A model generated the notes under the pieces. It was not told the origin of the DNA and did no database searches. It was given only the letters and a program-made list of their open reading frames with translations. A stretch of DNA of 64,000 nucleotides from the NCBI GenBank assembly GCA_963848965.1, contig CAWKFG010000004.1, positions 416,001 through 480,000 on the forward strand. Reading direction: 5' to 3'. Below, piece by piece: positions 1-64,000 of the stretch; within the stretch, counting starts at the first letter, position 1; every line of letters begins with the position of its first letter. Position numbers and translations under genes: made by a program. Source of the DNA: an uncultured bacterium (lineage in GTDB: Bacteria > Babelota > Babeliae > Babelales > Babelaceae).

Positions 1-107
1 AATTAATAAGTCTATCTTAAAATTCTTTGATTCCTACTTGAAAAAATAATTAACACACCTTTGTACTAGAGTAACAGATTGCAAAGCTTTTGTTCCATTA
101 TTTTAAT

Positions 108-147
108 GAAATAGAGCAAGTCTTATTTAAGCAACTTGCTCTATTTC
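108..147. terminator. 14-bp-stem hairpin, probable intrinsic terminator
   Basis: GAAATAGAGCAAGT (108-121) / ACTTGCTCTATTTC (134-147), intergenic. Confidence 0.55.
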
Positions 148-239
148 TAGTAAAACTATAATAGATATAATCTCTTGTATATAATAAGTTTTAATTATAT
201 AATAAAATAAATTATAATTAAAACTAAAAAGGAATTTCT

Positions 240-1010
240 ATGTTTAAAAAATACTTAAAAATAGTTTTTTTTACCCATGTTACTTCCCTCTGTGCTTCTG
301 AACCTGCTGAATTTCCTGAATCTCAGCAATACTATAAAGGAAGTTACCTTGGTATTCTACCGGCAGATATCTTTAAATCAATTCAGCCATATAGAATTAA
401 GGCACAAATAGAACACGTTTTAGCACCTGCAGATATAACGCTTGATAACGCTCTCAAGAACTTGAGCGAATTGGAGCGACAACCAGAAAATGATCAGTTT
501 TTTGGGAATTCTTCTTTCATTGAAGATCTCCTCATTACCTTATATAAAAGGTTTAAAGAATCTCCTTTTGCTATTGCTAAAAAGCCCACAGCATCAGATG
601 CTTTTTTGGACTGGTCAAAGGTAGTGTGGCCCAAGTATTTAGCGCTTACTATGGCAATAAAAGAGAGAAAGCTAAAGGAAGTACAAAAGTTAATAAATGA
701 AGGACTTAAAATTGATATGCCTGATACTATTGGTTCCACTCCTCTTCATCTAGGAGCCAGCCTTGGTCTTCTGAATATAGTTCAATATTTACTTGAAAAA
801 GGAGCTGATATTAGGGCGCGAGATTTACAAGGTCGCACTCCTCTTATAGCTGCAGCTGCAAACGGTAACATTAATGTAATTAAATACCTTCTTGAAAAAG
901 GAGCTGATAGTAATGAACAAGATCTCAAAGGTAATACTCCTCTTAACTATGCAATATTGAGAAATAACCATGATGCAATAAACCTATTACGTGCTCATAC
1001 TAGGAAGTGA
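240..1010 (+). CDS. Ankyrin repeat protein with signal peptide
   Basis: TPLHLGASLG, TPLIAAAANG, TPLNYA ankyrin motifs; hydrophobic N-terminus; AAGGA RBS. Confidence 0.9.
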   Translation: MFKKYLKIVFFTHVTSLCASEPAEFPESQQYYKGSYLGILPADIFKSIQPYRIKAQIEHVLAPADITLDNALKNLSELERQPENDQFFGNSSFIEDLLITLYKRFKESPFAIAKKPTASDAFLDWSKVVWPKYLALTMAIKERKLKEVQKLINEGLKIDMPDTIGSTPLHLGASLGLLNIVQYLLEKGADIRARDLQGRTPLIAAAANGNINVIKYLLEKGADSNEQDLKGNTPLNYAILRNNHDAINLLRAHTRK

Positions 1011-1231
1011 AATATTCTACGAAGATGTAAGCCTAGCTGTTAACGCTTGGATTATACGTTTGCGATCACTCAGGCACCCAAAACGAGCCACTGTACGATG
1101 AAACTCTTCCATAATACCTTTACTACTGATTAATTCAAATCCAGGTTTGACAACAAATTCTTACACTTCCAAAATCATAACACTCTAGAATTTGTTAGTA
1201 TTTCACGTAAAAAATTTTCTAGCCTATTTTA

Positions 1232-1366
1232 CTATTTTTTAGGTTGAGGCGGTGGAGGAGGTGGGATAAAAACACATTTGTACAATTCAATACCAATACC
1301 AAAAAAGCCAAAGGTTATCGTTGAAGCACAACCTATCTCGCATATGTTTTTAATTTTTAATGCCAT
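1232..1366 (-). CDS. 44-aa peptide with polyproline tail (not in ORF track)
   Basis: MALKIKNICEIGCASTITFGFFGIGIELYKCVFIPPPPPPQPKK*; AAGGAAG RBS; 30 bp downstream of the MutS-like gene. Confidence 0.55.
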   Translation of the reverse strand: MALKIKNICEIGCASTITFGFFGIGIELYKCVFIPPPPPPQPKK

Positions 1367-1396
1367 AAACTTCCTTTATCATAAACACTTACTAGT

Positions 1397-4207
1397 TCAC
1401 GGATGGTAACGTTCTAAAATATCTTTTATAGCCCTCACAAGATCTGGATTACGCCTTAATTCTTCAGGTAATTCTTGAGCTTGCATAAGCTCTTTCAACT
1501 GACCAAAAGCGTAATTAAATTTTAGAAGTTGTAAAACATTTTCTGCTTTACTAAGTAGCTCTCGATCAAAACCACGCTCTGCTAGTACTTTAAATGCAAC
1601 CGATTGTCCAGATATGCCAGGTTCAAGTCTATAGGGATAGGTAAGTCTGTCTTGTCTATCGTCAACTGCTACTCTATAATTACTAAACAAAGGAGCTGGC
1701 CCACTAGTAACCAGATGAGGCAACTGTTGAAAGTGCGTTATAAGCAAAGAAATATTATGCTTCATAGTAGTAAGCCTTTGCATAAAAGCACATGCTAATG
1801 CTTCCCCTGCCTTAGCTTCTGTACCATCAAATAACTCATCAAACAGCGCAAGAGAGTATTCACCTTGAGGAACGGCAGAGATATCCTTTTGAATATCAAC
1901 AGCACGCTGCGCTATAGCCTGAAAAAGTGATTGCCTTCTTGTAATATCATCCGCTATATTTAAATAGCTACGAATCTTAGAAAATGGCGTAAATTCCATC
2001 CTTTGAGCCGGACAAATACCTAGTGTTTGAGCCATAATAACTGCAAATACAATACTTTTCATAACAGTTGATTTACCACCTCCATTTGGCCCAGTAATTA
2101 CTACATTTTGTGGTAAATTTTGTGGTAAATGTCTTCCAATGGCCAGAGAATTGACAATAGCATTATCGCCCACCAGAGGATTCCAAAAATCTTTAATTGC
2201 CAGATAAGGCGATGATGATTGATTATAAGTAGGTAAGCAAAATTTTAGATTACGTGCTTGATACTTTTTATAAAGGCGAGCTATAGACATATACATATCA
2301 AGTTCACCAACAGCACCAAGTGATTGAACCAACTTATCTTTACAGTCATTCATAATACGGTATGTAGCAACTATACGACCAGTATAAGAACGAACGCTAG
2401 GATCCCCTTGAAAAGTATCTGTATCTAGATTGTTTAATAGACTATCTAGATCAGATAGTGTACTTACTTTTGCCCACATTTGACTAACTATATTAGTTGC
2501 ACCATGTAATCGTGCAGCATGAGCATCCTGTTGTAATTTCCCTATATTTAATGCTTCTAAAAATGGTAACTTATTCTCAAGCTCTAGAGCATCCGTTTTA
2601 ACAAGAGTATAAAGCTCTTTCATTTTAGCAATATACTGAACTACAAGCATAAGCTTTTTTTGTAAAGCAAGGCGCAGCGTAATCATATCTTTCATAGTAT
2701 CTGCATTATTCACCATTGATAAAAATTGGAATCCATAACATGCTAGATATCCAGCTGTAGAGCCACCGAGTGCTATAAGAGGTATACCTGCATAAGGAGC
2801 AGCTTCGCCTACCGCTGCTCCACCCAATCCAAACATATCTTTTATAAAATCTAGAATCTTATTTTTAGTTAGATTGAGATACGATTGAAAGTTTTGCAAT
2901 TCTATAACTATTTTATCTTTCAATTGTCCTGCTTTTGAAACAAGTATCACCAAGAGAACCAGTGGCCCTTCTCTGAGTATTTCAACTGATAACGACCTTT
3001 CACTTAACCATTTAGAAAAATTTTGCCATCGAGGAATATCTATTTCAGTACTTTTTAGCCATGAATTAAATTCGTCAGCACCCCAAAATGAGAGCATACA
3101 ATTTTCTCTTTCAAGATCACCAAGCTCTTTAAGACATCTGTCTATTTGGTTAAAATTGCGATGATTAATAAGAGTTGTAAGTACTTCCTGCTGCTGTTTT
3201 AAAAAGGTACTATTATGAGTTGGATATACTATCCTTTTATACAGAAGAGCTTTGCCCAATTCGGTTACTGTTTGATCAATACACGAAGCAAAAAAAGAAG
3301 GAAGATTTGATCGAGATCCTGCTATTATTTCAAGATCTTGCCATGAGCGCTCATCTAAAGCATCATTGAAGCCAAGCATATACTTTTGTTTTTCATAAGC
3401 TCTTGCCAACGTAAATGCAATACGCCGTTTCTTACTCGGCATCATCATAAGCTGACTCTGCAAAATACGTTCTACTAACGAAATTCCTTGAACTTTTACG
3501 CTTAGCATATGCAGTTTATCTGCTTCAAGCAACGTCTTAAGATTCTCTTTTTCTACTGCACTATATAACGTATCTGTTGACTTAGCATGTTCCAATAGCT
3601 GAAGAGCCTTTTCACAGGTATATGTTTCTACACCCTGAAAAAGTGGTAATTTAAAAAAACGGAGCGCTTTTATTACTTCTGCTTTCTTATCCTCTGTATC
3701 TACAGAATATTTTGTAAGTAGTTCGTCAAGACCTACATACGTTTTTGTTACATCTAGGTCTAATGCTTTAACAGCTTCGTAATTTGTAAAAAGTTCTGTT
3801 ATAACCTCAAGAGTAAGAAGAGAAAACGGGGTATATATGATACACTCTTCTTCATTTAAAAATTCAAGCCATATTTCTTGCTCTCCTTTCTTATTATGAG
3901 CTAATTCCACAAAAAAGGATGGTTCAAAACAACTTTTTAATAGCGGAATACTAGCACCCTGCGCTTCTTTTGACTTGATAAAAACAGTAGTAATTTTATC
4001 AAGTAAAGTATACCAGCCCATTCCCTGAAAAAGGACGTTTTTAGCTTGATATGCCACCATATCCGCAAGTGAAGAGCGAGGTCTTTTATCGCCACGATCG
4101 CTCTCACTTTGCTCTTCAAGTTCATGTTTAAGAGCCATTATCTCTAAAGACTGAGTAATTAAAAGAAAAAGTAATACAAGGATTCTTATCATGGCCATAA
4201 CTTTCAC
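1397..4207 (-). CDS. MutS-family ATPase (domain III/V type) with signal peptide and N-terminal extension
   Basis: ITGPNGGGKST Walker A, QSLFQA, LFDELFDGT Walker B, ITHF; no mismatch-binding domain I seen. Confidence 0.85.
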   Translation of the reverse strand: MKVMAMIRILVLLFLLITQSLEIMALKHELEEQSESDRGDKRPRSSLADMVAYQAKNVLFQGMGWYTLLDKITTVFIKSKEAQGASIPLLKSCFEPSFFVELAHNKKGEQEIWLEFLNEEECIIYTPFSLLTLEVITELFTNYEAVKALDLDVTKTYVGLDELLTKYSVDTEDKKAEVIKALRFFKLPLFQGVETYTCEKALQLLEHAKSTDTLYSAVEKENLKTLLEADKLHMLSVKVQGISLVERILQSQLMMMPSKKRRIAFTLARAYEKQKYMLGFNDALDERSWQDLEIIAGSRSNLPSFFASCIDQTVTELGKALLYKRIVYPTHNSTFLKQQQEVLTTLINHRNFNQIDRCLKELGDLERENCMLSFWGADEFNSWLKSTEIDIPRWQNFSKWLSERSLSVEILREGPLVLLVILVSKAGQLKDKIVIELQNFQSYLNLTKNKILDFIKDMFGLGGAAVGEAAPYAGIPLIALGGSTAGYLACYGFQFLSMVNNADTMKDMITLRLALQKKLMLVVQYIAKMKELYTLVKTDALELENKLPFLEALNIGKLQQDAHAARLHGATNIVSQMWAKVSTLSDLDSLLNNLDTDTFQGDPSVRSYTGRIVATYRIMNDCKDKLVQSLGAVGELDMYMSIARLYKKYQARNLKFCLPTYNQSSSPYLAIKDFWNPLVGDNAIVNSLAIGRHLPQNLPQNVVITGPNGGGKSTVMKSIVFAVIMAQTLGICPAQRMEFTPFSKIRSYLNIADDITRRQSLFQAIAQRAVDIQKDISAVPQGEYSLALFDELFDGTEAKAGEALACAFMQRLTTMKHNISLLITHFQQLPHLVTSGPAPLFSNYRVAVDDRQDRLTYPYRLEPGISGQSVAFKVLAERGFDRELLSKAENVLQLLKFNYAFGQLKELMQAQELPEELRRNPDLVRAIKDILERYHP

Positions 4208-4236
4208 AAAATGTTATTAGAGATAACAACTCTACT

Positions 4237-5101
4237 TCACACGTGTTTCATAACTGAATTTCCCTTTAAGTAAATAACTTTAAGACTCTTATACGTAGCA
4301 AATATAGCTCTACAAGCTTTATGCCCCTCTTCTTCGAGTTTATGGTTTCTGAGATCTATAACTGCTATTTTGTCCTTACATCCAAGCTGTATAAGCAAAT
4401 CGTCCATTCCATCAAGAGAGGTTAATTCCCAATCAGTTAATAAAACAACTATGTCATCAGATTGACAGTAATTCTCAATTTGAAGCAGTTTTCCTACCAT
4501 CTTACCCGCAGTAAGTAGTTACTGGTATCTTCTTTTCTGCTTCTAATAGATCGCGTACCGATAGTGATAAAGAGGTCCCTTGAGGAATAGCTAACTGAGC
4601 ATCGTACTTTAAAAAATACCACTTAGCTATCTCTAACTTTATAGCTCTATCTCTTTCTGGATCTGTGTGAAATTGATAATTATTCAGATAAATCATGCAG
4701 TTCGATGCTTTTTCAACATAGTAACGTATAGCTTCTGTAATAATCTTCTGCGGTAAAGAAAGGATTACGAGCGTCTTTAAAAACTCTGGCATATCTTCAA
4801 AACGTATATCGAGTGTAACAAATTTTGTCATACCAAACTGAGCATTAACTTTAGACTCCATTCGTACAAAATTACAAAACTTAATAAGCATGAAAACAAA
4901 CTCAGGAGAAAGAGTCCTAAACCATTGGCGAACAGGCTCATTCTGTAATTGTTGTGCTATCTCCTGTGTTAACCAGGCTTGTGTAATAGGTATAGTCTTA
5001 TCGCCTTTAACACTTATAATAATTGAATGAGAGAGATCCATACTTAAAGCAGATACTATTTGTAAAATCAGAAAGAGAAAAAGCAATAAACGGTAAAGCA
5101 T
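4237..5101 (-). pseudogene. Probably frameshifted secreted LRR-type protein (ORFs 4502-5101 and 4237-4500)
   Basis: ORFs 1 nt apart; first has a signal peptide, second has LRR-like LTSLDGM...IDLRNHKL. Confidence 0.45.
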
Positions 5102-5308
5102 GCATTCCTCATAAAAAGTTTTAGCCTGATGTGAAGAAAAATTTGAAAAAATAAAATGGTTATTTTATAGTCTAGATACCGGCCTTACAGATGTCAATGT
5201 GCTTGGTTTCTTTGCTCTCTGTTTATTACAGTACCTACAACCAAAATATTTTTGAGCAAGAAAAGCATAAGAACTACAGTATTTAATCCCATTTACAGGA
5301 GTTTTACA

Positions 5309-5461
5309 ATGAAAAAGATCTTTGTTTACAAAAAGCAAACGAAAAGTAAACCTAAAGGTGCAAAACTCCTCATTGAGCTTGGCACATCCTCTCTTCTTAC
5401 CCGCGGATTTCCAGGCACTGATGTTGAAGGCTATAGACCCTTTCCTGATTTTGATGCTTAA
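5309..5461 (+). CDS. 50-aa lasso-peptide-like precursor
   Basis: AGGAG RBS; leader LIELGTSSLL-T-R then core GFPGTDVEGYRPFPDFDA (Gly1, Glu8). Confidence 0.6.
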   Translation: MKKIFVYKKQTKSKPKGAKLLIELGTSSLLTRGFPGTDVEGYRPFPDFDA

Positions 5462-5469
5462 AGTAATAC

Positions 5470-5495
5470 AGAGGAATAGTATATGCTATTCCTCT
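5470..5495. terminator. Hairpin between convergent genes
   Basis: AGAGGAATAG / CTATTCCTCT. Confidence 0.6.
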
Positions 5496-5522
5496 TAAGC
5501 AAAACAGACATTAGAATCTTTC

Positions 5523-6872
5523 TCATTGGCCTTCCCTTCTTAATAAAGATATAAGACTCGCACCTACCGCTCGCTCTAATGCAACGAAAGAGCGTAATGT
5601 AGCCGAATATGTTTGAATAAACTTTTTTATGTTTTCATAAAAAGCTGTTCGTGTTTGAATAAGAAGCACGGTAGTTATTTGCATAAGTGGCTCGAATGTA
5701 TTCACGTATTCTAGACCTTGCTGTGCTGCATGCAAAATCGTTTTTTTATAAATAGTAAGCTGCTTTTCCAGTGCTCTAAAATGTACCAGTGCTTGCCGTA
5801 CTTCTGCGATGACTGTGCTTTCTAGTGCCTGAACTGTTTTAACTGCTTGCTCAAGCTCATAACGAGCACGAGCAATCTGTGCTTGATTTTGATCGAATAA
5901 AGGAAGTGTTATACTTATTTCTGGACCTATACCAGAAGCACCATCAAACTCACGTTCAAAAGAGATACCCGCCTTTATATCTTTAAATACACGAGCTTTT
6001 TCCAGCTGAATCTTGTGTTCTGCTTGTTGTACTCTCATGCGTGCTATATGCACTTCTGGCCTATTGTGCAATGCTATATGCTCTAGGTACTTTTGGTCAA
6101 TCTCTTGAAAGCTAATTTCTTGAAGCTGTATCGATAATAATAAAGGTTCATAAGAAGGTTCAAGGCCAATTGTTCTACGAAATGTAATATAAGCACCTTT
6201 AAGTTCTGCTCTGTTTCTCTCTAAAGCAACTGCAGAAAGCCCAACTTGTACTTGTAGCAAACTTCTATCAAGATCAGTTGCCAAGCCAAATTGCTGCCGG
6301 TAATCAAGCTCTTTTTTTAATGCTCGTGATTCTTTTAAGAGCTTTTGTGCACTTTTAACCTGCGCTTGATACAGTAAAATAGCATAATACTGTTCATGAG
6401 CAAGAATCATTGTCTCAAGAACTTTTTTGAGTACTTCTAATGAGGCAATTTCCATCTGATCAGCAACTACCCTTTTCTGCAGAGGAACTCTCCACAAATC
6501 AGAGATAGAAAACAAGACACTCGTTTCATTTCTTACATCGTTCCCTTTCAGAGGAAAATTAAACAACGTACTTAAAGAAGGATTAGTAAAGAATCCAGCT
6601 TGTATAAGGTCAGCTTTAGCTATACCTAACGATGAAAATGAGACCTGTAAATCTGGATTATACATAAGCGCTAACCGTGTAGCTTCTTGAATCGAAAGAG
6701 GACTACTAGTATCTGCTCTTTCAAGAGCCTCTTGGCATGTATCTGCCGGTCTTACACTACAACCTGTTAATTTCTGAGTACAAACATTAAGAGCAGCGAG
6801 TTCCCTACTTATTGAACTATTACGACAACAAGGAATACATAATAAGCTTAAGAGCAATAAACAATAGAACAT
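5523..6872 (-). CDS. TolC/OEP-family outer-membrane efflux protein (copper-resistance type)
   Basis: ALMYNPDLQ, ALHNRPEV, ITLPLFDQNQ motifs; lipoprotein-like N-terminus; coupled to the multicopper oxidase. Confidence 0.85.
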   Translation of the reverse strand: MFYCLLLLSLLCIPCCRNSSISRELAALNVCTQKLTGCSVRPADTCQEALERADTSSPLSIQEATRLALMYNPDLQVSFSSLGIAKADLIQAGFFTNPSLSTLFNFPLKGNDVRNETSVLFSISDLWRVPLQKRVVADQMEIASLEVLKKVLETMILAHEQYYAILLYQAQVKSAQKLLKESRALKKELDYRQQFGLATDLDRSLLQVQVGLSAVALERNRAELKGAYITFRRTIGLEPSYEPLLLSIQLQEISFQEIDQKYLEHIALHNRPEVHIARMRVQQAEHKIQLEKARVFKDIKAGISFEREFDGASGIGPEISITLPLFDQNQAQIARARYELEQAVKTVQALESTVIAEVRQALVHFRALEKQLTIYKKTILHAAQQGLEYVNTFEPLMQITTVLLIQTRTAFYENIKKFIQTYSATLRSFVALERAVGASLISLLRREGQ

Positions 6873-6873
6873 G

Positions 6874-8124
6874 TTACTTCTTATGTGATTTTATCTGATG
6901 ATTGTGCTTGTGGTCACGTTTCTTAAAACCATACGCATTTGTATCTCTTTCTACCGAACCTTTTATTCCTGGATATGACCATGGTTTTGATACATCGCGA
7001 GGGATAACATTAAACAGACTAAACATTCCTCCATGTCCCATAAGTCCCATAGGAACTTCGGCATGTGCATTCATAACATGATGCATTTTGTGGCAATGAA
7101 ATGGCCACTGTCCTGGATTCCATGCTACAAACTCTACTGCCCTTGAAGTACCAGGAGGAACATTAACGGTTGAACCTTTCCAGCGAGCAGAAGGCTTCAA
7201 AGGTCCGCCTTCTGTACCCACAACAAGCCAATCGTGCCCATGCATATGTATAGGATGACTATCCATAGAAACATTAGCTAGATGTATACGAACTCTCTCT
7301 CCCTGCTTTACGTTAATCATAGGAATACTGGGAGCAGCATGCCCATTAAACGTAAACCAGTTAAACTCTGTAATTGGAGCTACAATATTTGGATATTCAT
7401 TGCCGGGAGCAATTGCCCATTCTTCAAGCATAATTGCTATATGGCGATCAACTGATTTATCATATCCTTTTTTAGGATGAATAATAAACATGCCTGCAAG
7501 TCCTGAGAGTTCTTGACGAGAAATATTAAAACCTGAATGATAAAAATAAGTACCAGATTGGTAAAGCGTAAATTCATAGATGTGTGTTTGACCAGGTTTT
7601 ACTGGTATGCTTGATCCATCTTGAGCAAAGGGAACTGTTAAACCATGCCAATGAATTGTTGTAGGCTCTGGAAGCTCATTCTTAAAAATAATACGTATAC
7701 GGTCTCCTTCAGTTGCCTCTATAGTAGGCCCTGGAGTTGAACCGTTATATCCCCATGCTTTTATCCGTTGATAAATAGGCATCATTGGCAAAAGGCCCAT
7801 AAAATTCTGCACCTGTGCTATCAACGCGCTATCGCTATGCCGACTATCAGTAATCACTTGCTCAATAGGCTGTGCTATAAGACAAAATACTTTAACTTTT
7901 CCGTTCATCTCATAACCAAGAGGAGGAATTCCTGGTGTTTCTACTTTTCCCATTTGCTTGCCAGTCAAAGACGGCAATGGAGAAATAGGAATATGTGGAT
8001 TTGACCATGCATACCTTGGACGATGCATAGCTATACTATGCGCTGCTCTACGACGGTGTTTAACTGCTTGTTCTTGAGCTTCTAAACAGGATGTAAGAAA
8101 AAGAGATACCATGATTAGCTTCAT
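6874..8124 (-). CDS. Multicopper oxidase (two-domain type)
   Basis: TIHWHG, YFYHS, HPIHMHGH, FHCHKMHH copper motifs. Confidence 0.9.
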   Translation of the reverse strand: MKLIMVSLFLTSCLEAQEQAVKHRRRAAHSIAMHRPRYAWSNPHIPISPLPSLTGKQMGKVETPGIPPLGYEMNGKVKVFCLIAQPIEQVITDSRHSDSALIAQVQNFMGLLPMMPIYQRIKAWGYNGSTPGPTIEATEGDRIRIIFKNELPEPTTIHWHGLTVPFAQDGSSIPVKPGQTHIYEFTLYQSGTYFYHSGFNISRQELSGLAGMFIIHPKKGYDKSVDRHIAIMLEEWAIAPGNEYPNIVAPITEFNWFTFNGHAAPSIPMINVKQGERVRIHLANVSMDSHPIHMHGHDWLVVGTEGGPLKPSARWKGSTVNVPPGTSRAVEFVAWNPGQWPFHCHKMHHVMNAHAEVPMGLMGHGGMFSLFNVIPRDVSKPWSYPGIKGSVERDTNAYGFKKRDHKHNHQIKSHKK

Positions 8125-8158
8125 TGTAAAATTCCAATAAGCGCGGAAACCGGGCCTT

Positions 8159-9451
8159 TTAAGGCGCGCAGGAAGCGCAGGTTAAATAATTATAACTATA
8201 ACCATCACATGCATGAATAAGCTTACAATACTTGTAGCTTATACCTTGTATTGTAGAGCTATCAGTGACAATATTGAAAAAGCCATTAGCTCTTATTGCT
8301 ACCTTGCCTTTATAGATTCCCTTCTTTTTACCTTTAGTTACTACTGCTTGTATATGGTCTCCTGTCTGATAACCATAACACTTCTTTGCTCCTTTAGCAC
8401 TTGTGCGAGGAAAGCCATACTTATCTGGCCTACACATTTGTCTTGTACCATGGCCTGTAGCTTTAACAAGTAAGAGATTGATATCTTTAATAGAAAGGGT
8501 TAAAGGAGTACTAGCTCCAACACAAGCAGCATCGAGCCAATGAGTCTTTGGTAGATTGAGCTTTACTCTATTATACTTAGTCCTTCCTCCTGTCCCTGTC
8601 TCTACCGCTAATCCTAAAGAAAGTAGGTTTTGATACAATTGCCACCGTGTACTATTTACTGCCGCTGTGTCTCTTAGTGGTACTTGTGCTTGCTTTTGCA
8701 CATAAGGAAAGCCAAATTCTTGAGCTGTTTTATTACCTTTCCTTAGATTACAAAATCTACAGGCAAGAGTAAGATTAGAAACACGATTAGTTCCTCCTCT
8801 ACTTAAGGGTATAATATGCTCTATCTCTAGAGGTATACCTGAAGTATGACAATAAGCACATTGGCGGTTAAACTTTTCAAGTACATACTCACGTATTTCA
8901 TAACCAGCTAGCTCTCCCTGCTGGTATTGTATACCAGTAGTATCAGGATTTTGTATAAGCTGAGTATCAAAGCGTACTAACTCTTGGCTTATTGCTCCTA
9001 AAGGACAATAGCGAATAAGCTTTTTTACCCATGTTAGTATGTTAGCTATTCTGCTCTGTAAAGATGGGGCTAACCATCCTGCTTGCTTGCATCTATTATT
9101 AAAGCGAATCTCTCTATAGCGAGTATGCCTATTCCTTCTGCTCCGTCTTATTGTTCTTCTTGCTAAAAGCTGCTCATGAATATACTGACCTCTATGAGTA
9201 AGCTCTAAAGCAAAAATAACCATACCAGAGGTATCATTGATGATAACAATACCGGTGGTTTTGCTTCCTGGATCTATCTTAATGCGAAGAAGCTGAACAT
9301 CCATGCATGTTCTTTCTTCCTTAAGAATAATAACAAAAGGAAAGCGTCTAAAAATAGCAGCTTTACCGTGCTTAAGCAGTATTCTTGCTACAGCTGGATG
9401 ACAAGGGTTAAGAGGTTTTTTATTGTTATCAATAACGAATACGTATGACAT
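8159..9451 (-). CDS. iscB: IscB RNA-guided endonuclease
   Basis: PLNP (PLMP-like), IDPGSKTTG RuvC-I, RRTIRRSRR bridge helix, CAYC...EHIIP...GG...N...C..CN HNH, HWLDA RuvC-III; start taken at MSYVFV. Confidence 0.93.
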   Translation of the reverse strand: MSYVFVIDNNKKPLNPCHPAVARILLKHGKAAIFRRFPFVIILKEERTCMDVQLLRIKIDPGSKTTGIVIINDTSGMVIFALELTHRGQYIHEQLLARRTIRRSRRNRHTRYREIRFNNRCKQAGWLAPSLQSRIANILTWVKKLIRYCPLGAISQELVRFDTQLIQNPDTTGIQYQQGELAGYEIREYVLEKFNRQCAYCHTSGIPLEIEHIIPLSRGGTNRVSNLTLACRFCNLRKGNKTAQEFGFPYVQKQAQVPLRDTAAVNSTRWQLYQNLLSLGLAVETGTGGRTKYNRVKLNLPKTHWLDAACVGASTPLTLSIKDINLLLVKATGHGTRQMCRPDKYGFPRTSAKGAKKCYGYQTGDHIQAVVTKGKKKGIYKGKVAIRANGFFNIVTDSSTIQGISYKYCKLIHACDGYSYNYLTCASCAP

Positions 9452-9707
9452 AGTATCCTTTATAATAATCTCCCCTAACGGGGGTAAAGTTTGCCTCACT
9501 CATGTTATAAGGCGGTATATAGTAAGAGCACTGACTTATACCCTCAATCTGTTTAACCCTTACATTACAGAGCATGGAACTGGCAAGTATTCCATGGTGT
9601 GATCTTTAACTCTCCCTTATAACGTAGTCAAAAGCTGAGGCCTTTGACTTGAGCTGGTCAACGTGAGCTTTTACAAGCTACGCCCTTTAGAGAGCGTGGT
9701 AGTTGAC
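9452..9707 (-). ncRNA. omegaRNA / HEARO-type scaffold
   Basis: GTCAACTACC...GTTGACCAG...CTACGTT...TGCCAGTTCCATGCTCTG...GTTAAACAG...GAGGCAAACTTTACC directly upstream of iscB. Confidence 0.85.
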
Positions 9708-9741
9708 ACCAACCTTTTCTTCAAGTTATTGCGTGAGAGAC

Positions 9742-9770
9742 AGTATAGGTAGGCAGACCTTCTTTGTCAA
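9742..9770 (-). promoter_or_regulatory. sigma70 promoter TTGACA-N17-TATACT
   Basis: Near-consensus -35/-10 with 17-bp spacer, 35 bp from the IscB element end. Confidence 0.7.
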
Positions 9771-9862
9771 TACACAACATCCTTCAATATGTTCTATTAT
9801 TCGCCATGCTAAGGAAACCATGCAACATAAGCAAGCACAAGTACATTTACGTTACGCAACGC

Positions 9863-10765
9863 TCACTTGCGATACCGAGAGAACCAATCAAGTATTGTTT
9901 TATGTATCTCTTCTCTGTGAGCATCTATCATATGACCACCATCAGTATACAATATAAATTTAAATGTTTTACCAAATTCCTTGAGCTTAGCAACAAGATT
10001 ATGTGCTTCTTCTACGTTCACAATAGGATCATCTTGAGCATGAATTAAAAGAATTGGAACATTCAATTCATGAGCCCAACAAACAGCTGAACGCTTGGCA
10101 TACTCTTCTTCCTTATGTGTAGGCATTCTCGGTAGATGCTTGTAAAGAATCTCTTCTTCTGTCTCTGGTCTATGACGTATAAATGTGAAAATATCATTTA
10201 CACTTGATACAGTAGCAACAGCTCGTAGTGGCATTTTATGTTTTAATGCTAGAAAGGCCATTAATCCTCCCCGAGAAAAACCAAGCATAAAAATATTATC
10301 TAGATCAATATATCCAAGATTTTGAGCTACTTTGTAAAGATTTAAGACATCATTGATATCTCCGCCACCTATCTCATCTTTACCTTCTGAGCCATCATTA
10401 CCTCTATATTGAGAAGCAAGGACTACATACCCTTGTTTTACTAAAAAATATATATCATCTTTTAAAGTACATACTATAATTTTACCAGAATCTCCGCTAC
10501 CACCCCTATTATAGATAACTAATGGATAGCGTTCTTTTGTCATATGTTTAGGTTGCGCTAGTATACCAACCACAGTAAAATTATCACTTTTATACTTAAT
10601 TTTAAAAAATTCTACGTCAGTACATTGGTTATACCATGCTATACAGTTTTCATAGTCATTTTCACTAATTACCTGTTTATAAACACTATCTAATGATTCG
10701 TATTTATGTGGTATAAATAAAGTTTTGCTTATAATTGTTCCATCATTTTCTTTAAAAAAAGTCAT
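9863..10765 (-). CDS. S9 prolyl-oligopeptidase-family alpha/beta hydrolase
   Basis: YNRGG, GFSRGG nucleophile, HAQDD, GGH. Confidence 0.85.
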   Translation of the reverse strand: MTFFKENDGTIISKTLFIPHKYESLDSVYKQVISENDYENCIAWYNQCTDVEFFKIKYKSDNFTVVGILAQPKHMTKERYPLVIYNRGGSGDSGKIIVCTLKDDIYFLVKQGYVVLASQYRGNDGSEGKDEIGGGDINDVLNLYKVAQNLGYIDLDNIFMLGFSRGGLMAFLALKHKMPLRAVATVSSVNDIFTFIRHRPETEEEILYKHLPRMPTHKEEEYAKRSAVCWAHELNVPILLIHAQDDPIVNVEEAHNLVAKLKEFGKTFKFILYTDGGHMIDAHREEIHKTILDWFSRYRK

Positions 10766-10897
10766 GCTACGATTGTTCCTTTGCAGTAATTAATTCATTA
10801 GATACTATAAAACATTTTGAAATTCCAGTAAAACTATAATAATAAATGTGCTCTAGAATTAAGTAGACAAAATCACTTTATTTTATTCGTTACTGGG

Positions 10898-11368
10898 CTA
10901 CAGAACTGAGATAGTATCTATATACCCATCCCATGCCTTTCTAAGATTATCAGATGACAGCTCCAAGCCAATAAATGGTGTACCTCCTCCCATGTTTACT
11001 AATGGCTCGTCAAATACTGGGGTGTCTATAACTTTCTTTACATTTTCTGGTAACCCAAAGGGAGAGACCCCTCCTATAACATATCCAGTACTATCTTGTA
11101 CTTCTTTTGGCGTTGCAAATCTTAGTATGCTAAGATTAAAAAGAGCCTTAATATTTTCCAATGATACTTCTTTATTACCTTGAACTACAGCAACAACTGG
11201 TTCTTTATTGCTTATAAGCACCAGTGTTTTTAAAATTTGCTTAAGAGAGCATCCATAAAGTCTTTTTACATCCTGAACACTAGAGGCCCGTGTTGTAAGA
11301 TGTAAAACCTTATATTCTATATGTTTGCTATCTAAATAGCACATGCTTGGAAGCTTGATATTTTCCAT
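10898..11368 (-). CDS. YbaK/EbsC aminoacyl-tRNA deacylase family
   Basis: LKTLV, TGYVIGGVSPFG, GGG motifs. Confidence 0.85.
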   Translation of the reverse strand: MENIKLPSMCYLDSKHIEYKVLHLTTRASSVQDVKRLYGCSLKQILKTLVLISNKEPVVAVVQGNKEVSLENIKALFNLSILRFATPKEVQDSTGYVIGGVSPFGLPENVKKVIDTPVFDEPLVNMGGGTPFIGLELSSDNLRKAWDGYIDTISVL

Positions 11369-11816
11369 ATATTCCTCTTTAATCTAATAATACAGTGGTA
11401 CTACTGCATATCGCTGGCATAGCCAGCTGTGACAGCTTATATAATTGCTTGCTCAATACTCTTAGTAGTTCTAATGTATGAGGGTTGGAGAAAGAATTTA
11501 TAAACCCAAGGATAGATGAGCTTATGAATAAAGATTAGAAAAGAGGCCATGCTGAAAGCAGCACTGCTATAAGAAAAAATAAGCGTTTTATAGTCATATA
11601 AGTACTACTGATTTATTTAAAACAAACTATAGGATATATTATTATATATACCATATATACCTATTTTGCAATAATTTTTGATGTAGGCATTAGGCAAATT
11701 ATCTTCAAGGCTCATACTTATTTTGCGGTTGATTAATCTGTAGAGGACATTATAATTGAATACGATTCTCATAAAGCGTAAAAGCAAGTCTTGAAGCTGA
11801 ACTTACTGGAATGTAG

Positions 11817-12461
11817 ATGAAGAGAAAAGTATTACTAATTATAGCAGCTATCACCTTATTTTTTGCTAGACCCTATTTGTGGAACCAACTATTTTCTCAC
11901 AATAAAGCAAATACTTTACATAGTAGGTTAAGCTTTTCTCTTATTGACCATAAAGAAAAGATAACATCAATAGCATTTAGCCCTAATAGTACCTATGCTC
12001 TCATTGGCTCTGAAGATTACAACGCTCGTTTATGGGATTTAACCAATCCCGATAATATTATTTCCATTCCTCTTATTGGACATGCTGATTGGATATCTTC
12101 AGTAGCATTCAGTTCTGACGGTAAATATGCTTTAACTGGATCTTATGATAATACTGCCCGCCTATGGAACATAACTGATTTGAATGCTATCTCCTCCATA
12201 GAACTTAAAGGCCATACATGTTATGTAACATCTGTAGCTTTCAGTCCTAAGGGCAACTATGCTTTGACTGGTTCTTATGATCACACTGCTCGTCTATGGG
12301 ATCTAACTGACCTTAACAAAATTTCTTCTAGAGTGCTTAAGAGTAATGAAAATACCGTAACCTCTGTAGCTTTTAGCCCTGATGGTAGGTTTGCTGTAAC
12401 AGTTGCAGACCAGACTTTTTTATGGGATTTAGAGAACCTGAATACTGCCATTCCTCAATAA
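11817..12461 (+). CDS. WD40 repeat protein
   Basis: Repeats of GH...SVAFS.DG.YALTGS.D.TARLWD. Confidence 0.9.
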   Translation: MKRKVLLIIAAITLFFARPYLWNQLFSHNKANTLHSRLSFSLIDHKEKITSIAFSPNSTYALIGSEDYNARLWDLTNPDNIISIPLIGHADWISSVAFSSDGKYALTGSYDNTARLWNITDLNAISSIELKGHTCYVTSVAFSPKGNYALTGSYDHTARLWDLTDLNKISSRVLKSNENTVTSVAFSPDGRFAVTVADQTFLWDLENLNTAIPQ

Positions 12462-12726
12462 CTACGGAAAGGCTGCCTTTTTTCTAGTCATTCCACCAAC
12501 AAATGATCTAGAATGTTAACGTGCAACACTAGGATAAACTTTAACATTCTAAAGTTATAACTGATCTAAAATTAATTATAGCCTGTCAAAATCGTAAAAA
12601 TAATCAATTAAAATCGACTATAATTTTATTTTAATCACGTCTACAATAAGAAAATATTGATTAGAACAGAGTCAATATTCTATAATTATAAAAAGAATTT
12701 TAAGAAAATATAAAAAAAGGAACAAT

Positions 12727-13383
12727 ATGCTTAAAAAATATCTAATTTTACCTCTAGTGGTAGTAGCTACGAGCTTTGCAGCACAACTACCTGAAGCTCA
12801 ACAGCCTTTTAAAGAAACTTTTCTTGGCAAAATACCTAAAGAATTATTCTTTAAAGCACAACAATACAAAATTGGTGACCTTATTTCAAACGCAGTTCAA
12901 AAGGCTCAAGATTATGATCCTCTCATGAAATACTTAAGTGGTTTAGCCAAAAGACATACTGGACCCTTTAGTGACCCTAAATTTATAGATGACCTTATAA
13001 ATATAATAAACAGAAAATTTGGATTCAATCCATCTGCGATTGCTCAAGAGCTTGACACAGAAGGAGCAATAAGATGGGCTAATAGCATTAAGCCTAAACG
13101 GTTAGAGCTCTGGCAAGCCGCTACATCTGGTAATTTAGAGCAAGTCAAAAAGCTTATCGAAGAAGAGTCTCTTTATCCAGACAGCACTACAAGTCTATTA
13201 GGAACTACACCACTTATGGCTGCTGCAAAACGAGGGGATATTTCCTTAATGAAATATTTGGTTTCAAAAGGAGCCGACATTAATGCAAAAGATGTAAATG
13301 GAAAAACTCCTTTACAATTTGCAGCTGAATCTGGCAATTCTGCAGCAGAGCAGTTTTTACGCGAACAGAAACCAAGTAAGTAG
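12727..13383 (+). CDS. Ankyrin repeat protein with signal peptide, paralogue of 240-1010
   Basis: TPLMAAAKRG, TPLQFAAESG; shared MxKKYL...PE.QQ..K...LG..P N-terminus. Confidence 0.88.
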   Translation: MLKKYLILPLVVVATSFAAQLPEAQQPFKETFLGKIPKELFFKAQQYKIGDLISNAVQKAQDYDPLMKYLSGLAKRHTGPFSDPKFIDDLINIINRKFGFNPSAIAQELDTEGAIRWANSIKPKRLELWQAATSGNLEQVKKLIEEESLYPDSTTSLLGTTPLMAAAKRGDISLMKYLVSKGADINAKDVNGKTPLQFAAESGNSAAEQFLREQKPSK

Positions 13384-13600
13384 ACCATTGAGTATTTTCT
13401 ATCTTTGGCTTTAACAAAAGAGAGCGATAAGCCCCCTATACTCTATAAGTAGGGGACGAGCATCCTCCGCTTAGTGCTATAGAAGCTAAAATCGCAAATA
13501 AGATGTGTATTATAAGCTCTCTTGGTTCTTTTACTTAACCATCCTATTTCGTAAATGCTGTAGTTTAGAAGATATACCATGTATATTCTGATAATACTCT

Positions 13601-14068
13601 ATGATAAAAATAAGGATTACATGTATGAGATATACTAATTTATTTATAATGACAATACTGTCTTTTATATCTATGTATTTACTTATGTATGCAATGGTTG
13701 ACCAGTATGCCAATATCTATACCAACTTAAACCAGGTATATATGGCGGGACTAATGACAGTACCTATGGTAATAATTGAACTCTTTCTTATGGGATCTAT
13801 GTATGGTAATAAAAAGCTCAATGCTCTCCTTGTACTAGTAAGTGGTATTACTTTACTAGTACTTTTTGCTCTTCTTAGAAAACAAGTAGCTATAGGAGAT
13901 CGAGAATTTTTAAAATCAATGATCCCGCATCATGGAGCAGCACTCCTTATGTGCAAGGAAGCTCCACTACAAGATCCTGAATTAAAAAATTTGTGTAAAA
14001 ATATCATTGCAGCTCAACAGTCAGAAATTGATTTCATGAAAGGTAAATTAGAAAAATTAAGCAAATAA
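13601..14068 (+). CDS. DUF305-family membrane protein
   Basis: FLKSMIPHHGAA...IIAAQQSEI; Met-rich TM helices. Confidence 0.8.
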   Translation: MIKIRITCMRYTNLFIMTILSFISMYLLMYAMVDQYANIYTNLNQVYMAGLMTVPMVIIELFLMGSMYGNKKLNALLVLVSGITLLVLFALLRKQVAIGDREFLKSMIPHHGAALLMCKEAPLQDPELKNLCKNIIAAQQSEIDFMKGKLEKLSK

Positions 14069-14323
14069 AATTATAATCGGTAGTATTGGCCTTTTATCGT
14101 AACTCTTACTAGGAGCCTCTTTTCTGAGCTTCGCCGGACAAGAGCGCTACGTCTATCGTAGCCAGTAGACGAAGATGGGTAGCCTAGGCGTAGGCTGACG
14201 CCCGCTGTCATATTTCAAATAATATTTTTGCTTGGTTGTTTAAACTATTGATTTAAAAGGGTATAAAGAGTTAATTTTTATATTAGTAAAATATAACACA
14301 ATCTACTACAATATGAGGGAATT

Positions 14324-15205
14324 TTGAAGTTGCGCATATTATCACTAGTAAGTGTAATTACAATTACGGTTTTTATATATTCAATGGAACCGGCTTCGAT
14401 GTCTCTACAATCTCAAGAAATAGTAAAGAAGCTACTTGCTATCAGAGAAGCAGAGAGAGCTTCCTCAACTGATTATCCAGAATTAATGGTCTCCTTAAGT
14501 GATTATTATCAAAAATTATATCCACAATATGAAGCAAACTTTAATAAATATAAGAAACTAATTCCAAGAAATCCCGTTGCAGGTAATATAAACTACTTAA
14601 TGAGTCTTGATGAAATAATAGCCGAGACTATGGCAAAATTTAAGGATATGTATCAACAGGGCCGGATTATGACACAAGAACAATTTGATAAACAAAATAA
14701 AGATAAATGGTTTTATAAAGGTTTTGATTTATCAAGAATATGGGGAGCTGATTATTTAGCAAGAGGCTTTAAGGAGAAAGGTATGAGCACTAGTAGCGTA
14801 CCTAAGTATATAATTGTAGTAAAGGATCTTCACAAAATACAAGTTAGAATTGTCCTAGGTAACTGTTTTCCTCAAATAGCGAATATTGAAAATGGAACAG
14901 TATATGCTGAGACTATAGCTGGAGTACCTGTAGCTACAATGATAGGAAAAAGTGGTATTGATTCTACTGGGCTTGGATATACCGATTACTCTGCCGCTGG
15001 TAATATAATCCGGTCTTCAAATGGTATTGATTACTATGTTGATACTGAATCTAAAAGTTTTTACAATGGCGATCCCGGCGAATATTTCTTTAATAAATTA
15101 GGCCATGACTGGAAAACGATGTGCCAGTATTTTAGAGAGAGGTTTCAATTGATAAATAATGCACCCGGCCTTAGTAAAATTATCGAGTTTTCTGTCACTT
15201 CATAA
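14324..15205 (+). CDS. Hypothetical secreted protein
   Basis: 293-aa ORF, GAGGGA RBS, TTG start, signal peptide followed by SMEP. Confidence 0.7.
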   Translation: MKLRILSLVSVITITVFIYSMEPASMSLQSQEIVKKLLAIREAERASSTDYPELMVSLSDYYQKLYPQYEANFNKYKKLIPRNPVAGNINYLMSLDEIIAETMAKFKDMYQQGRIMTQEQFDKQNKDKWFYKGFDLSRIWGADYLARGFKEKGMSTSSVPKYIIVVKDLHKIQVRIVLGNCFPQIANIENGTVYAETIAGVPVATMIGKSGIDSTGLGYTDYSAAGNIIRSSNGIDYYVDTESKSFYNGDPGEYFFNKLGHDWKTMCQYFRERFQLINNAPGLSKIIEFSVTS

Positions 15206-15440
15206 GGTCACCAAACTTATAATTCTACTTTTTCGAGGATTTCAGGTACAAATTCATTCATTTTTTGGGATAACTTGACTTTCTTCCATATAATGCGTTT
15301 TAGTCGAAATCTCAAGAGTATAGATAATTTTTTGTAAGATTAAAACAAATACCATAATGAGCGTACTCTCAAGGATAAAAGAAGTATTTCTAGAGTCATT
15401 TGTTGATTATACGTTACCTTAATTTCTAGGCACCCTAATT

Positions 15441-15467
15441 AATTTACCAACAGGCTGTTGGTAAATT
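15441..15467. repeat. 27-bp perfect palindrome AATTTACCAACAG-G-CTGTTGGTAAATT
   Basis: Identical copy at 17335-17361; variants at 16501-16523 and 28011-28037. Confidence 0.85.
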
Positions 15468-15605
15468 TAAGCTAAACTATTGTTATGTAAGTATTTCATA
15501 CTCTGATTGCTGCATTTTTCGCAACATTTTGCAAATAAAATATGAATTTAAGAGATTTAATTCGCGCAGCTGCACAAGAAGTACGAGACAATTGTTTCAC
15601 AATTA

Positions 15606-15944
15606 TCACTTACCTCGAGCAAGAGCAGCAGCGTAATTAAAATCAAAGAAATATTGTTGCCATAATGCGTCAGAGGTATTGTACTCGTTATCATAGACAA
15701 AATAATCTACTAAAGCTTCACGCACTCGTAGAATTTCCTTAAGACGCGGTCCTTTATTTTTAGGATCCGCGACTGTCAAATCCAAGAGTTCTAAAGCTCT
15801 TTCAAAAGCTTGCTTACTATACTCGAGATTACCACTGTTTTTCCAATAAATAGTTCTTTCAATGTCACACCCAACATTTGCTAGCTGTTCAAAAAGCGAA
15901 AATTGAAACCAGTGGCTCGGCGTTAGAGTTTTATGTATTTTCAT
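15606..15944 (-). CDS. Conserved hypothetical protein coupled to DUF5674 gene
   Basis: 4-nt overlap with upstream gene; WFQFSLFEQLANVG...ERALELLDLT. Confidence 0.75.
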   Translation of the reverse strand: MKIHKTLTPSHWFQFSLFEQLANVGCDIERTIYWKNSGNLEYSKQAFERALELLDLTVADPKNKGPRLKEILRVREALVDYFVYDNEYNTSDALWQQYFFDFNYAAALARGK

Positions 15945-16291
15945 GGTACAACCAGTTTATTTACAATAGTTCTTATTATTTCTTGGGTTTTAGGATCATC
16001 TACGCCACGACTTCTATTACCCCAACTTGGGCGAAGATTTATCATAGAATCGAATATAATAAAGCCTTCTTCATTTTCATGCTCAGGGAGAAGATTTATA
16101 CCCCATAGATTTTCTTGTTTGGATCCTTTTTCTAAAAGTAGAGATTCTTCGTCTGCATGAAGATCTGCATCTACAACCATAATTTGTTGTTCAATATCAA
16201 CTACAGCCTTTACTAAACTTCCAAACATCTTCTTCGACATTACCTTAAGTTCTTCTAGTGAAATCTTTTCTTTTTCACTTACAAACTTCAT
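15941..16291 (-). CDS. DUF5674-family protein
   Basis: VKAVVDI...LHADEE.LLLE.GS.QENLWGINL...SMINLRP. Confidence 0.75.
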   Translation of the reverse strand: MKFVSEKEKISLEELKVMSKKMFGSLVKAVVDIEQQIMVVDADLHADEESLLLEKGSKQENLWGINLLPEHENEEGFIIFDSMINLRPSWGNRSRGVDDPKTQEIIRTIVNKLVVP

Positions 16292-16725
16292 AAATCCCCT
16301 TTGCAAGCCCTTATTATTCTGTAAAATGAACATAATAGTACTCAAACTTCTATCTTACTTCCTAATTATTATACCACTTTTAAACTTTCTATAAAACTAT
16401 TCTAGGATATCGCGTACCTTTATTAATGCTTCTTTTCTGTAACCTTAGCTTCAAGAATATTTTCAAGCACTATTAAGAGTATTCTTAGATCTTCATCCAT
16501 TTGTCCAACAGCCTGTTGGACAATTTTGGTACAAGAACAATCCTAAGCTTCGAATAACAGAGAAAATATAAGGTCATATCTACTTTTCATTCTTATTTAT
16601 TGAACGCAATAGCAAATTTAGTAGAACAGTATTTTGTTTTAAAAACTACAATAATCATAAATTATTGAAAAATTGAATAAATATATTTTAATATAATAAA
16701 TAATAAATCTTTAAGGAGAAGTAAT

Positions 16726-17334
16726 ATGATATATAAGTATTTAAGCCTCACATTTTTGCTTCTAGGGCTCGGCACTCGTCTCATGGGTATGGAAGCTCCA
16801 GTACCTGCAGGTCATCCCCTGAATTTTAACCTCAAGGTTATTAATAACTCTGATACTGAAATGACAGTAGAACTTACTTCTTATAAAGGAGTAAGAGCAA
16901 CTCGCCGTATAGAAGAGCTTGCAACGTTAACAGACATGCTCCTAATTCTAACTAAATATCCTTCTACGCTTGCAAGGGCTGCTGAGGCAAAGTTTGGTGA
17001 AGCCTATACAGTTACTCTTAGACCTCATGCATCTGTTACAATTGAAGATTTACTATCAAAAGAAACAATCCATGTAAGTAGCCCTGGGCTTCTTTCTGGC
17101 ATACCTGGATTGCGCTGGACAAAAGTACCTTTAGAGGAAGCTTATAAACTAGGCAAAGCAAATGCCGGGTCAAGAAGGCCCGTTATTATAGTTGTTACCC
17201 CTACAAGAACTGGATTTAACTTTGAGACCTCTTTAGGGACTGAAGCTCCTGAAACTAAGCTCGAAGCCGGAGAGCAAACAATTGAGGAAATACCATTTGA
17301 GGTAGTCACAGAAGAGCACGAGCGCATAAAATGA
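16726..17334 (+). CDS. Hypothetical secreted protein
   Basis: AAGGAG RBS, signal peptide followed by GMEAP. Confidence 0.7.
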   Translation: MIYKYLSLTFLLLGLGTRLMGMEAPVPAGHPLNFNLKVINNSDTEMTVELTSYKGVRATRRIEELATLTDMLLILTKYPSTLARAAEAKFGEAYTVTLRPHASVTIEDLLSKETIHVSSPGLLSGIPGLRWTKVPLEEAYKLGKANAGSRRPVIIVVTPTRTGFNFETSLGTEAPETKLEAGEQTIEEIPFEVVTEEHERIK

Positions 17335-17361
17335 AATTTACCAACAGGCTGTTGGTAAATT
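17335..17361. repeat. Second copy of the 27-bp palindrome
   Basis: Identical to 15441-15467. Confidence 0.85.
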
Positions 17362-17432
17362 AAGGTTAATTACACTGTATAAATAGCAAGTCTAAATGGA
17401 CAAAAAAATTGCAAGGCCTTCGCACCGCTTTT

Positions 17433-18524
17433 TTATTTCTTTGTAACGACAAAATCTGGCGATTGACTACTAAGAAGTATCAACTTTTTATCTTTTAAAT
17501 AGTAATCAAAAAAGTCTACAAGTAAAGCACGAGTGATTTCAATGCCCTTAAGAGGATTCTTTCCATTTTTGAAAAGAGGGCTTTTGATGAGTTTTGAATC
17601 GACAAAAGTTGCATGGTCAGCATTTTTTACCGTTACATAAAAAGAATTATCTTTTAATTGATCAAAAACTTCTTTTGAGCGTCTTCCTAGCAAGCTATCA
17701 AATTGTTCTATGGTAAGCCCTGCATGGAGAGCTTCTTTATGCGTTAGCAGTTTTTCCGCTACAACGAATAAACTTGGTGTTTCAAAGGGCTTATCCCAGT
17801 TTGATCCAAATAACATGCCATCAAGATTTACCATGGCCTTAAAATCATTATTTTGTCGCACAGCTTCAGTTGCCGTGCTGCCGCCAAATGAATGGCCAAA
17901 TATGCCCATGCGCGGGAAGTCAAGTGATTTTGTTAATGGTTGATTGCGCAACCAATAGAGAACAAATTCAATATCTTTAAGCCATATTTCTTGAGCCATA
18001 TCAAATGTTTGCAAGCACGATCGCTCTTTGTTGGAAAATACATTCGCAAGTTCTGGCAAAATTTCTGGGCTAGACCCATCAGGGAACATTACTGGCCAAC
18101 AGGCATCGGTATGGTTAATTGCAACCACAACGTATCCATGACTAGCCATTTCTTCAATCAAAGATGAATATAATTGTGCTGCCATAAAAAAACCATGAGA
18201 GAAAAATAGCACGGGAAAGGGAGAATTCTCTTCATCGATTGGAGTATCTGGCATGGCCCAATCGCTGATCCTATCTAAATACTCTAGATCTTCTGGTAAT
18301 ATATTAGAGGTATGAACAAGCTTCTCTTTGTAGAGATGCATAGTATCAGAAAGATAGGGAGGATATTCTTTTTGTATTTCTATGGCTGGATAATAAAGTT
18401 GTACCAAAAGGGGACGATTTTTTTCATTGTTATAATAGCGAGATATATCTTTTAAAAAATGAGTCCTCACACCAACGTTATAGGAACCTGTTGGCCGAGG
18501 TAATTGAATTTTCTCTTGTACCAT
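17433..18524 (-). CDS. PAF-acetylhydrolase-like alpha/beta hydrolase
   Basis: LPRPTGSYNVG, PVLFFSHG, GHSFGG, NLDG, ADHATFVD. Confidence 0.85.
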   Translation of the reverse strand: MVQEKIQLPRPTGSYNVGVRTHFLKDISRYYNNEKNRPLLVQLYYPAIEIQKEYPPYLSDTMHLYKEKLVHTSNILPEDLEYLDRISDWAMPDTPIDEENSPFPVLFFSHGFFMAAQLYSSLIEEMASHGYVVVAINHTDACWPVMFPDGSSPEILPELANVFSNKERSCLQTFDMAQEIWLKDIEFVLYWLRNQPLTKSLDFPRMGIFGHSFGGSTATEAVRQNNDFKAMVNLDGMLFGSNWDKPFETPSLFVVAEKLLTHKEALHAGLTIEQFDSLLGRRSKEVFDQLKDNSFYVTVKNADHATFVDSKLIKSPLFKNGKNPLKGIEITRALLVDFFDYYLKDKKLILLSSQSPDFVVTKK

Positions 18525-18702
18525 TATGTAAGCTCCAAATGATAAGGTTAATGCATAATAGTGTAGTATCTGCATTTCGAAAAAACGTGAGTAACTGAAT
18601 AGGGTGACCGTGATCTAAAGAGAAGGCCGCAGATAAAGCAAAGTCATCCTTATTATTCTAACCCAAGGCTGCAGGTATTACAAGATCTCGCGCAGCGCTC
18701 TA

Positions 18703-19083
18703 TTGGGTTTTGCTTTTTTGGGGATTTTGCCTGTTCGCCATATGCCCCAAGAACATTCCTCTATTAATAAAGAGAGCACACTATGGTTAAAAGCACGAGA
18801 GTTTGATCCTCGCGATATTGGCCAACTTAACTTCTATATATCAGCAGTTGATGATTTAGTACGTAATTCAGAAGATAAACCAACTATAGGCTTACTCCTA
18901 TGTAAAACAAAACGAAACTTTACTGCTGAATATGCTCTACGAAACATAAACTCTCCTATTGGAATTGCTCAATATACTACTCTAACGGAAAAACTACCAA
19001 AAGAACTCAAAGGAAGTCTTTCAACAATTGAAGAAATTGAAGCTGAGCTTGAAAAGCAAGAGATTTTACTAGAAAAAGAATAG
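18703..19083 (+). pseudogene. Internally deleted YhcG/DUF1016 PD-(D/E)XK remnant
   Basis: 18787-19083 nearly identical to 30813-31109 (LKAREFDPRDIGQLNFY...LLEKE). Confidence 0.85.
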
Positions 19084-19228
19084 GACGAGCTTTAATATCT
19101 TAGTTAGAAACCAAGTAAATAAGCTAAAGATTTTATACTATAAGCTTGTGATATAAGTTTGTTCAAATCTTAACTTTGATATAATTATATGACTAATAAA
19201 ACTATCTGATCAAGGTTCTAAAGAAGAC

Positions 19229-19259
19229 TGGTGTCTCCTGCTATACATGTTTCGGAACC
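19229..19259 (+). repeat. att-like site R1 (31-bp core)
   Basis: TGGTGTCTCCTGCTATACATGTTTCGGAACC, preceded by GTTCTAAAGAAGAC. Confidence 0.9.
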
Positions 19260-19376
19260 GTGAGCTACTCTTTGAGGTCTATCTCACTAATATTCAAATC
19301 CCTGTAAATAACTGTCAGAGATGTTAAAGAGTCCCTAAACTAAAAATAGTAAAAGTAAGTATTTCATATAATCTTC

Positions 19377-19970
19377 TTAAATTTCTGCATGCTCAACCGA
19401 TTCAAATATAAAAATCTGGCGATCTGCATGCCAGGTAAAGGTGGAAATTGATTCATTGGTTAATGCCGGCAATTCAGCTACATCATACCCTAAATGAGTA
19501 AGTAATGAACCAAGCACGTACCCATGAGTCACCACAGCAACGTGCTGCCCTTCATGTTTTTGCGCGATTTTATTCAGATAGCTCATAACCCGTGCCACCA
19601 CCTGATCGCGCGGTTCAGCTTCAATTATTGCTGGCAAAGAGTCATAATGAAAAGGACCATACAGCGCGCGAAACTCTTTCAAAGTAAGTCCTTGGACTTT
19701 TCCAAAATGTCCTTCACGCAGATCAACGGTAAGAGTAATTTCTAATGAAAACAGTTCAGAAATCTCTTGCGCAGTTTGATGTGCTCTTTGCAAATCAGAT
19801 GAATAAAGCGCGCCAAGCGAAACTTGTTTTTTCTTGAGAAATTGTGCTACTTTTTGCGCCTGCGCTTTTCCGGTTGCATTAAGTGGAATATCTTCATGCC
19901 CTTGCATTTTACCAGCAAGATTCCAATCAGTTTGGCCATGGCGAATAAGCAATAATGTTGTTGAACTCAT
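19377..19970 (-). CDS. Histidine phosphatase family protein
   Basis: LIRHGQTDWN, SSDLQRA, LRE, VTHG. Confidence 0.9.
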   Translation of the reverse strand: MSSTTLLLIRHGQTDWNLAGKMQGHEDIPLNATGKAQAQKVAQFLKKKQVSLGALYSSDLQRAHQTAQEISELFSLEITLTVDLREGHFGKVQGLTLKEFRALYGPFHYDSLPAIIEAEPRDQVVARVMSYLNKIAQKHEGQHVAVVTHGYVLGSLLTHLGYDVAELPALTNESISTFTWHADRQIFIFESVEHAEI

Positions 19971-19989
19971 GGAAAATCCTAAGCAAACG

Positions 19990-20418
19990 TTAAGCCAACA
20001 TATAGTCAACGGAAAATTCTGGAAATACTTCCTTTATCTTTGAAAGCATTGCTAGTGTAGGATTACATTTGCCAGCTTCTAGCCTTTGATAACTCCATAT
20101 TTTGTCAAATCCCATACGCTTTGCCAATTCTTGTTGAGTAAGGTTATGAGACATTCTGAAATATCGTATAAGAAATGAAAAGGCTATATTTGGATCTACC
20201 GGAACTTCTACAACACTTTTTGATGTCTTTATAGAAGCATCAGGAAATGGCGCTAAGTCTTTAGAATTCTCTGGTTCTTCTATATAAAGGTTTAAAGCTT
20301 CCTTCATATTAGCATAAAGCTCTTCCAAGCTATCTGCTTGCGTAACACAACCTTCTAATTCCAAGCAATGTGCCCAAAAGCCTTTTCCTTCTTTATGAAT
20401 TTTGAAATGATACTTCAT
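19990..20418 (-). CDS. hicB: HicB-family antitoxin with C-terminal HTH
   Basis: LEGCVTQADSLEEL...EAL; LTQQELAKRMG HTH. Confidence 0.85.
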   Translation of the reverse strand: MKYHFKIHKEGKGFWAHCLELEGCVTQADSLEELYANMKEALNLYIEEPENSKDLAPFPDASIKTSKSVVEVPVDPNIAFSFLIRYFRMSHNLTQQELAKRMGFDKIWSYQRLEAGKCNPTLAMLSKIKEVFPEFSVDYMLA

Positions 20419-20428
20419 GATTAGTTCC

Positions 20429-20613
20429 TTATTGAGCTGATTTTAATAATTTTCTAAGGTAATGTTCTGTTCCTTTTGCTAATTCTTTATGGTTCGGGAT
20501 AATGGCTTGTTTACAGCCCTTCTTTTTGAGCTTAATATGACTTCCTACTTGTCCCTCAATTCATAGCCAGCCTTTAAAAAAAGCTTAACCATATCCTTAC
20601 CACTAATTGGCAC
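20429..20613 (-). pseudogene. hicA: Frameshifted HicA toxin
   Basis: GGAGG RBS + GTG; MPISGKDMVKLFLKAGYE, then shift to GQVGSHIKLKK...IIPNHKELAKGTEHYLRK. Confidence 0.8.
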
Positions 20614-21018
20614 AAGTCCTCCTTTAATTAATAGTATAATTCTACCAAGTTTAATTGGCATTTGTCAAGGAGTTTAAATATGATATGACAAACTATCCTA
20701 AGACAATATTCGTCTATCTGCCTTCACTCGTCTATTTGTAGAAAAAGCAACTTCACAAATTTATGATGCAATAGAAAGCAATCCAAGGTAGCATATATAA
20801 CAAAACGCCAACATCTTATTGCTTGGATCATAGACACTACTAGGATGCTAACACGGATGCACTAGGACGCCACAGTACATCCTAGTGAATTACCAGGCAA
20901 CAAACTAAAGATAAAATTTTCTATAGCAGTTAGAGCTATGCTATAAGTTTGTTCAAATCACGATTTTGGTATAAATTTATAACAAATATATCGATATATT
21001 AACGATTCTTGAGAATAT

Positions 21019-21048
21019 TGGTGTCCCTTGCTTACATGTTTCGGAACC
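21019..21048 (+). repeat. att-like site R2
   Basis: TGGTGTCCCTTGCTTACATGTTTCGGAACC (1-nt deletion). Confidence 0.9.
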
Positions 21049-21391
21049 GGGAACTTGAATATGAGCCAAACATATACAGCAGCTTGGAATCATTCTACTC
21101 ATCGCTTAGCATTTAGACTAATAGTTGCTAACACTTAGAGGTTTATCTATCAACGCTTGCACTATATCAATAAGTTTTTTACTCTTGAGAAAGTTACTCA
21201 GCAGACTATACTAGGCTATATAAAACTTTTATGACCTAAACTATGGACTTATAATTTTATGGTAAAGATTAAAAAAGCAAAACCAAAATCCACGATCTCA
21301 CTTACGTTAGCTATGGGAATATAGCAAAGTCACCTTTCATAATGAAAAGCATATACTATCATAATTAATTTAACCCTATTGAGAAGCGATT

Positions 21392-21727
21392 ATGACTATT
21401 ACATACAAACAATTTGAGGATGTAGATATTAGAGTAGGTACTATCGTAAACGTTCAGGATTTTCCCGAAGCACGTAAGCCTGCCTATAAACTCTCTATCG
21501 ATTTTGGCAAATCCATTGGTATCAAAAGATCCTCTGCTCAAATAACACATCATTATACGAAAGAGCAACTGTTAGGGAAGCAAGTTTTAGCTGTCGTTAA
21601 TTTTCCTCCTCGCCAAATTGGTCCTTTTATGTCAGAAGTACTAACGCTGGGCTTACCTGACGAATCCGGTAATGTGGTACTTATTCAACCAACATTGACA
21701 ATTCCCAATGGAGGTAAACTTTTTTAA
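21392..21727 (+). CDS. csaA: CsaA-like tRNA-binding protein / export chaperone
   Basis: DIRVGTI...FPEARKPAYKL.IDFG...SSAQIT...VVNFPPRQIGPFMSEVLTLG. Confidence 0.9.
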   Translation: MTITYKQFEDVDIRVGTIVNVQDFPEARKPAYKLSIDFGKSIGIKRSSAQITHHYTKEQLLGKQVLAVVNFPPRQIGPFMSEVLTLGLPDESGNVVLIQPTLTIPNGGKLF

Positions 21728-21776
21728 AAGCTAGAGATTATTAAAGCCCCTTATTCCTTATATAAGAAAAAATTTA

Positions 21777-22283
21777 TTACTGCGATACCGTCGTATCGAT
21801 TGACGTATGCTCTAAATTGGCGCCTTGAAGATTCAGATTGATTAAAAAATTTACTATGCCTCGATTAAAATCTTGAACCATACTAACTCTTCCTCCAGGT
21901 AAAGAATCTCCCAATAATTGTATCACAAGTGCGCGAATCTTTGGAAAGTAATTAAATTTATTTGTTAACCTCACTGTATCATCTATACCTTTAATATATA
22001 AGCTGACTGCTTGTTCATTAGCTTCTGGAAGTATATCTGCTGGTTGCCATTCTGAGCTTAAGTTGAATCTTGTTGAGTGCCCAGATTTTAATAATTGCGG
22101 TCGCTTGAATTCAGTCGAGATTATATAATCGTTAGGTGTTTTATTAGAAACCTGTACAACAATATCAGGATATGCTCCTCTTAATGCAGCTATTACCTCT
22201 TTATCTGGTTCAGGCTCCATTCCTTTAATAGATAAAGGTAGAATATTTAGTAAACCAAAAATACATAAAAAAATTTTATTCAT
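21777..22283 (-). CDS. Hypothetical secreted protein
   Basis: AAGGA RBS, signal peptide followed by GMEPEP. Confidence 0.7.
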   Translation of the reverse strand: MNKIFLCIFGLLNILPLSIKGMEPEPDKEVIAALRGAYPDIVVQVSNKTPNDYIISTEFKRPQLLKSGHSTRFNLSSEWQPADILPEANEQAVSLYIKGIDDTVRLTNKFNYFPKIRALVIQLLGDSLPGGRVSMVQDFNRGIVNFLINLNLQGANLEHTSIDTTVSQ

Positions 22284-22452
22284 ATTGCATCCTTTTTATA
22301 AGCCCTATTAACAAATAAATATATATAATAAATTACAGATTAGTCAATATTAAACTAAATTTAATTATAAACCGTTGTCAGCAAAAGTTCTTGTTTAATT
22401 AACCCATATTTGATATAATGGGAAATATAATTATAAACGAAAGGATCTTATT

Positions 22453-22722
22453 ATGAAATCCATTTACGTAAAGGTTGATGAACGCAATCGTATAGCTTTA
22501 ACTAAGGCTACTAAAACTCCTTACAAAATTTACAAAATTCGCATGGAAGGCGAAACTATAATTCTCGAGCCAGTTATAGAGGCGCCAAAAGAGCAACATT
22601 GGTTATTTAAACCTGAGAATAAACATCTTTTGGCCCAACTTGAAGAGGGCTTAAAGCAAGAAGCTACCATATCTCGTGGTTCGTTTGCACAATATGCGAC
22701 TGACAATGAAGAAGATGAATGA
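22453..22722 (+). CDS. Putative AbrB-like antitoxin
   Basis: VDERNRI.L...G.TIILEP motif, acidic tail, overlaps downstream toxin-like gene. Confidence 0.65.
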   Translation: MKSIYVKVDERNRIALTKATKTPYKIYKIRMEGETIILEPVIEAPKEQHWLFKPENKHLLAQLEEGLKQEATISRGSFAQYATDNEEDE

Positions 22723-23008
22723 AATACGCTTTTCTCCTCGAGCTGATAAAAACATGCAAGATTTGGAAGATGATCCATCCAAGGAAAGAATACTCAAAGA
22801 TGTTAAAAAAGCTCTAGGATTTATGGAAACTAACTTAAGGCATCCTTCATTGCAAACTCATGAATTTGATGAAATGACAGGTCCTAATGGAGAAAAAGTC
22901 TTTGAAGCTTATGCTCAAAATAAGACACCGGGAGCATATAGGATATTCTGGTATTATGGACCGGGAAAAAACGTTATATCAATCATTGCAATTTTACCAC
23001 ATCCTTAA
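22715..23008 (+). CDS. Putative RelE/ParE-superfamily toxin
   Basis: NLRHPSLQTHE...VFEAYAQNKTPGAYRIFWYYGP...ILPHP. Confidence 0.7.
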   Translation: MNEIRFSPRADKNMQDLEDDPSKERILKDVKKALGFMETNLRHPSLQTHEFDEMTGPNGEKVFEAYAQNKTPGAYRIFWYYGPGKNVISIIAILPHP

Positions 23009-23134
23009 TAGGAATTAACAGTCATCAAGCCAAGAGATCAGAAAAGACCATTTATATACTAAAAGTGTCTTAATTAGAGCTTTTGATACATTTTACACCG
23101 AGTATATCGATCTAGAAATGGTTCTAAAGCAAGC

Positions 23135-23165
23135 TGGTGTCCCCTGCTGTACATGTTTCGGAACC
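23135..23165 (+). repeat. att-like site R3
   Basis: TGGTGTCCCCTGCTGTACATGTTTCGGAACC. Confidence 0.92.
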
Positions 23166-23222
23166 GTAAACTTGAATGTGAGATTTGTTTAGATGACATT
23201 AAAGTAATTTTTGTACAACCTA

Positions 23223-24377
23223 TTAAACCTTAATCTCTTTTAATATATTAAGTCCCCAGGCTGTACTCTTTTCACTTAATGGGAAATGAATATTGCCTGG
23301 GAAAATTACATACAAATGATCCAGTCTCAAATCTTCAAGTGCTATATGCATAGATTTTGTCATTTTAGGTGTATCACTGTACTTAAATTCAAAGCCTAAA
23401 CGCTTTCCACTTTTAAAGACAAATAGATCCAGCTCTGCTTTATTAGAAGTTGACCAAAAATAACAATCATCTGCTCTTATTTGCAAACAATTAATAACTT
23501 GCTCTAAAGCAAAACCTTCCCATAATGCCCCAATTTTAGGGTTTTTTGCTAACTCTGTAAGAGTATGAATAGAGGATAAGGTATTAAAAATACCACTATC
23601 TCTAAAATAGATTTTAGGCGTTTTTACTTGTCGCTTTTTTATATTTTCAAACCAAGGCTGCAAAACACGTATCATAAAAGTGCCTGCCAATATATCTAAG
23701 TATTTTTTTATTGTTTTATCTGACAACATTAAAGAATGTGCAATCTCATGAGCATTAAAGTACTGCCCATGATAAAAACAAAGCATCATCCAAAAGCGAT
23801 GCATTATTTTTGAGGGAACATCAAAACCAAAGTTTGGTAGGTCTTTCTCTAGAAAAGTGTTGATATATCCTTCTCGCCATAAAAAACTATCTTCCTCTGA
23901 TTGAGCTAAATAAGATCTCGGAAATCCGCCACGGATGAGTAACTTATCTGAATGATCAACTTCAAAAATGGTAAATGGAGGCAGCTCTATGTAGCCAATT
24001 CTTCCAGCTAATGTTTCTGATGATTGATGTATTAATTCTCTTGATGCGCTTCCCAAAATCAAAAATGAGTATTTTTTTTCTGGATCATCAACAAGTACTC
24101 GTAAAACTGGAAAAAGGTCTGGTCTACGTTGAATTTCATCTATAACAACAAGAAAGTTTTCATACTTGCTTAATGTAAGCATTGGATTTTCTAAGCTTGC
24201 TAAATGGATAGGATTTTCTAAGTCAAAAAACTCAACCTTACCAGTATATTGCTCAGAAAATTGACGCGCTAGTGTTGTTTTTCCTACTTGACGTGCTCCC
24301 AGAATTGCACATATTGGTTGTACCCTTAAATGTCTTTTAACTTGCTCTAAATATATTTTTCTTAGCATATTTTCCAT
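23223..24377 (-). CDS. AAA_14 + DUF4143 ATPase
   Basis: GARQVGKTT, IDEIQ, LGSAS, ETLAGR, KIYFRDSG, ELDL...FEFK. Confidence 0.9.
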   Translation of the reverse strand: MENMLRKIYLEQVKRHLRVQPICAILGARQVGKTTLARQFSEQYTGKVEFFDLENPIHLASLENPMLTLSKYENFLVVIDEIQRRPDLFPVLRVLVDDPEKKYSFLILGSASRELIHQSSETLAGRIGYIELPPFTIFEVDHSDKLLIRGGFPRSYLAQSEEDSFLWREGYINTFLEKDLPNFGFDVPSKIMHRFWMMLCFYHGQYFNAHEIAHSLMLSDKTIKKYLDILAGTFMIRVLQPWFENIKKRQVKTPKIYFRDSGIFNTLSSIHTLTELAKNPKIGALWEGFALEQVINCLQIRADDCYFWSTSNKAELDLFVFKSGKRLGFEFKYSDTPKMTKSMHIALEDLRLDHLYVIFPGNIHFPLSEKSTAWGLNILKEIKV

Positions 24378-24465
24378 GCAAATTCGGAACTATAGTCCAA
24401 TATTACATGGAACTATAGCAAAAGTCAAATGACTAGAATAATCTACCAGACATTCCAAGAAAGGC

Positions 24466-24496
24466 TGCTATCCTCTGCTTGGCATATTTCGGAACC
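24466..24496 (+). repeat. att-like site R4 (degenerate)
   Basis: TGCTATCCTCTGCTTGGCATATTTCGGAACC followed by GAGAGCTTTTGTTTGAGATTGATTTTAAAGA. Confidence 0.8.
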
Positions 24497-24557
24497 GAGA
24501 GCTTTTGTTTGAGATTGATTTTAAAGAGATACAAGCACTTCTTGCTTTACCTTTTCA

Positions 24558-25289
24558 TTAAAATACCATTGTACTTCTTTTATCTTTATTAAGCTTGCTA
24601 AGATATGGCCTTAAGAATCTAATAAATTTTTTTTCATTTGCTATACCTTCTTGAGTATATAAATTAAAGTGTGCCAATGAACGTTCATCTGAATCAATAA
24701 CCAAAAGAGTAACCGGCCTTTGAGGTAGATTTACTAAAGAAAATAGTACCCAGTGGTCACCTACGGTTACAACAAAGTATATTGCTTGTGGCTCTCTCTT
24801 AACCATGGCCATCAGGCGATTAAGTTCTTTATGTAATAAGTCATCCAAGTCTAAAGAAGTCTCTTTAGAATCAAGCAATGTGATTTCGTCCTTCTTTGCT
24901 GTCAAACATATGAGCTTATTTCCAATACCATTTTTATCTGCAAGTCTTTGTATGTGATAGTCCCAAAGGCCCTTATCCTTTCCATACTGAGTATATAGTT
25001 TCTTAAGTGCTTTCTGGTTTCGTAAACCAATTTTTAACACTTCTTTAAAATTACGTGGAGTTTTAAGAGCCTTTTCTATTGCAAGTGCATGAAAAACAGC
25101 CCGCAATCCACAAGACCATTCATCAGCCTGAGCTAGATAATTGCGTATTTGAATTACATTATGCCTAGTAAATTGTTTAGTAACAGTTATTACAAGCGGC
25201 TTACTGAGGGAAATAATATAACTTAACGGCTTGGCCGCTATTTCTGCTATAACTATTAAAAGAGATAAAATAACTATTACACTATTCAT
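24558..25289 (-). CDS. Secreted protein with a possible cysteine-protease triad
   Basis: Signal peptide; QADEWSCG...DHWVL...VIDS. Confidence 0.55.
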   Translation of the reverse strand: MNSVIVILSLLIVIAEIAAKPLSYIISLSKPLVITVTKQFTRHNVIQIRNYLAQADEWSCGLRAVFHALAIEKALKTPRNFKEVLKIGLRNQKALKKLYTQYGKDKGLWDYHIQRLADKNGIGNKLICLTAKKDEITLLDSKETSLDLDDLLHKELNRLMAMVKREPQAIYFVVTVGDHWVLFSLVNLPQRPVTLLVIDSDERSLAHFNLYTQEGIANEKKFIRFLRPYLSKLNKDKRSTMVF

Positions 25290-26016
25290 AATTATACCTT
25301 TGCCTTTAATAAATCACGCTTGCTTTGGCTCTTTGGTACTTTAAGAAAGCCTATAAACTGACAAAAAAATGGGTTTATTTACAAGATTTTAAGCTCTATT
25401 TCAAAAAAGGTTGGAATCTTTTGCGCTTGCTCAACTGCTAGAGCATGCAAGATGACATAGAGGTCACAAAACTAATTATCGTCTTGTGCTAACCTATAGC
25501 ATATGCGTTCAACATATTTTCTTCGTAATTTATTAAATAGGATAATAACAAAAGTATTAGCAAACTCAAACGCTTGGCTTATTCTTAAATTTTAATTAAA
25601 ATAATCGATAAATTTAGCAAAAGCACTATTGAAAACATAGAGGGATAAACTTGCTTCTTAATTGGAGCTAACGGTTCTATTAACAACAATAATTTGGATG
25701 ATATAGAAGAGCATGCTTAAATTTTACGATTAACCCCGAAAAGAATAGTGGCTCCATAGGTTGGGTATTCTTTATCCCCATAAAAGTAAAACGATAAAAT
25801 CTTTCAATGGTGATGCTTGATGGACGAAAAACACCAATAGAAGACTCTAAATTAAGGAAGTCAAATAGCCATCCTTGAGATGGCAACGCCCATCAACCAC
25901 TGCATCTTGCAGCGCACGTTGATTTAGATTTTTATTTGCAAATAAAATTGACATCTATTTTAATATTAGTTACTATAAGTAAGGAATTTAATGTTTTTAT
26001 AATGTAAGGTCTAACT

Positions 26017-27438
26017 ATGAAGATGTATGCGAAATTTCTCGTAACTGTATGCAGCCTAATGGCTTTCAGTATAATTGCTATGGAGAAAACTGCCGATCAA
26101 AAGAGCAATTACCGCGGACTAGCCATATCAATGACTGATGAGGTGCTACTAAGTAAGAGTAAAAGCACCGATCGTGAATTTATCAACCTTATCCAAAATG
26201 CATATCCTGAGATGAATTACTTGACCTCACCAGCGCATGCAAGCCCTGAAGGTCAGGCTAGTGCTCATGAATCTTCTCCTTCAAAGCTTCTATTTGGGAA
26301 GCAACATATAGAGTATGATCGTACTATTGTTGGTATTCTTGCTTTAAAATGGGTACTTGTAGACGATTATGATCACTTTGTTGAAGGGCAGCCGGAACAT
26401 ATTAAATTAAAAAGAGAAAGCTTTAACGAGCTGCGCACCTTAACGCTCAAGGTCATTAAAAATGGTATGCTCAACGCTTTAGTAACCTCGCTGGTCATCA
26501 ACGATTTAGGTAAAATAATCTCTTTTGTTAAAGAGGTTGAAGGACGAACGGGAATGAGTGAAGTTGACCATGATAACATTTTATTTACGGCCTTATTAAA
26601 GTATCCAGAACTTATTCCTAGCTTTACTCATTTAACAAGTGACCAACAAAAAACGATTCTTAAAAGTCTTGGCGCCCAGTTTAATTTAGGTCAGTTTGTT
26701 CGAGCAGAGAATCTTCCTGCAAGTTTAAAGGGCTTACAAGGGCTTAGCCAAGAAGAGCTCGATTTTAACAATATCCATGTATTATACGACCTTGCTGGCG
26801 CACGAGGTCACATTTCAAGTCAAGGTTCATTATTATTAACTGAACCTGTTTATCAATCCTTTATTACTGCTTTTAAGGTGTTTAATGAGATTGCACCTAT
26901 AACATGTAACCAAGATTTAACGCATATATACAATGCTTATCTAGCTTTACGAGCACGATCTTTAAATAGTAAGGATTCACTTGCGATACCAGAAAGCCGA
27001 GCTTTAGTCCGTATTGCATGTATGGTAGGCTCTAGTAATGATGCTGAGTTTACTAAAGTAAAAGATGCTTTTAATAAGTTATCCTATAAAGAACAAAAGA
27101 TACTTATTGATGAGCTTAATAAGACAGGTATTAATGATGTAGGTATTTTGCTCTATTATGCGCCAGCTATTCTTACTAATGCACGATCTACATCTCCCCA
27201 AGATTCGGAGTATAGCCTCCAAGTTGGGCTAAGATACTTAGCCAAAGTCTTTAAATTAGCACGAGCTTCCATTGCCGATGGACAGCAAGGCAGAGTGTAT
27301 ACGGTAGATTGTGCAGCTTTGGCCCAGGCAATAAAGGTCCCTCAAGAACTTGGATACTGTACCCTTGAGCTTAAGCCTGTAAATAATGATGCTCAAGTGG
27401 TAGTGCATGCTAAGCTATTAGGCGCTCCCTATAATTAA
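26017..27438 (+). CDS. Hypothetical secreted protein with HD-like motifs
   Basis: Signal peptide + AMEK; INDLGK...DHD...YDLAGARGH. Confidence 0.65.
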   Translation: MKMYAKFLVTVCSLMAFSIIAMEKTADQKSNYRGLAISMTDEVLLSKSKSTDREFINLIQNAYPEMNYLTSPAHASPEGQASAHESSPSKLLFGKQHIEYDRTIVGILALKWVLVDDYDHFVEGQPEHIKLKRESFNELRTLTLKVIKNGMLNALVTSLVINDLGKIISFVKEVEGRTGMSEVDHDNILFTALLKYPELIPSFTHLTSDQQKTILKSLGAQFNLGQFVRAENLPASLKGLQGLSQEELDFNNIHVLYDLAGARGHISSQGSLLLTEPVYQSFITAFKVFNEIAPITCNQDLTHIYNAYLALRARSLNSKDSLAIPESRALVRIACMVGSSNDAEFTKVKDAFNKLSYKEQKILIDELNKTGINDVGILLYYAPAILTNARSTSPQDSEYSLQVGLRYLAKVFKLARASIADGQQGRVYTVDCAALAQAIKVPQELGYCTLELKPVNNDAQVVVHAKLLGAPYN

Positions 27439-27494
27439 GCCTTATCCTTTGGTCTTATTTCTATCTAAAGCTTGAGCCCTTAGCAAAAGCCCTA

Positions 27495-27522
27495 TCAGAA
27501 CCGAGAACTTGAATTTGAGGTT
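27495..27522 (+). repeat. att-like site R5 (right arm only)
   Basis: TCAGAACCGAGAACTTGAATTTGAGGTT, near-identical to the R7 right arm. Confidence 0.75.
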
Positions 27523-28455
27523 ACCCTTCATAACGATCTTGAAGCTTTCCTAACCCTTATTCAGGCTAGAATGGTAAATACTTAACGCTATATCCGAACT
27601 CCTGATACGTACGCTTGCAATATATCTATAATTTTTTTACGCTTAAATAAACATCTGACAGACTTTTATTAGGCTAATAAAGCTATTCCTATGGTAAAGA
27701 TTAAAAAAGCACAATTATCAAGTAATAAAGATTTAGGTTCCTTGCTTAATGAGGATTACTTTCAGACCTTGGAGGATCTCAAACAAAAGATCAGGCAAGC
27801 TCAACTGAGAGCATCCCTGTCCGTGAACTTAGAACTTATTAAGCTTTACTAGGAAATCGGCCACACTATTGTCCAAAAGCAAGAAAGCAACGGTTGGGGT
27901 GCCAAGATCATCGATAGTTTTGCTAAGGATTTGCAGGCAGCTTTCCCCGGAATTGAAGGATTTTCCTGCACTAATATCTTCTATATGAGAGCCTTTTATC
28001 TATCTTGTGAAATTGTCCAACAGCTTGTTGGACAATTGTCAGATTTACCGTTCTTTAAGATTCCATGGGGCCACAATGTAACGCTAATCAGCAAGCTCAA
28101 ACATAACGATCAGCGTATATGGTATGCTAAAAAAGCAATAGAAGATGGGTGGAGCAGGCAGGCACTTGAACGAATGATTAAATCTGATCTCTATAGCAGA
28201 CAAGGTAAAGCTATTACTAACTTTAATGAAAAGCTTCCTAATCCTCAATCTCATCTTGCCAACGATATATTAAAATCACCTTATAATTTTGACTTTCTTA
28301 CCTTAACATCTGAATATGATGAACGAGAGCTTGAGCAAGGGCTAGTAGATCATATACAAAAGTTCCTTATAGAATTAGGCAAAGGCTTTGCTTTTGTAGG
28401 AAGGCAATATCATATAGAAGTTGAAGGCAGAGATTATTATATAGATTTGCTCTTT

Positions 28456-30776
28456 GTGCGATCCGCAAGTCTTGCGCTTTCGATGCAAGATGAACTACTG
28501 ACACCGTGGTGGCTCAATTCCACCTCCCTTGATATCGGGGTAACAGTATGACCCACACATTAAGAACTGGTAAATCTTACTGTGCAAGCATGGGGCAAAA
28601 AGGGAGTAACTCTGAACTCAACAGAGAAATCCTCTCAAACAGAGTTAGACATGGTTACGCGAGAAACCTGTGTCTGAACCGTCGTAAGGTCGTGATGTGC
28701 GAATGAGTTGATACGCACAAACCAAAAGGTAATGAGGTGCAAGAGGAGTCAGGAATGAATAGGCCTGATTAAGATATTCTCGAGCCTCCGGCGGAAAGCA
28801 GGAACCTACATCTAACGCGAAACGGTATTCAGTGGAACGGAGTAACCATTATAACGCTCTTAAAAAAAAAATAAGCAGGTACCAGCCGCATGCGCTATAA
28901 TGGAGGGATTATCTCAGAAGCAAATGCCTAGAATAACAGCTAGGATAGGCTAACAGAGATACAGTAACTTAGAAGGTAAAGTTATGAGTAGCGGTACAAA
29001 CGTCATGAACCAATCAAAGATTAGGTATGAATGGAAAGACATACCATGGCAAAAAAAGCTAGAGGTATCAGTCTTCAAGCTGCAAAAGCGAATTTACCGA
29101 GCCTCACAACGTAATGATACCGTTATGGTGCATAGGCTACAAAGACTGTTGATCAAATCAACAAGCGGAAAACTACTTGCGGTCAGAAGAGTAGTGCAAG
29201 AAAACCTGGGCAGAAAGACTGCTGGGATAGACGGTATTGCAAACATCACACCAAGGGAACGTCTACGTCTAGCCGAAACGCTAACTCTCGACACTGATAG
29301 TAAACCAGTCAGGCGCGTTTGGATACCAAAACCGGGGAAAACAGAAAGGCGGCCTCTGGGGATACCTACAATCACAGATAGAGCGAAACAGGCACTTCTA
29401 AAACTGGCTCTAGAGCCTGAATGGGAGGCCAAGTTCGAGCCAAACAGCTATGGGTTCAGGCCTGGACGGTCATGCCATGACGCTTATGGAGCAATCTTCG
29501 AAGCTCTCAAAAGAAAAACTGCATACGTACTTGATGCAGATATATCTGGATGCTTTGATAACATTGACCACAACGAATTATTGAGAAAGCTAAACACGAC
29601 GCCAACGACGCAACGAATAGTGAAAGGATGGCTAAAGGCTGGAGTAATGGAAGGGAGTGTGTTTCAAACAACTGAGCGAGGAACACCCCAAGGGGGAGTG
29701 ATATCTCCATTACTAGCGAACATAGCTCTCCACGGAATGGAAGACGACACGAAGAAAGCCCTTGCCAACGAGCTCTTCCAATATGCAAAAGGAAAACGAG
29801 GCAAAACGGCCCATCTTCATGCACAAAAGACCATCAGCATAATTCGATACGCCGATGACTTCGTAATAACTCATGAAAGCAAAGACATTGTACTAAAGGC
29901 TAGCTCCTATATTGAAGGATGGCTCAACAATATTGGCCTACAACTAAAGCAATCAAAAACTAGAATGACTCATACTCTGAATTGGAGCGAAGATCAGAAG
30001 CCTGGCTTTAACTTCCTAGGCTTCACAGTCAGACAGTTCTCGGTCAAACAAAGCAAGAAAGGCTACAAACTATTAATCAAGCCAAGTCGAGAATCAATGA
30101 AACGACACGCAAAAGCGATCAAAGAAATGCTTCGGTCCGTAAGAGCGGCACCACAAGAAACCGTTATCAGTAAGCTGAATCCCATTGTGAAAGGGTGGAG
30201 CAGATACTTCGCAGTTGGCGTATCACGCAAAGCATTCGAACGGTTAGACCATGATATGCATCACAAGCTTTGGCGATGGGCAAAGTATAGACATCCGCAA
30301 AAGGGAAAGGGATGGATCATACGAAAGTACTTCCGCAAGTATGGCAATGACGTATGGAGATTCATGACTCATGAGCAAATGTTTCTTGCTCGCCATAGCG
30401 ACCAACTGATAAGGCGACACGTGAAGGTGAAAGGAACCAAATCACCCTACGATGGAGATATGGTATACTGGGCTACACGGCTGGGTAGATCGCTAGAGCT
30501 ACCAGTAGCGATAACAAAACTACTGAAAACGCAGAAAGGCAAATGCAAAGTATGCAGGTTCTGGTTCAAAACAGAAGACTTGATGGTAGTTCACAAAAAC
30601 ACAGGTAAAAGCAACAAGAGAGAAGATGTCAAACTTATTCACCAAAGCTGTCATTAATAAAAAAAATGAGGTATATGTATCAAAATACTAAGCTACTGAG
30701 GAGCCGTATGAATCGAAAGATTCACGTACGGTTCTGGAGTCGAGCAGAGAAAGTCGCCTTTCTCTGCTTAGATAAC
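28456..30776 (+). mobile_element. Group II intron
   Basis: 5' GTGCG; domain V GAGCCGTATGAATCGAAAGATTCACGTACGGTTC; domain VI hairpin; 3' AAC; flanking exons join in frame. Confidence 0.95.
28984..30657 (+). CDS. ltrA: Intron-encoded reverse transcriptase/maturase
   Basis: RPLGIPT..DR, YGFRPGRS, GTPQGGVISPLLANI, RYADDF, NPIVKGW; eroded HNH tail. Confidence 0.95.
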   Translation: MSSGTNVMNQSKIRYEWKDIPWQKKLEVSVFKLQKRIYRASQRNDTVMVHRLQRLLIKSTSGKLLAVRRVVQENLGRKTAGIDGIANITPRERLRLAETLTLDTDSKPVRRVWIPKPGKTERRPLGIPTITDRAKQALLKLALEPEWEAKFEPNSYGFRPGRSCHDAYGAIFEALKRKTAYVLDADISGCFDNIDHNELLRKLNTTPTTQRIVKGWLKAGVMEGSVFQTTERGTPQGGVISPLLANIALHGMEDDTKKALANELFQYAKGKRGKTAHLHAQKTISIIRYADDFVITHESKDIVLKASSYIEGWLNNIGLQLKQSKTRMTHTLNWSEDQKPGFNFLGFTVRQFSVKQSKKGYKLLIKPSRESMKRHAKAIKEMLRSVRAAPQETVISKLNPIVKGWSRYFAVGVSRKAFERLDHDMHHKLWRWAKYRHPQKGKGWIIRKYFRKYGNDVWRFMTHEQMFLARHSDQLIRRHVKVKGTKSPYDGDMVYWATRLGRSLELPVAITKLLKTQKGKCKVCRFWFKTEDLMVVHKNTGKSNKREDVKLIHQSCH

Positions 30777-31259
30777 TATCACACAAAGCTTAAATGCTAT
30801 ATAGTTGTAGAATTAAAGGCACGAGAATTTGACCCTCGCGATATTGGCCAACTTAACTTCTATATATCAGCAGTTGATGATTTAGTACGTGATTCAGAGG
30901 ATAAACCAACCATAGGTTTGCTTCTGTGTAAGACAAAAAGAAACTTTACTGCTGAATATGCTCTACGAAATATAAGCTCGCCTATCGGGATTGCTCAATA
31001 TACTACTCTAACAGAAAAACTACCAAAAGAACTTAAAGGAAGTCTTCCAACAATTGAAGAAATTGAGGCCGAGCTTGAAAGGCAGGAAATTTTACTAGAA
31101 AAAGAATAGAGTGAACTTTAATACTTTAGTTAGAAGTCAAGTAAATACGCTGAAGATAAGATCCTCTAAGGTAAGTTTTTAATATAAGCCCGTTCCAATC
31201 TTAATTTTGATATAGCACCATGTCAAATACATTCATCTAATCAAAATTCTAAAGAAGAC

Positions 31260-31290
31260 TGGTGTCCCCTGCTATACATGTTTCGGAACC
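31260..31290 (+). repeat. att-like site R6 (consensus)
   Basis: TGGTGTCCCCTGCTATACATGTTTCGGAACC. Confidence 0.92.
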
Positions 31291-31546
31291 CTAAGCTCTT
31301 GTTTGAGGTTGACCTTAAAGAAATTCCGGTGATTTTAAACCTGCTAGAAAAGTAATTTTGATATAATAAGAACTTAGTCTTTTAAGCAAACAGTCCCTAA
31401 AAAGTATGCTACAAACTACAAAATCGTACACAAAAGCTATTTATCGCTTATCGTATAGAACCTTGAACAAATTAATTAAACACAGTATTATAAGTGATAC
31501 GATAATCTGGGAATTGGATTCCCAGATTGCAAGCAAGGAGTTTTAT

Positions 31547-32734
31547 ATGATTAATAGAGAACTAAACCACTCTTTGGTTAAAGCAGCAAATGAATTTCCT
31601 GTAGTTGCTGTATTGGGCCCACGGCAATCTGGCAAAACAACTTTGGTTCAAACAACTTTCACCGATCATAGGTATGTCTCCTTAGAAGATTTTGACTTGC
31701 GGAACCTAGCAAATCGAGATCCTCGAAGATTTTTACAAGATTACCCTAGTCAAAGCGGCATTATTCTAGATGAAGTACAACATGCTCCCCAGCTTCTTTC
31801 TTATATTCAAACCACAGTCGACCGTGAAAAAAGAAAAGGATATTTTATTCTCACTGGCTCTCAGAATTTGCTAATGAATGAGGCGATAACACAAAGCCTT
31901 GCTGGTAGAATTGCACTTTTAGACCTTTTTCCGCTATCCATAAGTGAACTTGAGCATGCTTCATTACTACCCCAAAAAATAGAAGAGGTTGTTTTTAAAG
32001 GAAGCTATCCCAAAGTTTATGCAGAGGATCTTTCTCCTGAAAAAATATATGCTAATTATATCCGAACCTACATAGAAAGAGACGTTCGTCAAATTAAAAA
32101 TATTACAGATCTTACTCTCTTTCAACGCTTTGTTCAATCATGCGCAGGAAGGACTGGGCAGACACTTAATCTTTCATCATTAGGTAATGATGTGGGAATA
32201 GATCATAAAACAGCACGTGCTTGGCTTTCTGTACTTGAGGCTACCTATATTGTTTTTTTGCTCTACCCTTACTATAAGAATTATGGAAAACGCCTTATTA
32301 AAGCACCTAAACTTTATTTTGTAGATACAGGGATCGCCTGCTCACTTTTAAATATCAGGTCTCCAGAGGTTATAATTGAACACTACATGAGAGGTCATCT
32401 CATTGAGTCTTTTATCATTTCAGATTTATTTAAGCAATACTATAACCTCGATCAAAGGCCATCCTTATATTTTTGGAAAAACCATCAAGGTAATGAAATC
32501 GATTGTATTATAGAGGAAGCCTTATACACAATCCTCATTGAAATTAAAGCAGGTAAAACTATCGCTAGTGATTTTTTCACAGGATTTGGTTATTGGAAAA
32601 ATATAACGAAATCTCCTTCACGTAATTTTGTTATCTATGGCGGTTCAGAAAACCAAAACTGGCCCGAAGCAAAAGTAATAAGCTGGCAATCGTCCGGCAG
32701 CCTGATCAAGAACATTAATAAGGGGCAATTTTGA
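31547..32734 (+). CDS. AAA_14 + DUF4143 ATPase
   Basis: GPRQSGKTT, LDEVQ, LTGSQ, QSLAGR, KLYFVDTG, EID...IEIK; AAGGAG RBS. Confidence 0.9.
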   Translation: MINRELNHSLVKAANEFPVVAVLGPRQSGKTTLVQTTFTDHRYVSLEDFDLRNLANRDPRRFLQDYPSQSGIILDEVQHAPQLLSYIQTTVDREKRKGYFILTGSQNLLMNEAITQSLAGRIALLDLFPLSISELEHASLLPQKIEEVVFKGSYPKVYAEDLSPEKIYANYIRTYIERDVRQIKNITDLTLFQRFVQSCAGRTGQTLNLSSLGNDVGIDHKTARAWLSVLEATYIVFLLYPYYKNYGKRLIKAPKLYFVDTGIACSLLNIRSPEVIIEHYMRGHLIESFIISDLFKQYYNLDQRPSLYFWKNHQGNEIDCIIEEALYTILIEIKAGKTIASDFFTGFGYWKNITKSPSRNFVIYGGSENQNWPEAKVISWQSSGSLIKNINKGQF

Positions 32735-32825
32735 AAACAAAAAGCCTTCAATAATTCATTGAAAAGCGATTAAGTAAAGTCTAAGCTGCTGAGATTTAAG
32801 AACTGTCTGGCGTTCTAAAGAAATT

Positions 32826-32856
32826 TACTGTCCCCTGCTATGCATATTTCGGAACC
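32826..32856 (+). repeat. att-like site R7
   Basis: TACTGTCCCCTGCTATGCATATTTCGGAACC. Confidence 0.88.
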
Positions 32857-32966
32857 GAGAACTTGAATTTGAGGTTGATCTTAAAGATATCAAACACTAT
32901 TTTACACTATAAAGCTCAGCAACTGCTTGCTATGTTTCTAGACAGTTAATCTTGCACTTTTGGTTA

Positions 32967-33791
32967 CTACTTCCCACCAGATATCTCTTTCCTAGATTTC
33001 CAAGGTTTTCCTGGTAGTAGGCTTACCAATTGCTCACTAACCATTTGGAATGCCTCATTTGAAGACCATATTGATTGATCAGCAATCAAATGTACTATAT
33101 CATTTTGAAAATCAGGATTTTGTTGTTTTTCAAATAAGTTCTTTTCAAACTCCGCGCGAGTAATTGATAGCCCTTCATTACCGCAATACTTTTTAAAGAT
33201 ACTTATTACAGCTTCACAATCAATTAACTCTTTTTTCAAGACAAACCATATATCATAAAGATCTCTTCCTTTACTTCTTTGATATAATGCTCTTAACTTT
33301 GTTCCAATAAGTTCATTAAGCTGGTAAGTTTTAATAGCTGACTTACCAGAAAACCATGTGCTCGCTATAGCAAACTCATAATCTATTAAATCATAAACAC
33401 TAAAATGTTCTGTTGTGTTTATTTCGATTTTTAGTTTGCGCTGTATATTATCGATAGAGCTATATTGATAGGTTAACTTAGCACTTCTGTTAGTAAGTTT
33501 GCCCTTAGGCTGCCCCAACCAAGACAAAGCGGTACGGATCTCGAGAATAAGCGGCCCTATAGGTTGAGAGGTAATTTGAACAAGATCAATATCCTCACTA
33601 TAACGCAATGGAGGCTTAAAAAATAACTTATTAAGAGCTGTTCCTCCTCTAAAAACTAAATTTTCCCTAATTTTTTCACGCTCATATAAGTTTATTAACG
33701 CTCGACTGATAATTAAATCCTGCTCTACTTGATAATCAGCTATCCATGGTACATGCTGTCGCCATTCTGATAAGTAAAAAGTTTCAATCAT
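32967..33791 (-). CDS. abiEii: AbiEii-family nucleotidyltransferase toxin (type IV TA)
   Basis: EQDLII, FRGGTALNK, RYSEDIDL, KLRAL..R.KGRDLYD. Confidence 0.9.
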   Translation of the reverse strand: MIETFYLSEWRQHVPWIADYQVEQDLIISRALINLYEREKIRENLVFRGGTALNKLFFKPPLRYSEDIDLVQITSQPIGPLILEIRTALSWLGQPKGKLTNRSAKLTYQYSSIDNIQRKLKIEINTTEHFSVYDLIDYEFAIASTWFSGKSAIKTYQLNELIGTKLRALYQRSKGRDLYDIWFVLKKELIDCEAVISIFKKYCGNEGLSITRAEFEKNLFEKQQNPDFQNDIVHLIADQSIWSSNEAFQMVSEQLVSLLPGKPWKSRKEISGGK

Positions 33792-34582
33792 ATATCACCT
33801 TCTAGCTTGGTGTTTTCAATGATTTTCCAAGTTTCATTTCTTTTTGCTTTACTGAGTTTTGCCTTAAGGCCAGTATGAAGCATCACATAATTAACTCTTG
33901 GTTGTTTTGACAAGTGCTCTTTTATTACGCTTGCCAGGTTTTTTGCTCCAATAAATTCCAAAATATAACCTAGGCGTTGTTTCCAAGGAGTTCCAGGTAG
34001 GTTCTCTATAACTGATTTTAGCCCTTCCTCGGTCATGCTTTCTTTAAGCTCAGCAAGAATTGTGGTTATATTGTTTAAGCCACCACTTTGTTTTACAAAT
34101 TTAATAAGATCTACTGCTGTAGCTTCTGGACTTGAAACCCTAAGTTTACTCTTCAGCGTAGAGAACCAAGTAACAGGAACCTTTTCAATCTCTTGGTTCT
34201 TGATAAAGTTAATTTTAACCTTACCGCAAACTACAGAGCGCAATTTCTTTTCAGTAACTACTTGAAAAACCTGAGGAGCTTGATGTGATGCTCCGTAATA
34301 GCTAGCGGCTGTAATTAAACCTGCATAGTACTTATACCCTAAGTATTCCATTAAATAGGGAATAAACTGATCAGCGGGAATACACTCAAGAATCTTATAT
34401 TCCGGTGGTATTATCACGTAAAACCCTTTTACTGGACTAACGATTTCTCCTTTACCAATAAGGCGAGAAATGGCATGAAGTATAGCATTCCTAGATTTAT
34501 TGAGCTCTTTATAAGCACTATTTATAGTAAAGTAGCATCTACCATAGGCAACTTGCTTGTTTAAATATTCCTTAATCTTCAT
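33788..34582 (-). CDS. abiEi: AbiEi-family antitoxin
   Basis: GFYVIIPPEY, YYAGLITAA.YYGASHQAPQ, SSPEATAVD; 4-nt overlap with abiEii. Confidence 0.88.
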   Translation of the reverse strand: MKIKEYLNKQVAYGRCYFTINSAYKELNKSRNAILHAISRLIGKGEIVSPVKGFYVIIPPEYKILECIPADQFIPYLMEYLGYKYYAGLITAASYYGASHQAPQVFQVVTEKKLRSVVCGKVKINFIKNQEIEKVPVTWFSTLKSKLRVSSPEATAVDLIKFVKQSGGLNNITTILAELKESMTEEGLKSVIENLPGTPWKQRLGYILEFIGAKNLASVIKEHLSKQPRVNYVMLHTGLKAKLSKAKRNETWKIIENTKLEGDI

Positions 34583-34603
34583 AATTAACAAATTCATTTT
34601 AAT

Positions 34604-34626
34604 AAAATGCCTAAAATCGGCATTTT
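34604..34626. promoter_or_regulatory. Inverted repeat upstream of abiEi, candidate autorepression operator
   Basis: AAAATGCC-N7-GGCATTTT. Confidence 0.5.
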
Positions 34627-35002
34627 GTGCAAACAAAAACGAAGCTAATACTATAATACTTTATGGGCTAAATTTGTCAAAAAATACTCAAAAGTACGCG
34701 TTCCTTAACCCTCTTAGGAGAAAATAAGTAGCTTTTGCTGAATGATTTAAGAACCGAAAATTTTATCTTTGCAACGTCGAAGAAATAATAATTTTAACAA
34801 GCCAGATCTTACATTACCTAGATGTTCATGAAAAAAGCAATTTTACAAAATATCAGCACTTTAGCAATAAAGCTTCATATTTAATAAATATGCATTAAAG
34901 CGCTTCACGAAGACCTTATACTATAATTATATAGTGAATTACATTGAACTGATCTAGTTTCTAAAGAAGGTTGGTGTCCCCTGCTTGTATATTGAAATTA
35001 TG

Positions 35003-35162
35003 TTCCTAAATTTGAGACGTTAAGTTTAGGAAAGCTAGCAGGAGCCTGTTCCCCTGCCTGGTTTTTAAAACCGAGTGTCAACTTAGGACCTGCTAGCATA
35101 TATAGTACAGCTCGAACAATCGAGTGGGACAAGGATCCCGTATACAAAACCGAGGCACTATA
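35003..35162 (+). ncRNA. Bridge RNA of the IS110 element
   Basis: 5' stem-loop; target loop with CCCCTGC; donor loop with ACAATCG and TATACAA. Confidence 0.85.
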
Positions 35163-36106
35163 TGAATACTATATCACATATTTTTGTCGGCATCGATATC
35201 TCTAAAAAATTTTTAGATATTCACTTACATCCTGTGGCTAAAGACTTTAGAGTTGCTAACTCACAAGCTGGAATCAATAAACTCATTCAAGTACTTTCTG
35301 CTTATACTGTCGTACAGATCGTTTTTGAGTCTTCTGGTGGTTACGATTTCCTTCTCAAGCAAGAACTTAGCATTAATAATTATAATGCTTGGCAAGTTCA
35401 GCCTAGACGCATTAGAGCCTTCATCATCTCTGAAGGCATTAAGGCTAAAACTGATAAAATTGATGCTCAAATGATTGCTCTCTTTGCTTCTCAAAAACGG
35501 CCTAAATATCATGAGATTATTCGTTCTCAAGACGAGCTAAAGCTCTGTGCTCTCGTCAAATTCAGGACTAACATTGTCCGAAACATTGTTCAAGAAACCA
35601 ATAAATTGCAGCATCCTCAACAAGTTTACTGTAAAAATTTTCTTGAAGCTCATATCTCCTTTATGGAAAGACAGTTACAGGAAGTTGAACAAGAAATTGA
35701 ACAGCTGATCCAAGACAATGAATCTCTTAATAAAAAATGCCATATTATTGAGTCTATGCCTGGTATCGGCAAAGTCACTGCCTGCTCTTTGCTTGCAGAA
35801 ATGCCTGAGCTTGGCAAAGTCGGTAATAAGCAAATAGCCGCTATTCTAGGTGTAGCACCTTTTATTAAGCAAAGTGGTGGATCTAAAGGCACTGCATCAA
35901 TTAGCGGTGGTAGACAAGCTACCCGTGATATCCTTTATATGGCTACATTAGCAGTTATCAGATTTAATCCTGCACTTAAATGCTTTTATAAACGGCTACG
36001 CACTGTTGGTAAAAAAGCTAAAGTTGCTCTCATTGCTGTTATGCGAAAGGTTATTGGTATTTTAAATGTTATGGTTCGAAAAGGAGAACAATGGCAAACT
36101 ACTTAA
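35162..36106 (+). CDS. IS110-family DEDD recombinase
   Basis: GIDISK, FESSGGY, KTDKIDA, PGIG, QSG. Confidence 0.95.
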   Translation: MNTISHIFVGIDISKKFLDIHLHPVAKDFRVANSQAGINKLIQVLSAYTVVQIVFESSGGYDFLLKQELSINNYNAWQVQPRRIRAFIISEGIKAKTDKIDAQMIALFASQKRPKYHEIIRSQDELKLCALVKFRTNIVRNIVQETNKLQHPQQVYCKNFLEAHISFMERQLQEVEQEIEQLIQDNESLNKKCHIIESMPGIGKVTACSLLAEMPELGKVGNKQIAAILGVAPFIKQSGGSKGTASISGGRQATRDILYMATLAVIRFNPALKCFYKRLRTVGKKAKVALIAVMRKVIGILNVMVRKGEQWQTT

Positions 36107-36318
36107 AATAATTTTTAAACTTGTTGACTTTTAACACAATCGTTTACATGTTTCGGAACCGGAAGCTCATTTTTGAATTTGATCTTAAAGATATTCAATC
36201 AATCATTGCTTCATACAATTTTAGCTTATATTGAAAACTTATATAATAAGCTTTCGATGGTTTACTTCTTCTAGGTATCAGCATTAGAAGGATAAAAAAG
36301 GTAAAACTTCTAGGGATT

Positions 36319-37305
36319 TTACTCTTTTGCGCCATATTTTTTAAGTAACTCTACTATATCTGAATGACCTTTTTCTGTAGCAAGCATTAAAGCAGTTTCG
36401 CCAAACCTATTTCGTACATTAACTTCAGCACCTTTAGCTAAGAGCATTTGAACTATATCTTTATGGCCACCTCGTGTAGCATGCATTAAAACAGTACTTG
36501 TATACAGATCTTTAGCATTAACATCAGCACCAGCCTTAATCAGAAGTTCTACTACCTCTTTATGACCATTTCTTGCAGCGTCCATTAAAGCGGTAAATCC
36601 CACAATATTATCTCGAGCGTTAATATCAGCACCAGCTTGTATAAGCATTTCTACTATTTCTTTATAGCCTTTCACTGCGGGCCTCTTTAAAGCACTATAA
36701 TTATCTTTAGTTTTAACGCCAATGTTAGCATCAGCCCCTTTCTCTAGAAGCAACGCTACAATTTCTCTATAGCCGTTTTGTGCAGCATAATACAAGGCAG
36801 TGCAGCCAAACATTTCCTCTTGAGTATCAATATCACTAATACCTTTACTTAAAATATCTCTTACTTTTTCAATATTTCCCTTTCCAGACGCTTCAATAAG
36901 CCTTAAAGCATTAGGATGTAGCTCTAGCAATTTTTGTGCACTTTGAACTCCACGATTTTCAAGGTCTTTTAGTATCCAATTGGGTTTATATTGTCGAGCA
37001 TACGCTTTTCGTTTTAACTCATTGAGAAGGAATCTCACAAGATCTACATTATCAAATAAGGCTTTATAGTTTTCATTCCTTGCCAATTCTTCTATTTTCT
37101 TAAGAGCTTCAGAAAATGTTTTTGATGACTCTAGAGTTTCTTTGATACTACACTCTAAAGCCTCTCTGATTTTATTATATACTACAAAATGGTTCAGCTC
37201 TTTCCTCAGCTCTTGCGGCAAGTATTCTAGATAACTCTTTTGCTTTTGCATCCCAAGACCAGACGTAAAAAATCCTAACAATAAGATAACTATTACCTTT
37301 TTCAT
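36319..37305 (-). CDS. Ankyrin repeat protein with signal peptide
   Basis: About six ankyrin repeats; GMQK after signal; YLPQEL motif. Confidence 0.92.
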   Translation of the reverse strand: MKKVIVILLLGFFTSGLGMQKQKSYLEYLPQELRKELNHFVVYNKIREALECSIKETLESSKTFSEALKKIEELARNENYKALFDNVDLVRFLLNELKRKAYARQYKPNWILKDLENRGVQSAQKLLELHPNALRLIEASGKGNIEKVRDILSKGISDIDTQEEMFGCTALYYAAQNGYREIVALLLEKGADANIGVKTKDNYSALKRPAVKGYKEIVEMLIQAGADINARDNIVGFTALMDAARNGHKEVVELLIKAGADVNAKDLYTSTVLMHATRGGHKDIVQMLLAKGAEVNVRNRFGETALMLATEKGHSDIVELLKKYGAKE

Positions 37306-37550
37306 GCTTAATTTTCTTTCCAATATTTTTACTGTTATGATTTTATTATAGTTCATAAAGGCACAAGATTCAACTAGCAATTAACTTCTAATGTTAAAAA
37401 GAATAAAACCTTATGCGTTCTAGTTGATTTTAAGAAACAAGCTAGATAAAGGATCTTTCATTAAGCATACGATACAAAATACTCAAATTAGTGATCTTTG
37501 ATGTAAGCCTATGCTAGAAATGTTTTTCTATTCAAGGTTCTAAAGAATAT

Positions 37551-37581
37551 TGGTGTCCCCTGCTATACATGTTTCTGAACC
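37551..37581 (+). repeat. att-like site R9
   Basis: TGGTGTCCCCTGCTATACATGTTTCTGAACC. Confidence 0.92.
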
Positions 37582-37663
37582 AAAAGCTTGAATTTGAGAC
37601 CTGTTTAGATGATATCAAACAGTTTTATCTAGCCTTCAACATTTAGTAAAGTAATTTTTAATA

Positions 37664-38239
37664 TCAAGATCTAGCAAAAGCTAGTAACTTTGAATAATCA
37701 CCTTTGTCTGCATATTGTAATGCTTCAATATATAGTTTCCTAACAGGAGACGAGTTATATAAACTTTGATTTAAACCCCAACTAAAGCGATCATAACCTT
37801 GTTGTGTTATGAGCACATCAGCCATTAATCGAGCATGCCTTCCATTACCGTTAGGAAAGGGATGAATCCATACCAATTTATAATGAAGTCTGATTGCTAT
37901 CTCTTCTTTAGAGAAGGACTCATGTAGCAATTGGTAACTAACGTCATCACACAATTTTCTAACTTCCACAGGAATCAAATACCAACTAATACCAAGGTTT
38001 TTCTCAGTCTTACGAAACTTGCCTGCCCACTTCCATGTTTGATTAAACATATGCTTATGCAGCTGCTGTATAAATTCAACAGATAAAATACCATGTTGTT
38101 TAAATGCCCATTGTTGAGCCTTGAGAATATTTTTTTCTTCCCAAGCATTCAACTCTTCCTGAGTAGTAATATGTACAGGTAGTAAATCAGCTAACTCGCC
38201 AGGATCAATTGGTGTCGCACCCTCAGGATAATTAAACAT
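37664..38239 (-). CDS. Fic-domain protein (mobile mystery protein B type)
   Basis: GATPID, ELNAWE, WKWAGKFR, HPFPNGNGRHARL. Confidence 0.9.
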   Translation of the reverse strand: MFNYPEGATPIDPGELADLLPVHITTQEELNAWEEKNILKAQQWAFKQHGILSVEFIQQLHKHMFNQTWKWAGKFRKTEKNLGISWYLIPVEVRKLCDDVSYQLLHESFSKEEIAIRLHYKLVWIHPFPNGNGRHARLMADVLITQQGYDRFSWGLNQSLYNSSPVRKLYIEALQYADKGDYSKLLAFARS

Positions 38240-38705
38240 GACCTTTATCCCATAAGTTTCTTGGGTTACCTTGTAACAGCTCTTCAACTAAAGCATCTTC
38301 CTGTTGCTTTAATTGCTTTGGATTTAAACTTTGCTGTTCCAATCCCATTGAATGATTTATTAATTTTATCTGTTTTTGCGCTACAGTTCTAGCTTGATCT
38401 TCAAGTATCTGATCGAGTGGCTTTAAAGGCACAAGGCAATAAACCAGCTTACAGTTCATAGCAGCTGCAGCCTGTTCAAGAGTCTTTAAGTTAATAGTTC
38501 CTTTTTGTTCACTCTGTTCCATAGCAATAATGTTAGACTGGCTACATCCAACCTTTTGAGATAAGGCGTAACTTGAAAGTCCTAATGATTCACGTATAGC
38601 CCGTATCCATCCCTTTTTAGGAGGTGGCTTTTTAGTGAGTTCTAAAAACTTACTTGTAGTCTCTTGAAGTTGCTCTCGCATTAACTTTCTAAAGATATTT
38701 GTCAT
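38232..38705 (-). CDS. HTH protein (mobile mystery protein A type)
   Basis: PKKGWIRAIRESLG...L..AA.AM.CKLVY...HSMGLEQQ. Confidence 0.88.
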   Translation of the reverse strand: MTNIFRKLMREQLQETTSKFLELTKKPPPKKGWIRAIRESLGLSSYALSQKVGCSQSNIIAMEQSEQKGTINLKTLEQAAAAMNCKLVYCLVPLKPLDQILEDQARTVAQKQIKLINHSMGLEQQSLNPKQLKQQEDALVEELLQGNPRNLWDKGHV

Positions 38706-38970
38706 ACATAATAACCTATAATTTATCAAATCATCTAAAATTAATCAATTATAGCTTATCAAAATTGGATAAAAAAATCAATTAAAATTGATTAAAATTT
38801 CGTCGAAACTATACTAAGGATACGTAGTAAAGCACTATATTCTTGTAAGAGTGACAAATTTACTTAGAGATTAACTTGAAAGTACTTAGTTGTAGATATA
38901 GCACGATATGTCAAACTAAGTTAAACTATTATTGTATAATAATTCTTCGTTTTAATGTGAATTGATAGGC

Positions 38971-39816
38971 ATGAACTATAAAAATAAAAGTATGATCAAA
39001 TATGGTGCAATTGGTATCATAATCATATTAGTTGGAGTATGGTTATTTACTTATTTGGCAGCCCCTATAAAAACTATACATTCTTTTAATGAAATTAACT
39101 TTAATAAAATAAAGCCTGGCACACTCGTAATTTTTGATGTCGATGAGACGCTTATCCAACCTCTAGATAGCTATTATATAAATGAACATACGCCTCAAGC
39201 CCACGAATTTAGAAAAAAGTTATTTATGAAGCACCCAGAAATTAAAAATTGGGATATCTATGCCGATATTACTCTTAAGGAAGTAAAGCGGCCATTAATT
39301 GAGCCAATGGTTATTTCCAAAATAAAAGAATTAGAAGGGAAAGGAGTCTATGTTATTGCCTGTACCGCTATGAATACAGGCAAATTTGGAACTTTAGAAA
39401 GACTGGAAGCATGGCGCTATGAACATCTTGCATCATTAGGATTTCAAGGACATTTTGGAGATTTAATTATAGACTTATCTTTAGAAAATCGAAAGCCTGT
39501 ATTTTATAAAGGAATCTTGGCAACTGATTTATTAACTAAAGGACTAGTAGTTTTCGCTTTTCTCGATCACATTCACCTTATACCCAAAGAAATTGTTATG
39601 GTTGATGATAGCATAGAATTTTTAGAATCAATGCTCCAAGAATGCAAAAAAAGAAATATCTCTTATCAAGGATATTTGTATCAAGGAGCTCGTCAAAAAT
39701 TTTGGGATAAAAAGTTAATTGAGTTTCAGTCAGAGTATCTTATTAAACATAAGAAATGGTTAAGTGATAATGAAGCTCGAGCAATTTTAGCAAAGTCGTC
39801 TCAATCAATGCTTTAA
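38971..39816 (+). CDS. HAD-like DUF2608-type protein with N-terminal TM segment
   Basis: IFDVDETL, CTA, KG, MVDDS. Confidence 0.75.
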   Translation: MNYKNKSMIKYGAIGIIIILVGVWLFTYLAAPIKTIHSFNEINFNKIKPGTLVIFDVDETLIQPLDSYYINEHTPQAHEFRKKLFMKHPEIKNWDIYADITLKEVKRPLIEPMVISKIKELEGKGVYVIACTAMNTGKFGTLERLEAWRYEHLASLGFQGHFGDLIIDLSLENRKPVFYKGILATDLLTKGLVVFAFLDHIHLIPKEIVMVDDSIEFLESMLQECKKRNISYQGYLYQGARQKFWDKKLIEFQSEYLIKHKKWLSDNEARAILAKSSQSML

Positions 39817-39878
39817 TTAGGGACTTTTATACATTCCAATAACTAATATAATTATACAATCGCGATTCTAAACGAAGC

Positions 39879-39955
39879 TGGTGTGCCCGGTAGGATTCGA
39901 ACCTACGACCTACGGATTAGAAATCCGTTGCTCTATCCAGCTGAGCTACGGGCAC
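39879..39955 (-). tRNA. tRNA-Arg(TCT)
   Basis: 77-nt cloverleaf GTGCCCG...TTTCTAA...GGTTCGAATCC...CGGGCACACCA. Confidence 0.96.
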
Positions 39956-40006
39956 TTCAAGATGTTTTTAGTATACCTATTTATCCTCGTTCACGCAAGA
40001 TTATTA

Positions 40007-41506
40007 TCATGCAGGAACAAATAATTTAGAAAATTCTTTTGCTATCTGACGAAGCTGTTGCAATTGTCCTTCAGTAATATCTCCTGTAGAGAAAATACTG
40101 TCATAGAGCTCTCGGTAAACTGAATGTACATAACTTATAAATTGCGTCGCAAATCCTTTAACTTCTTTAAGATCAAGCGTATCTAAAAAGTTATCTCTTA
40201 GTAAGAATAACATTAATGCTTGATCTACAAAAGAGTAGGTTACATATTGCTTTTGCTTTAAAAGCTCATAAGCAATCGCTCCTCTAGCTAATCTACGCTG
40301 CGAAATAACGTCAAGCTCTGTTCCAAACTGGGAGAATCCAAGAAGCTCTTGGTACTGTGCAAGTTCAAGACGTAATGCTCGTGTCATCTGCTTAATAGCT
40401 CGCGTTTGTGCTGCTCCTCCTACACGAGAGACTGAAAGCTCTACGTTTACTGCGGGCCGAATACCATTATTAAATAACTTGGTATCTAAAAATATCTGCC
40501 CATCAGTAATAGAAATAAGGTTTGTAGGAATATAAGCAGTTATGTCATCACTTTGTACTGTTACTATAGGCAATGCCGTAATAGACCCACCTGCCGCGAG
40601 CTTTCCTGCTCGCTCTAATAAACGAGAATGCAAGTAAAATACATCTCCTGGATATGCTTCTCGTCCTGGCGGACGACGCATTAAGAGCGACATTTCGCGA
40701 TACGCTACTGCATGGTTACTTAGATCATCGTAGACAATAAATACATCAGACTTTTGGTCTCTGAGATACTCTGCCATAGTACAAGCTACATAAGGAGCTA
40801 AGTATCTATCCAGCGCAGCTTCGCTTGCATCAGCACTTACAATAATAGTATACTCTAAAGCGCCATTTTCTTCAAGTAATCGAACCGTTCTTGCAAGATT
40901 TGCTTGTCTCTGACCAATAGAAACGTATACACAATAGACATTTTTGCCCTTCTGGTGCAAAATTGCATCCATAGCAAGGCCAGTTTTGCCAGTTCCTCTA
41001 TTTCCTACAACAAGTTCTCGTTGCCCTTTTCCTATAGGAACTAAAGCATCAATGGCAAGTATACCTGTTTCTAAAGATTCATTAATAGGAGAACGTTCAA
41101 CTATACCTGGAATAGTAACTTCTATAGGACGATACTCTTCAACTTGAAGTTCTCCCATATCATCAAGCGGCTCTCCAACAGCGTTTACCACTCGACCTAA
41201 AAGGCTTCGTCCTACCGGAGCTTTAAATACTCCACCAGTACGACGCACTATCTCAAGCTCTGCAACAGCAGTTTGTGCACGAAGCAAGAACACCGTAACA
41301 AAGTCTTCGTCTAGGTTCATGACGATTCCTCGATTACCGCCATCAAACTGCACAAGCTCTCCCGATACAGCTTTATTGAGCCCGTGAATTTTGCACAGAG
41401 TATCTCCTACTTGCACAACAAACCCGATCTCATCTAAATTACGTTCAGGAAGATTTGCTAAAGCTTTTTCAAAAAGCGATATAAGATCGGTACTTTTAAC
41501 TTCCAT
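40007..41506 (-). CDS. atpA: ATP synthase subunit alpha
   Basis: [32 protein letters not shown]. Confidence 0.97.
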
Positions 41507-41515
41507 AGATATCCT

Positions 41516-42052
41516 TTATGGTGCTGCGCGCAAAGCTTTGAGCTGCTTACGCACTGAATGTTCCCATCCATAGCTATCGCTATAAAGCTTTATACCCGCA
41601 ATTAAGCGCTTATCAATAAGCGCTGTATACAAAATCTTTTTACCCGTTTTTTCGCTTAAAAAATCTACTATTTGGTTAAGCTCAGGCTCATTTAAGCGAT
41701 GTGAGCTTACAATAGTAAACTCCATAATACCATGTTGTTCATTATACAGTCTAACAATATATTCTAAAATTTTTGGTAAAAGAAAAAGGCGCTGCTGTTG
41801 TTCCAAAAGATTAATAAGGCTTTTAAACAAAGAGTCAAGGTTAAATTTTATCAAAAGATCGAGAAAATCTTTTTTAGTCGTTTCGCCATCTAAAAAAGAA
41901 AGCTGCACATAGAAAAGTACTCGTCTATGCTGACCTAAAAATGTCGCAAGACGCTTTACATGCTCCATTTCTTGAGTATCAAGCTTATCAATGAAAACGT
42001 TTATAAACGCTTTAGCATATTTTCGTGCTAATGTATTATCTTGCGTATTCAT
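41516..42052 (-). CDS. atpH: ATP synthase subunit delta
   Basis: ARKYAKA, D..LIAGI; operon position. Confidence 0.85.
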   Translation of the reverse strand: MNTQDNTLARKYAKAFINVFIDKLDTQEMEHVKRLATFLGQHRRVLFYVQLSFLDGETTKKDFLDLLIKFNLDSLFKSLINLLEQQQRLFLLPKILEYIVRLYNEQHGIMEFTIVSSHRLNEPELNQIVDFLSEKTGKKILYTALIDKRLIAGIKLYSDSYGWEHSVRKQLKALRAAP

Positions 42053-42522
42053 AGTTTCTTCAACTTCTCAATAGTAGACTGTATATATTCATCTACATGT
42101 GACTGATTAGTAAAATATTCAGTAAAGTCTTTCTCTAACTTACCTGCCACTAATACAGAAAGCTGTACTTGTGTCTTCCTTAGTGCATGATTATACGATT
42201 GGATACGTAACCGTTCTTGAACTGCATGTTGTATATGCCGCTTTTCCTCTTCTTTTTGTGTATAATGGTTATAAACTTCTCCTCTCCAGTGATCTATTCG
42301 CTTTACAAGATTACCACAATCAACTTGCTGCGCCTTTATTTCCTCTTCTAATGCCTGCTGTGATACAAGAAGTTGATTATGTTCTTCATGAAGATTTTGC
42401 ACAACAAGCCGTTCTTGTTCTAATTTTCCACGAAAGGTCGGTGCTAAAAAGTTTCTAAAAATGTAGACCACTAGAAAAGCTACAATACCCACATTAAGCA
42501 GCTGAAATAAAATATCAATCAT
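42049..42522 (-). CDS. atpF: ATP synthase subunit b
   Basis: N-terminal TM (FQLLN) plus coiled coil; operon position. Confidence 0.7.
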   Translation of the reverse strand: MIDILFQLLNVGIVAFLVVYIFRNFLAPTFRGKLEQERLVVQNLHEEHNQLLVSQQALEEEIKAQQVDCGNLVKRIDHWRGEVYNHYTQKEEEKRHIQHAVQERLRIQSYNHALRKTQVQLSVLVAGKLEKDFTEYFTNQSHVDEYIQSTIEKLKKL

Positions 42523-42889
42523 GAAGTACCTTCGATTTTAAATCTAAAACAACTTCGTCGCTCAATGCATCTAATTCATCATGTGTAAGCTCTTTACCTG
42601 GAGTTATGCTAGCAGCTCTTTCTACAGCTCTTTCTTGAGGTCTTTCTAATACTGGACGATTCTTGTAAAAATACTCTTGGCAGTCTTGCCATCCTTGATG
42701 CTTACGTTCTTGCTGTAGTGCAAGATACTCCTGCTCATGTACAACACGAGCACGAAGGTCAGAAAGCTTTTTTATCTCTGCTTGTAATAGACGGTATGCA
42801 GGCTTTAGCAAAAGCCGTGAGATAAACCAATATGCAACCAAAAAGTGAAATGCTTGAATAACAAGCGTAAAATTGAGTGATAGAGCCAT
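42515..42889 (-). CDS. ATP synthase subunit b'-like
   Basis: LNFTLVIQ..HF....LLLKP; operon position. Confidence 0.7.
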   Translation of the reverse strand: MALSLNFTLVIQAFHFLVAYWFISRLLLKPAYRLLQAEIKKLSDLRARVVHEQEYLALQQERKHQGWQDCQEYFYKNRPVLERPQERAVERAASITPGKELTHDELDALSDEVVLDLKSKVLHD

Positions 42890-42892
42890 AGG

Positions 42893-43141
42893 TTATGTAA
42901 ATAAAATAAGCATCATTGCAACAACAAATGCATAAATAGCACTTGTTTCAACAATACCTAACGCAAGAAACATAGTCGTTCGTATTTTATTTGCACTTTC
43001 TGGATATTTGCCCATATTTTCAACCGCTTTTGCAGCAATCATCCCCTGCCCTAAAGCTGGCCCTAGAGATCCAATACCCATTACTATTGCAGCCCCTAAA
43101 TAGGCAGCAACTTTTACGTAGTTAGTTACATCAGCTTGCAT
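42893..43141 (-). CDS. atpE: ATP synthase subunit c
   Basis: GIGSLGPALGQG, conserved Glu in IVET. Confidence 0.93.
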   Translation of the reverse strand: MQADVTNYVKVAAYLGAAIVMGIGSLGPALGQGMIAAKAVENMGKYPESANKIRTTMFLALGIVETSAIYAFVVAMMLILFT

Positions 43142-43336
43142 GCCGAAACCTTTCTGGCCTTATACGTTGATCTTTTTCTCCATTCTACCTCAAAAAGCAA
43201 AACAATTACAACAGCATCCTTGAACTTATAGCAAACTCATTACTACTATTTTTTTGTTTTCTTATAATATAAAGAGCTCCTAGATGGTCTTTTCCAGGAG
43301 CTCTATGAATTTTATAGGCAACAAAATACGATGATA

Positions 43337-44077
43337 TTAAACAACTATATACGGCGAGTGAACCAATGTGCTCTTTGCACTCACTGCAGTAGGAATGCTA
43401 TACTGTACTTCCAAAAACTGTGCAATTTTTGCCATATGTTCTTGTTGAATACGGGGATTACTTTCAAAATCTTCATCACAATGAATAACAAGCACAGGAG
43501 TATCTTTTAAGTAAGGAGCAACACCCTCCTTTTGTACAAGCCATGATTCATGCTTATCATGTAAAAGCTTTAAATATTCTTTTGATACACCTGCTTCTTC
43601 AGAACGATTGCGTTTTAGTAAGCGTTTATAGCATATTTCTGGGTCGGTTTTCATGTAAATAAAGCCACTTGGCTTTGCCATATAGTTATCAACAAGCCAG
43701 CTAAACCATTCTTGATACAATTTCCACTCAAGAGCATTCATCACACCCATTTCATAGCAATTTTGTGCAAAGCAGTATCTATCTGAATAGACAGACCGCT
43801 CTAAAATTTGAAAAGGACTCGTACATTCTTTTGCTTGCAATTCTCGCTCAAGAACACGAGTTACAAACGCATATGTCTGAAATGTATATGCCCAGCGTTG
43901 AGTATCTGAATAAAACCGTTCCAAGAGGTTTTCACCACCTACATTTTGCCACTTCTGATGAGGCTCATACACTACTTGGGCATTAAGGTACTCGGTGATG
44001 ATGCGCAAGAAGGTAGATTTGCCCGCTCCAATATTACCCTCTACGACAAAATATTTATGCTCTGGTTGAGCGTGCAT
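43337..44077 (-). CDS. Deoxynucleoside kinase
   Basis: EGNIGAGKST, ERSVYSDRYCF, R.RSEE. Confidence 0.92.
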   Translation of the reverse strand: MHAQPEHKYFVVEGNIGAGKSTFLRIITEYLNAQVVYEPHQKWQNVGGENLLERFYSDTQRWAYTFQTYAFVTRVLERELQAKECTSPFQILERSVYSDRYCFAQNCYEMGVMNALEWKLYQEWFSWLVDNYMAKPSGFIYMKTDPEICYKRLLKRNRSEEAGVSKEYLKLLHDKHESWLVQKEGVAPYLKDTPVLVIHCDEDFESNPRIQQEHMAKIAQFLEVQYSIPTAVSAKSTLVHSPYIVV

Positions 44078-44370
44078 GAGAGACTCCTTTAAAAGAACGT
44101 ACATAATCTTTCCAACTTAGTGTATCTAAGTATAAAGAGATTTCAATGCAAAAATTTTTCTTCTTTCTACGTGATGACGCAAACTCTTTGTATATCAGAT
44201 AAGCCATTTTGAGGAAACAGAAAAATGGCTGCACATTAGTAACCTCTCGTATATACAATAAAAAACCTTTGATTAAAAGGCTATTTTGTCAAGAAGATAA
44301 AAGCCTGCTAAACTTGAAATAACTTTATATCGAAGCACTTACTCTTTAACTTAGGTACGAAAAAAAACTT

Positions 44371-46026
44371 ATGAAAAAAGGACTTTACTCACTTGTTCTG
44401 TTGAGTGTACTTTCTTTTACAGCAGATATATTGTCTGACTGCGATTGTACTGATGGAAGCTCAGTTGATGCACTCTTTAATCCAGACACAGAAGTACCAC
44501 TACGACCATTCGCACCTCCTGCTGCTGATGATTGTCAAACAGCAAGCGATATTTTAGCGCTTATTACACCAGGAGATCCGCCACCGCTTATCGACGCTCC
44601 TGCTCTATTGCGCGAGAATCTCTATAAATCGACAGTAGGTCCTGTAACACGCAGAAGTTTACTCGATGAACCTGCCTTAATGCCAGACTGGCTTGCAACA
44701 GATTGCTGGTCCATTTTTATGCAGCCTTTTTATAATTTTACTCCTCATGTATTTTTTACAGAAAATAGTCCCTTTATTTGTAACTATATTAATCTAACAA
44801 ACGAAAACATTGTTAACGAGCTCAGTAACAGAGATTTTGTTACCGTAAACGTTCCTGGAGTCCTTGGACTATTTACCCAGATTAAATTGCAACAGCATCG
44901 AGCAGGTTTCATGTTTGGCCTGAGTAAGGTGTTCAACAGATGGGCCTTTAACTGCAAGATACCGCTGTATTATCTCCTTGAGCATTTCTTTCTTACAGAA
45001 GCAGAGCTCGATCGCATTAAAAACAGCCCGTTTATCGAACAATTACAACTTACTCAAAAAGATCCTAGTGGTTGTGACGAGAATGAAGCAAAAGCGAAAG
45101 AGTTTGTACTTCAGCATCTTGTAAGCGATAAGGTAGGTCTTGGAGATTCACGTTTAAGCTTTATGTGGACCCCTTATTGTACTTCACGCAGTCAATTGTG
45201 GTTAGGAATGCGAATGACTCTTCCTACAGCAGCTACTATGGCCTCTGCTTTATTAGGAGGCCGCTTTGTAGAATGTTCTCATATACCACCCTTTAATATA
45301 AAACGCTTATTTAATACGTTCTTTTGTGCAAACGGTGCCGTTGAACAAAAGCTTGCAAATGAGGAGATTCAAAGAACAGTTACTGACTTTCTTGTAGGAG
45401 CTCTCGATAGACTTTCTACCATTCTTATTAATACACCGCTTGGCAATGGTAAACATTTTGGAGGAGGACCTGAAGTAACATTTAAATACAACTTTAATGA
45501 GTGCTTTAGTATGCAAACATATGTAGCAGTAGAAGCATTTACCAAACATAAAGAGCGCAGATTCTTTTTAGTAAGAAAAAATCAAAGTGATTTTGATAGA
45601 AATTTTAGAACTGACAATCCCGTAGAAGCAGATGCGAATCTTGCATTTCTTAATCAACAAGTTATTAATACCCTTTACCCTCGTGGTGTAAAAATTGAAG
45701 TAAAACCGGGTCTTGTTGCACAAGTTAATCACTCTTTTCGGTATGATACTGAGCATTGGAATGCTTACCTAGGATTTGACTACTGGCGACAAGGAGGAGA
45801 AACGTTAGGAGCTATCCTTAAAGGTCCTCATGTTCCATTAGTAATTGAAAAAGGAATTCGTCCTCCTGCACAACAGGGTAAAGTGTTTGGTGGTTTTGGA
45901 TACTATGGATGTACACACTGCAGGGGATTAGGGTGGCACATTTTAGTAAATGCTGATGCTACAGCATTTAATAGAGGCATTGGCGAAAGTTATACTCTCG
46001 GTATACTATTAGGTATAGATTTCTAG
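44371..46026 (+). CDS. Hypothetical exported protein, possible outer-membrane beta-barrel
   Basis: Signal peptide, beta-rich C-terminus ending in Phe. Confidence 0.65.
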   Translation: MKKGLYSLVLLSVLSFTADILSDCDCTDGSSVDALFNPDTEVPLRPFAPPAADDCQTASDILALITPGDPPPLIDAPALLRENLYKSTVGPVTRRSLLDEPALMPDWLATDCWSIFMQPFYNFTPHVFFTENSPFICNYINLTNENIVNELSNRDFVTVNVPGVLGLFTQIKLQQHRAGFMFGLSKVFNRWAFNCKIPLYYLLEHFFLTEAELDRIKNSPFIEQLQLTQKDPSGCDENEAKAKEFVLQHLVSDKVGLGDSRLSFMWTPYCTSRSQLWLGMRMTLPTAATMASALLGGRFVECSHIPPFNIKRLFNTFFCANGAVEQKLANEEIQRTVTDFLVGALDRLSTILINTPLGNGKHFGGGPEVTFKYNFNECFSMQTYVAVEAFTKHKERRFFLVRKNQSDFDRNFRTDNPVEADANLAFLNQQVINTLYPRGVKIEVKPGLVAQVNHSFRYDTEHWNAYLGFDYWRQGGETLGAILKGPHVPLVIEKGIRPPAQQGKVFGGFGYYGCTHCRGLGWHILVNADATAFNRGIGESYTLGILLGIDF

Positions 46027-46042
46027 CATTCAAGGAGTTATC

Positions 46043-46726
46043 ATGAACTATTTTAATATATTGCTTTTAACCTGTATCAGCTTCAACCTTGCTCTCCGGG
46101 CAGCAGCCCCTACTAGCGATAAACTTGATAAGCCTATACGCTTAACAGATCCTATTCTTGCTACAGTCGATGGCAGAGTTATAAAAGCAGATAATATTAA
46201 CAACTCCATTTTGGCAGGACGTATGCTTTTAATTTTCATGGATGGAGGAAATCTTCAATCACTTCCTTCAAAAGATATTGAAGTTCAAGGTAAGACGTAT
46301 CTTTTAGAAGATCTTTTGGCTACAAATTTTCGTGGCAAAAAATCTACGCTCAAAGAGCTTGTACAATACGAAGAGAAAGCAATAACAGATCAAGAAAAGA
46401 AAGAAGTTAAAGATGCTCTTAAAGAAGCCAAAAAGAAGTTTAATCTCTTTATGAATCGCTCAATGGCAGAAGCTCGTGGAACCAAGCAGATGGCACAACA
46501 ACTTATGACCGACTCTTTAAACAAAAGAAAAAGAACAAATAGTCCCTTAAGCACATATGCTAAAGTTGAAGAAGGCAAAGAAGAAGAATCTTTAGAAAAA
46601 GAGATAACTTCATGTAAGCTTCTTTACATTCTTTGTCATGATCTTTTCAACTTTCTTCGAGATGTTGTACATAGCTGTCCTAAAGCAGTAGCAGACTTTA
46701 AAGCACGTCAACAGAAACAAAGGTAA
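46043..46726 (+). CDS. Hypothetical secreted protein
   Basis: AAGGAG RBS, signal peptide. Confidence 0.7.
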   Translation: MNYFNILLLTCISFNLALRAAAPTSDKLDKPIRLTDPILATVDGRVIKADNINNSILAGRMLLIFMDGGNLQSLPSKDIEVQGKTYLLEDLLATNFRGKKSTLKELVQYEEKAITDQEKKEVKDALKEAKKKFNLFMNRSMAEARGTKQMAQQLMTDSLNKRKRTNSPLSTYAKVEEGKEEESLEKEITSCKLLYILCHDLFNFLRDVVHSCPKAVADFKARQQKQR

Positions 46727-46728
46727 TT

Positions 46729-48915
46729 ATGCAGGAGCTTGAAACACTTACTGGAACTATTGAAAAGTTTCTTTTCCAAAGCCCTGATAATGGCTTTGCC
46801 GTATTTGTGCTTCAGGCTCATGCACATTCTGCAGTTACTGTAAAGGGCTATTTACCAAATTTGCAAGTTGGACAAGAAGTTCAAATAAAAGGGACATGGG
46901 TCTTTCATGCTAAGTTTGGCAAACAATTTGAGGCACAACATTGTATCTCTGTAATTCCTACAACACTCGTAGGGCTTAAAAGATATTTAAGCTCTGGCCT
47001 TATTAAAGGTATTGGTCCGAGTTATGCTGATAAGCTTGTTAATTATTTTGGTGGCGATGTTCTTAAAATCATAGATTCTGCACCAGAAAGGCTCAAGGAA
47101 GTTGGGGGCATTGGTGATAAACGGCTTGAGACTATAACAGAAGCATGGAAAGAGCAAAAAGAAGTAGCCAATATTATGGTCTTTTTGCAAGAGAAGGGTA
47201 TTACAGCTTCTTATGCTGCTCGTATTTATAAGCATTACCGACATGAATCGCTTGCAATTGTACAAGAAAATCCATATCGCCTTGCAGATGAAGTATGGGG
47301 TATTGGATTTAAGACTGCAGATGAAATTGCAATGAAGCTTGGATTTCAACCTCAGGCGCCACAACGTATTGCAGCGGGTATTCTCTATGCTATTAGTGTA
47401 GCATCACAACAAGGGCACCTCTATGTTGAACTTCAAGATCTTAAAGCAAAGACTCGTGAGCTTTTAGAACTTCCTCCAGACATGCATGACGACCTTTTAA
47501 AGCAAGCATTACATACTCTTTATAATAAAGATAAAATTAAACTGCTTACTGAAGATGGCGTACATTATATAACTCTTACGTCATTCTATTTCTCTGAGCA
47601 AGGTGTTGCTCATCGTATTACAAAGCTTCTTACAACGCCTATCTCTTTTTCTTTTGATATTGATGAGCTTTATAAAACTTTACGAGCACCTAATGAAGGC
47701 GAACTGTATCTTAATGAAGATCAGCAACGTGGTATTATGAGCTGCTTACAAAATAAGATAACGATTATTACCGGTGGTCCAGGAACAGGAAAAACGACCC
47801 TTATTAAAAAATTGCTGACCTTACTCGATTTAGAGCGCGTAAACTATAAACTTGCTGCCCCTACAGGTAGAGCTGCTAAAAGAATTATAGAGGGCACTGG
47901 CAGATATGCAATGACTATCCATCGCTTATTAGAGTTTGATGTGAGCACTATGAGCTTTACGCATAATGAACATCATGCTTTAAAGCTTGATTTTCTTATT
48001 ATTGATGAAGCATCAATGATCGATATCTTTTTAGCTCATGCTATTTTAAAAGCATTACCTCACAATGCTCATCTTGTACTTATAGGAGATGTTGATCAGC
48101 TACCATCTGTTGGCGCAGGAAATTTCCTTCAGGACCTTATTGCAAGTAATAAGATTGCCTGTGTGCGTCTTACACAAATTTTTAGGCAGGCACAAAATAG
48201 CCTTATTGTAGTTAATGCTCATAAAATAAATAAAGGTGAATTTCCTGTCTCATTCTTACCAGAATCCCGTAGAGACTTTAAGTTTATTAAAGAAGAGAAT
48301 GCTGAAACTATCATAGAGCACCTTAAAAGTATTTTGTCACTCGAGCTTACCAAGCATGGTATAGGTGTTGATGATGCTATTGTGCTTACTCCTATGAATA
48401 AAGGAGCAGTAGGAACTCATGCACTTAATCATGCACTACAAAAGCTTCTAAACTCACATCCTACTCACGAACAGGTAAGCTATGCAGGAACCATCTATAA
48501 GCGCAATGATAAAGTTATGCAGATTCGCAATAACTATGATAAACAGGTATATAATGGAGATATTGGCAGTATAGAAGAAGTAGATATAGAAAATCGTGAA
48601 CTCAAAGTTAACTTTGGTGATCACCGTATTATTGGCTATGAATTTGAAGAGCTCAGTGAGCTTGTGCTTGCCTATGCCATTTCTATACATAAAAGCCAAG
48701 GGTCTGAGTATTCTGCCGTTATTGTACCACTATTTACACAACACTTTATACTTCTTCAGCGCAACCTTGTCTACACAGCTCTTACACGAGCTAAAAGACT
48801 GTGTATCTTTATAGGACAACCTCGAGCACTTGCTATAGCACTTAACAATAACAAAGGAACTAAGCGTATTACGTTCTTACAGAAATTCTTAACAAGCAGT
48901 GAATTTAATGCATAA
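46729..48915 (+). CDS. recD2: RecD2 ATP-dependent helicase
   Basis: HhH GIG motifs, GGPGTGKTT, DEASM, QLPSVG, AYAISIHKSQGSE. Confidence 0.95.
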   Translation: MQELETLTGTIEKFLFQSPDNGFAVFVLQAHAHSAVTVKGYLPNLQVGQEVQIKGTWVFHAKFGKQFEAQHCISVIPTTLVGLKRYLSSGLIKGIGPSYADKLVNYFGGDVLKIIDSAPERLKEVGGIGDKRLETITEAWKEQKEVANIMVFLQEKGITASYAARIYKHYRHESLAIVQENPYRLADEVWGIGFKTADEIAMKLGFQPQAPQRIAAGILYAISVASQQGHLYVELQDLKAKTRELLELPPDMHDDLLKQALHTLYNKDKIKLLTEDGVHYITLTSFYFSEQGVAHRITKLLTTPISFSFDIDELYKTLRAPNEGELYLNEDQQRGIMSCLQNKITIITGGPGTGKTTLIKKLLTLLDLERVNYKLAAPTGRAAKRIIEGTGRYAMTIHRLLEFDVSTMSFTHNEHHALKLDFLIIDEASMIDIFLAHAILKALPHNAHLVLIGDVDQLPSVGAGNFLQDLIASNKIACVRLTQIFRQAQNSLIVVNAHKINKGEFPVSFLPESRRDFKFIKEENAETIIEHLKSILSLELTKHGIGVDDAIVLTPMNKGAVGTHALNHALQKLLNSHPTHEQVSYAGTIYKRNDKVMQIRNNYDKQVYNGDIGSIEEVDIENRELKVNFGDHRIIGYEFEELSELVLAYAISIHKSQGSEYSAVIVPLFTQHFILLQRNLVYTALTRAKRLCIFIGQPRALAIALNNNKGTKRITFLQKFLTSSEFNA

Positions 48916-49030
48916 GTCTCAAGCGTTCTTATTAAAAGTAATACCTATATAAGCAGTTTTGAGATATACAAAAAGCATGCTATACTATTCTATAAGAATT
49001 AAATGTATTATAGTGTTACTTAGTGTGTTT

Positions 49031-49795
49031 ATGCATTTTATAAAAATTTTATTCACTGCTTTCCTACTCGTTATGCTTCCAGCACAAGCTTGGTTTTGGT
49101 TTAAAAAAGACCCAAAGCCTGAAAAAATAGAAAAGCCTCAACCACAGGCACGTATTTTTACGCTTATGATTCATCCTGCAGATAGTCATACACCTCGAAT
49201 GATAGAAGATACGCTTGAGCGCACTATAACATTAGAATGTGCTCAAGAGATAAAAAGAGTATTAGAAGCTCGTATTCCTGGAGTCTATGTTGTTTTAACA
49301 CGAAATGCAGCAGATATGGTAGAGCCTTTGCAATGTGCATCGCTTGCAAATAGGCTTAATGTAAATTTTTATATAAGTCTTCATTTTTATCGAAGTAACG
49401 AAAAAGTAAATAAATTGTATCTTTATCATGTGCTCTATAATCCTGTTACCGATTTTTGGCAAACAAGAGATAGTGAGCTTTCGCTTATACCGTGTGATAA
49501 AGCATATAAAAATAACATTAAAAAAACTCAGGCATGGGCAACACGTATGCTTGAAAGTCTTAAGAGTGCTCTTGGCTTTAGTTGTCAAGGCCTTTTAGGA
49601 ATTCCCTTTAGACCCCTTAAAGGGGTGCTTGCTCCTGCACTTGGTATAGAGTGCAGTATAAAAAAGAAAGAAGATCATAGATTACTTGTAGAGCCGCTTG
49701 TTACAGCTTTACATGAGATTATTAAGCACTATGAACCTGAGAAAAAAGATGATACAATCACTCAAGCCTTTCCATTACCTGCTCATATCACTTAG
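49031..49795 (+). CDS. N-acetylmuramoyl-L-alanine amidase-like (Amidase_3), divergent
   Basis: VVLTR, ANRL....ISLH, PALGIE. Confidence 0.75.
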   Translation: MHFIKILFTAFLLVMLPAQAWFWFKKDPKPEKIEKPQPQARIFTLMIHPADSHTPRMIEDTLERTITLECAQEIKRVLEARIPGVYVVLTRNAADMVEPLQCASLANRLNVNFYISLHFYRSNEKVNKLYLYHVLYNPVTDFWQTRDSELSLIPCDKAYKNNIKKTQAWATRMLESLKSALGFSCQGLLGIPFRPLKGVLAPALGIECSIKKKEDHRLLVEPLVTALHEIIKHYEPEKKDDTITQAFPLPAHIT

Positions 49796-50300
49796 TGCTC
49801 TATGCGCAGGCACTATTTTTTATGGTATGTATAATGATTTTATTATTATTCGGTTTCCACTTAAAAACGTACCATCAGCCCTTACTACTACTGCTCAAAA
49901 AAAGAATTTTAAGCTTTTCTATTGGGCTCAAGGTAAATGGCATATGGAAGAAAAAGAATTATTAGCTCAAAATGCTGTTAAAACCCTTACCTATATTATA
50001 GCAAGCTGGCTTGCTTTGCTTGAAGATGAGCGTGTTATGGATAAAAAAGTTTCAGTTCAATCTGTTCTTATTGATGCATTAGGTACCGAAGCTTATATTT
50101 CATTTGATAGAAATCCTTTTTCAAAAGAAAGTTCTATATACCAAAAGCTCATGTGGATTGAAGGACTTCTTAAAACTATCCGTGAAAATGGTATTCCTCT
50201 AAAAACTATACGATTTTTGGTACATCATAAACCACTACAAGACCAACATCTTGATTTTTCCTCTTCATGGCCCATTTCAGGGTATATTCAGCCTTCTTGA
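49749..50300 (+). CDS. GerMN-like membrane-anchored protein
   Basis: N-terminal TM; AYISF...LLKT....IRFLV..HLDFS; follows amidase. Confidence 0.55.
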   Translation: MIQSLKPFHYLLISLSALCAGTIFYGMYNDFIIIRFPLKNVPSALTTTAQKKNFKLFYWAQGKWHMEEKELLAQNAVKTLTYIIASWLALLEDERVMDKKVSVQSVLIDALGTEAYISFDRNPFSKESSIYQKLMWIEGLLKTIRENGIPLKTIRFLVHHKPLQDQHLDFSSSWPISGYIQPS

Positions 50301-50424
50301 TGAAATTTTATTAGAAAATTACATTACCTTATAAAAAAATATATATCACTATCTTGAAATAATGGTGAGACTTTTTTTATACTAATGTAAAGATATTAAT
50401 GTCTATAAATCATAAGGAGAAAAA

Positions 50425-50748
50425 ATGACTAGACCACAAAGATCAGACCAAGAATATCAAGAAAAAAACGGTATTGCTCGAGAAGCTCGTGATACAAGAG
50501 AAGAAGCAGGAGAAACAGCTCAAGAAACAACTGCTCGTTTTAGGCAAATGCGCCCTGCTTATCAGGGGTATCTTTTACTGACTGTAGGTACATTACTTTT
50601 TCTCTTTAGTATAGGCCTTTTACCTATCCTAAGATGGGCAATGGTAGCAGCTTCAGTAGGATTAATCATATGGGGAGCAATGCGAGCAAACCTATTCCAA
50701 CAAATGAATGATTATTTTAGGCACATGAGTAAGAAAAAAAATCGGTAA
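50425..50748 (+). CDS. Small membrane protein
   Basis: AAGGAG RBS; two TM helices. Confidence 0.75.
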   Translation: MTRPQRSDQEYQEKNGIAREARDTREEAGETAQETTARFRQMRPAYQGYLLLTVGTLLFLFSIGLLPILRWAMVAASVGLIIWGAMRANLFQQMNDYFRHMSKKKNR

Positions 50749-50795
50749 GTTTATTAAAAAACCTTGCCCCATATTGGTGCGCTACCACACCACGC

Positions 50796-50829
50796 AGGAA
50801 ACCAACTTTACAGCTGGTTTCCTTTTTTT
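50796..50829 (+). terminator. Intrinsic terminator
   Basis: AGGAAACCA...TGGTTTCCT followed by a T run. Confidence 0.65.
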
Positions 50830-50900
50830 ATCCTCTTGCGATTACTTATAAGGTATAGTACACTTTTTGTGCACCCTTTTATTGCGCAAGAATTACTATC

Positions 50901-51863
50901 ATGAATCCAGTTCTTACCGTACATAACTTAGTAAAAATATTTCCAGTTCAGGGAAAGCGCTTCTCTTTTAAAGCAGATTCTACTTTTACTGCACTAAACA
51001 ACGTTTCATTTTCATTGCAAGAAGGTGAAGTACTTGGACTTTTAGGACCTAATGGTGCAGGAAAAACGACTACCATTCATATACTTCTAGGAATTCTTAC
51101 TCCTACTTCTGGATCTATTGAATATTTTGGTAAAGATTTTTATCTTCATCGTACAGAAATTATGCCGTTCCTTTCGTTTGCCAGTACGTATGTTAAACTG
51201 CCTGGTAGGCTCACTGTATGGGAAAACTTAGATATTTATGGAAGATTATATGGGTTATCCTACACAGATCGGCTCGCTCGTATTGAGAAGTACTTAAAGT
51301 TTTTTGGCATGTGGAACATTAAGGATAAAGAAACGGGCGTACTCTCTGCTGGCCAAACAACTCGTGTTATGCTTGCTAAAGCGTTTTTGCCTCGACCACG
51401 TATTGTTTTGCTTGACGAGCCTACAGCTTCTTTAGATCCTGATATAGCCCATGAAGTTCGCAATTTTATTCTTGAAGAGCAGAAACAGAATGCTACTTCA
51501 ATTTTAGTAACATCGCACAATATGGATGAAGTGACAGAGATTTGCGATAGAGTATTGGTATTAAAAAGAGGTACTATTATTGCAGATAATACCCCAGAGA
51601 GCCTTGCAGCGAGTGTAGCACAAACACGTATTCATTTTATTTCAGAAGATCTTTATAAGCTTGAAGAGTTTGCGCAACGACGTGGTATAAGTTATATTTT
51701 AGAAAAAAATGGTATATCTCTTGCTCTTGATGAGCAACTTTTAGCTTCATTTTTAATAGAGCTTGCTCATGAAGGTATTCGATATTCAAGTATAGCACTT
51801 GATAAACCAACGCTTGAGGATTATTTTTTGTCTATTGCTCAACAAGATGAGAGAAATGTATGA
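50901..51863 (+). CDS. ABC-2 exporter ATP-binding subunit
   Basis: GPNGAGKTT, LSAGQ, LLDEPT, SHNM. Confidence 0.93.
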   Translation: MNPVLTVHNLVKIFPVQGKRFSFKADSTFTALNNVSFSLQEGEVLGLLGPNGAGKTTTIHILLGILTPTSGSIEYFGKDFYLHRTEIMPFLSFASTYVKLPGRLTVWENLDIYGRLYGLSYTDRLARIEKYLKFFGMWNIKDKETGVLSAGQTTRVMLAKAFLPRPRIVLLDEPTASLDPDIAHEVRNFILEEQKQNATSILVTSHNMDEVTEICDRVLVLKRGTIIADNTPESLAASVAQTRIHFISEDLYKLEEFAQRRGISYILEKNGISLALDEQLLASFLIELAHEGIRYSSIALDKPTLEDYFLSIAQQDERNV

Positions 51864-52645
51864 TAAACTTTCAACATGTATGGGCTATCGTTATACGTCA
51901 TTGGCGCTTAACATTTCGTGGTTTTGATAGAATCTTTAATGTATTCTACTGGCCTCTATTAAATATTGTTATTTGGGGTATTACGAGTGTTTGGTTACAG
52001 CAGCAGGCTAAGCAGCCGCATATTGTTGCTATGATTTTAACAGGGCTCATTTTCTGGCAAATTGTGTTTAGAGTTAATTTAGAGACAGCAAAGAGTCTTT
52101 TTGAAGAGCTTATTAATCAAAATCTTGTTAATCTCTTTGCTACGCCTCTTACACTGTATGAATGGATTGTCGCTATAATGCTTCTAGGCATTATAAACAT
52201 GATTCTTGTCATGATGTGTGGTATAACCGCTGTGTGGTTTCTTTATAATTTTAATATGCTTGTCTTAGGGTGGTCTATAATTCCCTTTATGCTCTCTTTA
52301 TTAATATCAGGCTGGTTTATTGGTTTTTTCATTTGCGGGCTCCTTATTTATTGGGGCGTTAAAGCGCAAGATTTTATTTATACGATAGGATGGACATTTG
52401 CTCCTTTTAGTGCAATCTATTACCCTCTTGAGGTACTTCCACAGTGGGTACAATATATTTCGAGGCTTTTGCCTATGACGTATGTTTTTGAGAGTATGCG
52501 TTATATGTTAAAGAATGGAACAATTCCTCTGTCTCAACTTTCTCTAAGTTATGGCCTCAATGTGCTCTATCTTATTGGCTCATTATTATTTTTTAAGCGT
52601 ATGTTTGAAAAGAGCAAAGAGAAGGGTCTAGCTCGTCTTGAATAA
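51860..52645 (+). CDS. ABC-2 exporter permease
   Basis: About six TM helices, YYPLEVLP.W. Confidence 0.9.
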   Translation: MINFQHVWAIVIRHWRLTFRGFDRIFNVFYWPLLNIVIWGITSVWLQQQAKQPHIVAMILTGLIFWQIVFRVNLETAKSLFEELINQNLVNLFATPLTLYEWIVAIMLLGIINMILVMMCGITAVWFLYNFNMLVLGWSIIPFMLSLLISGWFIGFFICGLLIYWGVKAQDFIYTIGWTFAPFSAIYYPLEVLPQWVQYISRLLPMTYVFESMRYMLKNGTIPLSQLSLSYGLNVLYLIGSLLFFKRMFEKSKEKGLARLE

Positions 52646-52647
52646 AT

Positions 52648-54099
52648 TTACTTTACTCTAAATGTCTCAAATTGCCACATATCTTCTTCTGAAGGTATTT
52701 TTTCGTCTTTAAGTTTATTAAAATGGTTAACTCTATTTTTAAGAGGATTCCAATTTGTTTGTCTGGACGAACATGTTCCCAGATACGGCTCTGCTACTTC
52801 TAATATCTCTTTGTATGGTAAATCATCCGGCACTAAAAAGCCTCTGTGCGGATTCTTTATCATCCAGACAAGAGCTCCGAGCATTGCTGCTGCTACTTGA
52901 AGCGTAGTTGCATTTTGTCCCTCTACTAGTGCTCGTGTTTCTTGGATGCTTAGGTGCGATCCGGTCCACCATCCGTTAAGATCATGGCCAAGAAGAAGAA
53001 CTCCGAGCTCATCTCGTCCATCAATAATATCGTCATTCATGATTCTCATAGAGTGTTGAAGTTTGTAATTATGCATCTTCATTTCATACAATGAGGCTAA
53101 AGCAAAATCTGTGGGTAAATAAACGTAATGTACGGTAGGTCGATAGATGGGCTTATCACCATCCCAGATAGTAAGATATTTGCTAATACTATAGGATTCA
53201 CCATGACGAATGAGCATACCTATAATTTCCCCCGTAGGAATCCATGATCGCATAAGAACATTCATGCCCATCTCGTTTAAAAATATTTGATTTCGTGGCC
53301 CAAAGAAGGGAACTTGGCCACCGTTAGGTATTGTTTTTTCATGAGTTCCCCATCCGAGTTCTGCAGGAGCAGTAGCTTCTTCGTAAAATCCTTCGATTGA
53401 CCAGGTATTTACAAACTCATTTACTTTTTTAGGATTAGTACTTATTTGCATATCTCGTTCTGCTATATGAATTACTTTAGTGCCTGTGATCATTGCAAGA
53501 GAAGGAAAATCCTGAGTATCTAAAGCATTCTTTAATGCTTCTCTTCGATTTCCGTAAGGAATAATTTCTAAAATGCGTTCTGTTATACTTACAAGAGCGC
53601 TTTTAGTCCAGTGACTTACAAGACCTGGATTGGCACCATGTTCTACTATAGTAGTAGGGCCATTAGATGGCCATCTTTTTGCTCGTTCAGAAAGAGCCAT
53701 ATGGCGCATATAAAGAGTTCTGTCTACAAGTTGTTTTGAATGTTTATCTGCATAAGGGTCCCACCATTCAACTGAAGCATTGAGATACATAACGCTGTAC
53801 TCTTGGCACCAATCAATAAGATCGCTTGTGTCCAGATTAACAGTAAGGTCGATAAGAATATCTCCTGGCTTGAGAAGTGAGCCAAAAATTTGCGCATGAT
53901 TTTCCGAGGAGATAGTTTGTTGTATAAAACGTGCACCATGCTCTACAAAAGCCTTCATACGTTCACGAGTATCACGTGTGTCCATAATAGTTATACGTGA
54001 AAAGTCCATAGAAATATGGCGTAGTATAAGGTGCTGCAAGCACTGGGATACAGCACCTGCACCGATAATAAGTATATTACCTTTAAATTCTATGTTCAT
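52648..54099 (-). CDS. hss: Homospermidine synthase
   Basis: IGAGAV, HGANPGLVSH, FVNTWSIEG, PAELGWGTHE, QNATTLQV. Confidence 0.93.
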   Translation of the reverse strand: MNIEFKGNILIIGAGAVSQCLQHLILRHISMDFSRITIMDTRDTRERMKAFVEHGARFIQQTISSENHAQIFGSLLKPGDILIDLTVNLDTSDLIDWCQEYSVMYLNASVEWWDPYADKHSKQLVDRTLYMRHMALSERAKRWPSNGPTTIVEHGANPGLVSHWTKSALVSITERILEIIPYGNRREALKNALDTQDFPSLAMITGTKVIHIAERDMQISTNPKKVNEFVNTWSIEGFYEEATAPAELGWGTHEKTIPNGGQVPFFGPRNQIFLNEMGMNVLMRSWIPTGEIIGMLIRHGESYSISKYLTIWDGDKPIYRPTVHYVYLPTDFALASLYEMKMHNYKLQHSMRIMNDDIIDGRDELGVLLLGHDLNGWWTGSHLSIQETRALVEGQNATTLQVAAAMLGALVWMIKNPHRGFLVPDDLPYKEILEVAEPYLGTCSSRQTNWNPLKNRVNHFNKLKDEKIPSEEDMWQFETFRVK

Positions 54100-54485
54100 A
54101 CTTTTCTTTCTTTTTATTTATTATTTTTATCGTAAACCAAATTCTACTAGTATGGCAAGAAAAATTATAAAAATAAGCTTAATATCAACATGTAATCATA
54201 TTTTTTTTCTTTTTGAAACCTTAATTATTCGAATAAAAGTACCTTTTTTATTAATTTTACTTATTACCTTATTAATGATATGCTCGAGAATTACTTCTAA
54301 TTTTTATTATGATAGAAACAGACATGATAAAACTCTATTATTTTTTCTTTAATATTCTTAACTGTAATGCCATTATGGCTACTGTAAGTGCTTCGTGCAT
54401 ATAATAGTATAAAAAAAGGAAATCTTATAAAACTAAAAAACTCTTACAGCTTTTATCTAGTAAATTCTCTTATAAAAAGGAATAC

Positions 54486-56093
54486 ATGAATTGTAAAATA
54501 GCTATTTTACTTCTTTGGTTTTGTTTTTCGCTCTCTGCTATGAAGCAGAGTATTTTTCACCTTACAGCTCTATCACAAAAGTTTATAGAGCGTGCACACT
54601 ATGGTAAACGGGAAAAAGTTTATACAATGCTTTCTGAAAATTCTGCTATTGATGATGCAGCAAAAGAGATAGTTTTTACTATAGCAGCTGCACATGGATG
54701 GGTAGACATCGTAGAACTTCTTATAAACAAGGGAACGAATATTCATACAGACCGTGATGAAGCATTCAAGAATGCTGCTCGTAATGGGCATAGTAGCATT
54801 ATGCAAATGCTTATTAAGCAGGGTATTACTCACGAACATGCTGCTTATCATCATGGCCTTATAGCTGCAGCAGCAGGAACTGGCAATCTAGAAGTTATAG
54901 ATATTCTTTTAGAATATGGGGCAGATCCACAATGGGAATATGAGGCTGCAATAAAGAATGCCGTTCATAATAACCATAGAGAAGTAGTCTCTAAGTTATT
55001 GAAAGCTGGTAGTTCTGTAGATGCAAAAAATGGAGATGGTGAAACACTGTTGATGATTGCAGCGCAAAAAGGCTATTTAGAGATGGCTCAGCTTCTTATA
55101 AGCAATAAGGCAGACTGCTCTCTAGCTTCACCTCGAGGTGATACAGCTCTTATTTATGCATGTAGGCATGGTCATACTGCAGTTGCTCAGTTGCTTATAG
55201 AAACAGGAAGTGCTTTCCATCGACATAAGGCTCTTGTAGCAGCAGCTTCTTGTAGTCATAAAGCACTAGTAAAATTGCTTTTAAATAGGGATGCTTCGCT
55301 TCAAGCATATGAACATGAGGCTTTAAAAGCTGCAATTCTTTATGGTACAAAAGATTTTATACGTTCCTTTATATCTCGAGTAGACTTTGTATTGAACAAA
55401 GATGAGTTATTTAAGAACAATAAGCAAGTAATCTTTCAAGTGCTTTTAAAACTTATTGAAGCTGGTATACACCTTACATTACAGGACTATACTTATGCTT
55501 TAACGCTTGCTCGAGAGTCTCATGCGCAAGGTATGATCTCTTTCTTGGAGTTTTGTATACAGCCAACAATACAAGCATACTGTGATGCAGGATATGCAAA
55601 GAAAATACCTCTTGCGCAGCTCTATGCAGATAAAGCTCTGCAAAAATATGTTCTTAATCCTTCTCATTACTTGCAGGAATATAAAATCACATACCTTGAT
55701 CGAGGGTATTATGCTCGTTCATGTGTGTATGAGCGTAGTTGGGCGGAGAGCTATGTTCCTTATTGGTATCAGTACAATTCATATAATCACCTTACTTGTA
55801 GTCATCAAACGCCTTTAGTGTGGGCATGTATATTTGGTCATCAGGAGACGGTTACGTCTCTTTTATCATATAACTTACCTTTGTTCTTTATCAATGCTCG
55901 TGATAAGAGTGGGTATACTGCGCTCGATTACGCTGCACGGTATAATTTTGAATCGCTTGTTCTTCTTCTTTTAAAAAATAGGGCTATGCCAACGTTACGA
56001 GCAGTTAAGCAAGCAGTAAAAAAAAGAAATTACTTTATAGTTGTTGAGCTTCTTTTAGCATTAAAACAGATTCCTCTTTCAATACTTGAATAA
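54486..56093 (+). CDS. Ankyrin repeat protein with signal peptide
   Basis: More than eight ankyrin repeats. Confidence 0.9.
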   Translation: MNCKIAILLLWFCFSLSAMKQSIFHLTALSQKFIERAHYGKREKVYTMLSENSAIDDAAKEIVFTIAAAHGWVDIVELLINKGTNIHTDRDEAFKNAARNGHSSIMQMLIKQGITHEHAAYHHGLIAAAAGTGNLEVIDILLEYGADPQWEYEAAIKNAVHNNHREVVSKLLKAGSSVDAKNGDGETLLMIAAQKGYLEMAQLLISNKADCSLASPRGDTALIYACRHGHTAVAQLLIETGSAFHRHKALVAAASCSHKALVKLLLNRDASLQAYEHEALKAAILYGTKDFIRSFISRVDFVLNKDELFKNNKQVIFQVLLKLIEAGIHLTLQDYTYALTLARESHAQGMISFLEFCIQPTIQAYCDAGYAKKIPLAQLYADKALQKYVLNPSHYLQEYKITYLDRGYYARSCVYERSWAESYVPYWYQYNSYNHLTCSHQTPLVWACIFGHQETVTSLLSYNLPLFFINARDKSGYTALDYAARYNFESLVLLLLKNRAMPTLRAVKQAVKKRNYFIVVELLLALKQIPLSILE

Positions 56094-56183
56094 TAAGCCT
56101 ATTGGTAGCTGCCCTTATAGCTGCAATGTTTCTGTGCTTATAACTAGTATATTTATTTCTACCAAAGATAGTTATGTAAACAT

Positions 56184-56357
56184 GGTGTCGTCGGAACAGG
56201 TGCGTTCCACCTGGACCGGAGACTCGCGTAGCGGCGTGCAACTGCAAAAAATCGGTACGATTTTTTGCTTTAAAAGAACCAGCGAGGAGCTTTAGCTCTG
56301 AGCAAAAAGGGTTGCAAGGGTGCGCCCTTGCTGGGGTTACAGGGGCAAAGCCCCTCA
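56184..56357 (+). repeat. GC-rich multi-hairpin dispersed repeat, copy A
   Basis: Highly similar to 61449-61623. Confidence 0.85.
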
Positions 56358-56367
56358 TAGTTGAGCT

Positions 56368-57084
56368 TCAGTGCATAAAGGGGTACAGTAAACCAAGCAA
56401 GAGTGGCTGATGAGCGAGATATACAAGCAGAGTATGCTTGCCAAGAAAGCTTAGTGTTCGAGCAATAGAAGAAGTAGGCTCCTGAGGAAGCTTAAATTGG
56501 CGCTGAGCATGAGAGTATGCAAAGGAAGCAGCTAATACGCCAAGAAGGTATATACTCAGCCAAGGAATAAGGGGAAAGTGATCGAGTGAATAGAAGTCTG
56601 CAGGTTCTAGGCCGAGCCAGACGAGATAAGGAAAAGAGGCAGTTTGTGCTTGGACCCAGGGAGTACAAAGGAGAAGTACTGATGCTGCTGTAAAAGTGAG
56701 TAGCGGTTTATTGAGAAAAAAGTAGGCAACAAGAGGAGCAATGGCAAGGAAGTGGAGGATACCAAAGATGATAGTTCCTTCGCCTATAAAGAGCCAGGTA
56801 GAGAGTGAAATGAGAGCACCAATGCCAAGGAGCTTTGCTGAACGCGCTAGAAGCTTTGGCAAGAACGGGCTGTTAGTAGTAAGAGATTTTTGAAAGCTTA
56901 TGGCAAGTGAGATGCCTGAAGTAAAAATGAATGTTGAAGCAGCTAAGCGTGCAATGGACCACCAGAGCCATGAATCGAGGTTAATGGGTACTTGAACGAA
57001 GAATGCGATATCGAAAATGAAGTGAAAGAAGATGACAAGAAGTATGGCACTGCCTTTGATAAGATCGAGTTCCCAAAATCTCAT
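56368..57084 (-). CDS. DUF1624 / HGSNAT-like membrane acyltransferase
   Basis: RFWELDLIKG.AI, FGILH, DHFPLIPW, LGKHTL.VYL.HQP. Confidence 0.85.
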   Translation of the reverse strand: MRFWELDLIKGSAILLVIFFHFIFDIAFFVQVPINLDSWLWWSIARLAASTFIFTSGISLAISFQKSLTTNSPFLPKLLARSAKLLGIGALISLSTWLFIGEGTIIFGILHFLAIAPLVAYFFLNKPLLTFTAASVLLLCTPWVQAQTASFPYLVWLGLEPADFYSLDHFPLIPWLSIYLLGVLAASFAYSHAQRQFKLPQEPTSSIARTLSFLGKHTLLVYLAHQPLLLGLLYPFMH

Positions 57085-57099
57085 ACTACTCCTACAAGG

Positions 57100-57132
57100 A
57101 AAAACCCGCCAGAGCTTGTAGCTAAGGCGGGT
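57100..57132 (-). terminator. Terminator/attenuator after rpsR
   Basis: ACCCGCC...GGCGGGT followed by TTTT on the minus strand. Confidence 0.55.
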
Positions 57133-57139
57133 CTCTCTT

Positions 57140-57427
57140 TTACATTTGTGCTGCTGTATATGGTAATAATGCCATAATACGAGCATTTTTTATTTGAGCA
57201 GTTAAAACACGTTGGTGCTTTGCACACGTTCCTGAGATGTGTGACGGTAATATCTTGCCTCGTTCTGTGATAAAGTTTTTCAGAAGTTGAGCATTCTTAT
57301 AATCTAATGCTGCTTCATTCTGTTTATTAGCACAGAACTTGCATTGCTTTGCGCCGCTAAAGGAGCCACGTCGTGCTCGTTTCTTGAGTAGCCGGCTACT
57401 TACTTTTAATTTAACTTTGCGTGCCAT
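57140..57427 (-). CDS. rpsR: 30S ribosomal protein S18
   Basis: [23 protein letters not shown]. Confidence 0.96.
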
Positions 57428-57438
57428 AGTATTCCTTA

Positions 57439-57900
57439 TTATTCTTGTTCAAATTCTTGTTCCATCTCTTCTGACTGGCGAGAGCCTGAAGATTTGCTTA
57501 AAAGTCCTGTCATCTTATTTTCTTTTAAGAAAGTATCAACATCGCGTGTTGGTACTTCTTCAAGTGATTCTGGGCGCTTATATTCTAAAGAGCCTTGTGA
57601 ATCAAGACGCATGATAACATGACGCATAGCGAGATCAACGTATCTGACAGCAAATAAAATGCGGATAGCTTCAAGAAGAGCAGTTTTGTGTTCTTCGTCG
57701 ACTTCAAAGCGAGCAAGAAAGTAGACACCATAGTCGTATTTTCTTATAGGATATGCAAGTTGATACTTGCCCCATCGCTCAAATGAGATAACATTTCCTT
57801 TAGCATCACTGACAAGTTTATCAAACTGAGATTCAAGCTCAGCTGACTCATCAGCAGTGATTTCTGGAACTGTTAAAAAAAGTGTTTCATAACGTAGCAT
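57439..57900 (-). CDS. rpsF: 30S ribosomal protein S6
   Basis: RYET.F, WG...LAYPI.K...G.Y. Confidence 0.93.
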
Positions 57901-57977
57901 ATAAGCTCCTTCTACTAACTGGAAGTGTTGTTTTTACACTATAAAGCAGTAAGCTGCTTTATTTAGCAGAGGCGTAA

Positions 57978-58649
57978 TTACTCAAACCTTTGATGGCGAG
58001 CAATAACGCGTCCAATAATTCTAAAGTGGTCTTTTCCACGTACTAAAGCAATAGGTGCAGCCTTATGATTTACTGATTCAAGAACGAGGAAATCATCTGT
58101 ATAGGTTACCTGCATAATTGCTTTTACGGGTGTTTCGTTACCATATTCAACTGCTGCAATGTCACCTGAACGGGCCCATACATCTGGCGAGATGATAAGG
58201 ATATCACCTTTATCAAATGTTGGTGCTAGTTGGTTACTTGAAAGTGCAAGTGCAAACATAGAACCATCATTATTATTAAGTACAGGAACAAATACATCCT
58301 TGAATCCTGTCGTTAATTGCATAAGCTGATTATTATATGGTGACGGGTTTGAAGGAATATCTCCTACAACTGGTACAATTTGTACTTTTAATTGCACATC
58401 TGACTTTTCTGGCATACTCACGTTATTATCGATATCGTCAGTACGTTTACGTCGTTGTGCAAAGAGGTCAATAGGGCTTACTTCAAACGCATTAGCTAGT
58501 TTACGCAATGAATCTTCATTCCAACGGCGTGTACCATTTTTAATGTGCGTTAGATAGCTCTCGGACATACCTGTTTTTTCTGCAAGAGTCTTGGTAGTCC
58601 ACCCTTTTTCTCTGAGCAACTCTTTTACGCGGAGTGCTGTTGATGACAT
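57978..58649 (-). CDS. XRE HTH + S24-like transcriptional regulator
   Basis: N-terminal HTH; C-terminal LexA/CI-like beta domain. Confidence 0.85.
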   Translation of the reverse strand: MSSTALRVKELLREKGWTTKTLAEKTGMSESYLTHIKNGTRRWNEDSLRKLANAFEVSPIDLFAQRRKRTDDIDNNVSMPEKSDVQLKVQIVPVVGDIPSNPSPYNNQLMQLTTGFKDVFVPVLNNNDGSMFALALSSNQLAPTFDKGDILIISPDVWARSGDIAAVEYGNETPVKAIMQVTYTDDFLVLESVNHKAAPIALVRGKDHFRIIGRVIARHQRFE

Positions 58650-58884
58650 AATAAATCCTTCCCTTACACTAGTTATAGTTAGGTTTTCTGGTTTTATACA
58701 CTGCATTATTCTCATTGTACTAAATTAATTATTCTTGTCAAATGGAAAACATAGCTCTTTTTCTCTTTTTTTCTTATTCACGCTCTCCTTAAGCAGCAAA
58801 GCTCTTTAAATAAGGTATTTTCTCATTTTTGCTCTTTTGATTGTCGAAAAAATAATTTTGAAGTACATTATTTTGTAGTATAAA

Positions 58885-59493
58885 ATGGGAGAATGCATGG
58901 TAAAACCGTTTGGCGAAGTAATAGAAAGTTCATTAAGCATAATTAAAGCTCAGTGTTGGAAGTGGGACGATTTTCCTTCTTTTGGTTCTTTGGTTACTAT
59001 AGAGATACAAAAAAGGACGCTTTTTGGACTGGTCCATCATATTCAAACGGGGTCACTCGATGCTCAGCGAACAGTATTTGCTTATCAAAAAACAGAAGAA
59101 GAGTTACAACAAGAGCAGCCTCAGATATTTGAGTTTCTTTGTACTACCTTTTCTTGCTTGATTTTGGGATACAAAGAGCAGGGCAAAATTATATATCAAG
59201 TACCTCCAGAACCTCCTAAGATTCACACATTTATCTACCGAGCAACAGAGCTTGATAGTAGTTCATTTTTCTCACATGAGCACTATTTGCCTCTTCTTTT
59301 TTCTTTTGCACATCATACTTTCTCACTCGATGAGCTGTTGCTTGCTCTTCTTAAGAATATTGCCAATACTAAAGCACTTACTCCTGAAGCGCTCAATAAC
59401 TTTATACAAACATTCTCACTGCTTACTGCAAACGATTATCGACGACTTAAGCTCTTTCTTCAAAGAGCACAAGCAGTTATACAGCTCTCTTGA
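58885..59493 (+). CDS. HAS-barrel domain protein
   Basis: GEVIESS, P.FGSLV, QPQIFEFL, PP.PPKIH. Confidence 0.65.
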   Translation: MGECMVKPFGEVIESSLSIIKAQCWKWDDFPSFGSLVTIEIQKRTLFGLVHHIQTGSLDAQRTVFAYQKTEEELQQEQPQIFEFLCTTFSCLILGYKEQGKIIYQVPPEPPKIHTFIYRATELDSSSFFSHEHYLPLLFSFAHHTFSLDELLLALLKNIANTKALTPEALNNFIQTFSLLTANDYRRLKLFLQRAQAVIQLS

Positions 59494-59576
59494 ACGATGT
59501 AGAAACTCTTTGAAAACTCCCAGTTACTCACGATCAAAGAAGCTATTCTTTAAAATGCTTCTATGCACAAATTTTT

Positions 59577-60191
59577 TTAGTTACGCACAGGAATGATACT
59601 GATCATACGAACGATGTCTTCTGCTTGTCGTGCATCTTGATCGTTGCTTACAGCAATTAAAACGGAGAATAACCGTAAACATCCTAGAATTACTAGAGCG
59701 CCACCAATAGTCAAGGTTACAGGTGCATCTGAAATATAAGCTCCTACATTTGCTTCCATAACATGAGAATTGGCTGCAGACTCTTTCAGGCGTCCTGCAC
59801 CACTTCTTATCCAATTACCAACGAGGGGTAAACCATATACTGTGTTAGTAAACCAATTGAGTCCCCGCCCTAGCCTTACTATCATTATGCCACCTACTAC
59901 TGAATACAAGGATTTTACTGCTCGTTCTACTTTATCACTCAAAGGAATCCTTTTTTGGTCACATAAAGTGGCCCGATAGCGTGCGATATCCAACAGTTGT
60001 TCCTTTTCTTGCGCCGATAGTGATTCATGTTGTGCTAACATAGAAGTAACCAATGGAATATTGAGTGCCCAAATAGCTTGATATATCTGCGAGTCTAATG
60101 AAGAACGTGCACGAAATGAAGAACTTTCTGTTCCTCGTAGTACAAATAGCATACAGCTAACAAGTACAACAAGCCATTTTCTATGCTGCAT
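59577..60191 (-). CDS. Hypothetical membrane protein
   Basis: GGAGG RBS, signal peptide, TM segments. Confidence 0.65.
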   Translation of the reverse strand: MQHRKWLVVLVSCMLFVLRGTESSSFRARSSLDSQIYQAIWALNIPLVTSMLAQHESLSAQEKEQLLDIARYRATLCDQKRIPLSDKVERAVKSLYSVVGGIMIVRLGRGLNWFTNTVYGLPLVGNWIRSGAGRLKESAANSHVMEANVGAYISDAPVTLTIGGALVILGCLRLFSVLIAVSNDQDARQAEDIVRMISIIPVRN

Positions 60192-60329
60192 AGAACCTCC
60201 TTTATCTATAAAAGCACCTTCATTATACAAAAAACCCCCATTCTAAATAAATACTTTTACTCTCAGCTATTGAGCGACTTGTAAAAAGAGGTTAAAGTAA
60301 GTACCATACTACTTTAAACGGAGATTTTT

Positions 60330-61217
60330 ATGTTTGGGTTTATTAAGAAAGCATTAAGTACTATCTATCAACAAGTTACGAGTAAACTTACTACTCTCTT
60401 TACGCGTCAGCATATTGATGAAGATACACTCAAAGAGCTTGAACAGATCCTCATTAGTGCAGATACTGGTATCCATACAACTCGTACTATAATAGCAAAC
60501 CTCAAAGAGCAACTGTACCGCGGTTCTTTACAGAAAGGTTCAGACCTTCATACAGCTCTCAAGCAACAACTCAAATCATTGCTCACTACTCATCCATACG
60601 ACTCGCAAGCGGACATCTATCTACTCATCGGAATTAACGGTAGTGGCAAAACAACCTTTGCAGGTAAATTAGGCTTCTGGCTACAGCAGCAAAATAAAAA
60701 GGTCCTCTTTGTTGCAGCAGATACATTTCGTGCTGCAGCTACTGAGCAGCTGAGTACTTGGGGCCAGCGTCTCACTATTCCCGTTATTACCGGTAAAGAA
60801 AACCAAGATCCTGCTTCTGTCGTCTACTCGGGCTGCGAACACTTTAAACAAGGCGCCTACGACAATCTTATTATTGACACTGCCGGCCGATTACAAACAA
60901 AAGTTAATCTTATGAAAGAGCTTGAAAAAGTTAAACGTACTATCGATAAGCAGCTGAGTACCCACAAAATCTCTACTCTGCTTATCATCGACTCTATGCT
61001 CGGGCAAAATTCATTTGAGCAAGCAAAAATATTCCACGAAAGTACGCACGTTGACGGTATAGTACTCACCAAGATGGACGGAACAGGCAAAGGCGGCATC
61101 GTATTCTCTATAGTCCAAGAACTCAAGATACCTATCGCCTTTATCTCCTTTGGCGAACAACCAGAACAACTCGCTCTCTTCGATGCAGACACCTACGTTG
61201 ATCAACTACTCAGCTAG
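60330..61217 (+). CDS. ftsY: SRP receptor FtsY
   Basis: GINGSGKTT, DTFRAAA, DTAGR, TKMDGTGKGG. Confidence 0.96.
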   Translation: MFGFIKKALSTIYQQVTSKLTTLFTRQHIDEDTLKELEQILISADTGIHTTRTIIANLKEQLYRGSLQKGSDLHTALKQQLKSLLTTHPYDSQADIYLLIGINGSGKTTFAGKLGFWLQQQNKKVLFVAADTFRAAATEQLSTWGQRLTIPVITGKENQDPASVVYSGCEHFKQGAYDNLIIDTAGRLQTKVNLMKELEKVKRTIDKQLSTHKISTLLIIDSMLGQNSFEQAKIFHESTHVDGIVLTKMDGTGKGGIVFSIVQELKIPIAFISFGEQPEQLALFDADTYVDQLLS

Positions 61218-61233
61218 CTAGTAAGGAACGCTT

Positions 61234-61623
61234 TGAGGGGCTCTGCCCCTTGTACCCCGCTAGGGCCTAAGGCCCTAGAACCCCTTTGCTTCTTTTTGTT
61301 CTTTTTCTGCGTTAAAAAACGCTCAGCGTTTTTTAACAATAGCAGTCGCTACGCGATTTAAGCAACCAAGGGAACTCCCTGGTTGCCTGTTGCTGACTTA
61401 CGTTTTACTTGCCTGTAATTTAATATCAATAATACTTCTGTAACTATAGTGTCATCAGCAGGGGTGCGTTCCACCCCTGATGGAGACTCGCGTAGCGGCG
61501 TGCAACTGCAAAAAATCGGTACGATTTTTTGCTTTAAAAAACAAGCGAAGAGCTTTAGCTCTGAAGCTAGAAAGCGGGTTGCAAGGGCGCGCCCTTGCCA
61601 GGGTTAAAGGGACAGCGTCCCTT
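61234..61623. repeat. Composite palindromic element: inverted tail (61234-61290) plus copy B (61449-61623)
   Basis: Similarity to 56184-56357; several perfect hairpins. Confidence 0.8.
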
Positions 61624-61815
61624 ACAGTTAAGGCCCCTAGCTATTACAGGCTCGTAATTTGCACAAAAAGCACTCAAGATTTCAGCTTTTGACAAAAAAA
61701 TTGAATTCTGTATGTTATATAAAAAGAATAAGAAATTAAAAATAATTACAGATTAAGAAATGAGACATGCGCTCATGCTCTTATACCCTATCGTACTATA
61801 TAATGGAGGAACCGT

Positions 61816-64000
61816 ATGAAAAAGATAAGCATATCGCTTTTAGGTACTATACTGCTTATTGGTATATCAATAAGTGCTATGGAACCAGATCCGAGAAAAG
61901 TAAATTCTCATCAATCAGAGACATTAAAAAGAGTAAAAAATACTATACGAAAAGTTAATGAATCAGTAGATCTTAAAAAGCTCCTTATTCGTATTGTAGA
62001 AATTGTTACAGACTTTGTAGATGATAAAGATATAACGTGGGAACAAGTCGCTCTTTTAAATGATTGTATACAAAACAAAAAGCTAGAAGAGCTTGATGGT
62101 AAATATATTAATCTTGAGAAATTTAAGGTTCTAAGGCTAAGAGTTGGCATGGGTCAAACACCAACAAAAGCAGAGCTATTTGAAGCAATTAAAATCAACA
62201 GAGTTATAGAGCTCTTCGGTTACGAACCTGAAAGAGTATTGAGATATGTCAATCCTGAACAGCTTGCACGTGTTGTCTGGGATCACTATAGTAAAGATGG
62301 TGAATTGAAACCAGAAGTTATGCAAGCAGTTCTTGAAAATGGTATAGAAGTAGAAAGGCTTCCAGAGCTGTTACGACAAGATCAGCTCAATACCATAAAA
62401 AAATATTTCCATCCTGGCAAACTGCTTAAGCTTATTGCTGTTGATTATAGTAAGGGTACTATCAGCAAAGAAGAGTTTGTTAAAACATTGAGATTGAAAG
62501 AGTTAGTACAAGAATTTAGTCCATTAAGAGAATATGGCATCAAGCTTGAAAATTATGTTGACCTTGAAAGATGCACACTCAATCTCATAGAGTTTGGCGG
62601 TATGTGGCTCAACAATCGTCTTAATAGAAAAGAGATGCTTGTTACTCTGAAGAATTCTATTAAAGGAAAAGCATGTGCTGAAGCCGTCGGAGTAAACGAA
62701 GATATTTTAAGAAAATATATTTTCTGCGATGACTTTGAGCGTCTTATAGATAAAGTCATTGAAGGTAATCGAGTTACTAAAAGAGAGTTTTTAGGTATAT
62801 TTAACGTTCGAGCACTTGAACATGCAGGTATAAGTATAGAAATACTTGAATATTATATAAACTTTAAAGAGCTTGTAGAGGTCTTTAATGATCTTCCTAC
62901 AGAGAAGCTTATTACTCGACAAAGAGTTTTAGGCATCTTTAATATACAGCAGCTCGAAGAAGACTTATGTTTACCACAAGGAACAGTAGAAAGTATATTA
63001 GATCCAAGAGTTCCTGTAGCATATCAGCAAAGTAGATTAGAGCGGTTTATGGATAGATTTGATCCAGAAACATTATACAAAGTACGAGATCGGCTTTTGA
63101 GAATGGGACTTCCGCTTATTGCTCTCTGGTCTTTAGGACATGCAATTTGCCATCCATGTATGGAAGCCTTTGAACCACAATCATTTAAGGCAGGTATGAG
63201 TTTATTTGCACTTACTGGATTAGGTATGTTTGTAACTACGCGTGTTATTCCACAGCCACTACCATGTATAAGAACACTGACACTTAATACGTTAGTTCCG
63301 CGATTTACACGGTGGATGTTCGGCAACGATGACAAAACAACAGCTAAAGATCTTATTGATGCTACACATCCACTGTACAAAGAATTTGATGCCTTTGCAG
63401 ATAGTTTAGAAGAAAAGCATATCAAAGCATTACCACAGCCTTATATTCTTGGCCTTGCTCAACATAATCCAAGTTTGTTAAAGAGCCTTACTAACTGTAG
63501 ATGCAAGAGAAGCGTTCGCTCTCTTTCTAACTGCCAGTGCGGCGGCCTAGAAGAAGAGAATCATCCGTGCTTCATTTGCAGATTAAATCACAATCAACTA
63601 GAGCAATTGTGGACCCTTATTGAAAAAACAGAACTCTTAGAAAAGCTTAATGTAGAACTTCCTAATTTTGTTTGTTACTACAACTTTATACACAGCTTAA
63701 CGCTTGAACAAATAACGGAGATTGCTAAGATAAAGGAGTTTAAAGAAGCTAAAACAGAAAGTATTCTTGTTGCAGGACAAACTGATCCAGAAAGCTTGCT
63801 TAACGACAATAACATTAGCGAGATCCTTACTGTTGATCAAAGAAAGCTTTTAGCAGAGATTATTACAAAGACAGCTATTTTTAACGCACTAGAATCAGGA
63901 CGTATAGGATTCAAGGACTATACACAGTTTATTGAATCACTTACAACAGCACAGATACAGCTTCTATCTGAAGACATATTTGTAAATGCTCAAAATAATC
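61816..64000 (+). CDS. Large secreted hypothetical protein, runs off the window end
   Basis: GGAGG RBS; MKKISISLLGTILLIGISISAMEPDP; open to 64000; hydrophobic pair near 63110-63250, Cys-rich patch near 63495-63580. Confidence 0.8.
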   Translation, partial: MKKISISLLGTILLIGISISAMEPDPRKVNSHQSETLKRVKNTIRKVNESVDLKKLLIRIVEIVTDFVDDKDITWEQVALLNDCIQNKKLEELDGKYINLEKFKVLRLRVGMGQTPTKAELFEAIKINRVIELFGYEPERVLRYVNPEQLARVVWDHYSKDGELKPEVMQAVLENGIEVERLPELLRQDQLNTIKKYFHPGKLLKLIAVDYSKGTISKEEFVKTLRLKELVQEFSPLREYGIKLENYVDLERCTLNLIEFGGMWLNNRLNRKEMLVTLKNSIKGKACAEAVGVNEDILRKYIFCDDFERLIDKVIEGNRVTKREFLGIFNVRALEHAGISIEILEYYINFKELVEVFNDLPTEKLITRQRVLGIFNIQQLEEDLCLPQGTVESILDPRVPVAYQQSRLERFMDRFDPETLYKVRDRLLRMGLPLIALWSLGHAICHPCMEAFEPQSFKAGMSLFALTGLGMFVTTRVIPQPLPCIRTLTLNTLVPRFTRWMFGNDDKTTAKDLIDATHPLYKEFDAFADSLEEKHIKALPQPYILGLAQHNPSLLKSLTNCRCKRSVRSLSNCQCGGLEEENHPCFICRLNHNQLEQLWTLIEKTELLEKLNVELPNFVCYYNFIHSLTLEQITEIAKIKEFKEAKTESILVAGQTDPESLLNDNNISEILTVDQRKLLAEIITKTAIFNALESGRIGFKDYTQFIESLTTAQIQLLSEDIFVNAQNN

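Follow-up and report, generated by a model that had tools for sequence, protein, structure and literature searches.

Introduction

The bacterium studied here is a protist-infecting member of the Dependentiae. The sole tRNA gene in a 64,000-nt stretch of its genome, hereafter the window, is tRNA-Arg(TCT) (ARAGORN; minus strand). A direct repeat of about 95 nt runs up to this gene in nine copies, all on the plus strand, between 19.2 and 37.6 kb. The repeats separate nine or ten small cassettes of defence and toxin-antitoxin genes (1.3-3.8 kb), none of which encodes a tyrosine or serine recombinase. How, then, were these units assembled at the end of a tRNA gene? An initial annotation, made from the sequence alone, regarded the locus as an integron-like capture platform served by a recombinase in trans. 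In this study, we examined the array, its sites and its counterparts in related genomes. The cassettes are joined by what appears to be the attachment site of a large serine recombinase (LSR) encoded elsewhere; hence, the locus resembles an integron-style site for capturing genes, but one that works with a different enzyme.

Materials and methods

The seven full copies of the repeat were aligned and used to build a profile, which was searched against all 1,726,235 bases of the genome. Matches to Pfam, PADLOC and Rfam are given in Table 1. Two of the compared genomes, G043 and G079, belong to one genus, which differs from that of this bacterium but falls in the same order.

Results

A repeat array ends at tRNA-Arg(TCT)

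Seven of the nine copies are full (about 96 nt apiece; Table 1), one is a half copy and one is split by an IS110-family element. The aligned full copies have 35 invariant columns and a mean column identity of 77%. The positions and consensus in the initial annotation were recovered by alignment and profile search. The pair that it listed at 34972/36145 proved to be a single site, split by the insertion element. The copy at 27495, described as a half site, indeed keeps the distal right arm alone, and its repeat-family copy spans 27487-27519. All sites are intergenic, as previously noted, between open reading frames (ORFs) of at least 60 aa.

The profile matched the seven full copies at E = 2e-24 to 3e-19 and three partial pieces at E = 7e-9 to 1.5e-4, all of them confined to 19215-37630 of the window. 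Weak relatives were found elsewhere in the genome, including C2:10427 (5e-5), C1:392678 (1e-3) and C3:3969 (0.03). These fall in four or five other islands and share the orientation of the array to the tRNA wherever the contig includes one (Glu, Asp, Arg(TCG)). A repeat array at tRNA-Arg(TCT) is far beyond chance.

Table 1. Features of the array in window coordinates, with E-values of profile and domain matches.
Feature	Position	Strand	Content	Matches
Broken leftmost unit	18703..19083	+	truncated yhcG 3' fragment	Pfam YhcG_C 6.6e-26
Site 1	19205..19300	+	left arm, core TGGTGT at 19229, b arm	profile 6e-23
Unit A	19377..20418	-	histidine phosphatase (19377-20009); HicB-like/HTH antitoxin (19990-20418)	Pfam His_Phos_1 3.6e-47, HTH_3 3.7e-7, HicB_lk_antitox 3e-4 (below cut-off)
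Site 2	20995..21090	+	b arm with 1-nt deletion	profile 3e-19
Unit B	21392..23008	both	CsaA-like tRNA-binding protein (21392-21727, +); 168-aa unknown (21777-22283, -); 89-aa ORF and ParE-like toxin (22453-23008, +)	Pfam tRNA_bind 6.7e-15, ParE_toxin 0.0039 (weak)
Site 3	23111..23206	+		profile 3.5e-24
Unit C	23223..24377	-	AAA_14/DUF4143 ATPase	Pfam DUF4143 1.1e-38, AAA_14 9e-26; PADLOC PDC-S01 8e-73
Site 4	24442..24537	+	degenerate core TGCTAT	profile 5e-21
Unit D	24558..27438	both	243-aa unknown (24558-25289, -); DUF6829 protein (26017-27438, +)	Pfam DUF6829 5.5e-82
Site 5	27487..27540	+	half site, distal b arm	profile 1.5e-4
Unit E	27931..31109	+	yhcG (DUF1016/PD-(D/E)xK nuclease) split by group II intron	Pfam DUF1016_N and YhcG_C (27931-28551 and 30666-31109); PADLOC PDC-S02
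Intron in unit E	about 28446-30793		RT/maturase (28984-30657); domains V-VI (30698-30776)	Pfam RVT_1, RVT_N, GIIM; Rfam Intron_gpII (30699-30776)
Site 6	31236..31331	+		profile 2e-24
Unit F	31406..32734	+	second AAA_14/DUF4143 ATPase	Pfam DUF4143 1.3e-49; PADLOC PDC-S01 9e-103
Site 7	32802..32897	+	degenerate core TACTGT	profile 5e-23
Unit G	32967..34636	-	AbiEii toxin (32967-33791); AbiEi antitoxin (33788-34636)	Pfam AbiEii 4.9e-35, AbiEi_1 4.3e-39; PADLOC AbiEii 2e-101, AbiEi 8e-87
Site 8, left part	34949..34985	+	left arm, core, CCCCTGCT	
IS110-family element	34986..36144	+	1,159 bp, within site 8; transposase (35162-36106)	Pfam DEDD_Tnp_IS110, Transposase_20
Site 8, right part	36145..36235	+	b arm	profile 7e-9
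Unit H	36319..37380	-	ankyrin-repeat protein	Pfam Ank_2 5.6e-45; PADLOC PDC-M72A 1.4e-34
Site 9	37527..37622	+		profile 1e-22
Unit I	37664..39816	both	Fic/DOC (37664-38287, -); HTH (38232-38729, -); DUF2608 (38962-39816, +)	Pfam Fic 3.7e-15, HTH_3 4.6e-7, DUF2608 8.9e-26; PADLOC PDC-S04, SoFic
tRNA-proximal junction	39866..39884	+	site-type left arm joined to tRNA 3' end (TTCTAAACGAAGC-TGGTGT)	
tRNA-Arg(TCT)	39879..39955	-	anchor, attB-like target	ARAGORN; Rfam tRNA 76.3 bits

Cargo and state of the array

The cargo comprises AbiE, two PDC-S01 ATPases, YhcG, Fic, HicB-like and ParE-like modules, an ankyrin protein and others. In the unit list of the initial annotation, the pair called protease-like and HD-like in unit D could not be confirmed: the 243-aa ORF has no Pfam match, and its partner is a DUF6829 protein. 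The yhcG unit is present and is interrupted by a group II intron, whose insertion is bracketed by an intron-less yhcG paralogue (C4:217238-218118). The description of the island as recombinase-less holds for tyrosine and serine recombinases; the IS110 transposase and the intron reverse transcriptase are exceptions to it.

An additional yhcG copy lies at the left edge. Positions 18787-19086 share 91% identity over 300 nt with the yhcG 3' end at 30813-31112, and 18787-19278 share 85% identity with 30813-31309; the homology reaches the site and ceases there. The array thus has a tenth, broken unit at the left, and its left end is without a proper distal junction. Three of the nine sites are damaged (degenerate cores in sites 4 and 7, half of site 5) and one is split by IS110; therefore, part of the array is probably dead.

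Small promoter-poor units, toxin-antitoxin modules among them, with 60-100-nt sites in between are also what a classical integron, or a remnant of attC cassettes that has lost its integrase, would display. This explanation was given virtually no weight. The contig has no IntI-type tyrosine recombinase, and the only tyrosine recombinases of the genome are two Xer-sized ORFs (about 310 aa, on C1). No conserved imperfect hairpin was seen in the site, whose consensus energy is -2.29 kcal/mol with 0 compensatory pairs. Two defining features of an integron were thus looked for and neither was found. Moreover, genes lie on both strands, and the array terminates at a tRNA end rather than at attI. The capture platform suggested by the initial annotation is supported overall, but the locus itself is no integron.

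Site anatomy points to a probable P-type half-site

On the plus strand, each site comprises the end of the left-hand unit, a core (O) and an arm of about 70 nt (b) that opens the right-hand unit. The core TGGTGT is the last 6 nt of tRNA-Arg(TCT), read as the reverse complement of ACACCA. The left arm of the sites (TTCTAAAGAAGAC-TGGTGT) matches the flank and 3' end of the tRNA, and the sequences part ways after TGGTGT, as described in the initial annotation. The core tracks the local tRNA: it is TGGTGT in the window, TGGCGG in the G043 array at tRNA-Asp, and TGGCGT and TGGCGG in the Glu and Asp islands of this genome, respectively.

Sites of seven Dependentiae genomes (17 in all) have colinear O-b modules, with the 1-nt deletion in site 2 as the sole gap. 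A T-loop-like motif (TTCGGAAC) begins at +22 from TGG in 15 of the 17 sites. In tRNAs, the T-loop motif begins at +17 (19 of 33, those caught by the pattern), so that the mimic in b lies 5 bp farther from the core than the true T-loop (TTCGAAC). In the account of integrase sites in PMC3783163, the motif for the zinc-ribbon domain is 5 bp closer to the centre in attB than in attP. Because the offset equals this published rule, the b arm resembles a P-type half-site, and the tRNA acceptor and T arm would then serve as the B-type half-site.

Both junctions could be compared in five elements of related genomes. They have TGG plus 3-6 nt in common in four, and only TGG in the G006 element. The identity blocks of these single elements from four genomes fit the crossover within ACACCA proposed earlier.

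The left side of the sites differs. The G043 left arm has no conservation past TTAC, the left arms in the window have no detectable LSR 3' ends, and no site type with the window's left arm was matched in other genomes. The array sites therefore have one conserved half-site each, in contrast to canonical serine integrases, which bind two.

The b arm belongs to a tRNA-targeting LSR family

The only serine recombinase of the genome is a 486-aa LSR (Resolvase, Recombinase and Zn_ribbon_recom domains). It is absent from the island at tRNA-Arg(TCT) and is encoded on another contig (L015:1109-2569, minus strand), with its stop codon within tRNA-Arg(TCG) (L015:1048-1123). The same overlap is found in relatives. 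The LSR gene ends at an antisense tRNA at all 15 loci fetched from 13 related genomes (16/16 with G079:C8), where the tRNA is Arg-TCT, Glu, Asp, Arg-CCT or Gln, and at 22 of 30 metagenome loci containing the LSR 3' end. Among 120 homologous proteins, 78 stop 0-4 residues past a W (TGG, the reverse complement of CCA) and 27 are read through the antisense tRNA.

In some contigs, the LSR reading frame extends into the b arm, which makes up the right-hand half of sites in the window. At loci L143, L146 and L161, the LSR is followed by TGG-N18-(T/C)TTCG(G/A)A instead of a tRNA. Residues 480-512 of protein P0059 share 58% identity with the in-frame translation of one of this genome's sites (pairwise E 1e-10). 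Of 25 genomes that have an LSR orthologue, 23 contain O-b sites, versus 13 of the 76 that lack one, related genomes not being independent. Judged by these sequence comparisons, the b arm belongs to the 486-aa tRNA-targeting LSR family.

The frame in b would also suit a small expressed gene or leader, in which case each neighbouring gene would be served by a conserved peptide of 22-28 aa (MFRNRELEFEVDLKDI...) or a regulatory RNA encoded in the right arm. It is open in all eight b arms that retain the arm start, and differences are concentrated at third codon positions (145:107:212). Single-base codon changes are synonymous in 69 cases and not in 87, compared with 16/119 and 32/110 in the other two frames. 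The LSR frame, which runs on into b, accounts for this coding signal. We consider a separate gene or leader very improbable, as the start codon is ATA in two of the eight arms, the C-terminal halves are unconserved and the neighbouring genes lie on either strand. Neither conserved RNA structure (0 covarying pairs) nor an Rfam match was found for the arm.

The insertion element in site 8 is 99.7% identical to two copies on C1, and all three are inserted at one identical position of an O-b site. IS110-family elements are known for targeting repeated sequences. Both facts would suit a dispersed intergenic repeat of the REP or MITE kind, a mere landing pad for IS110 with no role in gene insertion and only incidental proximity to tRNAs. 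Very little credence is due to such a repeat, since strong copies occur in the array only and weaker ones only in islands facing tRNAs, the core varies with the local tRNA, and the right arm carries on the LSR reading frame. In addition, IS110 inserts 14 nt to the right of TGG, off the unit boundary.

Related genomes carry short-cassette arrays that differ by whole cassettes

Arrays in other genomes consist of 0.7-1 kb cassettes, often a single toxin-antitoxin pair. On contig C8 of G043, six sites spaced 0.7-0.85 kb delimit ParE+RelB, Gp49+HTH, DUF5615+DUF433, a small ORF with an antidote HTH protein, and ParE+RelB. On contig C4 of G079, single-gene units form an array that includes no LSR and adjoins tRNA-Gln. 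The tRNA-Asp arrays of G043 and G079 have the left cassette (87%) and the LSR element in common. Four cassettes lie between these two in G043, as opposed to a single unrelated one in G079, and the homology breakpoints coincide with sites.

The initial annotation had named three observations on which its interpretation depended, namely a link of the repeat to tRNAs, differences between strains that end at the sites, and a cognate recombinase in the clade. Each was examined and found, the second between genomes of another genus of the order and the third also in this genome; the interpretation is thus supported.

Discussion

The array was probably built by accretion at the 3' end of tRNA-Arg(TCT) by the Dependentiae-wide family of tRNA-targeting LSRs, as the comparative sequence evidence suggests. 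A circular unit bearing O-b would recombine with the tRNA end (O-T), and the cut would fall within the last 6-9 nt of the tRNA. The inserted unit would then adjoin the tRNA, with the tRNA 3' end regenerated and an O-b junction left at the far side. Repeated rounds would stack the units, the newest closest to the tRNA. Units without a recombinase would depend on an LSR acting in trans, either the single LSR of the genome at tRNA-Arg(TCG) or that of a passing element. A point against this reading is that the genome's own LSR gene sits at another tRNA, whose core differs (TGGCGC versus TGGTGT).

Alternatively, the sites may be scars, each the distal junction (trailer-core-b) of a full-size LSR-bearing element that integrated at the tRNA and later decayed by deletion to its addictive or defensive module; the units would never have been mobile, and no recombinase in trans would be needed. 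In relatives, the usual form is a full LSR element (8-15 kb) with a single distal O-b junction. Further, toxin-antitoxin and abortive-infection modules, which resist deletion, make up much of the cargo, several window sites are degenerate, and the left arms are more like tRNA trailers than LSR gene ends. Decay is nevertheless unlikely to account for the array. Under random deletion, units would not all end precisely at a core that restores the tRNA end, nor would left arms be similar between units of unrelated cargo. The five consecutive G043 units, each an intact toxin-antitoxin pair with sites on both sides, and the whole-unit replacement between G043 and G079 also argue against it.

Accretion by an LSR places a demand on the enzyme. 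According to the description of canonical serine integrases in PMC3783163, these recombine only attP with attB, and their hybrid products stay inactive unless a directionality factor is present. The left half of each junction derives from the previous unit; hence, serial insertion would need a relaxed form of this rule. Published relatives in kind of the tRNA-Arg(TCT) array are the Dehalococcoides ssrA islands, SCC composite islands and tycheposons.

Repeat sites and units of the array

The genome under study (G000) comprises 1.73 Mb in 5 contigs, with 37% G+C. In the window, a repeat of ~95 nt recurs on the plus strand to the left of tRNA-Arg(TCT), that is, downstream of the tRNA 3' end (Table). 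The initial annotation had read this region as a tRNA-anchored array of recombinase-less gene cassettes, and the positions of its direct repeats were borne out by repeat search, alignment, and a whole-genome profile. The seven full copies align with 35 invariant columns and a mean column identity of 77%. A profile built from them recovered the same seven from the whole G000 genome at E-values of 2e-24 to 3e-19, and nothing of comparable score was found outside the array. The left ~25 nt of the repeat (TTCTAAAGAAGAC) match the flank of tRNA-Arg(TCT). They are followed by the core TGGTGT, the reverse complement of the ACACCA end of the tRNA, beyond which sites and tRNA differ. The right arm of ~70 nt is referred to as b, and core plus b as O-b. 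Three sites of the array are damaged. Site 2 has a 1-nt deletion in its b arm, the sole gap from TGG on in an alignment of 17 sites from 7 genomes. Next to the broken left end lies a gene for a PAF-acetylhydrolase-like alpha/beta hydrolase (PF03403, 5e-25).

Table. Features of the array, its passengers, and the recombinase locus. Coordinates are those of the window unless a contig (C) or a fetched locus (L) is named; units are listed from left to right.
Feature	Position	Strand	Source or remark
PAF-acetylhydrolase-like hydrolase gene	17433-18575		
Full repeat copies (n = 7)	19205, 20995, 23111, 24442, 31236, 32802, 37527	+	alignment/repeat search
Half repeat copy	27487	+	repeat search
Split repeat copy (site 8)	34949-34985 and 36145-36235	+	interrupted by IS110 element
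tRNA-Arg(TCT)	39879-39955	-	ARAGORN; sole tRNA of the window
Truncated yhcG 3' end	18703-19083		leftmost; Pfam/PADLOC
Unit: histidine phosphatase + HicB-like/HTH protein			Pfam/PADLOC
Unit: CsaA-like tRNA-binding protein, unknown ORF, weak ParE-like pair			Pfam/PADLOC
Unit: AAA_14/DUF4143 ATPase			PADLOC PDC-S01
Unit: unknown ORF + DUF6829 protein			Pfam/PADLOC
Unit: yhcG			PADLOC PDC-S02
Unit: second ATPase			PADLOC PDC-S01
Unit: AbiEi/AbiEii			Pfam/PADLOC
Unit: ankyrin protein			Pfam/PADLOC
Unit: Fic + HTH, DUF2608 protein			rightmost; Pfam/PADLOC
Group II intron	28446-30793		splits yhcG
Group II intron RT/maturase	28984-30657		Pfam
Group II intron domains V-VI	30698-30776		Rfam
Intron-less yhcG paralogue	C4:217238-218118		tRNA-Asp island
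IS110 element (1,159 bp)	34986-36144		interrupts site 8
IS110 copies	C1:386018-387196, C1:396668-397838		
Different IS110-type transposase	C4:13658-14083		
ATP synthase operon	40019-46035		same strand as tRNA-Arg(TCT)
LSR ORF (P0001)	L015:1109-2569	-	overlaps tRNA gene
tRNA-Arg(TCG)	L015:1048-1123	+	overlaps LSR 3' end

Unit contents were assigned by Pfam and PADLOC scans of the 25 ORFs of the region. The stacked cargo consists mostly of defence, toxin-antitoxin, and host-interaction genes, and unit genes lie on both strands. Neither integrase nor replication genes were found among the Pfam-scanned ORFs of the units. A blastn search of the array against G000 matched yhcG paralogues, IS110 copies, ATPase and ankyrin paralogues, and the sites themselves; no unit was found duplicated at another tRNA. 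The two yhcG ends of the window are 91% similar in the gene and ~75% in the left arm, and the similarity stops at the site.

Two passengers were absent from the first reading. One is a group II intron, whose insertion point in yhcG is bracketed by the intron-less paralogue. The other is the IS110 element in site 8. Its three copies are 99.7% identical and share both orientation and insertion point within O-b sites, following CCCCT(G/A)CT at 14 nt from TGG. The O-b site is thus also a homing target for an insertion sequence, which recalls the IS1111-attC elements of integrons. IS110 was rejected as the enzyme that moves the units, since its insertion point lies inside the b arm, away from the unit boundary. 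A fourth, different IS110-type transposase gene occurs elsewhere on contig C4.

The b arm and the wider O-b family

When TGG is read as W, the b frame is open in all eight arms that keep the arm start. Pairwise differences between b arms fall on the three codon positions as 145:107:212. Single-base codon changes comprise 69 synonymous and 87 non-synonymous ones in this frame, and 16/119 and 32/110 in the other two. An attC-like fold or other RNA structure was rejected. The RNAalifold consensus of seven sites reached -2.29 kcal/mol; its 9 pairs show no compensatory change, giving no conserved structure, and an Rfam scan had no match at the sites.

A wider family, with core and b preceded by a hairpin-containing left arm, emerged from weak profile matches elsewhere in G000 and in three further Dependentiae genomes. 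Hits of the wider-family profile also fall at or close to the 3' ends of tRNA-Glu, tRNA-Lys, tRNA-Asp, tRNA-Leu, and tRNA-Ala. The O-b sequence model has 19 matches in G000: nine in the window array, three before tRNA-Glu, one before tRNA-Asp, three after tRNA-Arg(TCG) on C1 (plus a duplicate on C3), and two at the start of C2. Orientation of O-b relative to the tRNA is constant in every G000 case with the tRNA on the contig.

In 15 of 17 b arms, TTCGGAAC or TYAGGAAC begins at a distance of 22 nt from the first base of TGG; in the other two it starts at 21 or is missed by the pattern. In the tRNAs, the T-loop motif TTCGAAC begins at 17; the pattern caught it in 19 of 33 G000 tRNAs, the rest having variant T-loops. 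For a Listeria phage integrase, Rutherford et al. report that the zinc-ribbon-domain motif sits closer to the centre in attB than in attP, by 5 bp (PMC3783163). The right half of the O-b sites shows the same 5-bp shift against the tRNAs (+22 and +17). By this attP/attB rule, b would imitate the T arm as a P-type half-site, with the tRNA end as the B-type half-site.

Among 100 relatives, the model of seven window sites matched only 3, each match being single and weak. An exact degenerate pattern (15 fixed and 3 two-fold positions) had 69 single matches on genome contigs of unrelated taxa, with the source genome possibly excluded; by our own estimate, about this many or more would be expected by chance over 1.2e12 positions. 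A stricter site pattern had 0 matches in metagenome contigs, where the records of the source genome were possibly excluded.

A large serine recombinase whose gene end overlaps a tRNA

G000 has exactly one serine recombinase, the 486-aa large serine recombinase (LSR) P0001, encoded on contig C1 outside the island of the window. It contains the domains PF00239 (Resolvase, 8.5e-21), PF07508 (Recombinase, 5.3e-14), and PF13408 (zinc ribbon, 6.2e-8). Its N-terminus includes ...ARVSTEEQ, in which we take the serine to be the catalytic one. A domain search of contig C4 found neither tyrosine nor serine recombinases, and PF00589 occurs in G000 only at C1:311439 and C1:501041, in ORFs of 308 and 312 aa. 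No paired second recombinase lies beside the LSR gene. In a search of solved structures, only the TP901-1 integrase catalytic domain was detectably similar (E 1.8e-6).

The LSR ORF and tRNA-Arg(TCG) overlap, so the last five LSR codons and the stop (QAWRAR*) are encoded by the tRNA acceptor end. There are 2,170 homologous proteins at E <= 1e-10, and the best 120 have 64-72% identity. The organism names that homologues carry (Candidatus Dependentiae, Candidatus Babeliales, and candidate division TM6) agree with a Dependentiae host. Among these best 120 of 2,170, 78 end 0-4 residues past the W encoded by TGG, and 27 continue through the antisense tRNA (...DSNLRPTD...). Nine match the pattern for b-arm-like tails, but inspection by eye shows one of them (P0020) to read through a tRNA, so that 8 remain; 4 have other tails and 2 lack the anchor. 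In four homologues (P0019, P0031, P0037, and P0048), the ORF runs 40-65 residues across the antisense tRNA strand (...GRKDSNLRMPGPKPGALPLG...). The annotated lengths in the LSR family, 484 to 551 aa, therefore reflect ORF read-through into the antisense tRNA and are unrelated to the enzyme itself.

Of 23 near-full-length LSR orthologue places in relatives, 15 were fetched (13 genomes), and contig C8 of the related genome G079 was added later. An antisense tRNA was present at the LSR gene end in all 15 fetched loci and in G079:C8. The tRNAs were Arg-TCT (two), Glu (six), Asp (three, plus G079:C8), Arg-CCT (one), and Gln (three). In metagenome contigs, 22 of the 30 loci that hold the LSR 3' end had an antisense tRNA. 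The remaining eight had a tRNA-like antisense tail with no called tRNA (L139, L152, and L153), a b-like arm (L143, L146, and L161), or another tail (L144 and L145). In the three loci with b-like arms, TGG-N18-(T/C)TTCG(G/A)A follows the LSR gene instead of a tRNA. Residues 480-512 of the homologue P0059 (...SQLWSPLVDAFRNGKVEFTISLSHIQSTFSFLN) share 58% identity with the in-frame translation of the G000 site before tRNA-Asp (BLASTP, E 1e-10); a peptide profile of the b arm, run over 120 proteins, reached the P0059 tail at only E 0.32. These links assign the b arm to this LSR family. They also account for the coding signal of b, as the LSR frame would continue through the core into b when the element is excised or in tandem.

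Relatives carry a single O-b site 8-15 kb upstream of the LSR, which fits the far junction of one integrated element. With an LSR orthologue defined by at least 44% identity, fragments included, O-b sites (E <= 1e-4) occurred in 23 of 25 genomes with an orthologue versus 13 of 76 others; this is a plain count over 101 genomes, among which related ones are not independent. At one locus (L053, G002:C1, ~14439-14574), an O-b site is oriented opposite to the recombinase/tRNA pair 14 kb away; recombination with this site would invert, not delete, the interval.

The tRNA-Arg(TCG) island (C1:377048-403000; L015 and L016) holds the only LSR of the genome and three O-b sites. Its cargo includes Gp49/antidote and HigB/HTH pairs, a Rep_3-type initiator fragment, a yhcG fragment, NUDIX, DJ-1/PfpI, and ankyrin genes. 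Assembly of this island is ambiguous, because contig C3 (9.5 kb) repeats part of it.

Cores and unit differences in related genomes

In single elements of relatives, the block identical at both junctions was TGGTGT (G094), TGGCGTCCC (G004), TGGCGG (G043), TATGGCTG (G019), or only TGG (G006), that is, TGG plus 3-6 nt in four of five elements. These blocks place the exchange within the last 6-9 nt of the tRNA and fit the crossover at the tRNA end that the initial annotation had put forward. The core matches the local tRNA: it is TGGTGT in the window and TGGCGG in the tRNA-Asp array of G043. Other G000 islands have the core TGGCGT before tRNA-Glu and TGGCGG before tRNA-Asp. The sole LSR of G000 adjoins a tRNA with a different core from that of the window array, which counts against the mechanism proposed below, as do the three damaged sites of the array.

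Contig C8 of G043 carries six sites 0.7-0.85 kb apart and a degenerate seventh, upstream of an LSR element at tRNA-Asp. The order of contents is Fic, ParE + RelB, Gp49 + HTH, DUF5615 + DUF433, a small ORF + antidote HTH protein, and ParE + RelB; there is one toxin-antitoxin pair per unit. At G079:C4, an array without LSR directly adjoins tRNA-Gln; it has four sites, and its units hold one gene each, some of them coding for ankyrin proteins. Closely spaced site pairs are also present in G035, G026, and G045. None of the nine or ten window units carries its own recombinase, nor do those of the G043 and G079:C4 arrays. Such units might be decayed remains of full elements and never have been mobile themselves, a reading that we consider improbable.

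G043 and G079, which belong to one genus other than that of G000, were compared for cassette content, as the initial annotation had proposed between strains, and they differ by whole units with breakpoints at the sites. Both have the left ParE/RelB unit, with 87% identity up to the site, and both have the LSR element. In between, G079 has one 0.96-kb unit encoding a 261-aa protein with a penicillin-binding transpeptidase-type domain, which shows no similarity to the four G043 units, tblastx included. Similarity ends and restarts at sites. The G079 locus (L192, G079:C8, 491-4249) holds this protein as a single-gene cassette (PF00905, 2e-44), and its size would fit a class D beta-lactamase. The cassette is followed, within the recombinase element, by three consecutive aminoglycoside/APH-type kinase genes.

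Proposed mechanism

The array probably arose by LSR-driven insertion of units at the tRNA end. This mechanism, in which non-autonomous cassettes enter at the CCA end with a recombinase supplied in trans, had been proposed in the initial annotation and is the best supported of the readings considered. The family of the recombinase was identified, and an LSR of this family is the candidate for the acting enzyme. A circular unit with core and b would recombine with the tRNA end, the cut falling in the last 6-9 nt of the tRNA. One LSR subunit would make specific contacts with the tRNA acceptor and T arm, and one with b. Two sites in direct repeat would allow a unit, or a block of units, to be released as a circle. 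Canonical serine integrases require a pair of half-sites, and a hybrid site is used again only in the presence of a directionality factor (PMC3783163); this counts against the proposed mechanism.

A broader reading is rather doubtful: the system could be a serine-recombinase analogue of integrons that is widespread in Dependentiae. A unit would then need only the core and one P-type half-site, and the tRNA end would give the core and a B-type half-site formed by the acceptor and T arm. Each insertion would remake both kinds of site; capture as well as release would proceed as P x B reactions, and no directionality factor would be needed. The C-terminus of the LSR would be rewritten at each event, with 2-3 residues at a tRNA and a conserved tail of ~35 residues (W..(D)AFRN..EF..L..IQ) at a b arm. 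It could in this way record the enzyme's own state and may set direction or activity.

Comparison with known systems

Dehalococcoides ssrA islands are the nearest published system among those compared (PMC3146451). They lie in tandem downstream of the tmRNA gene, with a 20-bp direct repeat of the gene's 3' end and insertion in the T-loop. The 3' end of the serine recombinase gene dsiB lies across the attachment site or target gene, so that its stop codon is set by the neighbour; the authors raised the possibility that only the circular form holds a complete recombinase. For some islands in which the integration module is missing, cis-mobilization was proposed (PMC3146451). The array resembles them in its tandem stack at the end of a small RNA gene and in the overlap of the LSR 3' end with the site, the likeness to DsiB being one of description. 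The ssrA islands are large, and their integration module comprises six genes, one of which encodes a second small recombinase, DsiA (PMC3146451). In contrast, the elements described here have a single 486-aa recombinase and units of 0.7-3.8 kb, often with one gene or toxin-antitoxin pair. They also target many tRNAs, through a 6-9-nt core at the CCA end plus a conserved arm of ~70 nt. The targets are thus tRNA genes instead of ssrA with its 20-bp repeat; the tmRNA gene of G000 lies on C2.

In staphylococcal-type cassettes, pseudo-SCC units without ccr stand in tandem with recombinase-bearing units and can be moved by their recombinase. In SCCmec/ECC, LSRs insert elements of tens of kb at the 3' end of rlmH, with CcrA + CcrB pairs and direct repeats of ~50 bp at every boundary (PMC6222049). 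Insertion by an LSR at one conserved gene end, boundary repeats, and recombinase-less units in tandem are likenesses. The array differs in its tRNA target instead of rlmH, in the T-loop-mimic arm, for which no SCC counterpart has been described, and in a recombinase gene that crosses the site. The tRNA target and the unpaired LSR gene set the system apart from SCC/ECC, in which CcrAB or CcrC integrates at the rlmH 3' end.

In tycheposons of Prochlorococcus, 910 of 937 elements use tyrosine recombinases and a minority LSRs; neighbours are separated by partial tRNA copies, and replication genes are carried (bioRxiv 10.1101/2020.12.28.424599). As in the array, tRNA islands grow by repeated integration, newcomers displace older elements from the tRNA, and integrase-less remnants occur, but the units here are much smaller (bioRxiv 10.1101/2020.12.28.424599). 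Only 6 nt of the tRNA recur at the array junctions, and the units have no integrase or replication genes.

Like integrons (PMC4889954, PMC11551772), the array has a fixed entry point, stacked units of one gene or one toxin-antitoxin pair, one site per unit, and a recombinase outside the units, and an insertion sequence family homes to its sites. Unlike integrons, it would use a serine instead of a tyrosine enzyme and a double-stranded half-site plus core instead of a folded single strand; it has no common promoter or gene orientation, and its entry point is a tRNA end. An integron proper was rejected, as every defining feature tested was absent: there is no IntI-type recombinase beside the array and no attC-type fold, and genes lie on both strands.

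Phage-type serine integrases (A118/LI, phiC31, and Bxb1) have the same Resolvase, Recombinase, and zinc-ribbon architecture and short sites, and on the mobile partner a recognition motif lies 5 bp further from the centre than on the chromosomal one (PMC3783163). Here, in contrast, conservation across genomes is limited to the right half-site, and junctions appear to be reused. P0001 has all three domains of LSR elements, and the units do not each carry a recombinase as such elements do.

The principle has published precedents in ssrA islands, SCC, and tycheposons. Judged from sequence, what sets the present system apart would be the use of many tRNAs via the universal CCA end and T arm, the long P-type T-loop-mimic arm, units the size of a toxin-antitoxin pair, and the Dependentiae hosts. 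A literature search on Dependentiae and serine recombinases found no account of such a system, nor did wider searches among the papers listed. To our knowledge, gene capture in small ordered cassettes is textbook biology for integrons only, with a tyrosine recombinase and folded single-stranded sites. The locus and its relatives appear to reach an integron-like outcome, stacks of one gene or one operon, with an LSR and tRNA ends. The hosts are obligate intracellular bacteria with small genomes, whose gene gain is poorly understood. Natural serine integrases that would target the universally conserved tRNA T arm and CCA end, with short partner sites (~50-95 nt), may interest genome engineers.

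Left arm, tRNA trailer, and flanking regions

The left half of a site varies: in autonomous elements it is the end of the LSR gene, the window has a trailer-like arm there, and in G043 it can be any sequence. A leftover LSR gene 3' end was rejected as the origin of the left arm. When the final 150 nt of 16 LSR genes were made into a profile, it matched the own LSR of G000 at E 2e-36, the best other match had E 1.1, and no left arm was matched; for this reason, an in-frame 'FD..W' resemblance is not relied on.

A trailer directly follows the CCA end at 9 of 33 G000 tRNAs (e.g., tRNA-Asp at C4:219922, tRNA-Glu at C4:523966, and tRNA-Leu at C1:325362). It is equivalent to the hairpin arm, which explains why the wider-family profile lands at tRNA 3' ends. 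In tRNA sense, the trailer consists of a 5-bp stem with a 4-nt loop (GCTCC-NNNN-GGAGC) and then a second hairpin (CTGGC..GCCAG). Its position is roughly mirror-symmetric to the T arm, and it may be the left half of the chromosomal site of the recombinase. The left arm of the window resembles a hairpin-type trailer from which the hairpin would have been deleted between two CTGG repeats, as suggested by TCTAAAGAAG-CTGG...CTGG at tRNA-Asp and TCTAAACGAAG-CTGG in the window.

Compared with G071, another related genome, G000 has the tRNA alone in common at the array. In G000, the ATP synthase operon lies directly upstream of tRNA-Arg(TCT). In G094 (L050, G094:C2, 44-6006), the atp operon lies beyond the far end of the tRNA-Arg(TCT) element and is convergent with the tRNA. 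From this gene order, the atp neighbourhood appears inverted relative to tRNA-Arg(TCT) in one of the two lineages.

What the first reader, a model, noticed from the sequence alone, without database searches (positions are those of the whole stretch)
19160..37620. The att-like sites carry a protein-coding imprint (probable recombinase C-terminus)
Seen: on the + strand the sites read about SKExWCPLLYMFRNR[EK]LxFExDL. Variation is mostly synonymous: Leu CTA/CTG/CTT, Arg CGT/CGG/CGA, Glu GAA/GAG, Leu CTA/CTT/CTC. No intact ORF leads in. Upstream fragments recur: CSNLNFD (19160, in frame with the site), CSNHDFG (~20950), RSNLNFD (~31190), HEK...SNKASYL (~34830-34885). At the tRNA the same frame reads WCAR*. 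Inference, from recollection of tRNA-targeting large serine recombinases whose 3' end spans attP: each unit came from a diverged integrase-bearing element, and integration would swap the enzyme's tail, a possible directionality switch.
Basis: partly seen in the sequence, partly recalled or inferred. Interest (0 to 1): 0.72.

Follow-up and report, generated by a model that had tools for sequence, protein, structure and literature searches.

The report
Recombinase tail encoded in tRNA-linked sites
The repeated sites beside a tRNA-Arg gene each encode the spare C-terminal tail of a large serine recombinase whose gene runs across its own recombination site, and here they separate small recombinase-less gene cassettes in a way that recalls an integron.

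Summary
Eight sites plus one degenerate site lie left of tRNA-Arg(tct). In one + frame they read ..SKEDW CPLLYMFRNRELEFEVDL.. and stay open 28-32 codons after the W.

The W codon TGG is the reverse complement of the tRNA's CCA end.

The genome's only serine recombinase is a 486-aa large serine recombinase (LSR) on another contig. It ends ..QAWRAR* inside tRNA-Arg(tcg). Of its 120 best homologues, 118 carry the same ..PFD..W anchor. After the W, 78 stop within 3 residues, 28 read antisense through a tRNA, and 12 continue otherwise. One of these, P0059, continues into a tail that a profile of the window sites hits in register.

Across 37-41 tails from this genome and relatives, codon periodicity and open frames support coding. 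Tails lie upstream of LSR genes on the same strand (27 upstream, 0 downstream, 0 opposite).

What is not supported is that each unit was once integrase-bearing. No LSR remnant precedes any window site, and the units are 1.3-3.8 kb cassettes, many of them toxin-antitoxin or defence genes.

The closest known system is the Dehalococcoides ssrA islands. A directionality role for the tail is untested.

The parts
19191..19327 (+). Site s1. Left arm with the mini-palindrome TTCT-AA-AGAA, core TGGTGT (W codon at 19229), then the P'-type arm and 32-codon tail WCLLLYMFRNRELLFEVYLTNIQIPVNNCQRC*.
20981..21110 (+). Site s2 (W at 21019). It is one base shorter between GCT and TACATG, so the tail frame is broken. 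From TAC onward it reads YMFRNRELEYE..
23097..23233 (+). Site s3 (W at 23135), 32-codon tail WCPLLYMFRNRKLECEICLDDIKVIFVQPIKP*.
24428..24561 (+). Site s4 (TGC at 24466 in place of TGG), 31-codon tail CYPLLGIFRNRELLFEIDFKEIQALLALPFH*.
27487..27560 (+). Degenerate site s5. Only the distal tail part survives (..YQNRELEFEVTLHNDLEAF..) and the core is lost.
31222..31355 (+). Site s6 (W at 31260), 31-codon tail WCPLLYMFRNPKLLFEVDLKEIPVILNLLEK*.
32788..32912 (+). Site s7 (TAC at 32826 in place of TGG), 28-codon tail YCPLLCIFRNRELEFEVDLKDIKHYFTL*.
34934..34985 (+). Left half of site s8 (W at 34972; ..TGGTGTCCCCTGCT), cut by the IS.
34986..36144 (+). IS110-family element (transposase 35162-36106) inserted inside site s8. 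This is one of 3 copies in the genome, all inserted at the same position of such sites.
36145..36234 (+). Right half of site s8: YMFRNRKLIFEFDLKDIQSIIASYNFSLY*.
37513..37646 (+). Site s9 (W at 37551), 31-codon tail WCPLLYMFLNQKLEFETCLDDIKQFYLAFNI*.
39864..39955 (-). tRNA-Arg(tct) at 39879-39955, with its trailer GATTCTAAACGAAGC on the + strand. This is the attB-like end of the array. The site frame reads SKRSWCAR* here.
19328..24427 (.). Cassettes c1-c3, none with a recombinase. c1: His_Phos plus a HicB-like/HTH protein. c2: tRNA_bind protein, one 168-aa ORF and two small ORFs, all three without a Pfam family. c3: AAA_14-DUF4143 ATPase.
24562..34933 (.). Cassettes c4-c7. c4: unknown 243-aa protein plus DUF6829. 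c5: YhcG/DUF1016 nuclease gene split by a group II intron. c6: AAA_14-DUF4143. c7: AbiEi/AbiEii.
36235..39863 (.). Cassettes c8-c9. c8: ankyrin-repeat protein. c9: Fic/DOC plus HTH protein and DUF2608.

Best explanation
The sites are attachment-site junctions of a family of large serine recombinases (LSRs) that integrate at the CCA end of tRNA genes. The LSR reading frame, antisense to the tRNA, runs across the crossover point.

The invariant W codon TGG is the complement of CCA. To its right, each site carries the element-side arm (P'), which continues the LSR frame for about 30 codons (consensus W[CR]PL[LV].xFRNxx[LI]EFxxxLxxIQ..).

When an element sits next to the tRNA, its LSR gene loses this tail. 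It then ends 2-3 codons into the tRNA or reads through it. The displaced tail stays at the far junction.

The window holds an array of such junctions with no LSR. Each junction is the right end of one small cassette, then the core TGGTGT, then the tail-encoding arm of the next cassette.

Inferred, not shown: cassettes entered one after another at the tRNA-proximal site, pushing older ones leftward. They were moved in trans by an LSR such as the one at tRNA-Arg(tcg), whose target half-site is 29 of 34 bases identical to this tRNA's. I put this in-trans step at about 0.5. The overall confidence of 0.8 is for what the sites are. The tail is a real, selected part of the enzyme whose function is unknown.
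For: - **One LSR in the genome.** There is one Resolvase match. It is a 486-aa protein with Resolvase, Recombinase and Zn_ribbon_recom all above cut-off. Its last codons ..CNDRQAWRAR* overlap tRNA-Arg(tcg).
- **Relatives.** 11 of 11 full-length homologues in relatives end ..W + 2-3 aa or read through a tRNA-like 3' flank.
- **Top homologues.** Of 120, 118 have the ..PFD..W anchor. After the W, 78 have 3 aa or fewer, 28 read through a tRNA T-arm and 12 continue otherwise. Eight of those 12 have [FL]R[NTSI] at +7 to +9, as the window does.
- **Direct homology.** A profile built only from the 6 intact window tails hits P0059 residues 483-508 of 516, W on W, E=3.5e-4 among 120 sequences. BLASTP of that tail against window tails gives E 4e-6 to 3e-4.
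- **Species-representative loci.** In 80 loci, 67 have the anchor and 49 of these place the W on the CCA end of a called tRNA (Glu 14, Asn 12, Asp 10, Arg 8, Gln 5). FRN-type tails number 27 upstream on the same strand in 23 loci, 0 downstream and 0 on the opposite strand.
- **Coding signal.** Of 41 distinct tails, the median open run after W is 33 codons against 12 and 7 in the other frames. No stop occurs in 27 codons in 36 of 41, against 9, 0, 4, 1 and 10 in the other five frames. Diversity at codon positions 1/2/3 is 0.495/0.325/0.577 for 37 tails, p=0.00025. For codons 11-27 alone p=0.0016. Shifted registers give p=0.17 and about 1.0.
- **Tail swap seen directly.** See G001 and L056.
- **Co-occurrence.** Tails are found in 19 of 60 relatives, and 16 of these also have the LSR, which 26 of 60 carry.
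Against: - There is no LSR in the window, and the only one in this 88.7%-complete assembly is on another contig. Its action on these sites is inferred.
- Window-only coding statistics are weak (p=0.0375; pN/pS 0.64, with one antisense frame at 0.60).
- The first 10 codons overlap what must be the protein-binding arm of the site, so DNA-level and protein-level constraint cannot be separated there.
- Canonical LSRs recombine only attP with attB, and a tRNA site that already carries an element is formally attR. How arrays grow is therefore unexplained unless the left half-sites of both partners are equivalent. That is suggested but not shown.
- Codon periodicity across lineages could be inherited from times when the tails were attached to LSRs, rather than reflect selection in the array.
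- AlphaFold gives the tail pLDDT below 50.
Confidence: 0.8

Rival explanations
1. First reader's version. Every unit is the remnant of a separate, diverged LSR-bearing element that integrated in tandem. The LSR genes were later deleted, leaving only their last few codons and the neighbour's tail.
For: LSR pseudogenes and C-terminal fragments next to tails or tRNAs do occur in relatives. Examples are G006:C4:262255-262662, G019:C1 with 2 stops, G018 and G003. Typical LSR elements are 4-11 kb with a tail at the far end. The ~15 bases left of each W resemble the last codons of some LSRs (..DSKxW against ..GSKEDW; by eye).
Against: No LSR-body homology lies upstream of any of the 9 window sites. 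Nine independent deletions, each ending within ~90 nt of the W, are improbable. Units are 1.3-3.8 kb with 1-3 genes. In G039, 6 sites plus a weaker seventh copy are 700-850 bp apart (1.2 kb to the weaker copy), with only toxin-antitoxin pairs or a Fic protein between them. In L056 an LSR-less 2.7-kb unit sits between an intact LSR and its tRNA.
Confidence: 0.15
2. The conservation is purely at the DNA level, as a recombinase-binding arm or other cis element. The open frame is a by-product and the tail is never a functional part of a protein.
For: The first ~30 nt after the W must bind the recombinase. This stretch holds a T-loop-like TTCGGAACC about 5-6 bp further out than TTCGAACC lies in the tRNA (by eye). 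For Dehalococcoides DsiB the authors judged the overlapping 3' part unlikely to be functional and found it divergent (PMC3146451, passages read). The AlphaFold model of the tail is unconfident.
Against: Three-base periodicity and stop avoidance extend through codons 11-27, beyond any usual 40-50 bp LSR site. Tail length is held at 26-40 codons in 38 of 41. The peptide pattern FRN..IEF.F.L..IQT.FS is kept across genera while third positions vary.
Confidence: 0.04
3. The sites are ordinary displaced tRNA 3' fragments left by tyrosine-integrase islands accreting at tRNA-Arg.
For: The array sits at a tRNA 3' end, and the sites begin with the complement of ..ACACCA.
Against: Identity to the tRNA ends after TGGTGT, about 6 nt of the gene, and the rest does not match tRNA or any Rfam family. 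The genome has only two tyrosine recombinase matches (308- and 312-aa frames), both on contig C1 and neither near this array or the other tail sites. All other evidence ties the sites to the LSR.
Confidence: 0.01

Closest known systems
Dehalococcoides ssrA-specific genomic islands with the DsiB serine integrase (McMurdie et al. 2011, PMC3146451; passages read)
   Same: [quoted passage not shown] Tandem islands lie downstream of a tRNA-like gene. 15 islands lack an integration module and were discussed as cis-mobilisable. Sequence is conserved beyond the short direct repeat.
   Different: The target there is tmRNA (mid T-loop), not the CCA end of ordinary tRNAs. There is one target gene there, against at least five tRNA types here. 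Those authors found the overlapping part divergent and probably non-functional. Here the displaced tail is a conserved ~30-aa peptide with a coding signature. Units here are far smaller (0.7-3.8 kb) and mostly toxin-antitoxin or defence genes. No DsiA-like small partner was seen next to the LSR in L001, though I did not search for one. Homology between this LSR and DsiB was not tested.
Canonical phage large serine integrases (phiC31, Bxb1, TP901-1, A118/LI)
   Same: The domain set is Resolvase + Recombinase + zinc ribbon with a long helical insertion. Sites are short with little attP/attB identity. The only solved relative by sequence is the TP901-1 integrase catalytic domain, E=1.8e-6.
   Different: In those phages attP lies outside the integrase ORF (recalled, not from a call), and tRNA genes are not their targets. 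[quoted passage not shown] The strict attP x attB rule would not by itself allow arrays to grow.
SSV-type 'suicidal' tyrosine integrases of archaea (PMC7253208; only the abstract in the search listing was seen)
   Same: The recombination site lies inside the integrase ORF, so integration splits the gene.
   Different: That is an unrelated tyrosine enzyme. There the gene is cut into two large parts and inactivated. Here only about 30 C-terminal residues are exchanged, and the truncated ORF keeps all recognised domains.
Integron cassette arrays, including chromosomal arrays rich in toxin-antitoxin cassettes (recalled knowledge)
   Same: These are arrays of small, unrelated, recombinase-less units, each bounded by one copy of a conserved site next to a fixed entry site. 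Toxin-antitoxin cassettes are common. An IS110-family element targets the sites, as the IS1111-attC group does in integrons (that comparison is recalled).
   Different: No IntI tyrosine recombinase, no attC hairpin and no common promoter are present. Genes lie in both orientations. The entry site is a tRNA 3' end and the enzyme is a serine recombinase.
Integration-dependent immunity of mycobacteriophages, where attP lies inside the repressor gene and integration removes a C-terminal tag (recalled; mentioned in the abstract of PMC4929511 in the listing)
   Same: Integration changes the C-terminus of an element-encoded protein because attP lies in the 3' end of its gene.
   Different: There the gene is the repressor and the removed tail is a degradation tag. 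Here it is the recombinase itself and the tail's role is unknown.

Membership tests
Large serine recombinase (the protein whose tail the sites encode) | N-terminal resolvase catalytic domain with the serine nucleophile | tested here: met
   PF00239 E=8.5e-21 on the genome's LSR. R8, V9 and S10 are invariant in 41 aligned homologues.
Large serine recombinase (the protein whose tail the sites encode) | Recombinase domain and zinc-ribbon domain with a coiled-coil insertion | tested here: met
   PF07508 E=5.3e-14 and PF13408 E=6.2e-08, both above cut-off. The AlphaFold model has long helices at 335-414 after the ribbon.
Large serine recombinase (the protein whose tail the sites encode) | The window peptide is contiguous with, and homologous to, the C-terminus of such a protein | tested here: met
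   The profile of window tails hits P0059 residues 483-508 of 516, E=3.5e-4. The LSR 3' end is contiguous with a tail in G001 C23 and in L056.
Large serine recombinase (the protein whose tail the sites encode) | Catalyses attP x attB recombination at these sites | not testable with these tools
   No experiment was possible and no sequencing run was listed.
LSR attachment site (attP / attL type) | Lies at the element end opposite the tRNA, same strand as the LSR | tested here: met
   27 tails upstream on the same strand, 0 downstream and 0 on the opposite strand in 67 anchored loci. All window sites are on the + strand, left of the tRNA.
LSR attachment site (attP / attL type) | Shares only a short core with attB, and the crossover lies inside that core | tested here: met
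   Window sites and tRNA share ..TGGTGT and then diverge. The two G001 paths are identical through TGGCGTCCC and then diverge.
LSR attachment site (attP / attL type) | Imperfect dyad symmetry of ~40-50 bp about a central dinucleotide | tested here: inconclusive
   GGTTC..(46 bp)..GAACC and small palindromes on both sides were seen by eye. The exact centre could not be fixed.
Integron | IntI-type tyrosine recombinase adjacent to the array | tested here: not met
   No Phage_integrase match lies in the window. The genome's two matches are on contig C1. Pfam scan of the array ORFs found none.
Integron | attC sites (imperfect inverted repeats folding as hairpins) bounding single promoterless ORFs in one orientation | tested here: not met
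   The sites are direct repeats with a coding imprint and match no Rfam family. Cassette genes lie on both strands, 1-3 per unit.
Dehalococcoides-type ssrA genomic islands | Serine integrase gene overlapping the att site at its 3' end, in tandem islands, some without an integrase | tested here: met
   overlap; arrays without an LSR.
Dehalococcoides-type ssrA genomic islands | Target is the tmRNA gene; integrase is a DsiB/CcrB homologue with a DsiA partner | tested here: not met
   Targets are the tRNA genes Glu, Asn, Asp, Arg and Gln. Relatedness to DsiB/CcrB and the presence of a small partner were not tested.

The most novel reading that the evidence does not exclude
A serine-recombinase counterpart of the integron. 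A resident LSR sits with its 3' end on a tRNA's CCA end and captures small LSR-less cassettes (toxin-antitoxin, defence and effector genes) at that site.

Each cassette brings an arm that both serves as the recombination half-site and encodes a replacement C-terminal tail for the LSR. Every insertion or excision then toggles the enzyme between a tRNA-truncated and a tailed form, which would give a built-in, RDF-independent control of direction or dosage.

L056 shows the required configuration: LSR, then cassette tail, then cassette, then tRNA. G039 shows an array of toxin-antitoxin pairs spaced 0.7-0.85 kb apart (1.2 kb to a weaker seventh copy).
Probability: 0.25. Interest if true: 0.85.

Novelty: new variant of a known kind. 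Interest (0 to 1): 0.68.

Why it matters
The finding has four consequences.

- **A new tRNA-targeting recombinase family.** It identifies a large family of serine integrases: 2152 database proteins at E<=1e-30. They occur in MAGs labelled Dependentiae/Babeliales and in several labelled Patescibacteria. They use the CCA end of at least five tRNA types as their target. A 2014 reference work said serine integrases were not known to do this (PMC4383910).
- **A conserved overlap.** The part of the integrase gene that crosses the site is a conserved peptide, not junk. This reopens a question left aside for the Dehalococcoides islands: does integration regulate the enzyme by changing its C-terminus?
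- **A way to build defence islands.** The recombinase-less cassette arrays suggest how reduced endosymbiont genomes assemble toxin-antitoxin and defence islands without integrons.
- **Practical interest.** An LSR that recognises a T-arm/CCA motif shared by many tRNAs would be a useful integration tool.

Tried and rejected
- **Structure.** AlphaFold2 of the tailed LSR P0059 with 40 homologues gave a body of mean pLDDT 76.9 but a tail (residues 481-516) below 50. No structural hint about the tail came from it.
- **Sequencing runs.** None was listed for window 30000-39900, so circular or empty-site reads could not be sought.
- **Metagenome scans.** Two exact-pattern scans with the window's site core found 0 stretches.
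- **LSR remnants.** A profile of the LSR's last 70 residues against the six-frame window found none at the sites.
- **Rfam.** At E<=1 over 18000-40500 only the true tRNA and group II intron domains matched. Nothing matched at the sites, so a tRNA-like or known-RNA reading was dropped.
- **Window-only pN/pS.** This cannot separate the proposed frame (0.64) from one antisense frame (0.60).
- **Half-site geometry.** I tried to fix the crossover and half-site type (P or B) from palindrome positions by eye. The centres came out differently for the Arg and Asp sites, so I make no claim beyond 'inside the shared core'.
- **Literature.** Searches for 'serine recombinase' + 'Dependentiae' gave 0 papers. 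'Serine recombinase' + 'integron-like' + 'cassette' + 'tRNA' gave 1 paper, on tyrosine recombinases. Searches gave only the analogues cited. One search was rejected for a malformed term. Supplements were not consulted.

Full report
**What is in the window**

Left of tRNA-Arg(tct) (39879-39955, minus strand) lies an array of direct repeats, all on the + strand. Their W-equivalent codons are at 19229, 21019, 23135, 24466, 31260, 32826, 34972 and 37551. A degenerate copy lies at 27487-27560.

The site at 34972 is split after ..CCCCTGCT by a 1.16-kb IS110-family element and resumes at 36145.

The core decamer occurs 10 times against 2.35 expected. A longer pattern occurs 8 times in the whole 1.73-Mb assembly, only here and only forward.

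The sites share ..TTCTAAAGAAGAC TGGTGT with the tRNA's trailer and CCA end (GATTCTAAACGAAGC TGGTGT..). After that they diverge from the tRNA but stay similar to each other for about 80 more bases.

In the frame of TGG the six intact sites read W/C/Y-C-P-L-L-x-[MI]-F-R-N-R-[EK]-L-x-F-E-x-x-L.. and remain open for 28-32 codons. No ORF leads in, and the tRNA reads ..SKRSWCAR*. Site s2 is one base short and out of frame.

Within the window alone the coding signal is only suggestive. Diversity at codon positions is 0.319/0.272/0.422, p=0.0375. pN/pS is 0.64 against 1.08 in the other two + frames, but one antisense frame gives 0.60.

**What the peptide is**

The assembly has one serine recombinase, on contig C1. 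It is 486 aa with Resolvase + Recombinase + Zn_ribbon_recom. Its last codons..TGT AAC GAT CGT CAA GCA TGG CGC GCC CGG TAG, overlap tRNA-Arg(tcg) on the opposite strand. The W codon is the complement of the tRNA's CCA.

All 11 full-length homologues found in 60 relatives end the same way.

Of the 120 best database homologues (names given by sources: Candidatus Dependentiae, Babeliales, TM6):
- 118 carry ..PF[DN]..W.
- 78 stop within 3 residues after the W.
- 28 read antisense through a tRNA T-arm (..DSNLRPTD..).
- 12 continue otherwise.

Eight of those 12 have [FL]R[NTSI] seven to nine residues after W, exactly as the window sites do. P0059 continues ..W SPLVDAFRNGKVEFTISLSHIQSTF... A profile built only from the window tails finds that stretch (483-508 of 516), W on W, at E=3.5e-4 among the 120 proteins.

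**Generality and position**

The tail profile matches 20 of 61 genomes. Of the 19 relatives with tails, 16 also have the LSR, which 26 of 60 carry. Kin are not independent.

In 80 LSR loci from species-representative genomes, 67 show the anchor. In 49 of these the W lies on the CCA end of a called tRNA (Glu 14, Asn 12, Asp 10, Arg 8, Gln 5). FRN-type tails lie upstream on the same strand (27 tails in 23 loci), with none downstream and none on the other strand. This is the layout expected if the tail is the displaced far junction of the integrated element.

In this genome further tails lie in the expected position and orientation:
- Beside tRNA-Asp(gtc): 1 tail.
- Beside tRNA-Glu(ttc): 2 tails.
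- Beyond the LSR at tRNA-Arg(tcg): 3 to 4 tails.

**Coding imprint across the family**

For 41 distinct tails, the median open run after W is 33 codons against 12 and 7 in the other + frames. No stop occurs in 27 codons in 36 of 41, against 9, 0, 4, 1 and 10 of 41 in the other five frames.

For 37 tails in confirmed register, diversity at codon positions is 0.495/0.325/0.577 (p=0.00025). For codons 11-27, which lie outside any usual 40-50 bp LSR site, it is 0.558/0.379/0.620 (p=0.0016). Shifted registers give p=0.17 and about 1.0.

One caveat applies. This pattern could have been laid down while the tails were attached to active LSRs.

**The swap seen directly**

In G001 a 5.4-kb contig ends with 77 bases identical to the LSR 3' end on another contig. 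One continuation is tRNA-Glu (..QVWRP*). The other is ..QVWRPLVGTFLNYQLEFSLSLQSLQTFFSFFKLSI*. The two are identical through TGGCGTCCC.

In L056 (a complete chromosome) an intact LSR reads ..LLW RLTLGTLRTFRWNTFKRTPFMKGI*. Two unrelated genes follow, and tRNA-Asp lies 2.7 kb further on, preceded by ..GCCTTGGCGAAGTA TGG. An LSR-less unit has therefore entered between the LSR and its tRNA and supplied a tail.

The nine window units are 1.3-3.8 kb and carry 1-3 genes each:
- His_Phos plus a HicB-like protein.
- tRNA_bind plus small ORFs.
- Two AAA_14-DUF4143 ATPases.
- DUF6829.
- A YhcG nuclease gene split by a group II intron.
- AbiEi/AbiEii.
- An ankyrin-repeat protein.
- Fic plus an HTH protein, and DUF2608.

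No LSR-body homology precedes any site. Only 1 of 41 tails is preceded by LSR coding sequence.

G039 has 6 sites plus a weaker seventh copy, 700-850 bp apart (1.2 kb to the weaker copy). Each pair of sites encloses a different toxin-antitoxin pair or a Fic protein, with the LSR 14 kb away at tRNA-Asp. These look like non-autonomous cassettes, not decayed integrase elements.

**How arrays might grow (inference)**

About 10 of the 33 tRNAs of this genome, by eye, are followed by a trailer of the form small palindrome + GAAGAC before TGG. Two of these lie in tRNA-tRNA spacers too short to hold an element. The same motif precedes tails.

A strict pattern finds it in 19 of 61 genomes, including some without an LSR match, with at most 1 control match. 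The left half of the site therefore seems to be the same kind of sequence in the chromosomal and the element partner. If so, insertion regenerates a usable tRNA-side site, and new cassettes can enter there.

This is not shown, and it departs from the canonical attP x attB rule.

**Literature**

The nearest described system is the Dehalococcoides ssrA islands. [quoted passage not shown] They form tandem islands, 15 of them without an integration module. The authors judged the overlapping part unlikely to be functional (PMC3146451, passages).

[quoted passage not shown] I found nothing on such elements in Dependentiae. Later work outside the held library may exist.

**Verdict**

The core interpretation (recombinase C-terminus spanning the site, tail swapped on integration) is supported. 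The origin of each unit from an integrase-bearing element is not supported. The functional meaning of the tail is open.

Noticed in passing
window 34986-36144; G000:C1:386018-387196 and C1:396668-397838: The IS110-family element has exactly 3 copies in the genome (99.7-100% identical). All three are inserted at the same position of tail-type att sites, after CCCCT[GA]CT and before [TG]AC... The element therefore appears to target these sites specifically.
   Followed up: partly
window 27931-31109: A YhcG/DUF1016 PDDEXK nuclease gene is split by a group II intron. The RT-maturase ORF is at 28984-30657, and Rfam finds intron domain V/VI at 30698-30776. A second partial copy of the gene's 3' part (18787-19086, 91% identical to 30813-31112) lies left of the first site.
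   Followed up: partly
G000 tRNA genes, e.g. C1:294374-294394, C1:458677-458697, C4:219902-219924, C4:524062-524082: Many tRNA genes are followed directly by a conserved trailer: a 3-5 bp palindrome with a variable loop, then GCGAAGAC, abutting CCA. Stems vary in a compensatory way between copies. The motif occurs in 19 of 61 related genomes, including ones with no LSR match. It could be a native processing or terminator hairpin that the elements mimic.
   Followed up: partly
L034:3128-8290 (G039:C8): An array of 6 tail sites plus a weaker seventh copy, 700-850 bp apart (1.2 kb to the weaker copy). Each unit holds a different toxin-antitoxin pair or Fic protein. The left flanks of these sites are not conserved beyond about 3 bases.
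   Followed up: partly
loci L087, L090, L091, L102, L106, L108, L109, L115, L118: Close homologues of this LSR (47-67% identity) occur in MAGs whose record titles name Patescibacteria lineages (Levybacteria, Woesebacteria, Roizmanbacteria, Pacebacteria, Daviesbacteria), mostly at tRNA-Asn. The family therefore spans Dependentiae and CPR-labelled genomes.
   Followed up: no
L001:9656-10846 (-); L035:2842-3978; L036:4315-5724: A 380-470 aa ORF with no Pfam match recurs near the LSR in three elements. It has a similar C-terminal motif by eye (..FKVIR...KFK..) and may be a replication or accessory protein of the LSR elements.
   Followed up: no
These are not LSR-like by profile search, and their role is unknown.
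   Followed up: partly

Follow-up and report, generated by a model that had tools for sequence, protein, structure and literature searches.

The stretch of DNA analysed here (the window, 64,000 nt on contig C4 of an uncultured bacterium of the family Babelaceae) carries an array of gene cassettes encoding AbiE, Fic, DUF4143 ATPases and nucleases. The cassettes are separated by direct repeats that all contain a match to one short target sequence, and an insertion sequence (IS) lies inside one of these repeats, R8 (Table 1). The element has a single gene between two non-coding ends, of 176 nt on the left and 36 nt on the right. The encoded recombinase exceeded the Pfam cut-offs for both PF01548 (3.1e-19) and PF02371 (2.5e-19). 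Among solved structures, compared by protein sequence alone, the closest match was the ISCro4 bridge recombinase (PDB 9t56, E 3e-34, residues 8–308); the IS621 bridge recombinase (PDB 8wt6) could also be aligned (E 4.3e-31). In IS621, residues D11, E60, D102, D105 and S241 are named as catalytic (PMC11208158; the numbering of the PDB chain is shifted by two relative to these residue numbers). All five are kept in the window recombinase, where D12, E56, D98, D101 and S238-G239 stand opposite D11, E60, D102, D105 and S241-G242.

The termini of the element, TGTATATTG and ACAATCG, are not related as inverted repeats, and there is no target-site duplication beyond the shared 2-bp core, TT alone being common to both junctions; both features are those of the IS110 family. 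Judged by its sequence, with the DEDD and serine domains together in one protein, the element is a member of this family. Its left end, far longer than the right and carrying the predicted RNA described below, assigns it to the IS110 group and not to IS1111.

Table 1. Features of the insertion sequence and of the repeat that it occupies, in window coordinates
Feature	Position	Strand	Basis or remark
Left half of array repeat R8, terminating in left target CCCCTGC (34978-34984)	34949..34984	+	repeat-profile match 34949-34985
TT at left junction	34985..34986	+	core dinucleotide in the TT register; homology makes T34986 the initial base of left end TGTATATTG
IS110-group insertion sequence	34986..36142	+	1,157 bp; 100% identity over 1-1157 among three genomic copies
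TATATT, -10 half of predicted circle-junction promoter	34988..34993	+	string check; TATGTT at the equivalent place in relatives
5' stem-loop of predicted bridge RNA	35003..35032	+	MFE fold
Target-binding loop module	35034..35097	+	MFE fold, covariation, string check
Target-loop outer stem, GCTAGCAGG / CCTGCTAGC	35034-42 / 35089-97	+	exact reverse complements
Target-loop inner stem, CCT / AGG	35045-47 / 35085-87	+	fold, covariation
Left target guide CCCCUGC, then CU	35051-57, 35058-59	+	string check
Target-loop inner hairpin	35060-72	+	fold
Right target guide GUGUC, then AA (core complement)	35075-79, 35080-81	+	string check
Donor-binding loop module	35111..35154	+	MFE fold, covariation, string check
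Donor-loop stem, CTCG / CGAG; donor hairpin	35111-14 / 35151-54; 35126-39	+	fold, covariation
Left donor guide ACAAUCG, then AG	35116-22, 35123-24	+	string check
Right donor guide UAUACA, then AA	35141-46, 35147-48	+	string check
Recombinase gene, 314 aa, DEDD RuvC-like and Tnp domains	35162..36106	+	Pfam, PDB alignment
Right end, 36 nt, with TTGACT (36124-29), terminating in left donor ACAATCG (36136-42)	36107..36142	+	TTGAC...ACAATC conserved in right ends of relatives
Core TT (36143-44) and right half of R8 (TACATGTTTCGGAACC...)	36143..36176	+	repeat-profile match 36145-36176

Structure and covariation of the predicted bridge RNA

Relatives of the recombinase were found in 19 of 201 genomes of the same order (38–57% identity) and in 5 of 41 genomes of the same family. 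Species-representative genomes contributed a further 21 loci (best 43%) and metagenomes another 80. Nothing closer than 57% identity was present among the 244 genomes searched, and a copy of about 93% similarity was found in metagenome contigs only.

The left end of the window element is predicted to form a stable structure: the 168 nt from 34998 (34998–35165) fold at -53.9 kcal/mol (z = -4.52), and none of 200 shuffled sequences was equally stable. In this fold a 5' hairpin precedes an internal loop that GCUAGCAGG/CCUGCUAGC close, and another structured module follows; there are two internal loops. Rfam gave nothing relevant, whether the window was searched at gathering thresholds or positions 34800–36300 at E <= 10. 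Over the 150 nt upstream of the recombinase genes, the relatives could be aligned with constant stems and variable loops. A plain MAFFT alignment submitted to RNAalifold yielded 9 predicted pairs only, and a hand-drawn structure with a covariance-model alignment was used in its place. This model was built from the upstream regions of 20 relatives and searched in 79 sources. It returned 35 matches, every one upstream of a recombinase gene, including one at 35014–35164 in the window element.

Pairing was observed in 77.3% of cells, against 59.9% in column shuffles (0/500 reached the observed value) and at most 51.1% in a control in which partners were slid by 1–3 columns; these figures come from mutually related sequences in an alignment that was fitted to the model. 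Compensatory changes on both sides affected 23 of the 24 stem pairs. The two helices of the target loop were paired in 83% and 95% of cases, with compensatory changes in 12/12 pairs. The inner hairpins were paired in 95.7% (donor loop) and 63% (target loop), and the outer stem of the donor loop, as drawn by hand, in 47% only. We conclude that the left end, with two stem-closed loops supported by strong covariation, encodes a predicted bridge RNA of the IS621 type, the layout that had been recognised in an earlier reading of the window (hereafter the sequence-only reading).

Guides, their matches and a TT core

All motifs picked out in the sequence-only reading, TATACAA at 35141–47 among them, were recovered at their positions. 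The sequence TCCCCTGC at the left flank of the element recurs at 35050–35057 in the RNA, an identity of 8 nt (8/8 with the preceding T) that was reached in 112 of 20,000 shuffles of the left-end interior. The proposed 7/7 match of the left target guide at the window site is upheld by this result; at the sites of the two further copies, on contig C1, the guide matches 6/7 with a G-T wobble. The right target guide matches TT+GACAC, the sequence at one remnant, exactly; at the C1 sites (TT+GACGC) its fit includes a single U-G wobble. At the window site (TACAT) it pairs at 3/5 positions beyond the TT core, with one G-T wobble. This last match is not above chance, its longest exact run of 4 nt having been reached in 19,992 of 20,000 shuffles. 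The guide read as GTGTCAA is present at 35075–81, but its supposed fit to the window site is at chance level.

The donor loop was said to match the element's own ends, and it does: ACAATCG at 35116–22 equals the right end at 36136–42, and UAUACA+AA is complementary to TT+TGTATA. Taken singly, 1,478 of the 20,000 shuffles equalled the right-end match (7 nt) and 1,852 equalled the reverse-complement match at the left end (7 nt); all three guide matches occurred jointly in 1/20,000. Across relatives, both the donor-loop guides and the element ends are conserved. In relatives of the same order (L027–L061, G157, G166, G033, G064, G140, G143 and others), whose bridge RNA can be aligned with that of the window element, the right end is TTGACTTTTAACACAATC(A/G), in the form TTGAC(T)TTTAACACAATC(A/G) followed by CT, and the left end is TGTAT(G/A/C)TT. 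Their left donor guide repeats the right end (e.g. ACAAUCA-CU), and their right donor guide complements the core plus TGTA.

The dinucleotide AA follows both right guides in the window element and its sister L036 only. Right junctions are TT in four loci, namely the three copies in this genome and L036, and CT in all 22 of the other relative loci in which a right end was found. The right donor guides of the relatives all carry AG, as do their right target guides where readable. Because AA right guides and TT right junctions coincide in this element and L036, the recombining core reads as TT, as first suggested, versus CT in IS621 and, with the exception of the L036 sister, in all relatives examined. 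The fit to TT is confined to the right guides and is not shared by all four, since the left target guide carries CU and the left donor guide AG, neither of which pairs with the core. Among relatives with a CT right junction, the core positions of the left donor guide are CT, TT, AT, CA, AA, CC or AG; this variation makes relaxed core pairing a trait of the clade. An engineered TT core reportedly functioned only poorly in IS621. For that element, a strong preference for pairing with the two core strands is described (PMC11208160).

Structural work on IS621 describes a "handshake" geometry in which target position 7 is paired by the base that follows the right donor guide (PMC11208158). Of 14 distinct relatives, 12 pair the corresponding base, G in some and C in others, with this target position; one has a wobble there and one a mismatch. 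In the window element the handshake base, A35149, forms a pair with neither type of site.

Target loops vary from element to element and match the flanks of the element that carries them. On the left flank, the longest exact match was at least 6 nt in 17/24 cognate pairs versus 71/646 non-cognate pairs, and on the right flank in 10/24 versus 100/647, in a comparison where the sites of one element are non-independent and some elements share targets. Covariation of guides with targets, one of the checks that the sequence-only reading had proposed, was thus borne out on both flanks.

Target repeats, genomic copies and alternative explanations

A profile built from four intact array units identified nine repeat units between positions 19205 and 37601 of the window (one degenerate and partial), and a partial match overlapped the 3' end of tRNA-Arg(TCT) at 39879–39955 on the minus strand. 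The units, of the form ...TTCTAAAGAAGnnTGGTGTCCCCTGC-TA-TACATGTTTCGGAACC..., look like the reverse complement of the tRNA-Arg(TCT) acceptor end and its downstream flank. The two halves of R8 each matched the profile (34949–34985, E 1.9e-7; 36145–36176, E 3.4e-6). Once rejoined, the flanks match four intact repeats with 1–2 mismatches, where none was expected from 100 shuffles, which confirms that the IS splits R8. None of 40 further genomes from the family contained the array repeat at up to 3 mismatches.

A search of the genome (1.73 Mb, 5 contigs) revealed three full copies with 100% identity, one in the window and two on C1 (396673–397829 and 386023–387179). Both C1 copies sit in a diverged version of the array repeat, with ...TGG(C/T)(A/G)CCCCCTAC-TT on the left of the IS and TT-GACGCATTCAGGAAC... 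on its right, and their outer flanks differ. A solo right-end remnant adjoins TT-GACACATTCAGAACC, the exact complement of the right guide, and a decayed 3' fragment lies beside another such repeat. The three full copies and two remnants are thus all located in one family of repeats resembling tRNA 3' ends. The copy of about 93% similarity, present in contigs of three public runs (78 differences in 1,187 bases), occupies the same repeat type with other outer flanks, which match the window for 11 and 19 bases only and then continue into a different repeat unit. None of the public sequencing runs contained more than 9% of the sampled words, no RNA run was among those listed, and neither the circle junction nor the empty-site joint was found in their contigs. 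The sequence-only reading had proposed a specialisation on this site family, to be checked on homologous copies and their flanks; every copy lies in the family and none in unrelated sequence.

All 3,452,340 genomic positions were scored against the target guides (Watson-Crick pairs 1, wobbles 0.5). The rebuilt C1 sites score 13.0 and 13.0, a value attained by 1 position, and the rebuilt window site scores 12.5, attained by 4; an unoccupied member of the repeat family at C1:392649 also scores 12.5. With its right half matched at chance level, the array is only half matched as a target, and the C1 version suits the RNA better. The claim that the RNA is programmed against the array site thus holds for the left guide (7/7), and the right guide fits the sister sites on C1. 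We infer that the window copy represents a "half-matched" insertion, a type of event reported for IS621 (bioRxiv 10.64898/2026.08.31.748434).

The copies differ by one base at the left junction, which reads CCCCTGC-TT-GTATATTG in the window and CCCCTAC-TTT-GTATATTG, with one T more, on C1; the right junction of the window copy is ACAATCG-TT-TACATG. One possibility is that the left end of the window copy has lost its first T. Both forms of the junction could be paired by the run of four A that the right donor guide contains, and an assembly error is unlikely because the metagenomic relative has no indel there.

Alternatively, the window copy could have recombined at a CT core in a repeat shorter by one base (TCCCCTG-CT-TACATG), its left junction then showing the target core CT and its right junction the donor core TT. 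We consider this rather unlikely, although it is the strongest of the competing explanations. It would dispense with a missing base, the left end being TGTATATTG as in the C1 copies and, in relatives, TGTATGTT directly after the core; the absence of an indel in the metagenomic relative is also in its favour. In IS621 the top strand is cut 3' of the core, which places the target core at the left junction and the donor core at the right (PMC11208158). A like asymmetry occurs in L036 (left CT, right TT) and L027 (left AT, right CT), and the intact repeat at window position 20995 has the short form and shares with R8 a CGG after GGAACC. The empty R8 would have been CCCCTGCTTACATG in the CT register and CCCCTGCTTTACATG (the 15-nt form) in the TT register. 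However, a CT core puts the left guide one base out of phase: with left end TGTATATTG, the target TCCCCTG-CT-TACAT scores 8.0, which 39,150 positions equal, compared with 12.5 in the TT register. The 8-nt identity at the left flank would then need bulged pairing, and the insertion point would lie one base off the homologous point in the C1 repeats. We retain insertion at TT as the preferred reading of the window junction.

It is very improbable that the copies spread instead as duplicated or homologously recombined blocks of repeat plus IS, with incidental guide matches. The repeats are themselves substrates for recombination, and contig C3, which duplicates at 99.55% the 9.5 kb separating the two C1 copies, indicates that rearrangement takes place around these elements. 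However, the IS copies are 100% identical while their repeats differ (CCCCTGC..TACATG versus CCCCTAC..GACGCA), and the left flanks of the two C1 copies are unrelated beyond about 15 nt. Guide scores put the occupied sites at the top of the genome (1, 1 and 4 of 3,452,340), and relatives with other loops occupy other, matching sites.

IS1111-attC and IS4321-IS5075 elements carry their RNA in the right end, possess subterminal inverted repeats and are directed at attC hairpins or Tn21 inverted repeats. They resemble the present element as members of the IS110 family fixed on one recurring, recombination-related site. Folded as single-stranded DNA, the array repeats gave no stable hairpin (z -1.6 to +1.07; five foldings, four intact units). 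The genome search found two tyrosine-recombinase genes (PF00589) only, at C1:311 kb and C1:501 kb, both more than 70 kb from the C1 IS copies and neither on the array contig. Lacking a stable fold and any nearby gene of this kind, the repeats are not attC-like: the foldable imperfect palindrome and adjacent integrase of integron attC sites are both missing. The chance that the element is itself of the IS1111 attC type and recognises folded hairpins, as its place inside a repeat separating gene cassettes might suggest, is negligible given these repeats and recombinase genes and given an RNA in the long left end with a right end of 36 nt, the IS110-group layout and the reverse of that of IS1111 (PMC11208160). 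The comparison with IS1111-attC made in the sequence-only reading is therefore an analogy only, and its view of the sites as a real recurring target stands for this IS without extending to att sites of another recombinase.

Proposed mechanism and wider meaning

Collectively, these comparisons point to an active-looking IS110-group element that probably moves by bridge-RNA-guided recombination, with the guides and TT core as read here; we put the probability of this reading at roughly 0.87. By homology with IS621, excision would join the right and left ends into a circle whose junction would read ...TTGACTTTTAACACAATCG-TT(T)-GTATATTGAAA. The joined ends would, again by analogy with IS621, form a sigma-70-type promoter (TTGACT, 16–17 nt, TATATT) able to drive transcription of a roughly 160-nt bridge RNA encoded by the left end. 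The spacer between the -35 half at 36124–29 and TATATT would be 16 nt for the window copy, as predicted in the sequence-only reading, but 17 nt for both C1 copies. In relatives the corresponding halves, TTGAC (right end) and TATGTT (left end), are kept at a 17-nt spacing. Loop 1, whose 5' side carries CCCCUGC(CU) and whose 3' side carries GUGUC(AA), would then guide the recombinase to the target, and loop 2, with ACAAUCG and UAUACA(AA), to the element's own joined ends. The programmed target, CCCCTRC-TT-GACRC, falls within the repeat family that resembles tRNA 3' ends; the C1 copies occupy near-perfect sites and the window copy a site with a full match to the left guide and a poor one to the right.

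The bridge RNA of IS621 from E. coli has been described by Durrant et al. 2024 (PMC11208160) and Hiraizumi et al. 2024 (PMC11208158). The window element resembles that system in its DEDD and serine recombinase with the same catalytic residues, in an RNA within the long left end that is ordered as 5' stem-loop, target loop and donor loop, and in 5' guides that have the sense of the top strand and 3' guides that are its reverse complement. Promoter halves on the ends to be joined and a repeated intergenic sequence as target are also common to both. The two differ in protein sequence (approximately 30% identity at most) and in the core, which is TT instead of CT. In the window element, furthermore, neither left guide pairs at its core positions (CU, AG), pairing by the right target guide can extend to 7 nt with the core included, and the target is a tRNA-end-like repeat, whereas that of IS621 is REP. 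The relatives of the same order also differ from the window element, with a CT core in all but L036 and with other target loops and other sites.

The element adds a clear new case to a mechanism published in 2024; the mechanism itself is not new. IS110 elements specialised on one repeated intergenic site are already known: IS621 specialises on REP repeats (PMC11208160), and all insertions of ISPpu10 in Pseudomonas putida are reported to lie in one conserved intergenic repeat (bioRxiv 10.64898/2026.03.19.712850). ISPpu10 is similar in its confinement to copies of one repeat; however, its target forms a GC-rich stem-loop that is described as adding specificity, and the window repeats have no stable fold. 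A full-text literature search combining Dependentiae with IS110 found no paper.

Since all the repeats contain a match to the left target and no integrase is present, RNA-guided excision and reinsertion of the cassettes is conceivable. That the bridge recombinase itself shuffles the array, by target-to-target "half-match" recombination, is nevertheless quite improbable; if true, such shuffling would amount to an RNA-guided counterpart of an integron, with tRNA-Arg as its anchor.

The presence of the IS explains the split of R8, and repeats resembling tRNA ends emerge as hot spots for this IS. The locus provides a natural bridge-recombinase system, probably active in the recent past, from a lineage that has been little studied, one with a TT core that is unpaired on both left guides. 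A single RNA appears to serve two diverged versions of the site, through G-T and U-G wobbles and through half-matched insertion, and the element offers concrete natural data on the rules of bridge-RNA specificity and off-targeting.

Core and guide variation among related elements

The bridge RNA of the 1,157-bp IS110-group element was compared with those of related elements from the same bacterial order (L027–L061). At its core positions, the left donor guide reads CT, TT, AT, CA, AA, CC or AG, depending on the relative. Despite this variation, the right junction, wherever found, was CT. The base that follows the right target guide tracks the base with which the right end terminates: C occurs where that base is G, and U where it is A.

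Element traces and an empty site on other contigs

Two of the three identical copies of the element lie in direct orientation on contig C1, and the stretch between them (C1:387180–396639) is matched at 99.55% by the 9,474-bp contig C3 (25 mismatches, 14 gaps), an end of which coincides exactly with the element's flank. Contig C3 may represent a second haplotype, a duplicated segment or a circle bounded by the element. A solo right-end remnant of ~25 nt, joined to TT-GACACATTCAGAACC, was found just past the end of a gene at C1 ~387980, and a diverged fragment from the 3' side of a related element (L004, C1:407856–407925) adjoins another repeat. The repeat at C1:392649 (also C3:3985) has the sequence TGGCGCCCCCTGC-TT-GACTT, and a GGTGCTA/TAGCACT hairpin comes after it. 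This repeat ranks among the four best guide matches genome-wide (score 12.5), yet it carries no element.

The repeat array and its cassettes

The cassettes between the repeats of the array encode AbiEi/AbiEii, Fic+HTH, two DUF4143 ATPases, His_Phos+HTH, a tRNA-binding protein and an ankyrin protein. A gene for a YhcG/DUF1016 PDDEXK nuclease is interrupted by a group II intron, and both of its parts fall within a single cassette. No integrase was found near the array, and the whole genome holds only two tyrosine-recombinase (PF00589) genes.

Features in the window
Feature	Position	Strand	Remark
Predicted IscB/OMEGA-type locus	8159–9707	-	
HEARO RNA	9484–9707	-	Rfam RF02033, 134.7 bits
Repeat array	19205–39955		nine tRNA-3'-end-like direct repeats, terminating at tRNA-Arg(TCT)
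Intron-interrupted YhcG/DUF1016 gene	27931–31109	+	
N-terminal part	27931–28551	+	
Reverse transcriptase/maturase of the intron	28984–30657	+	
C-terminal part	30666–31109	+	
Domain V of the intron	30698–30776	+	
Ankyrin-repeat and WD40 proteins	240–1010, 11817–13383, 36319–37380		

RNA-guided nuclease locus and eukaryote-like proteins

A 446-aa protein with RRXRR (PF14239, 2.3e-67) and HNH domains is encoded immediately downstream of the HEARO RNA, and this gene and RNA together are predicted from sequence to be an RNA-guided nuclease locus. The window also encodes several ankyrin-repeat proteins and one WD40 protein, eukaryote-like domains that are consistent with an intracellular lifestyle.
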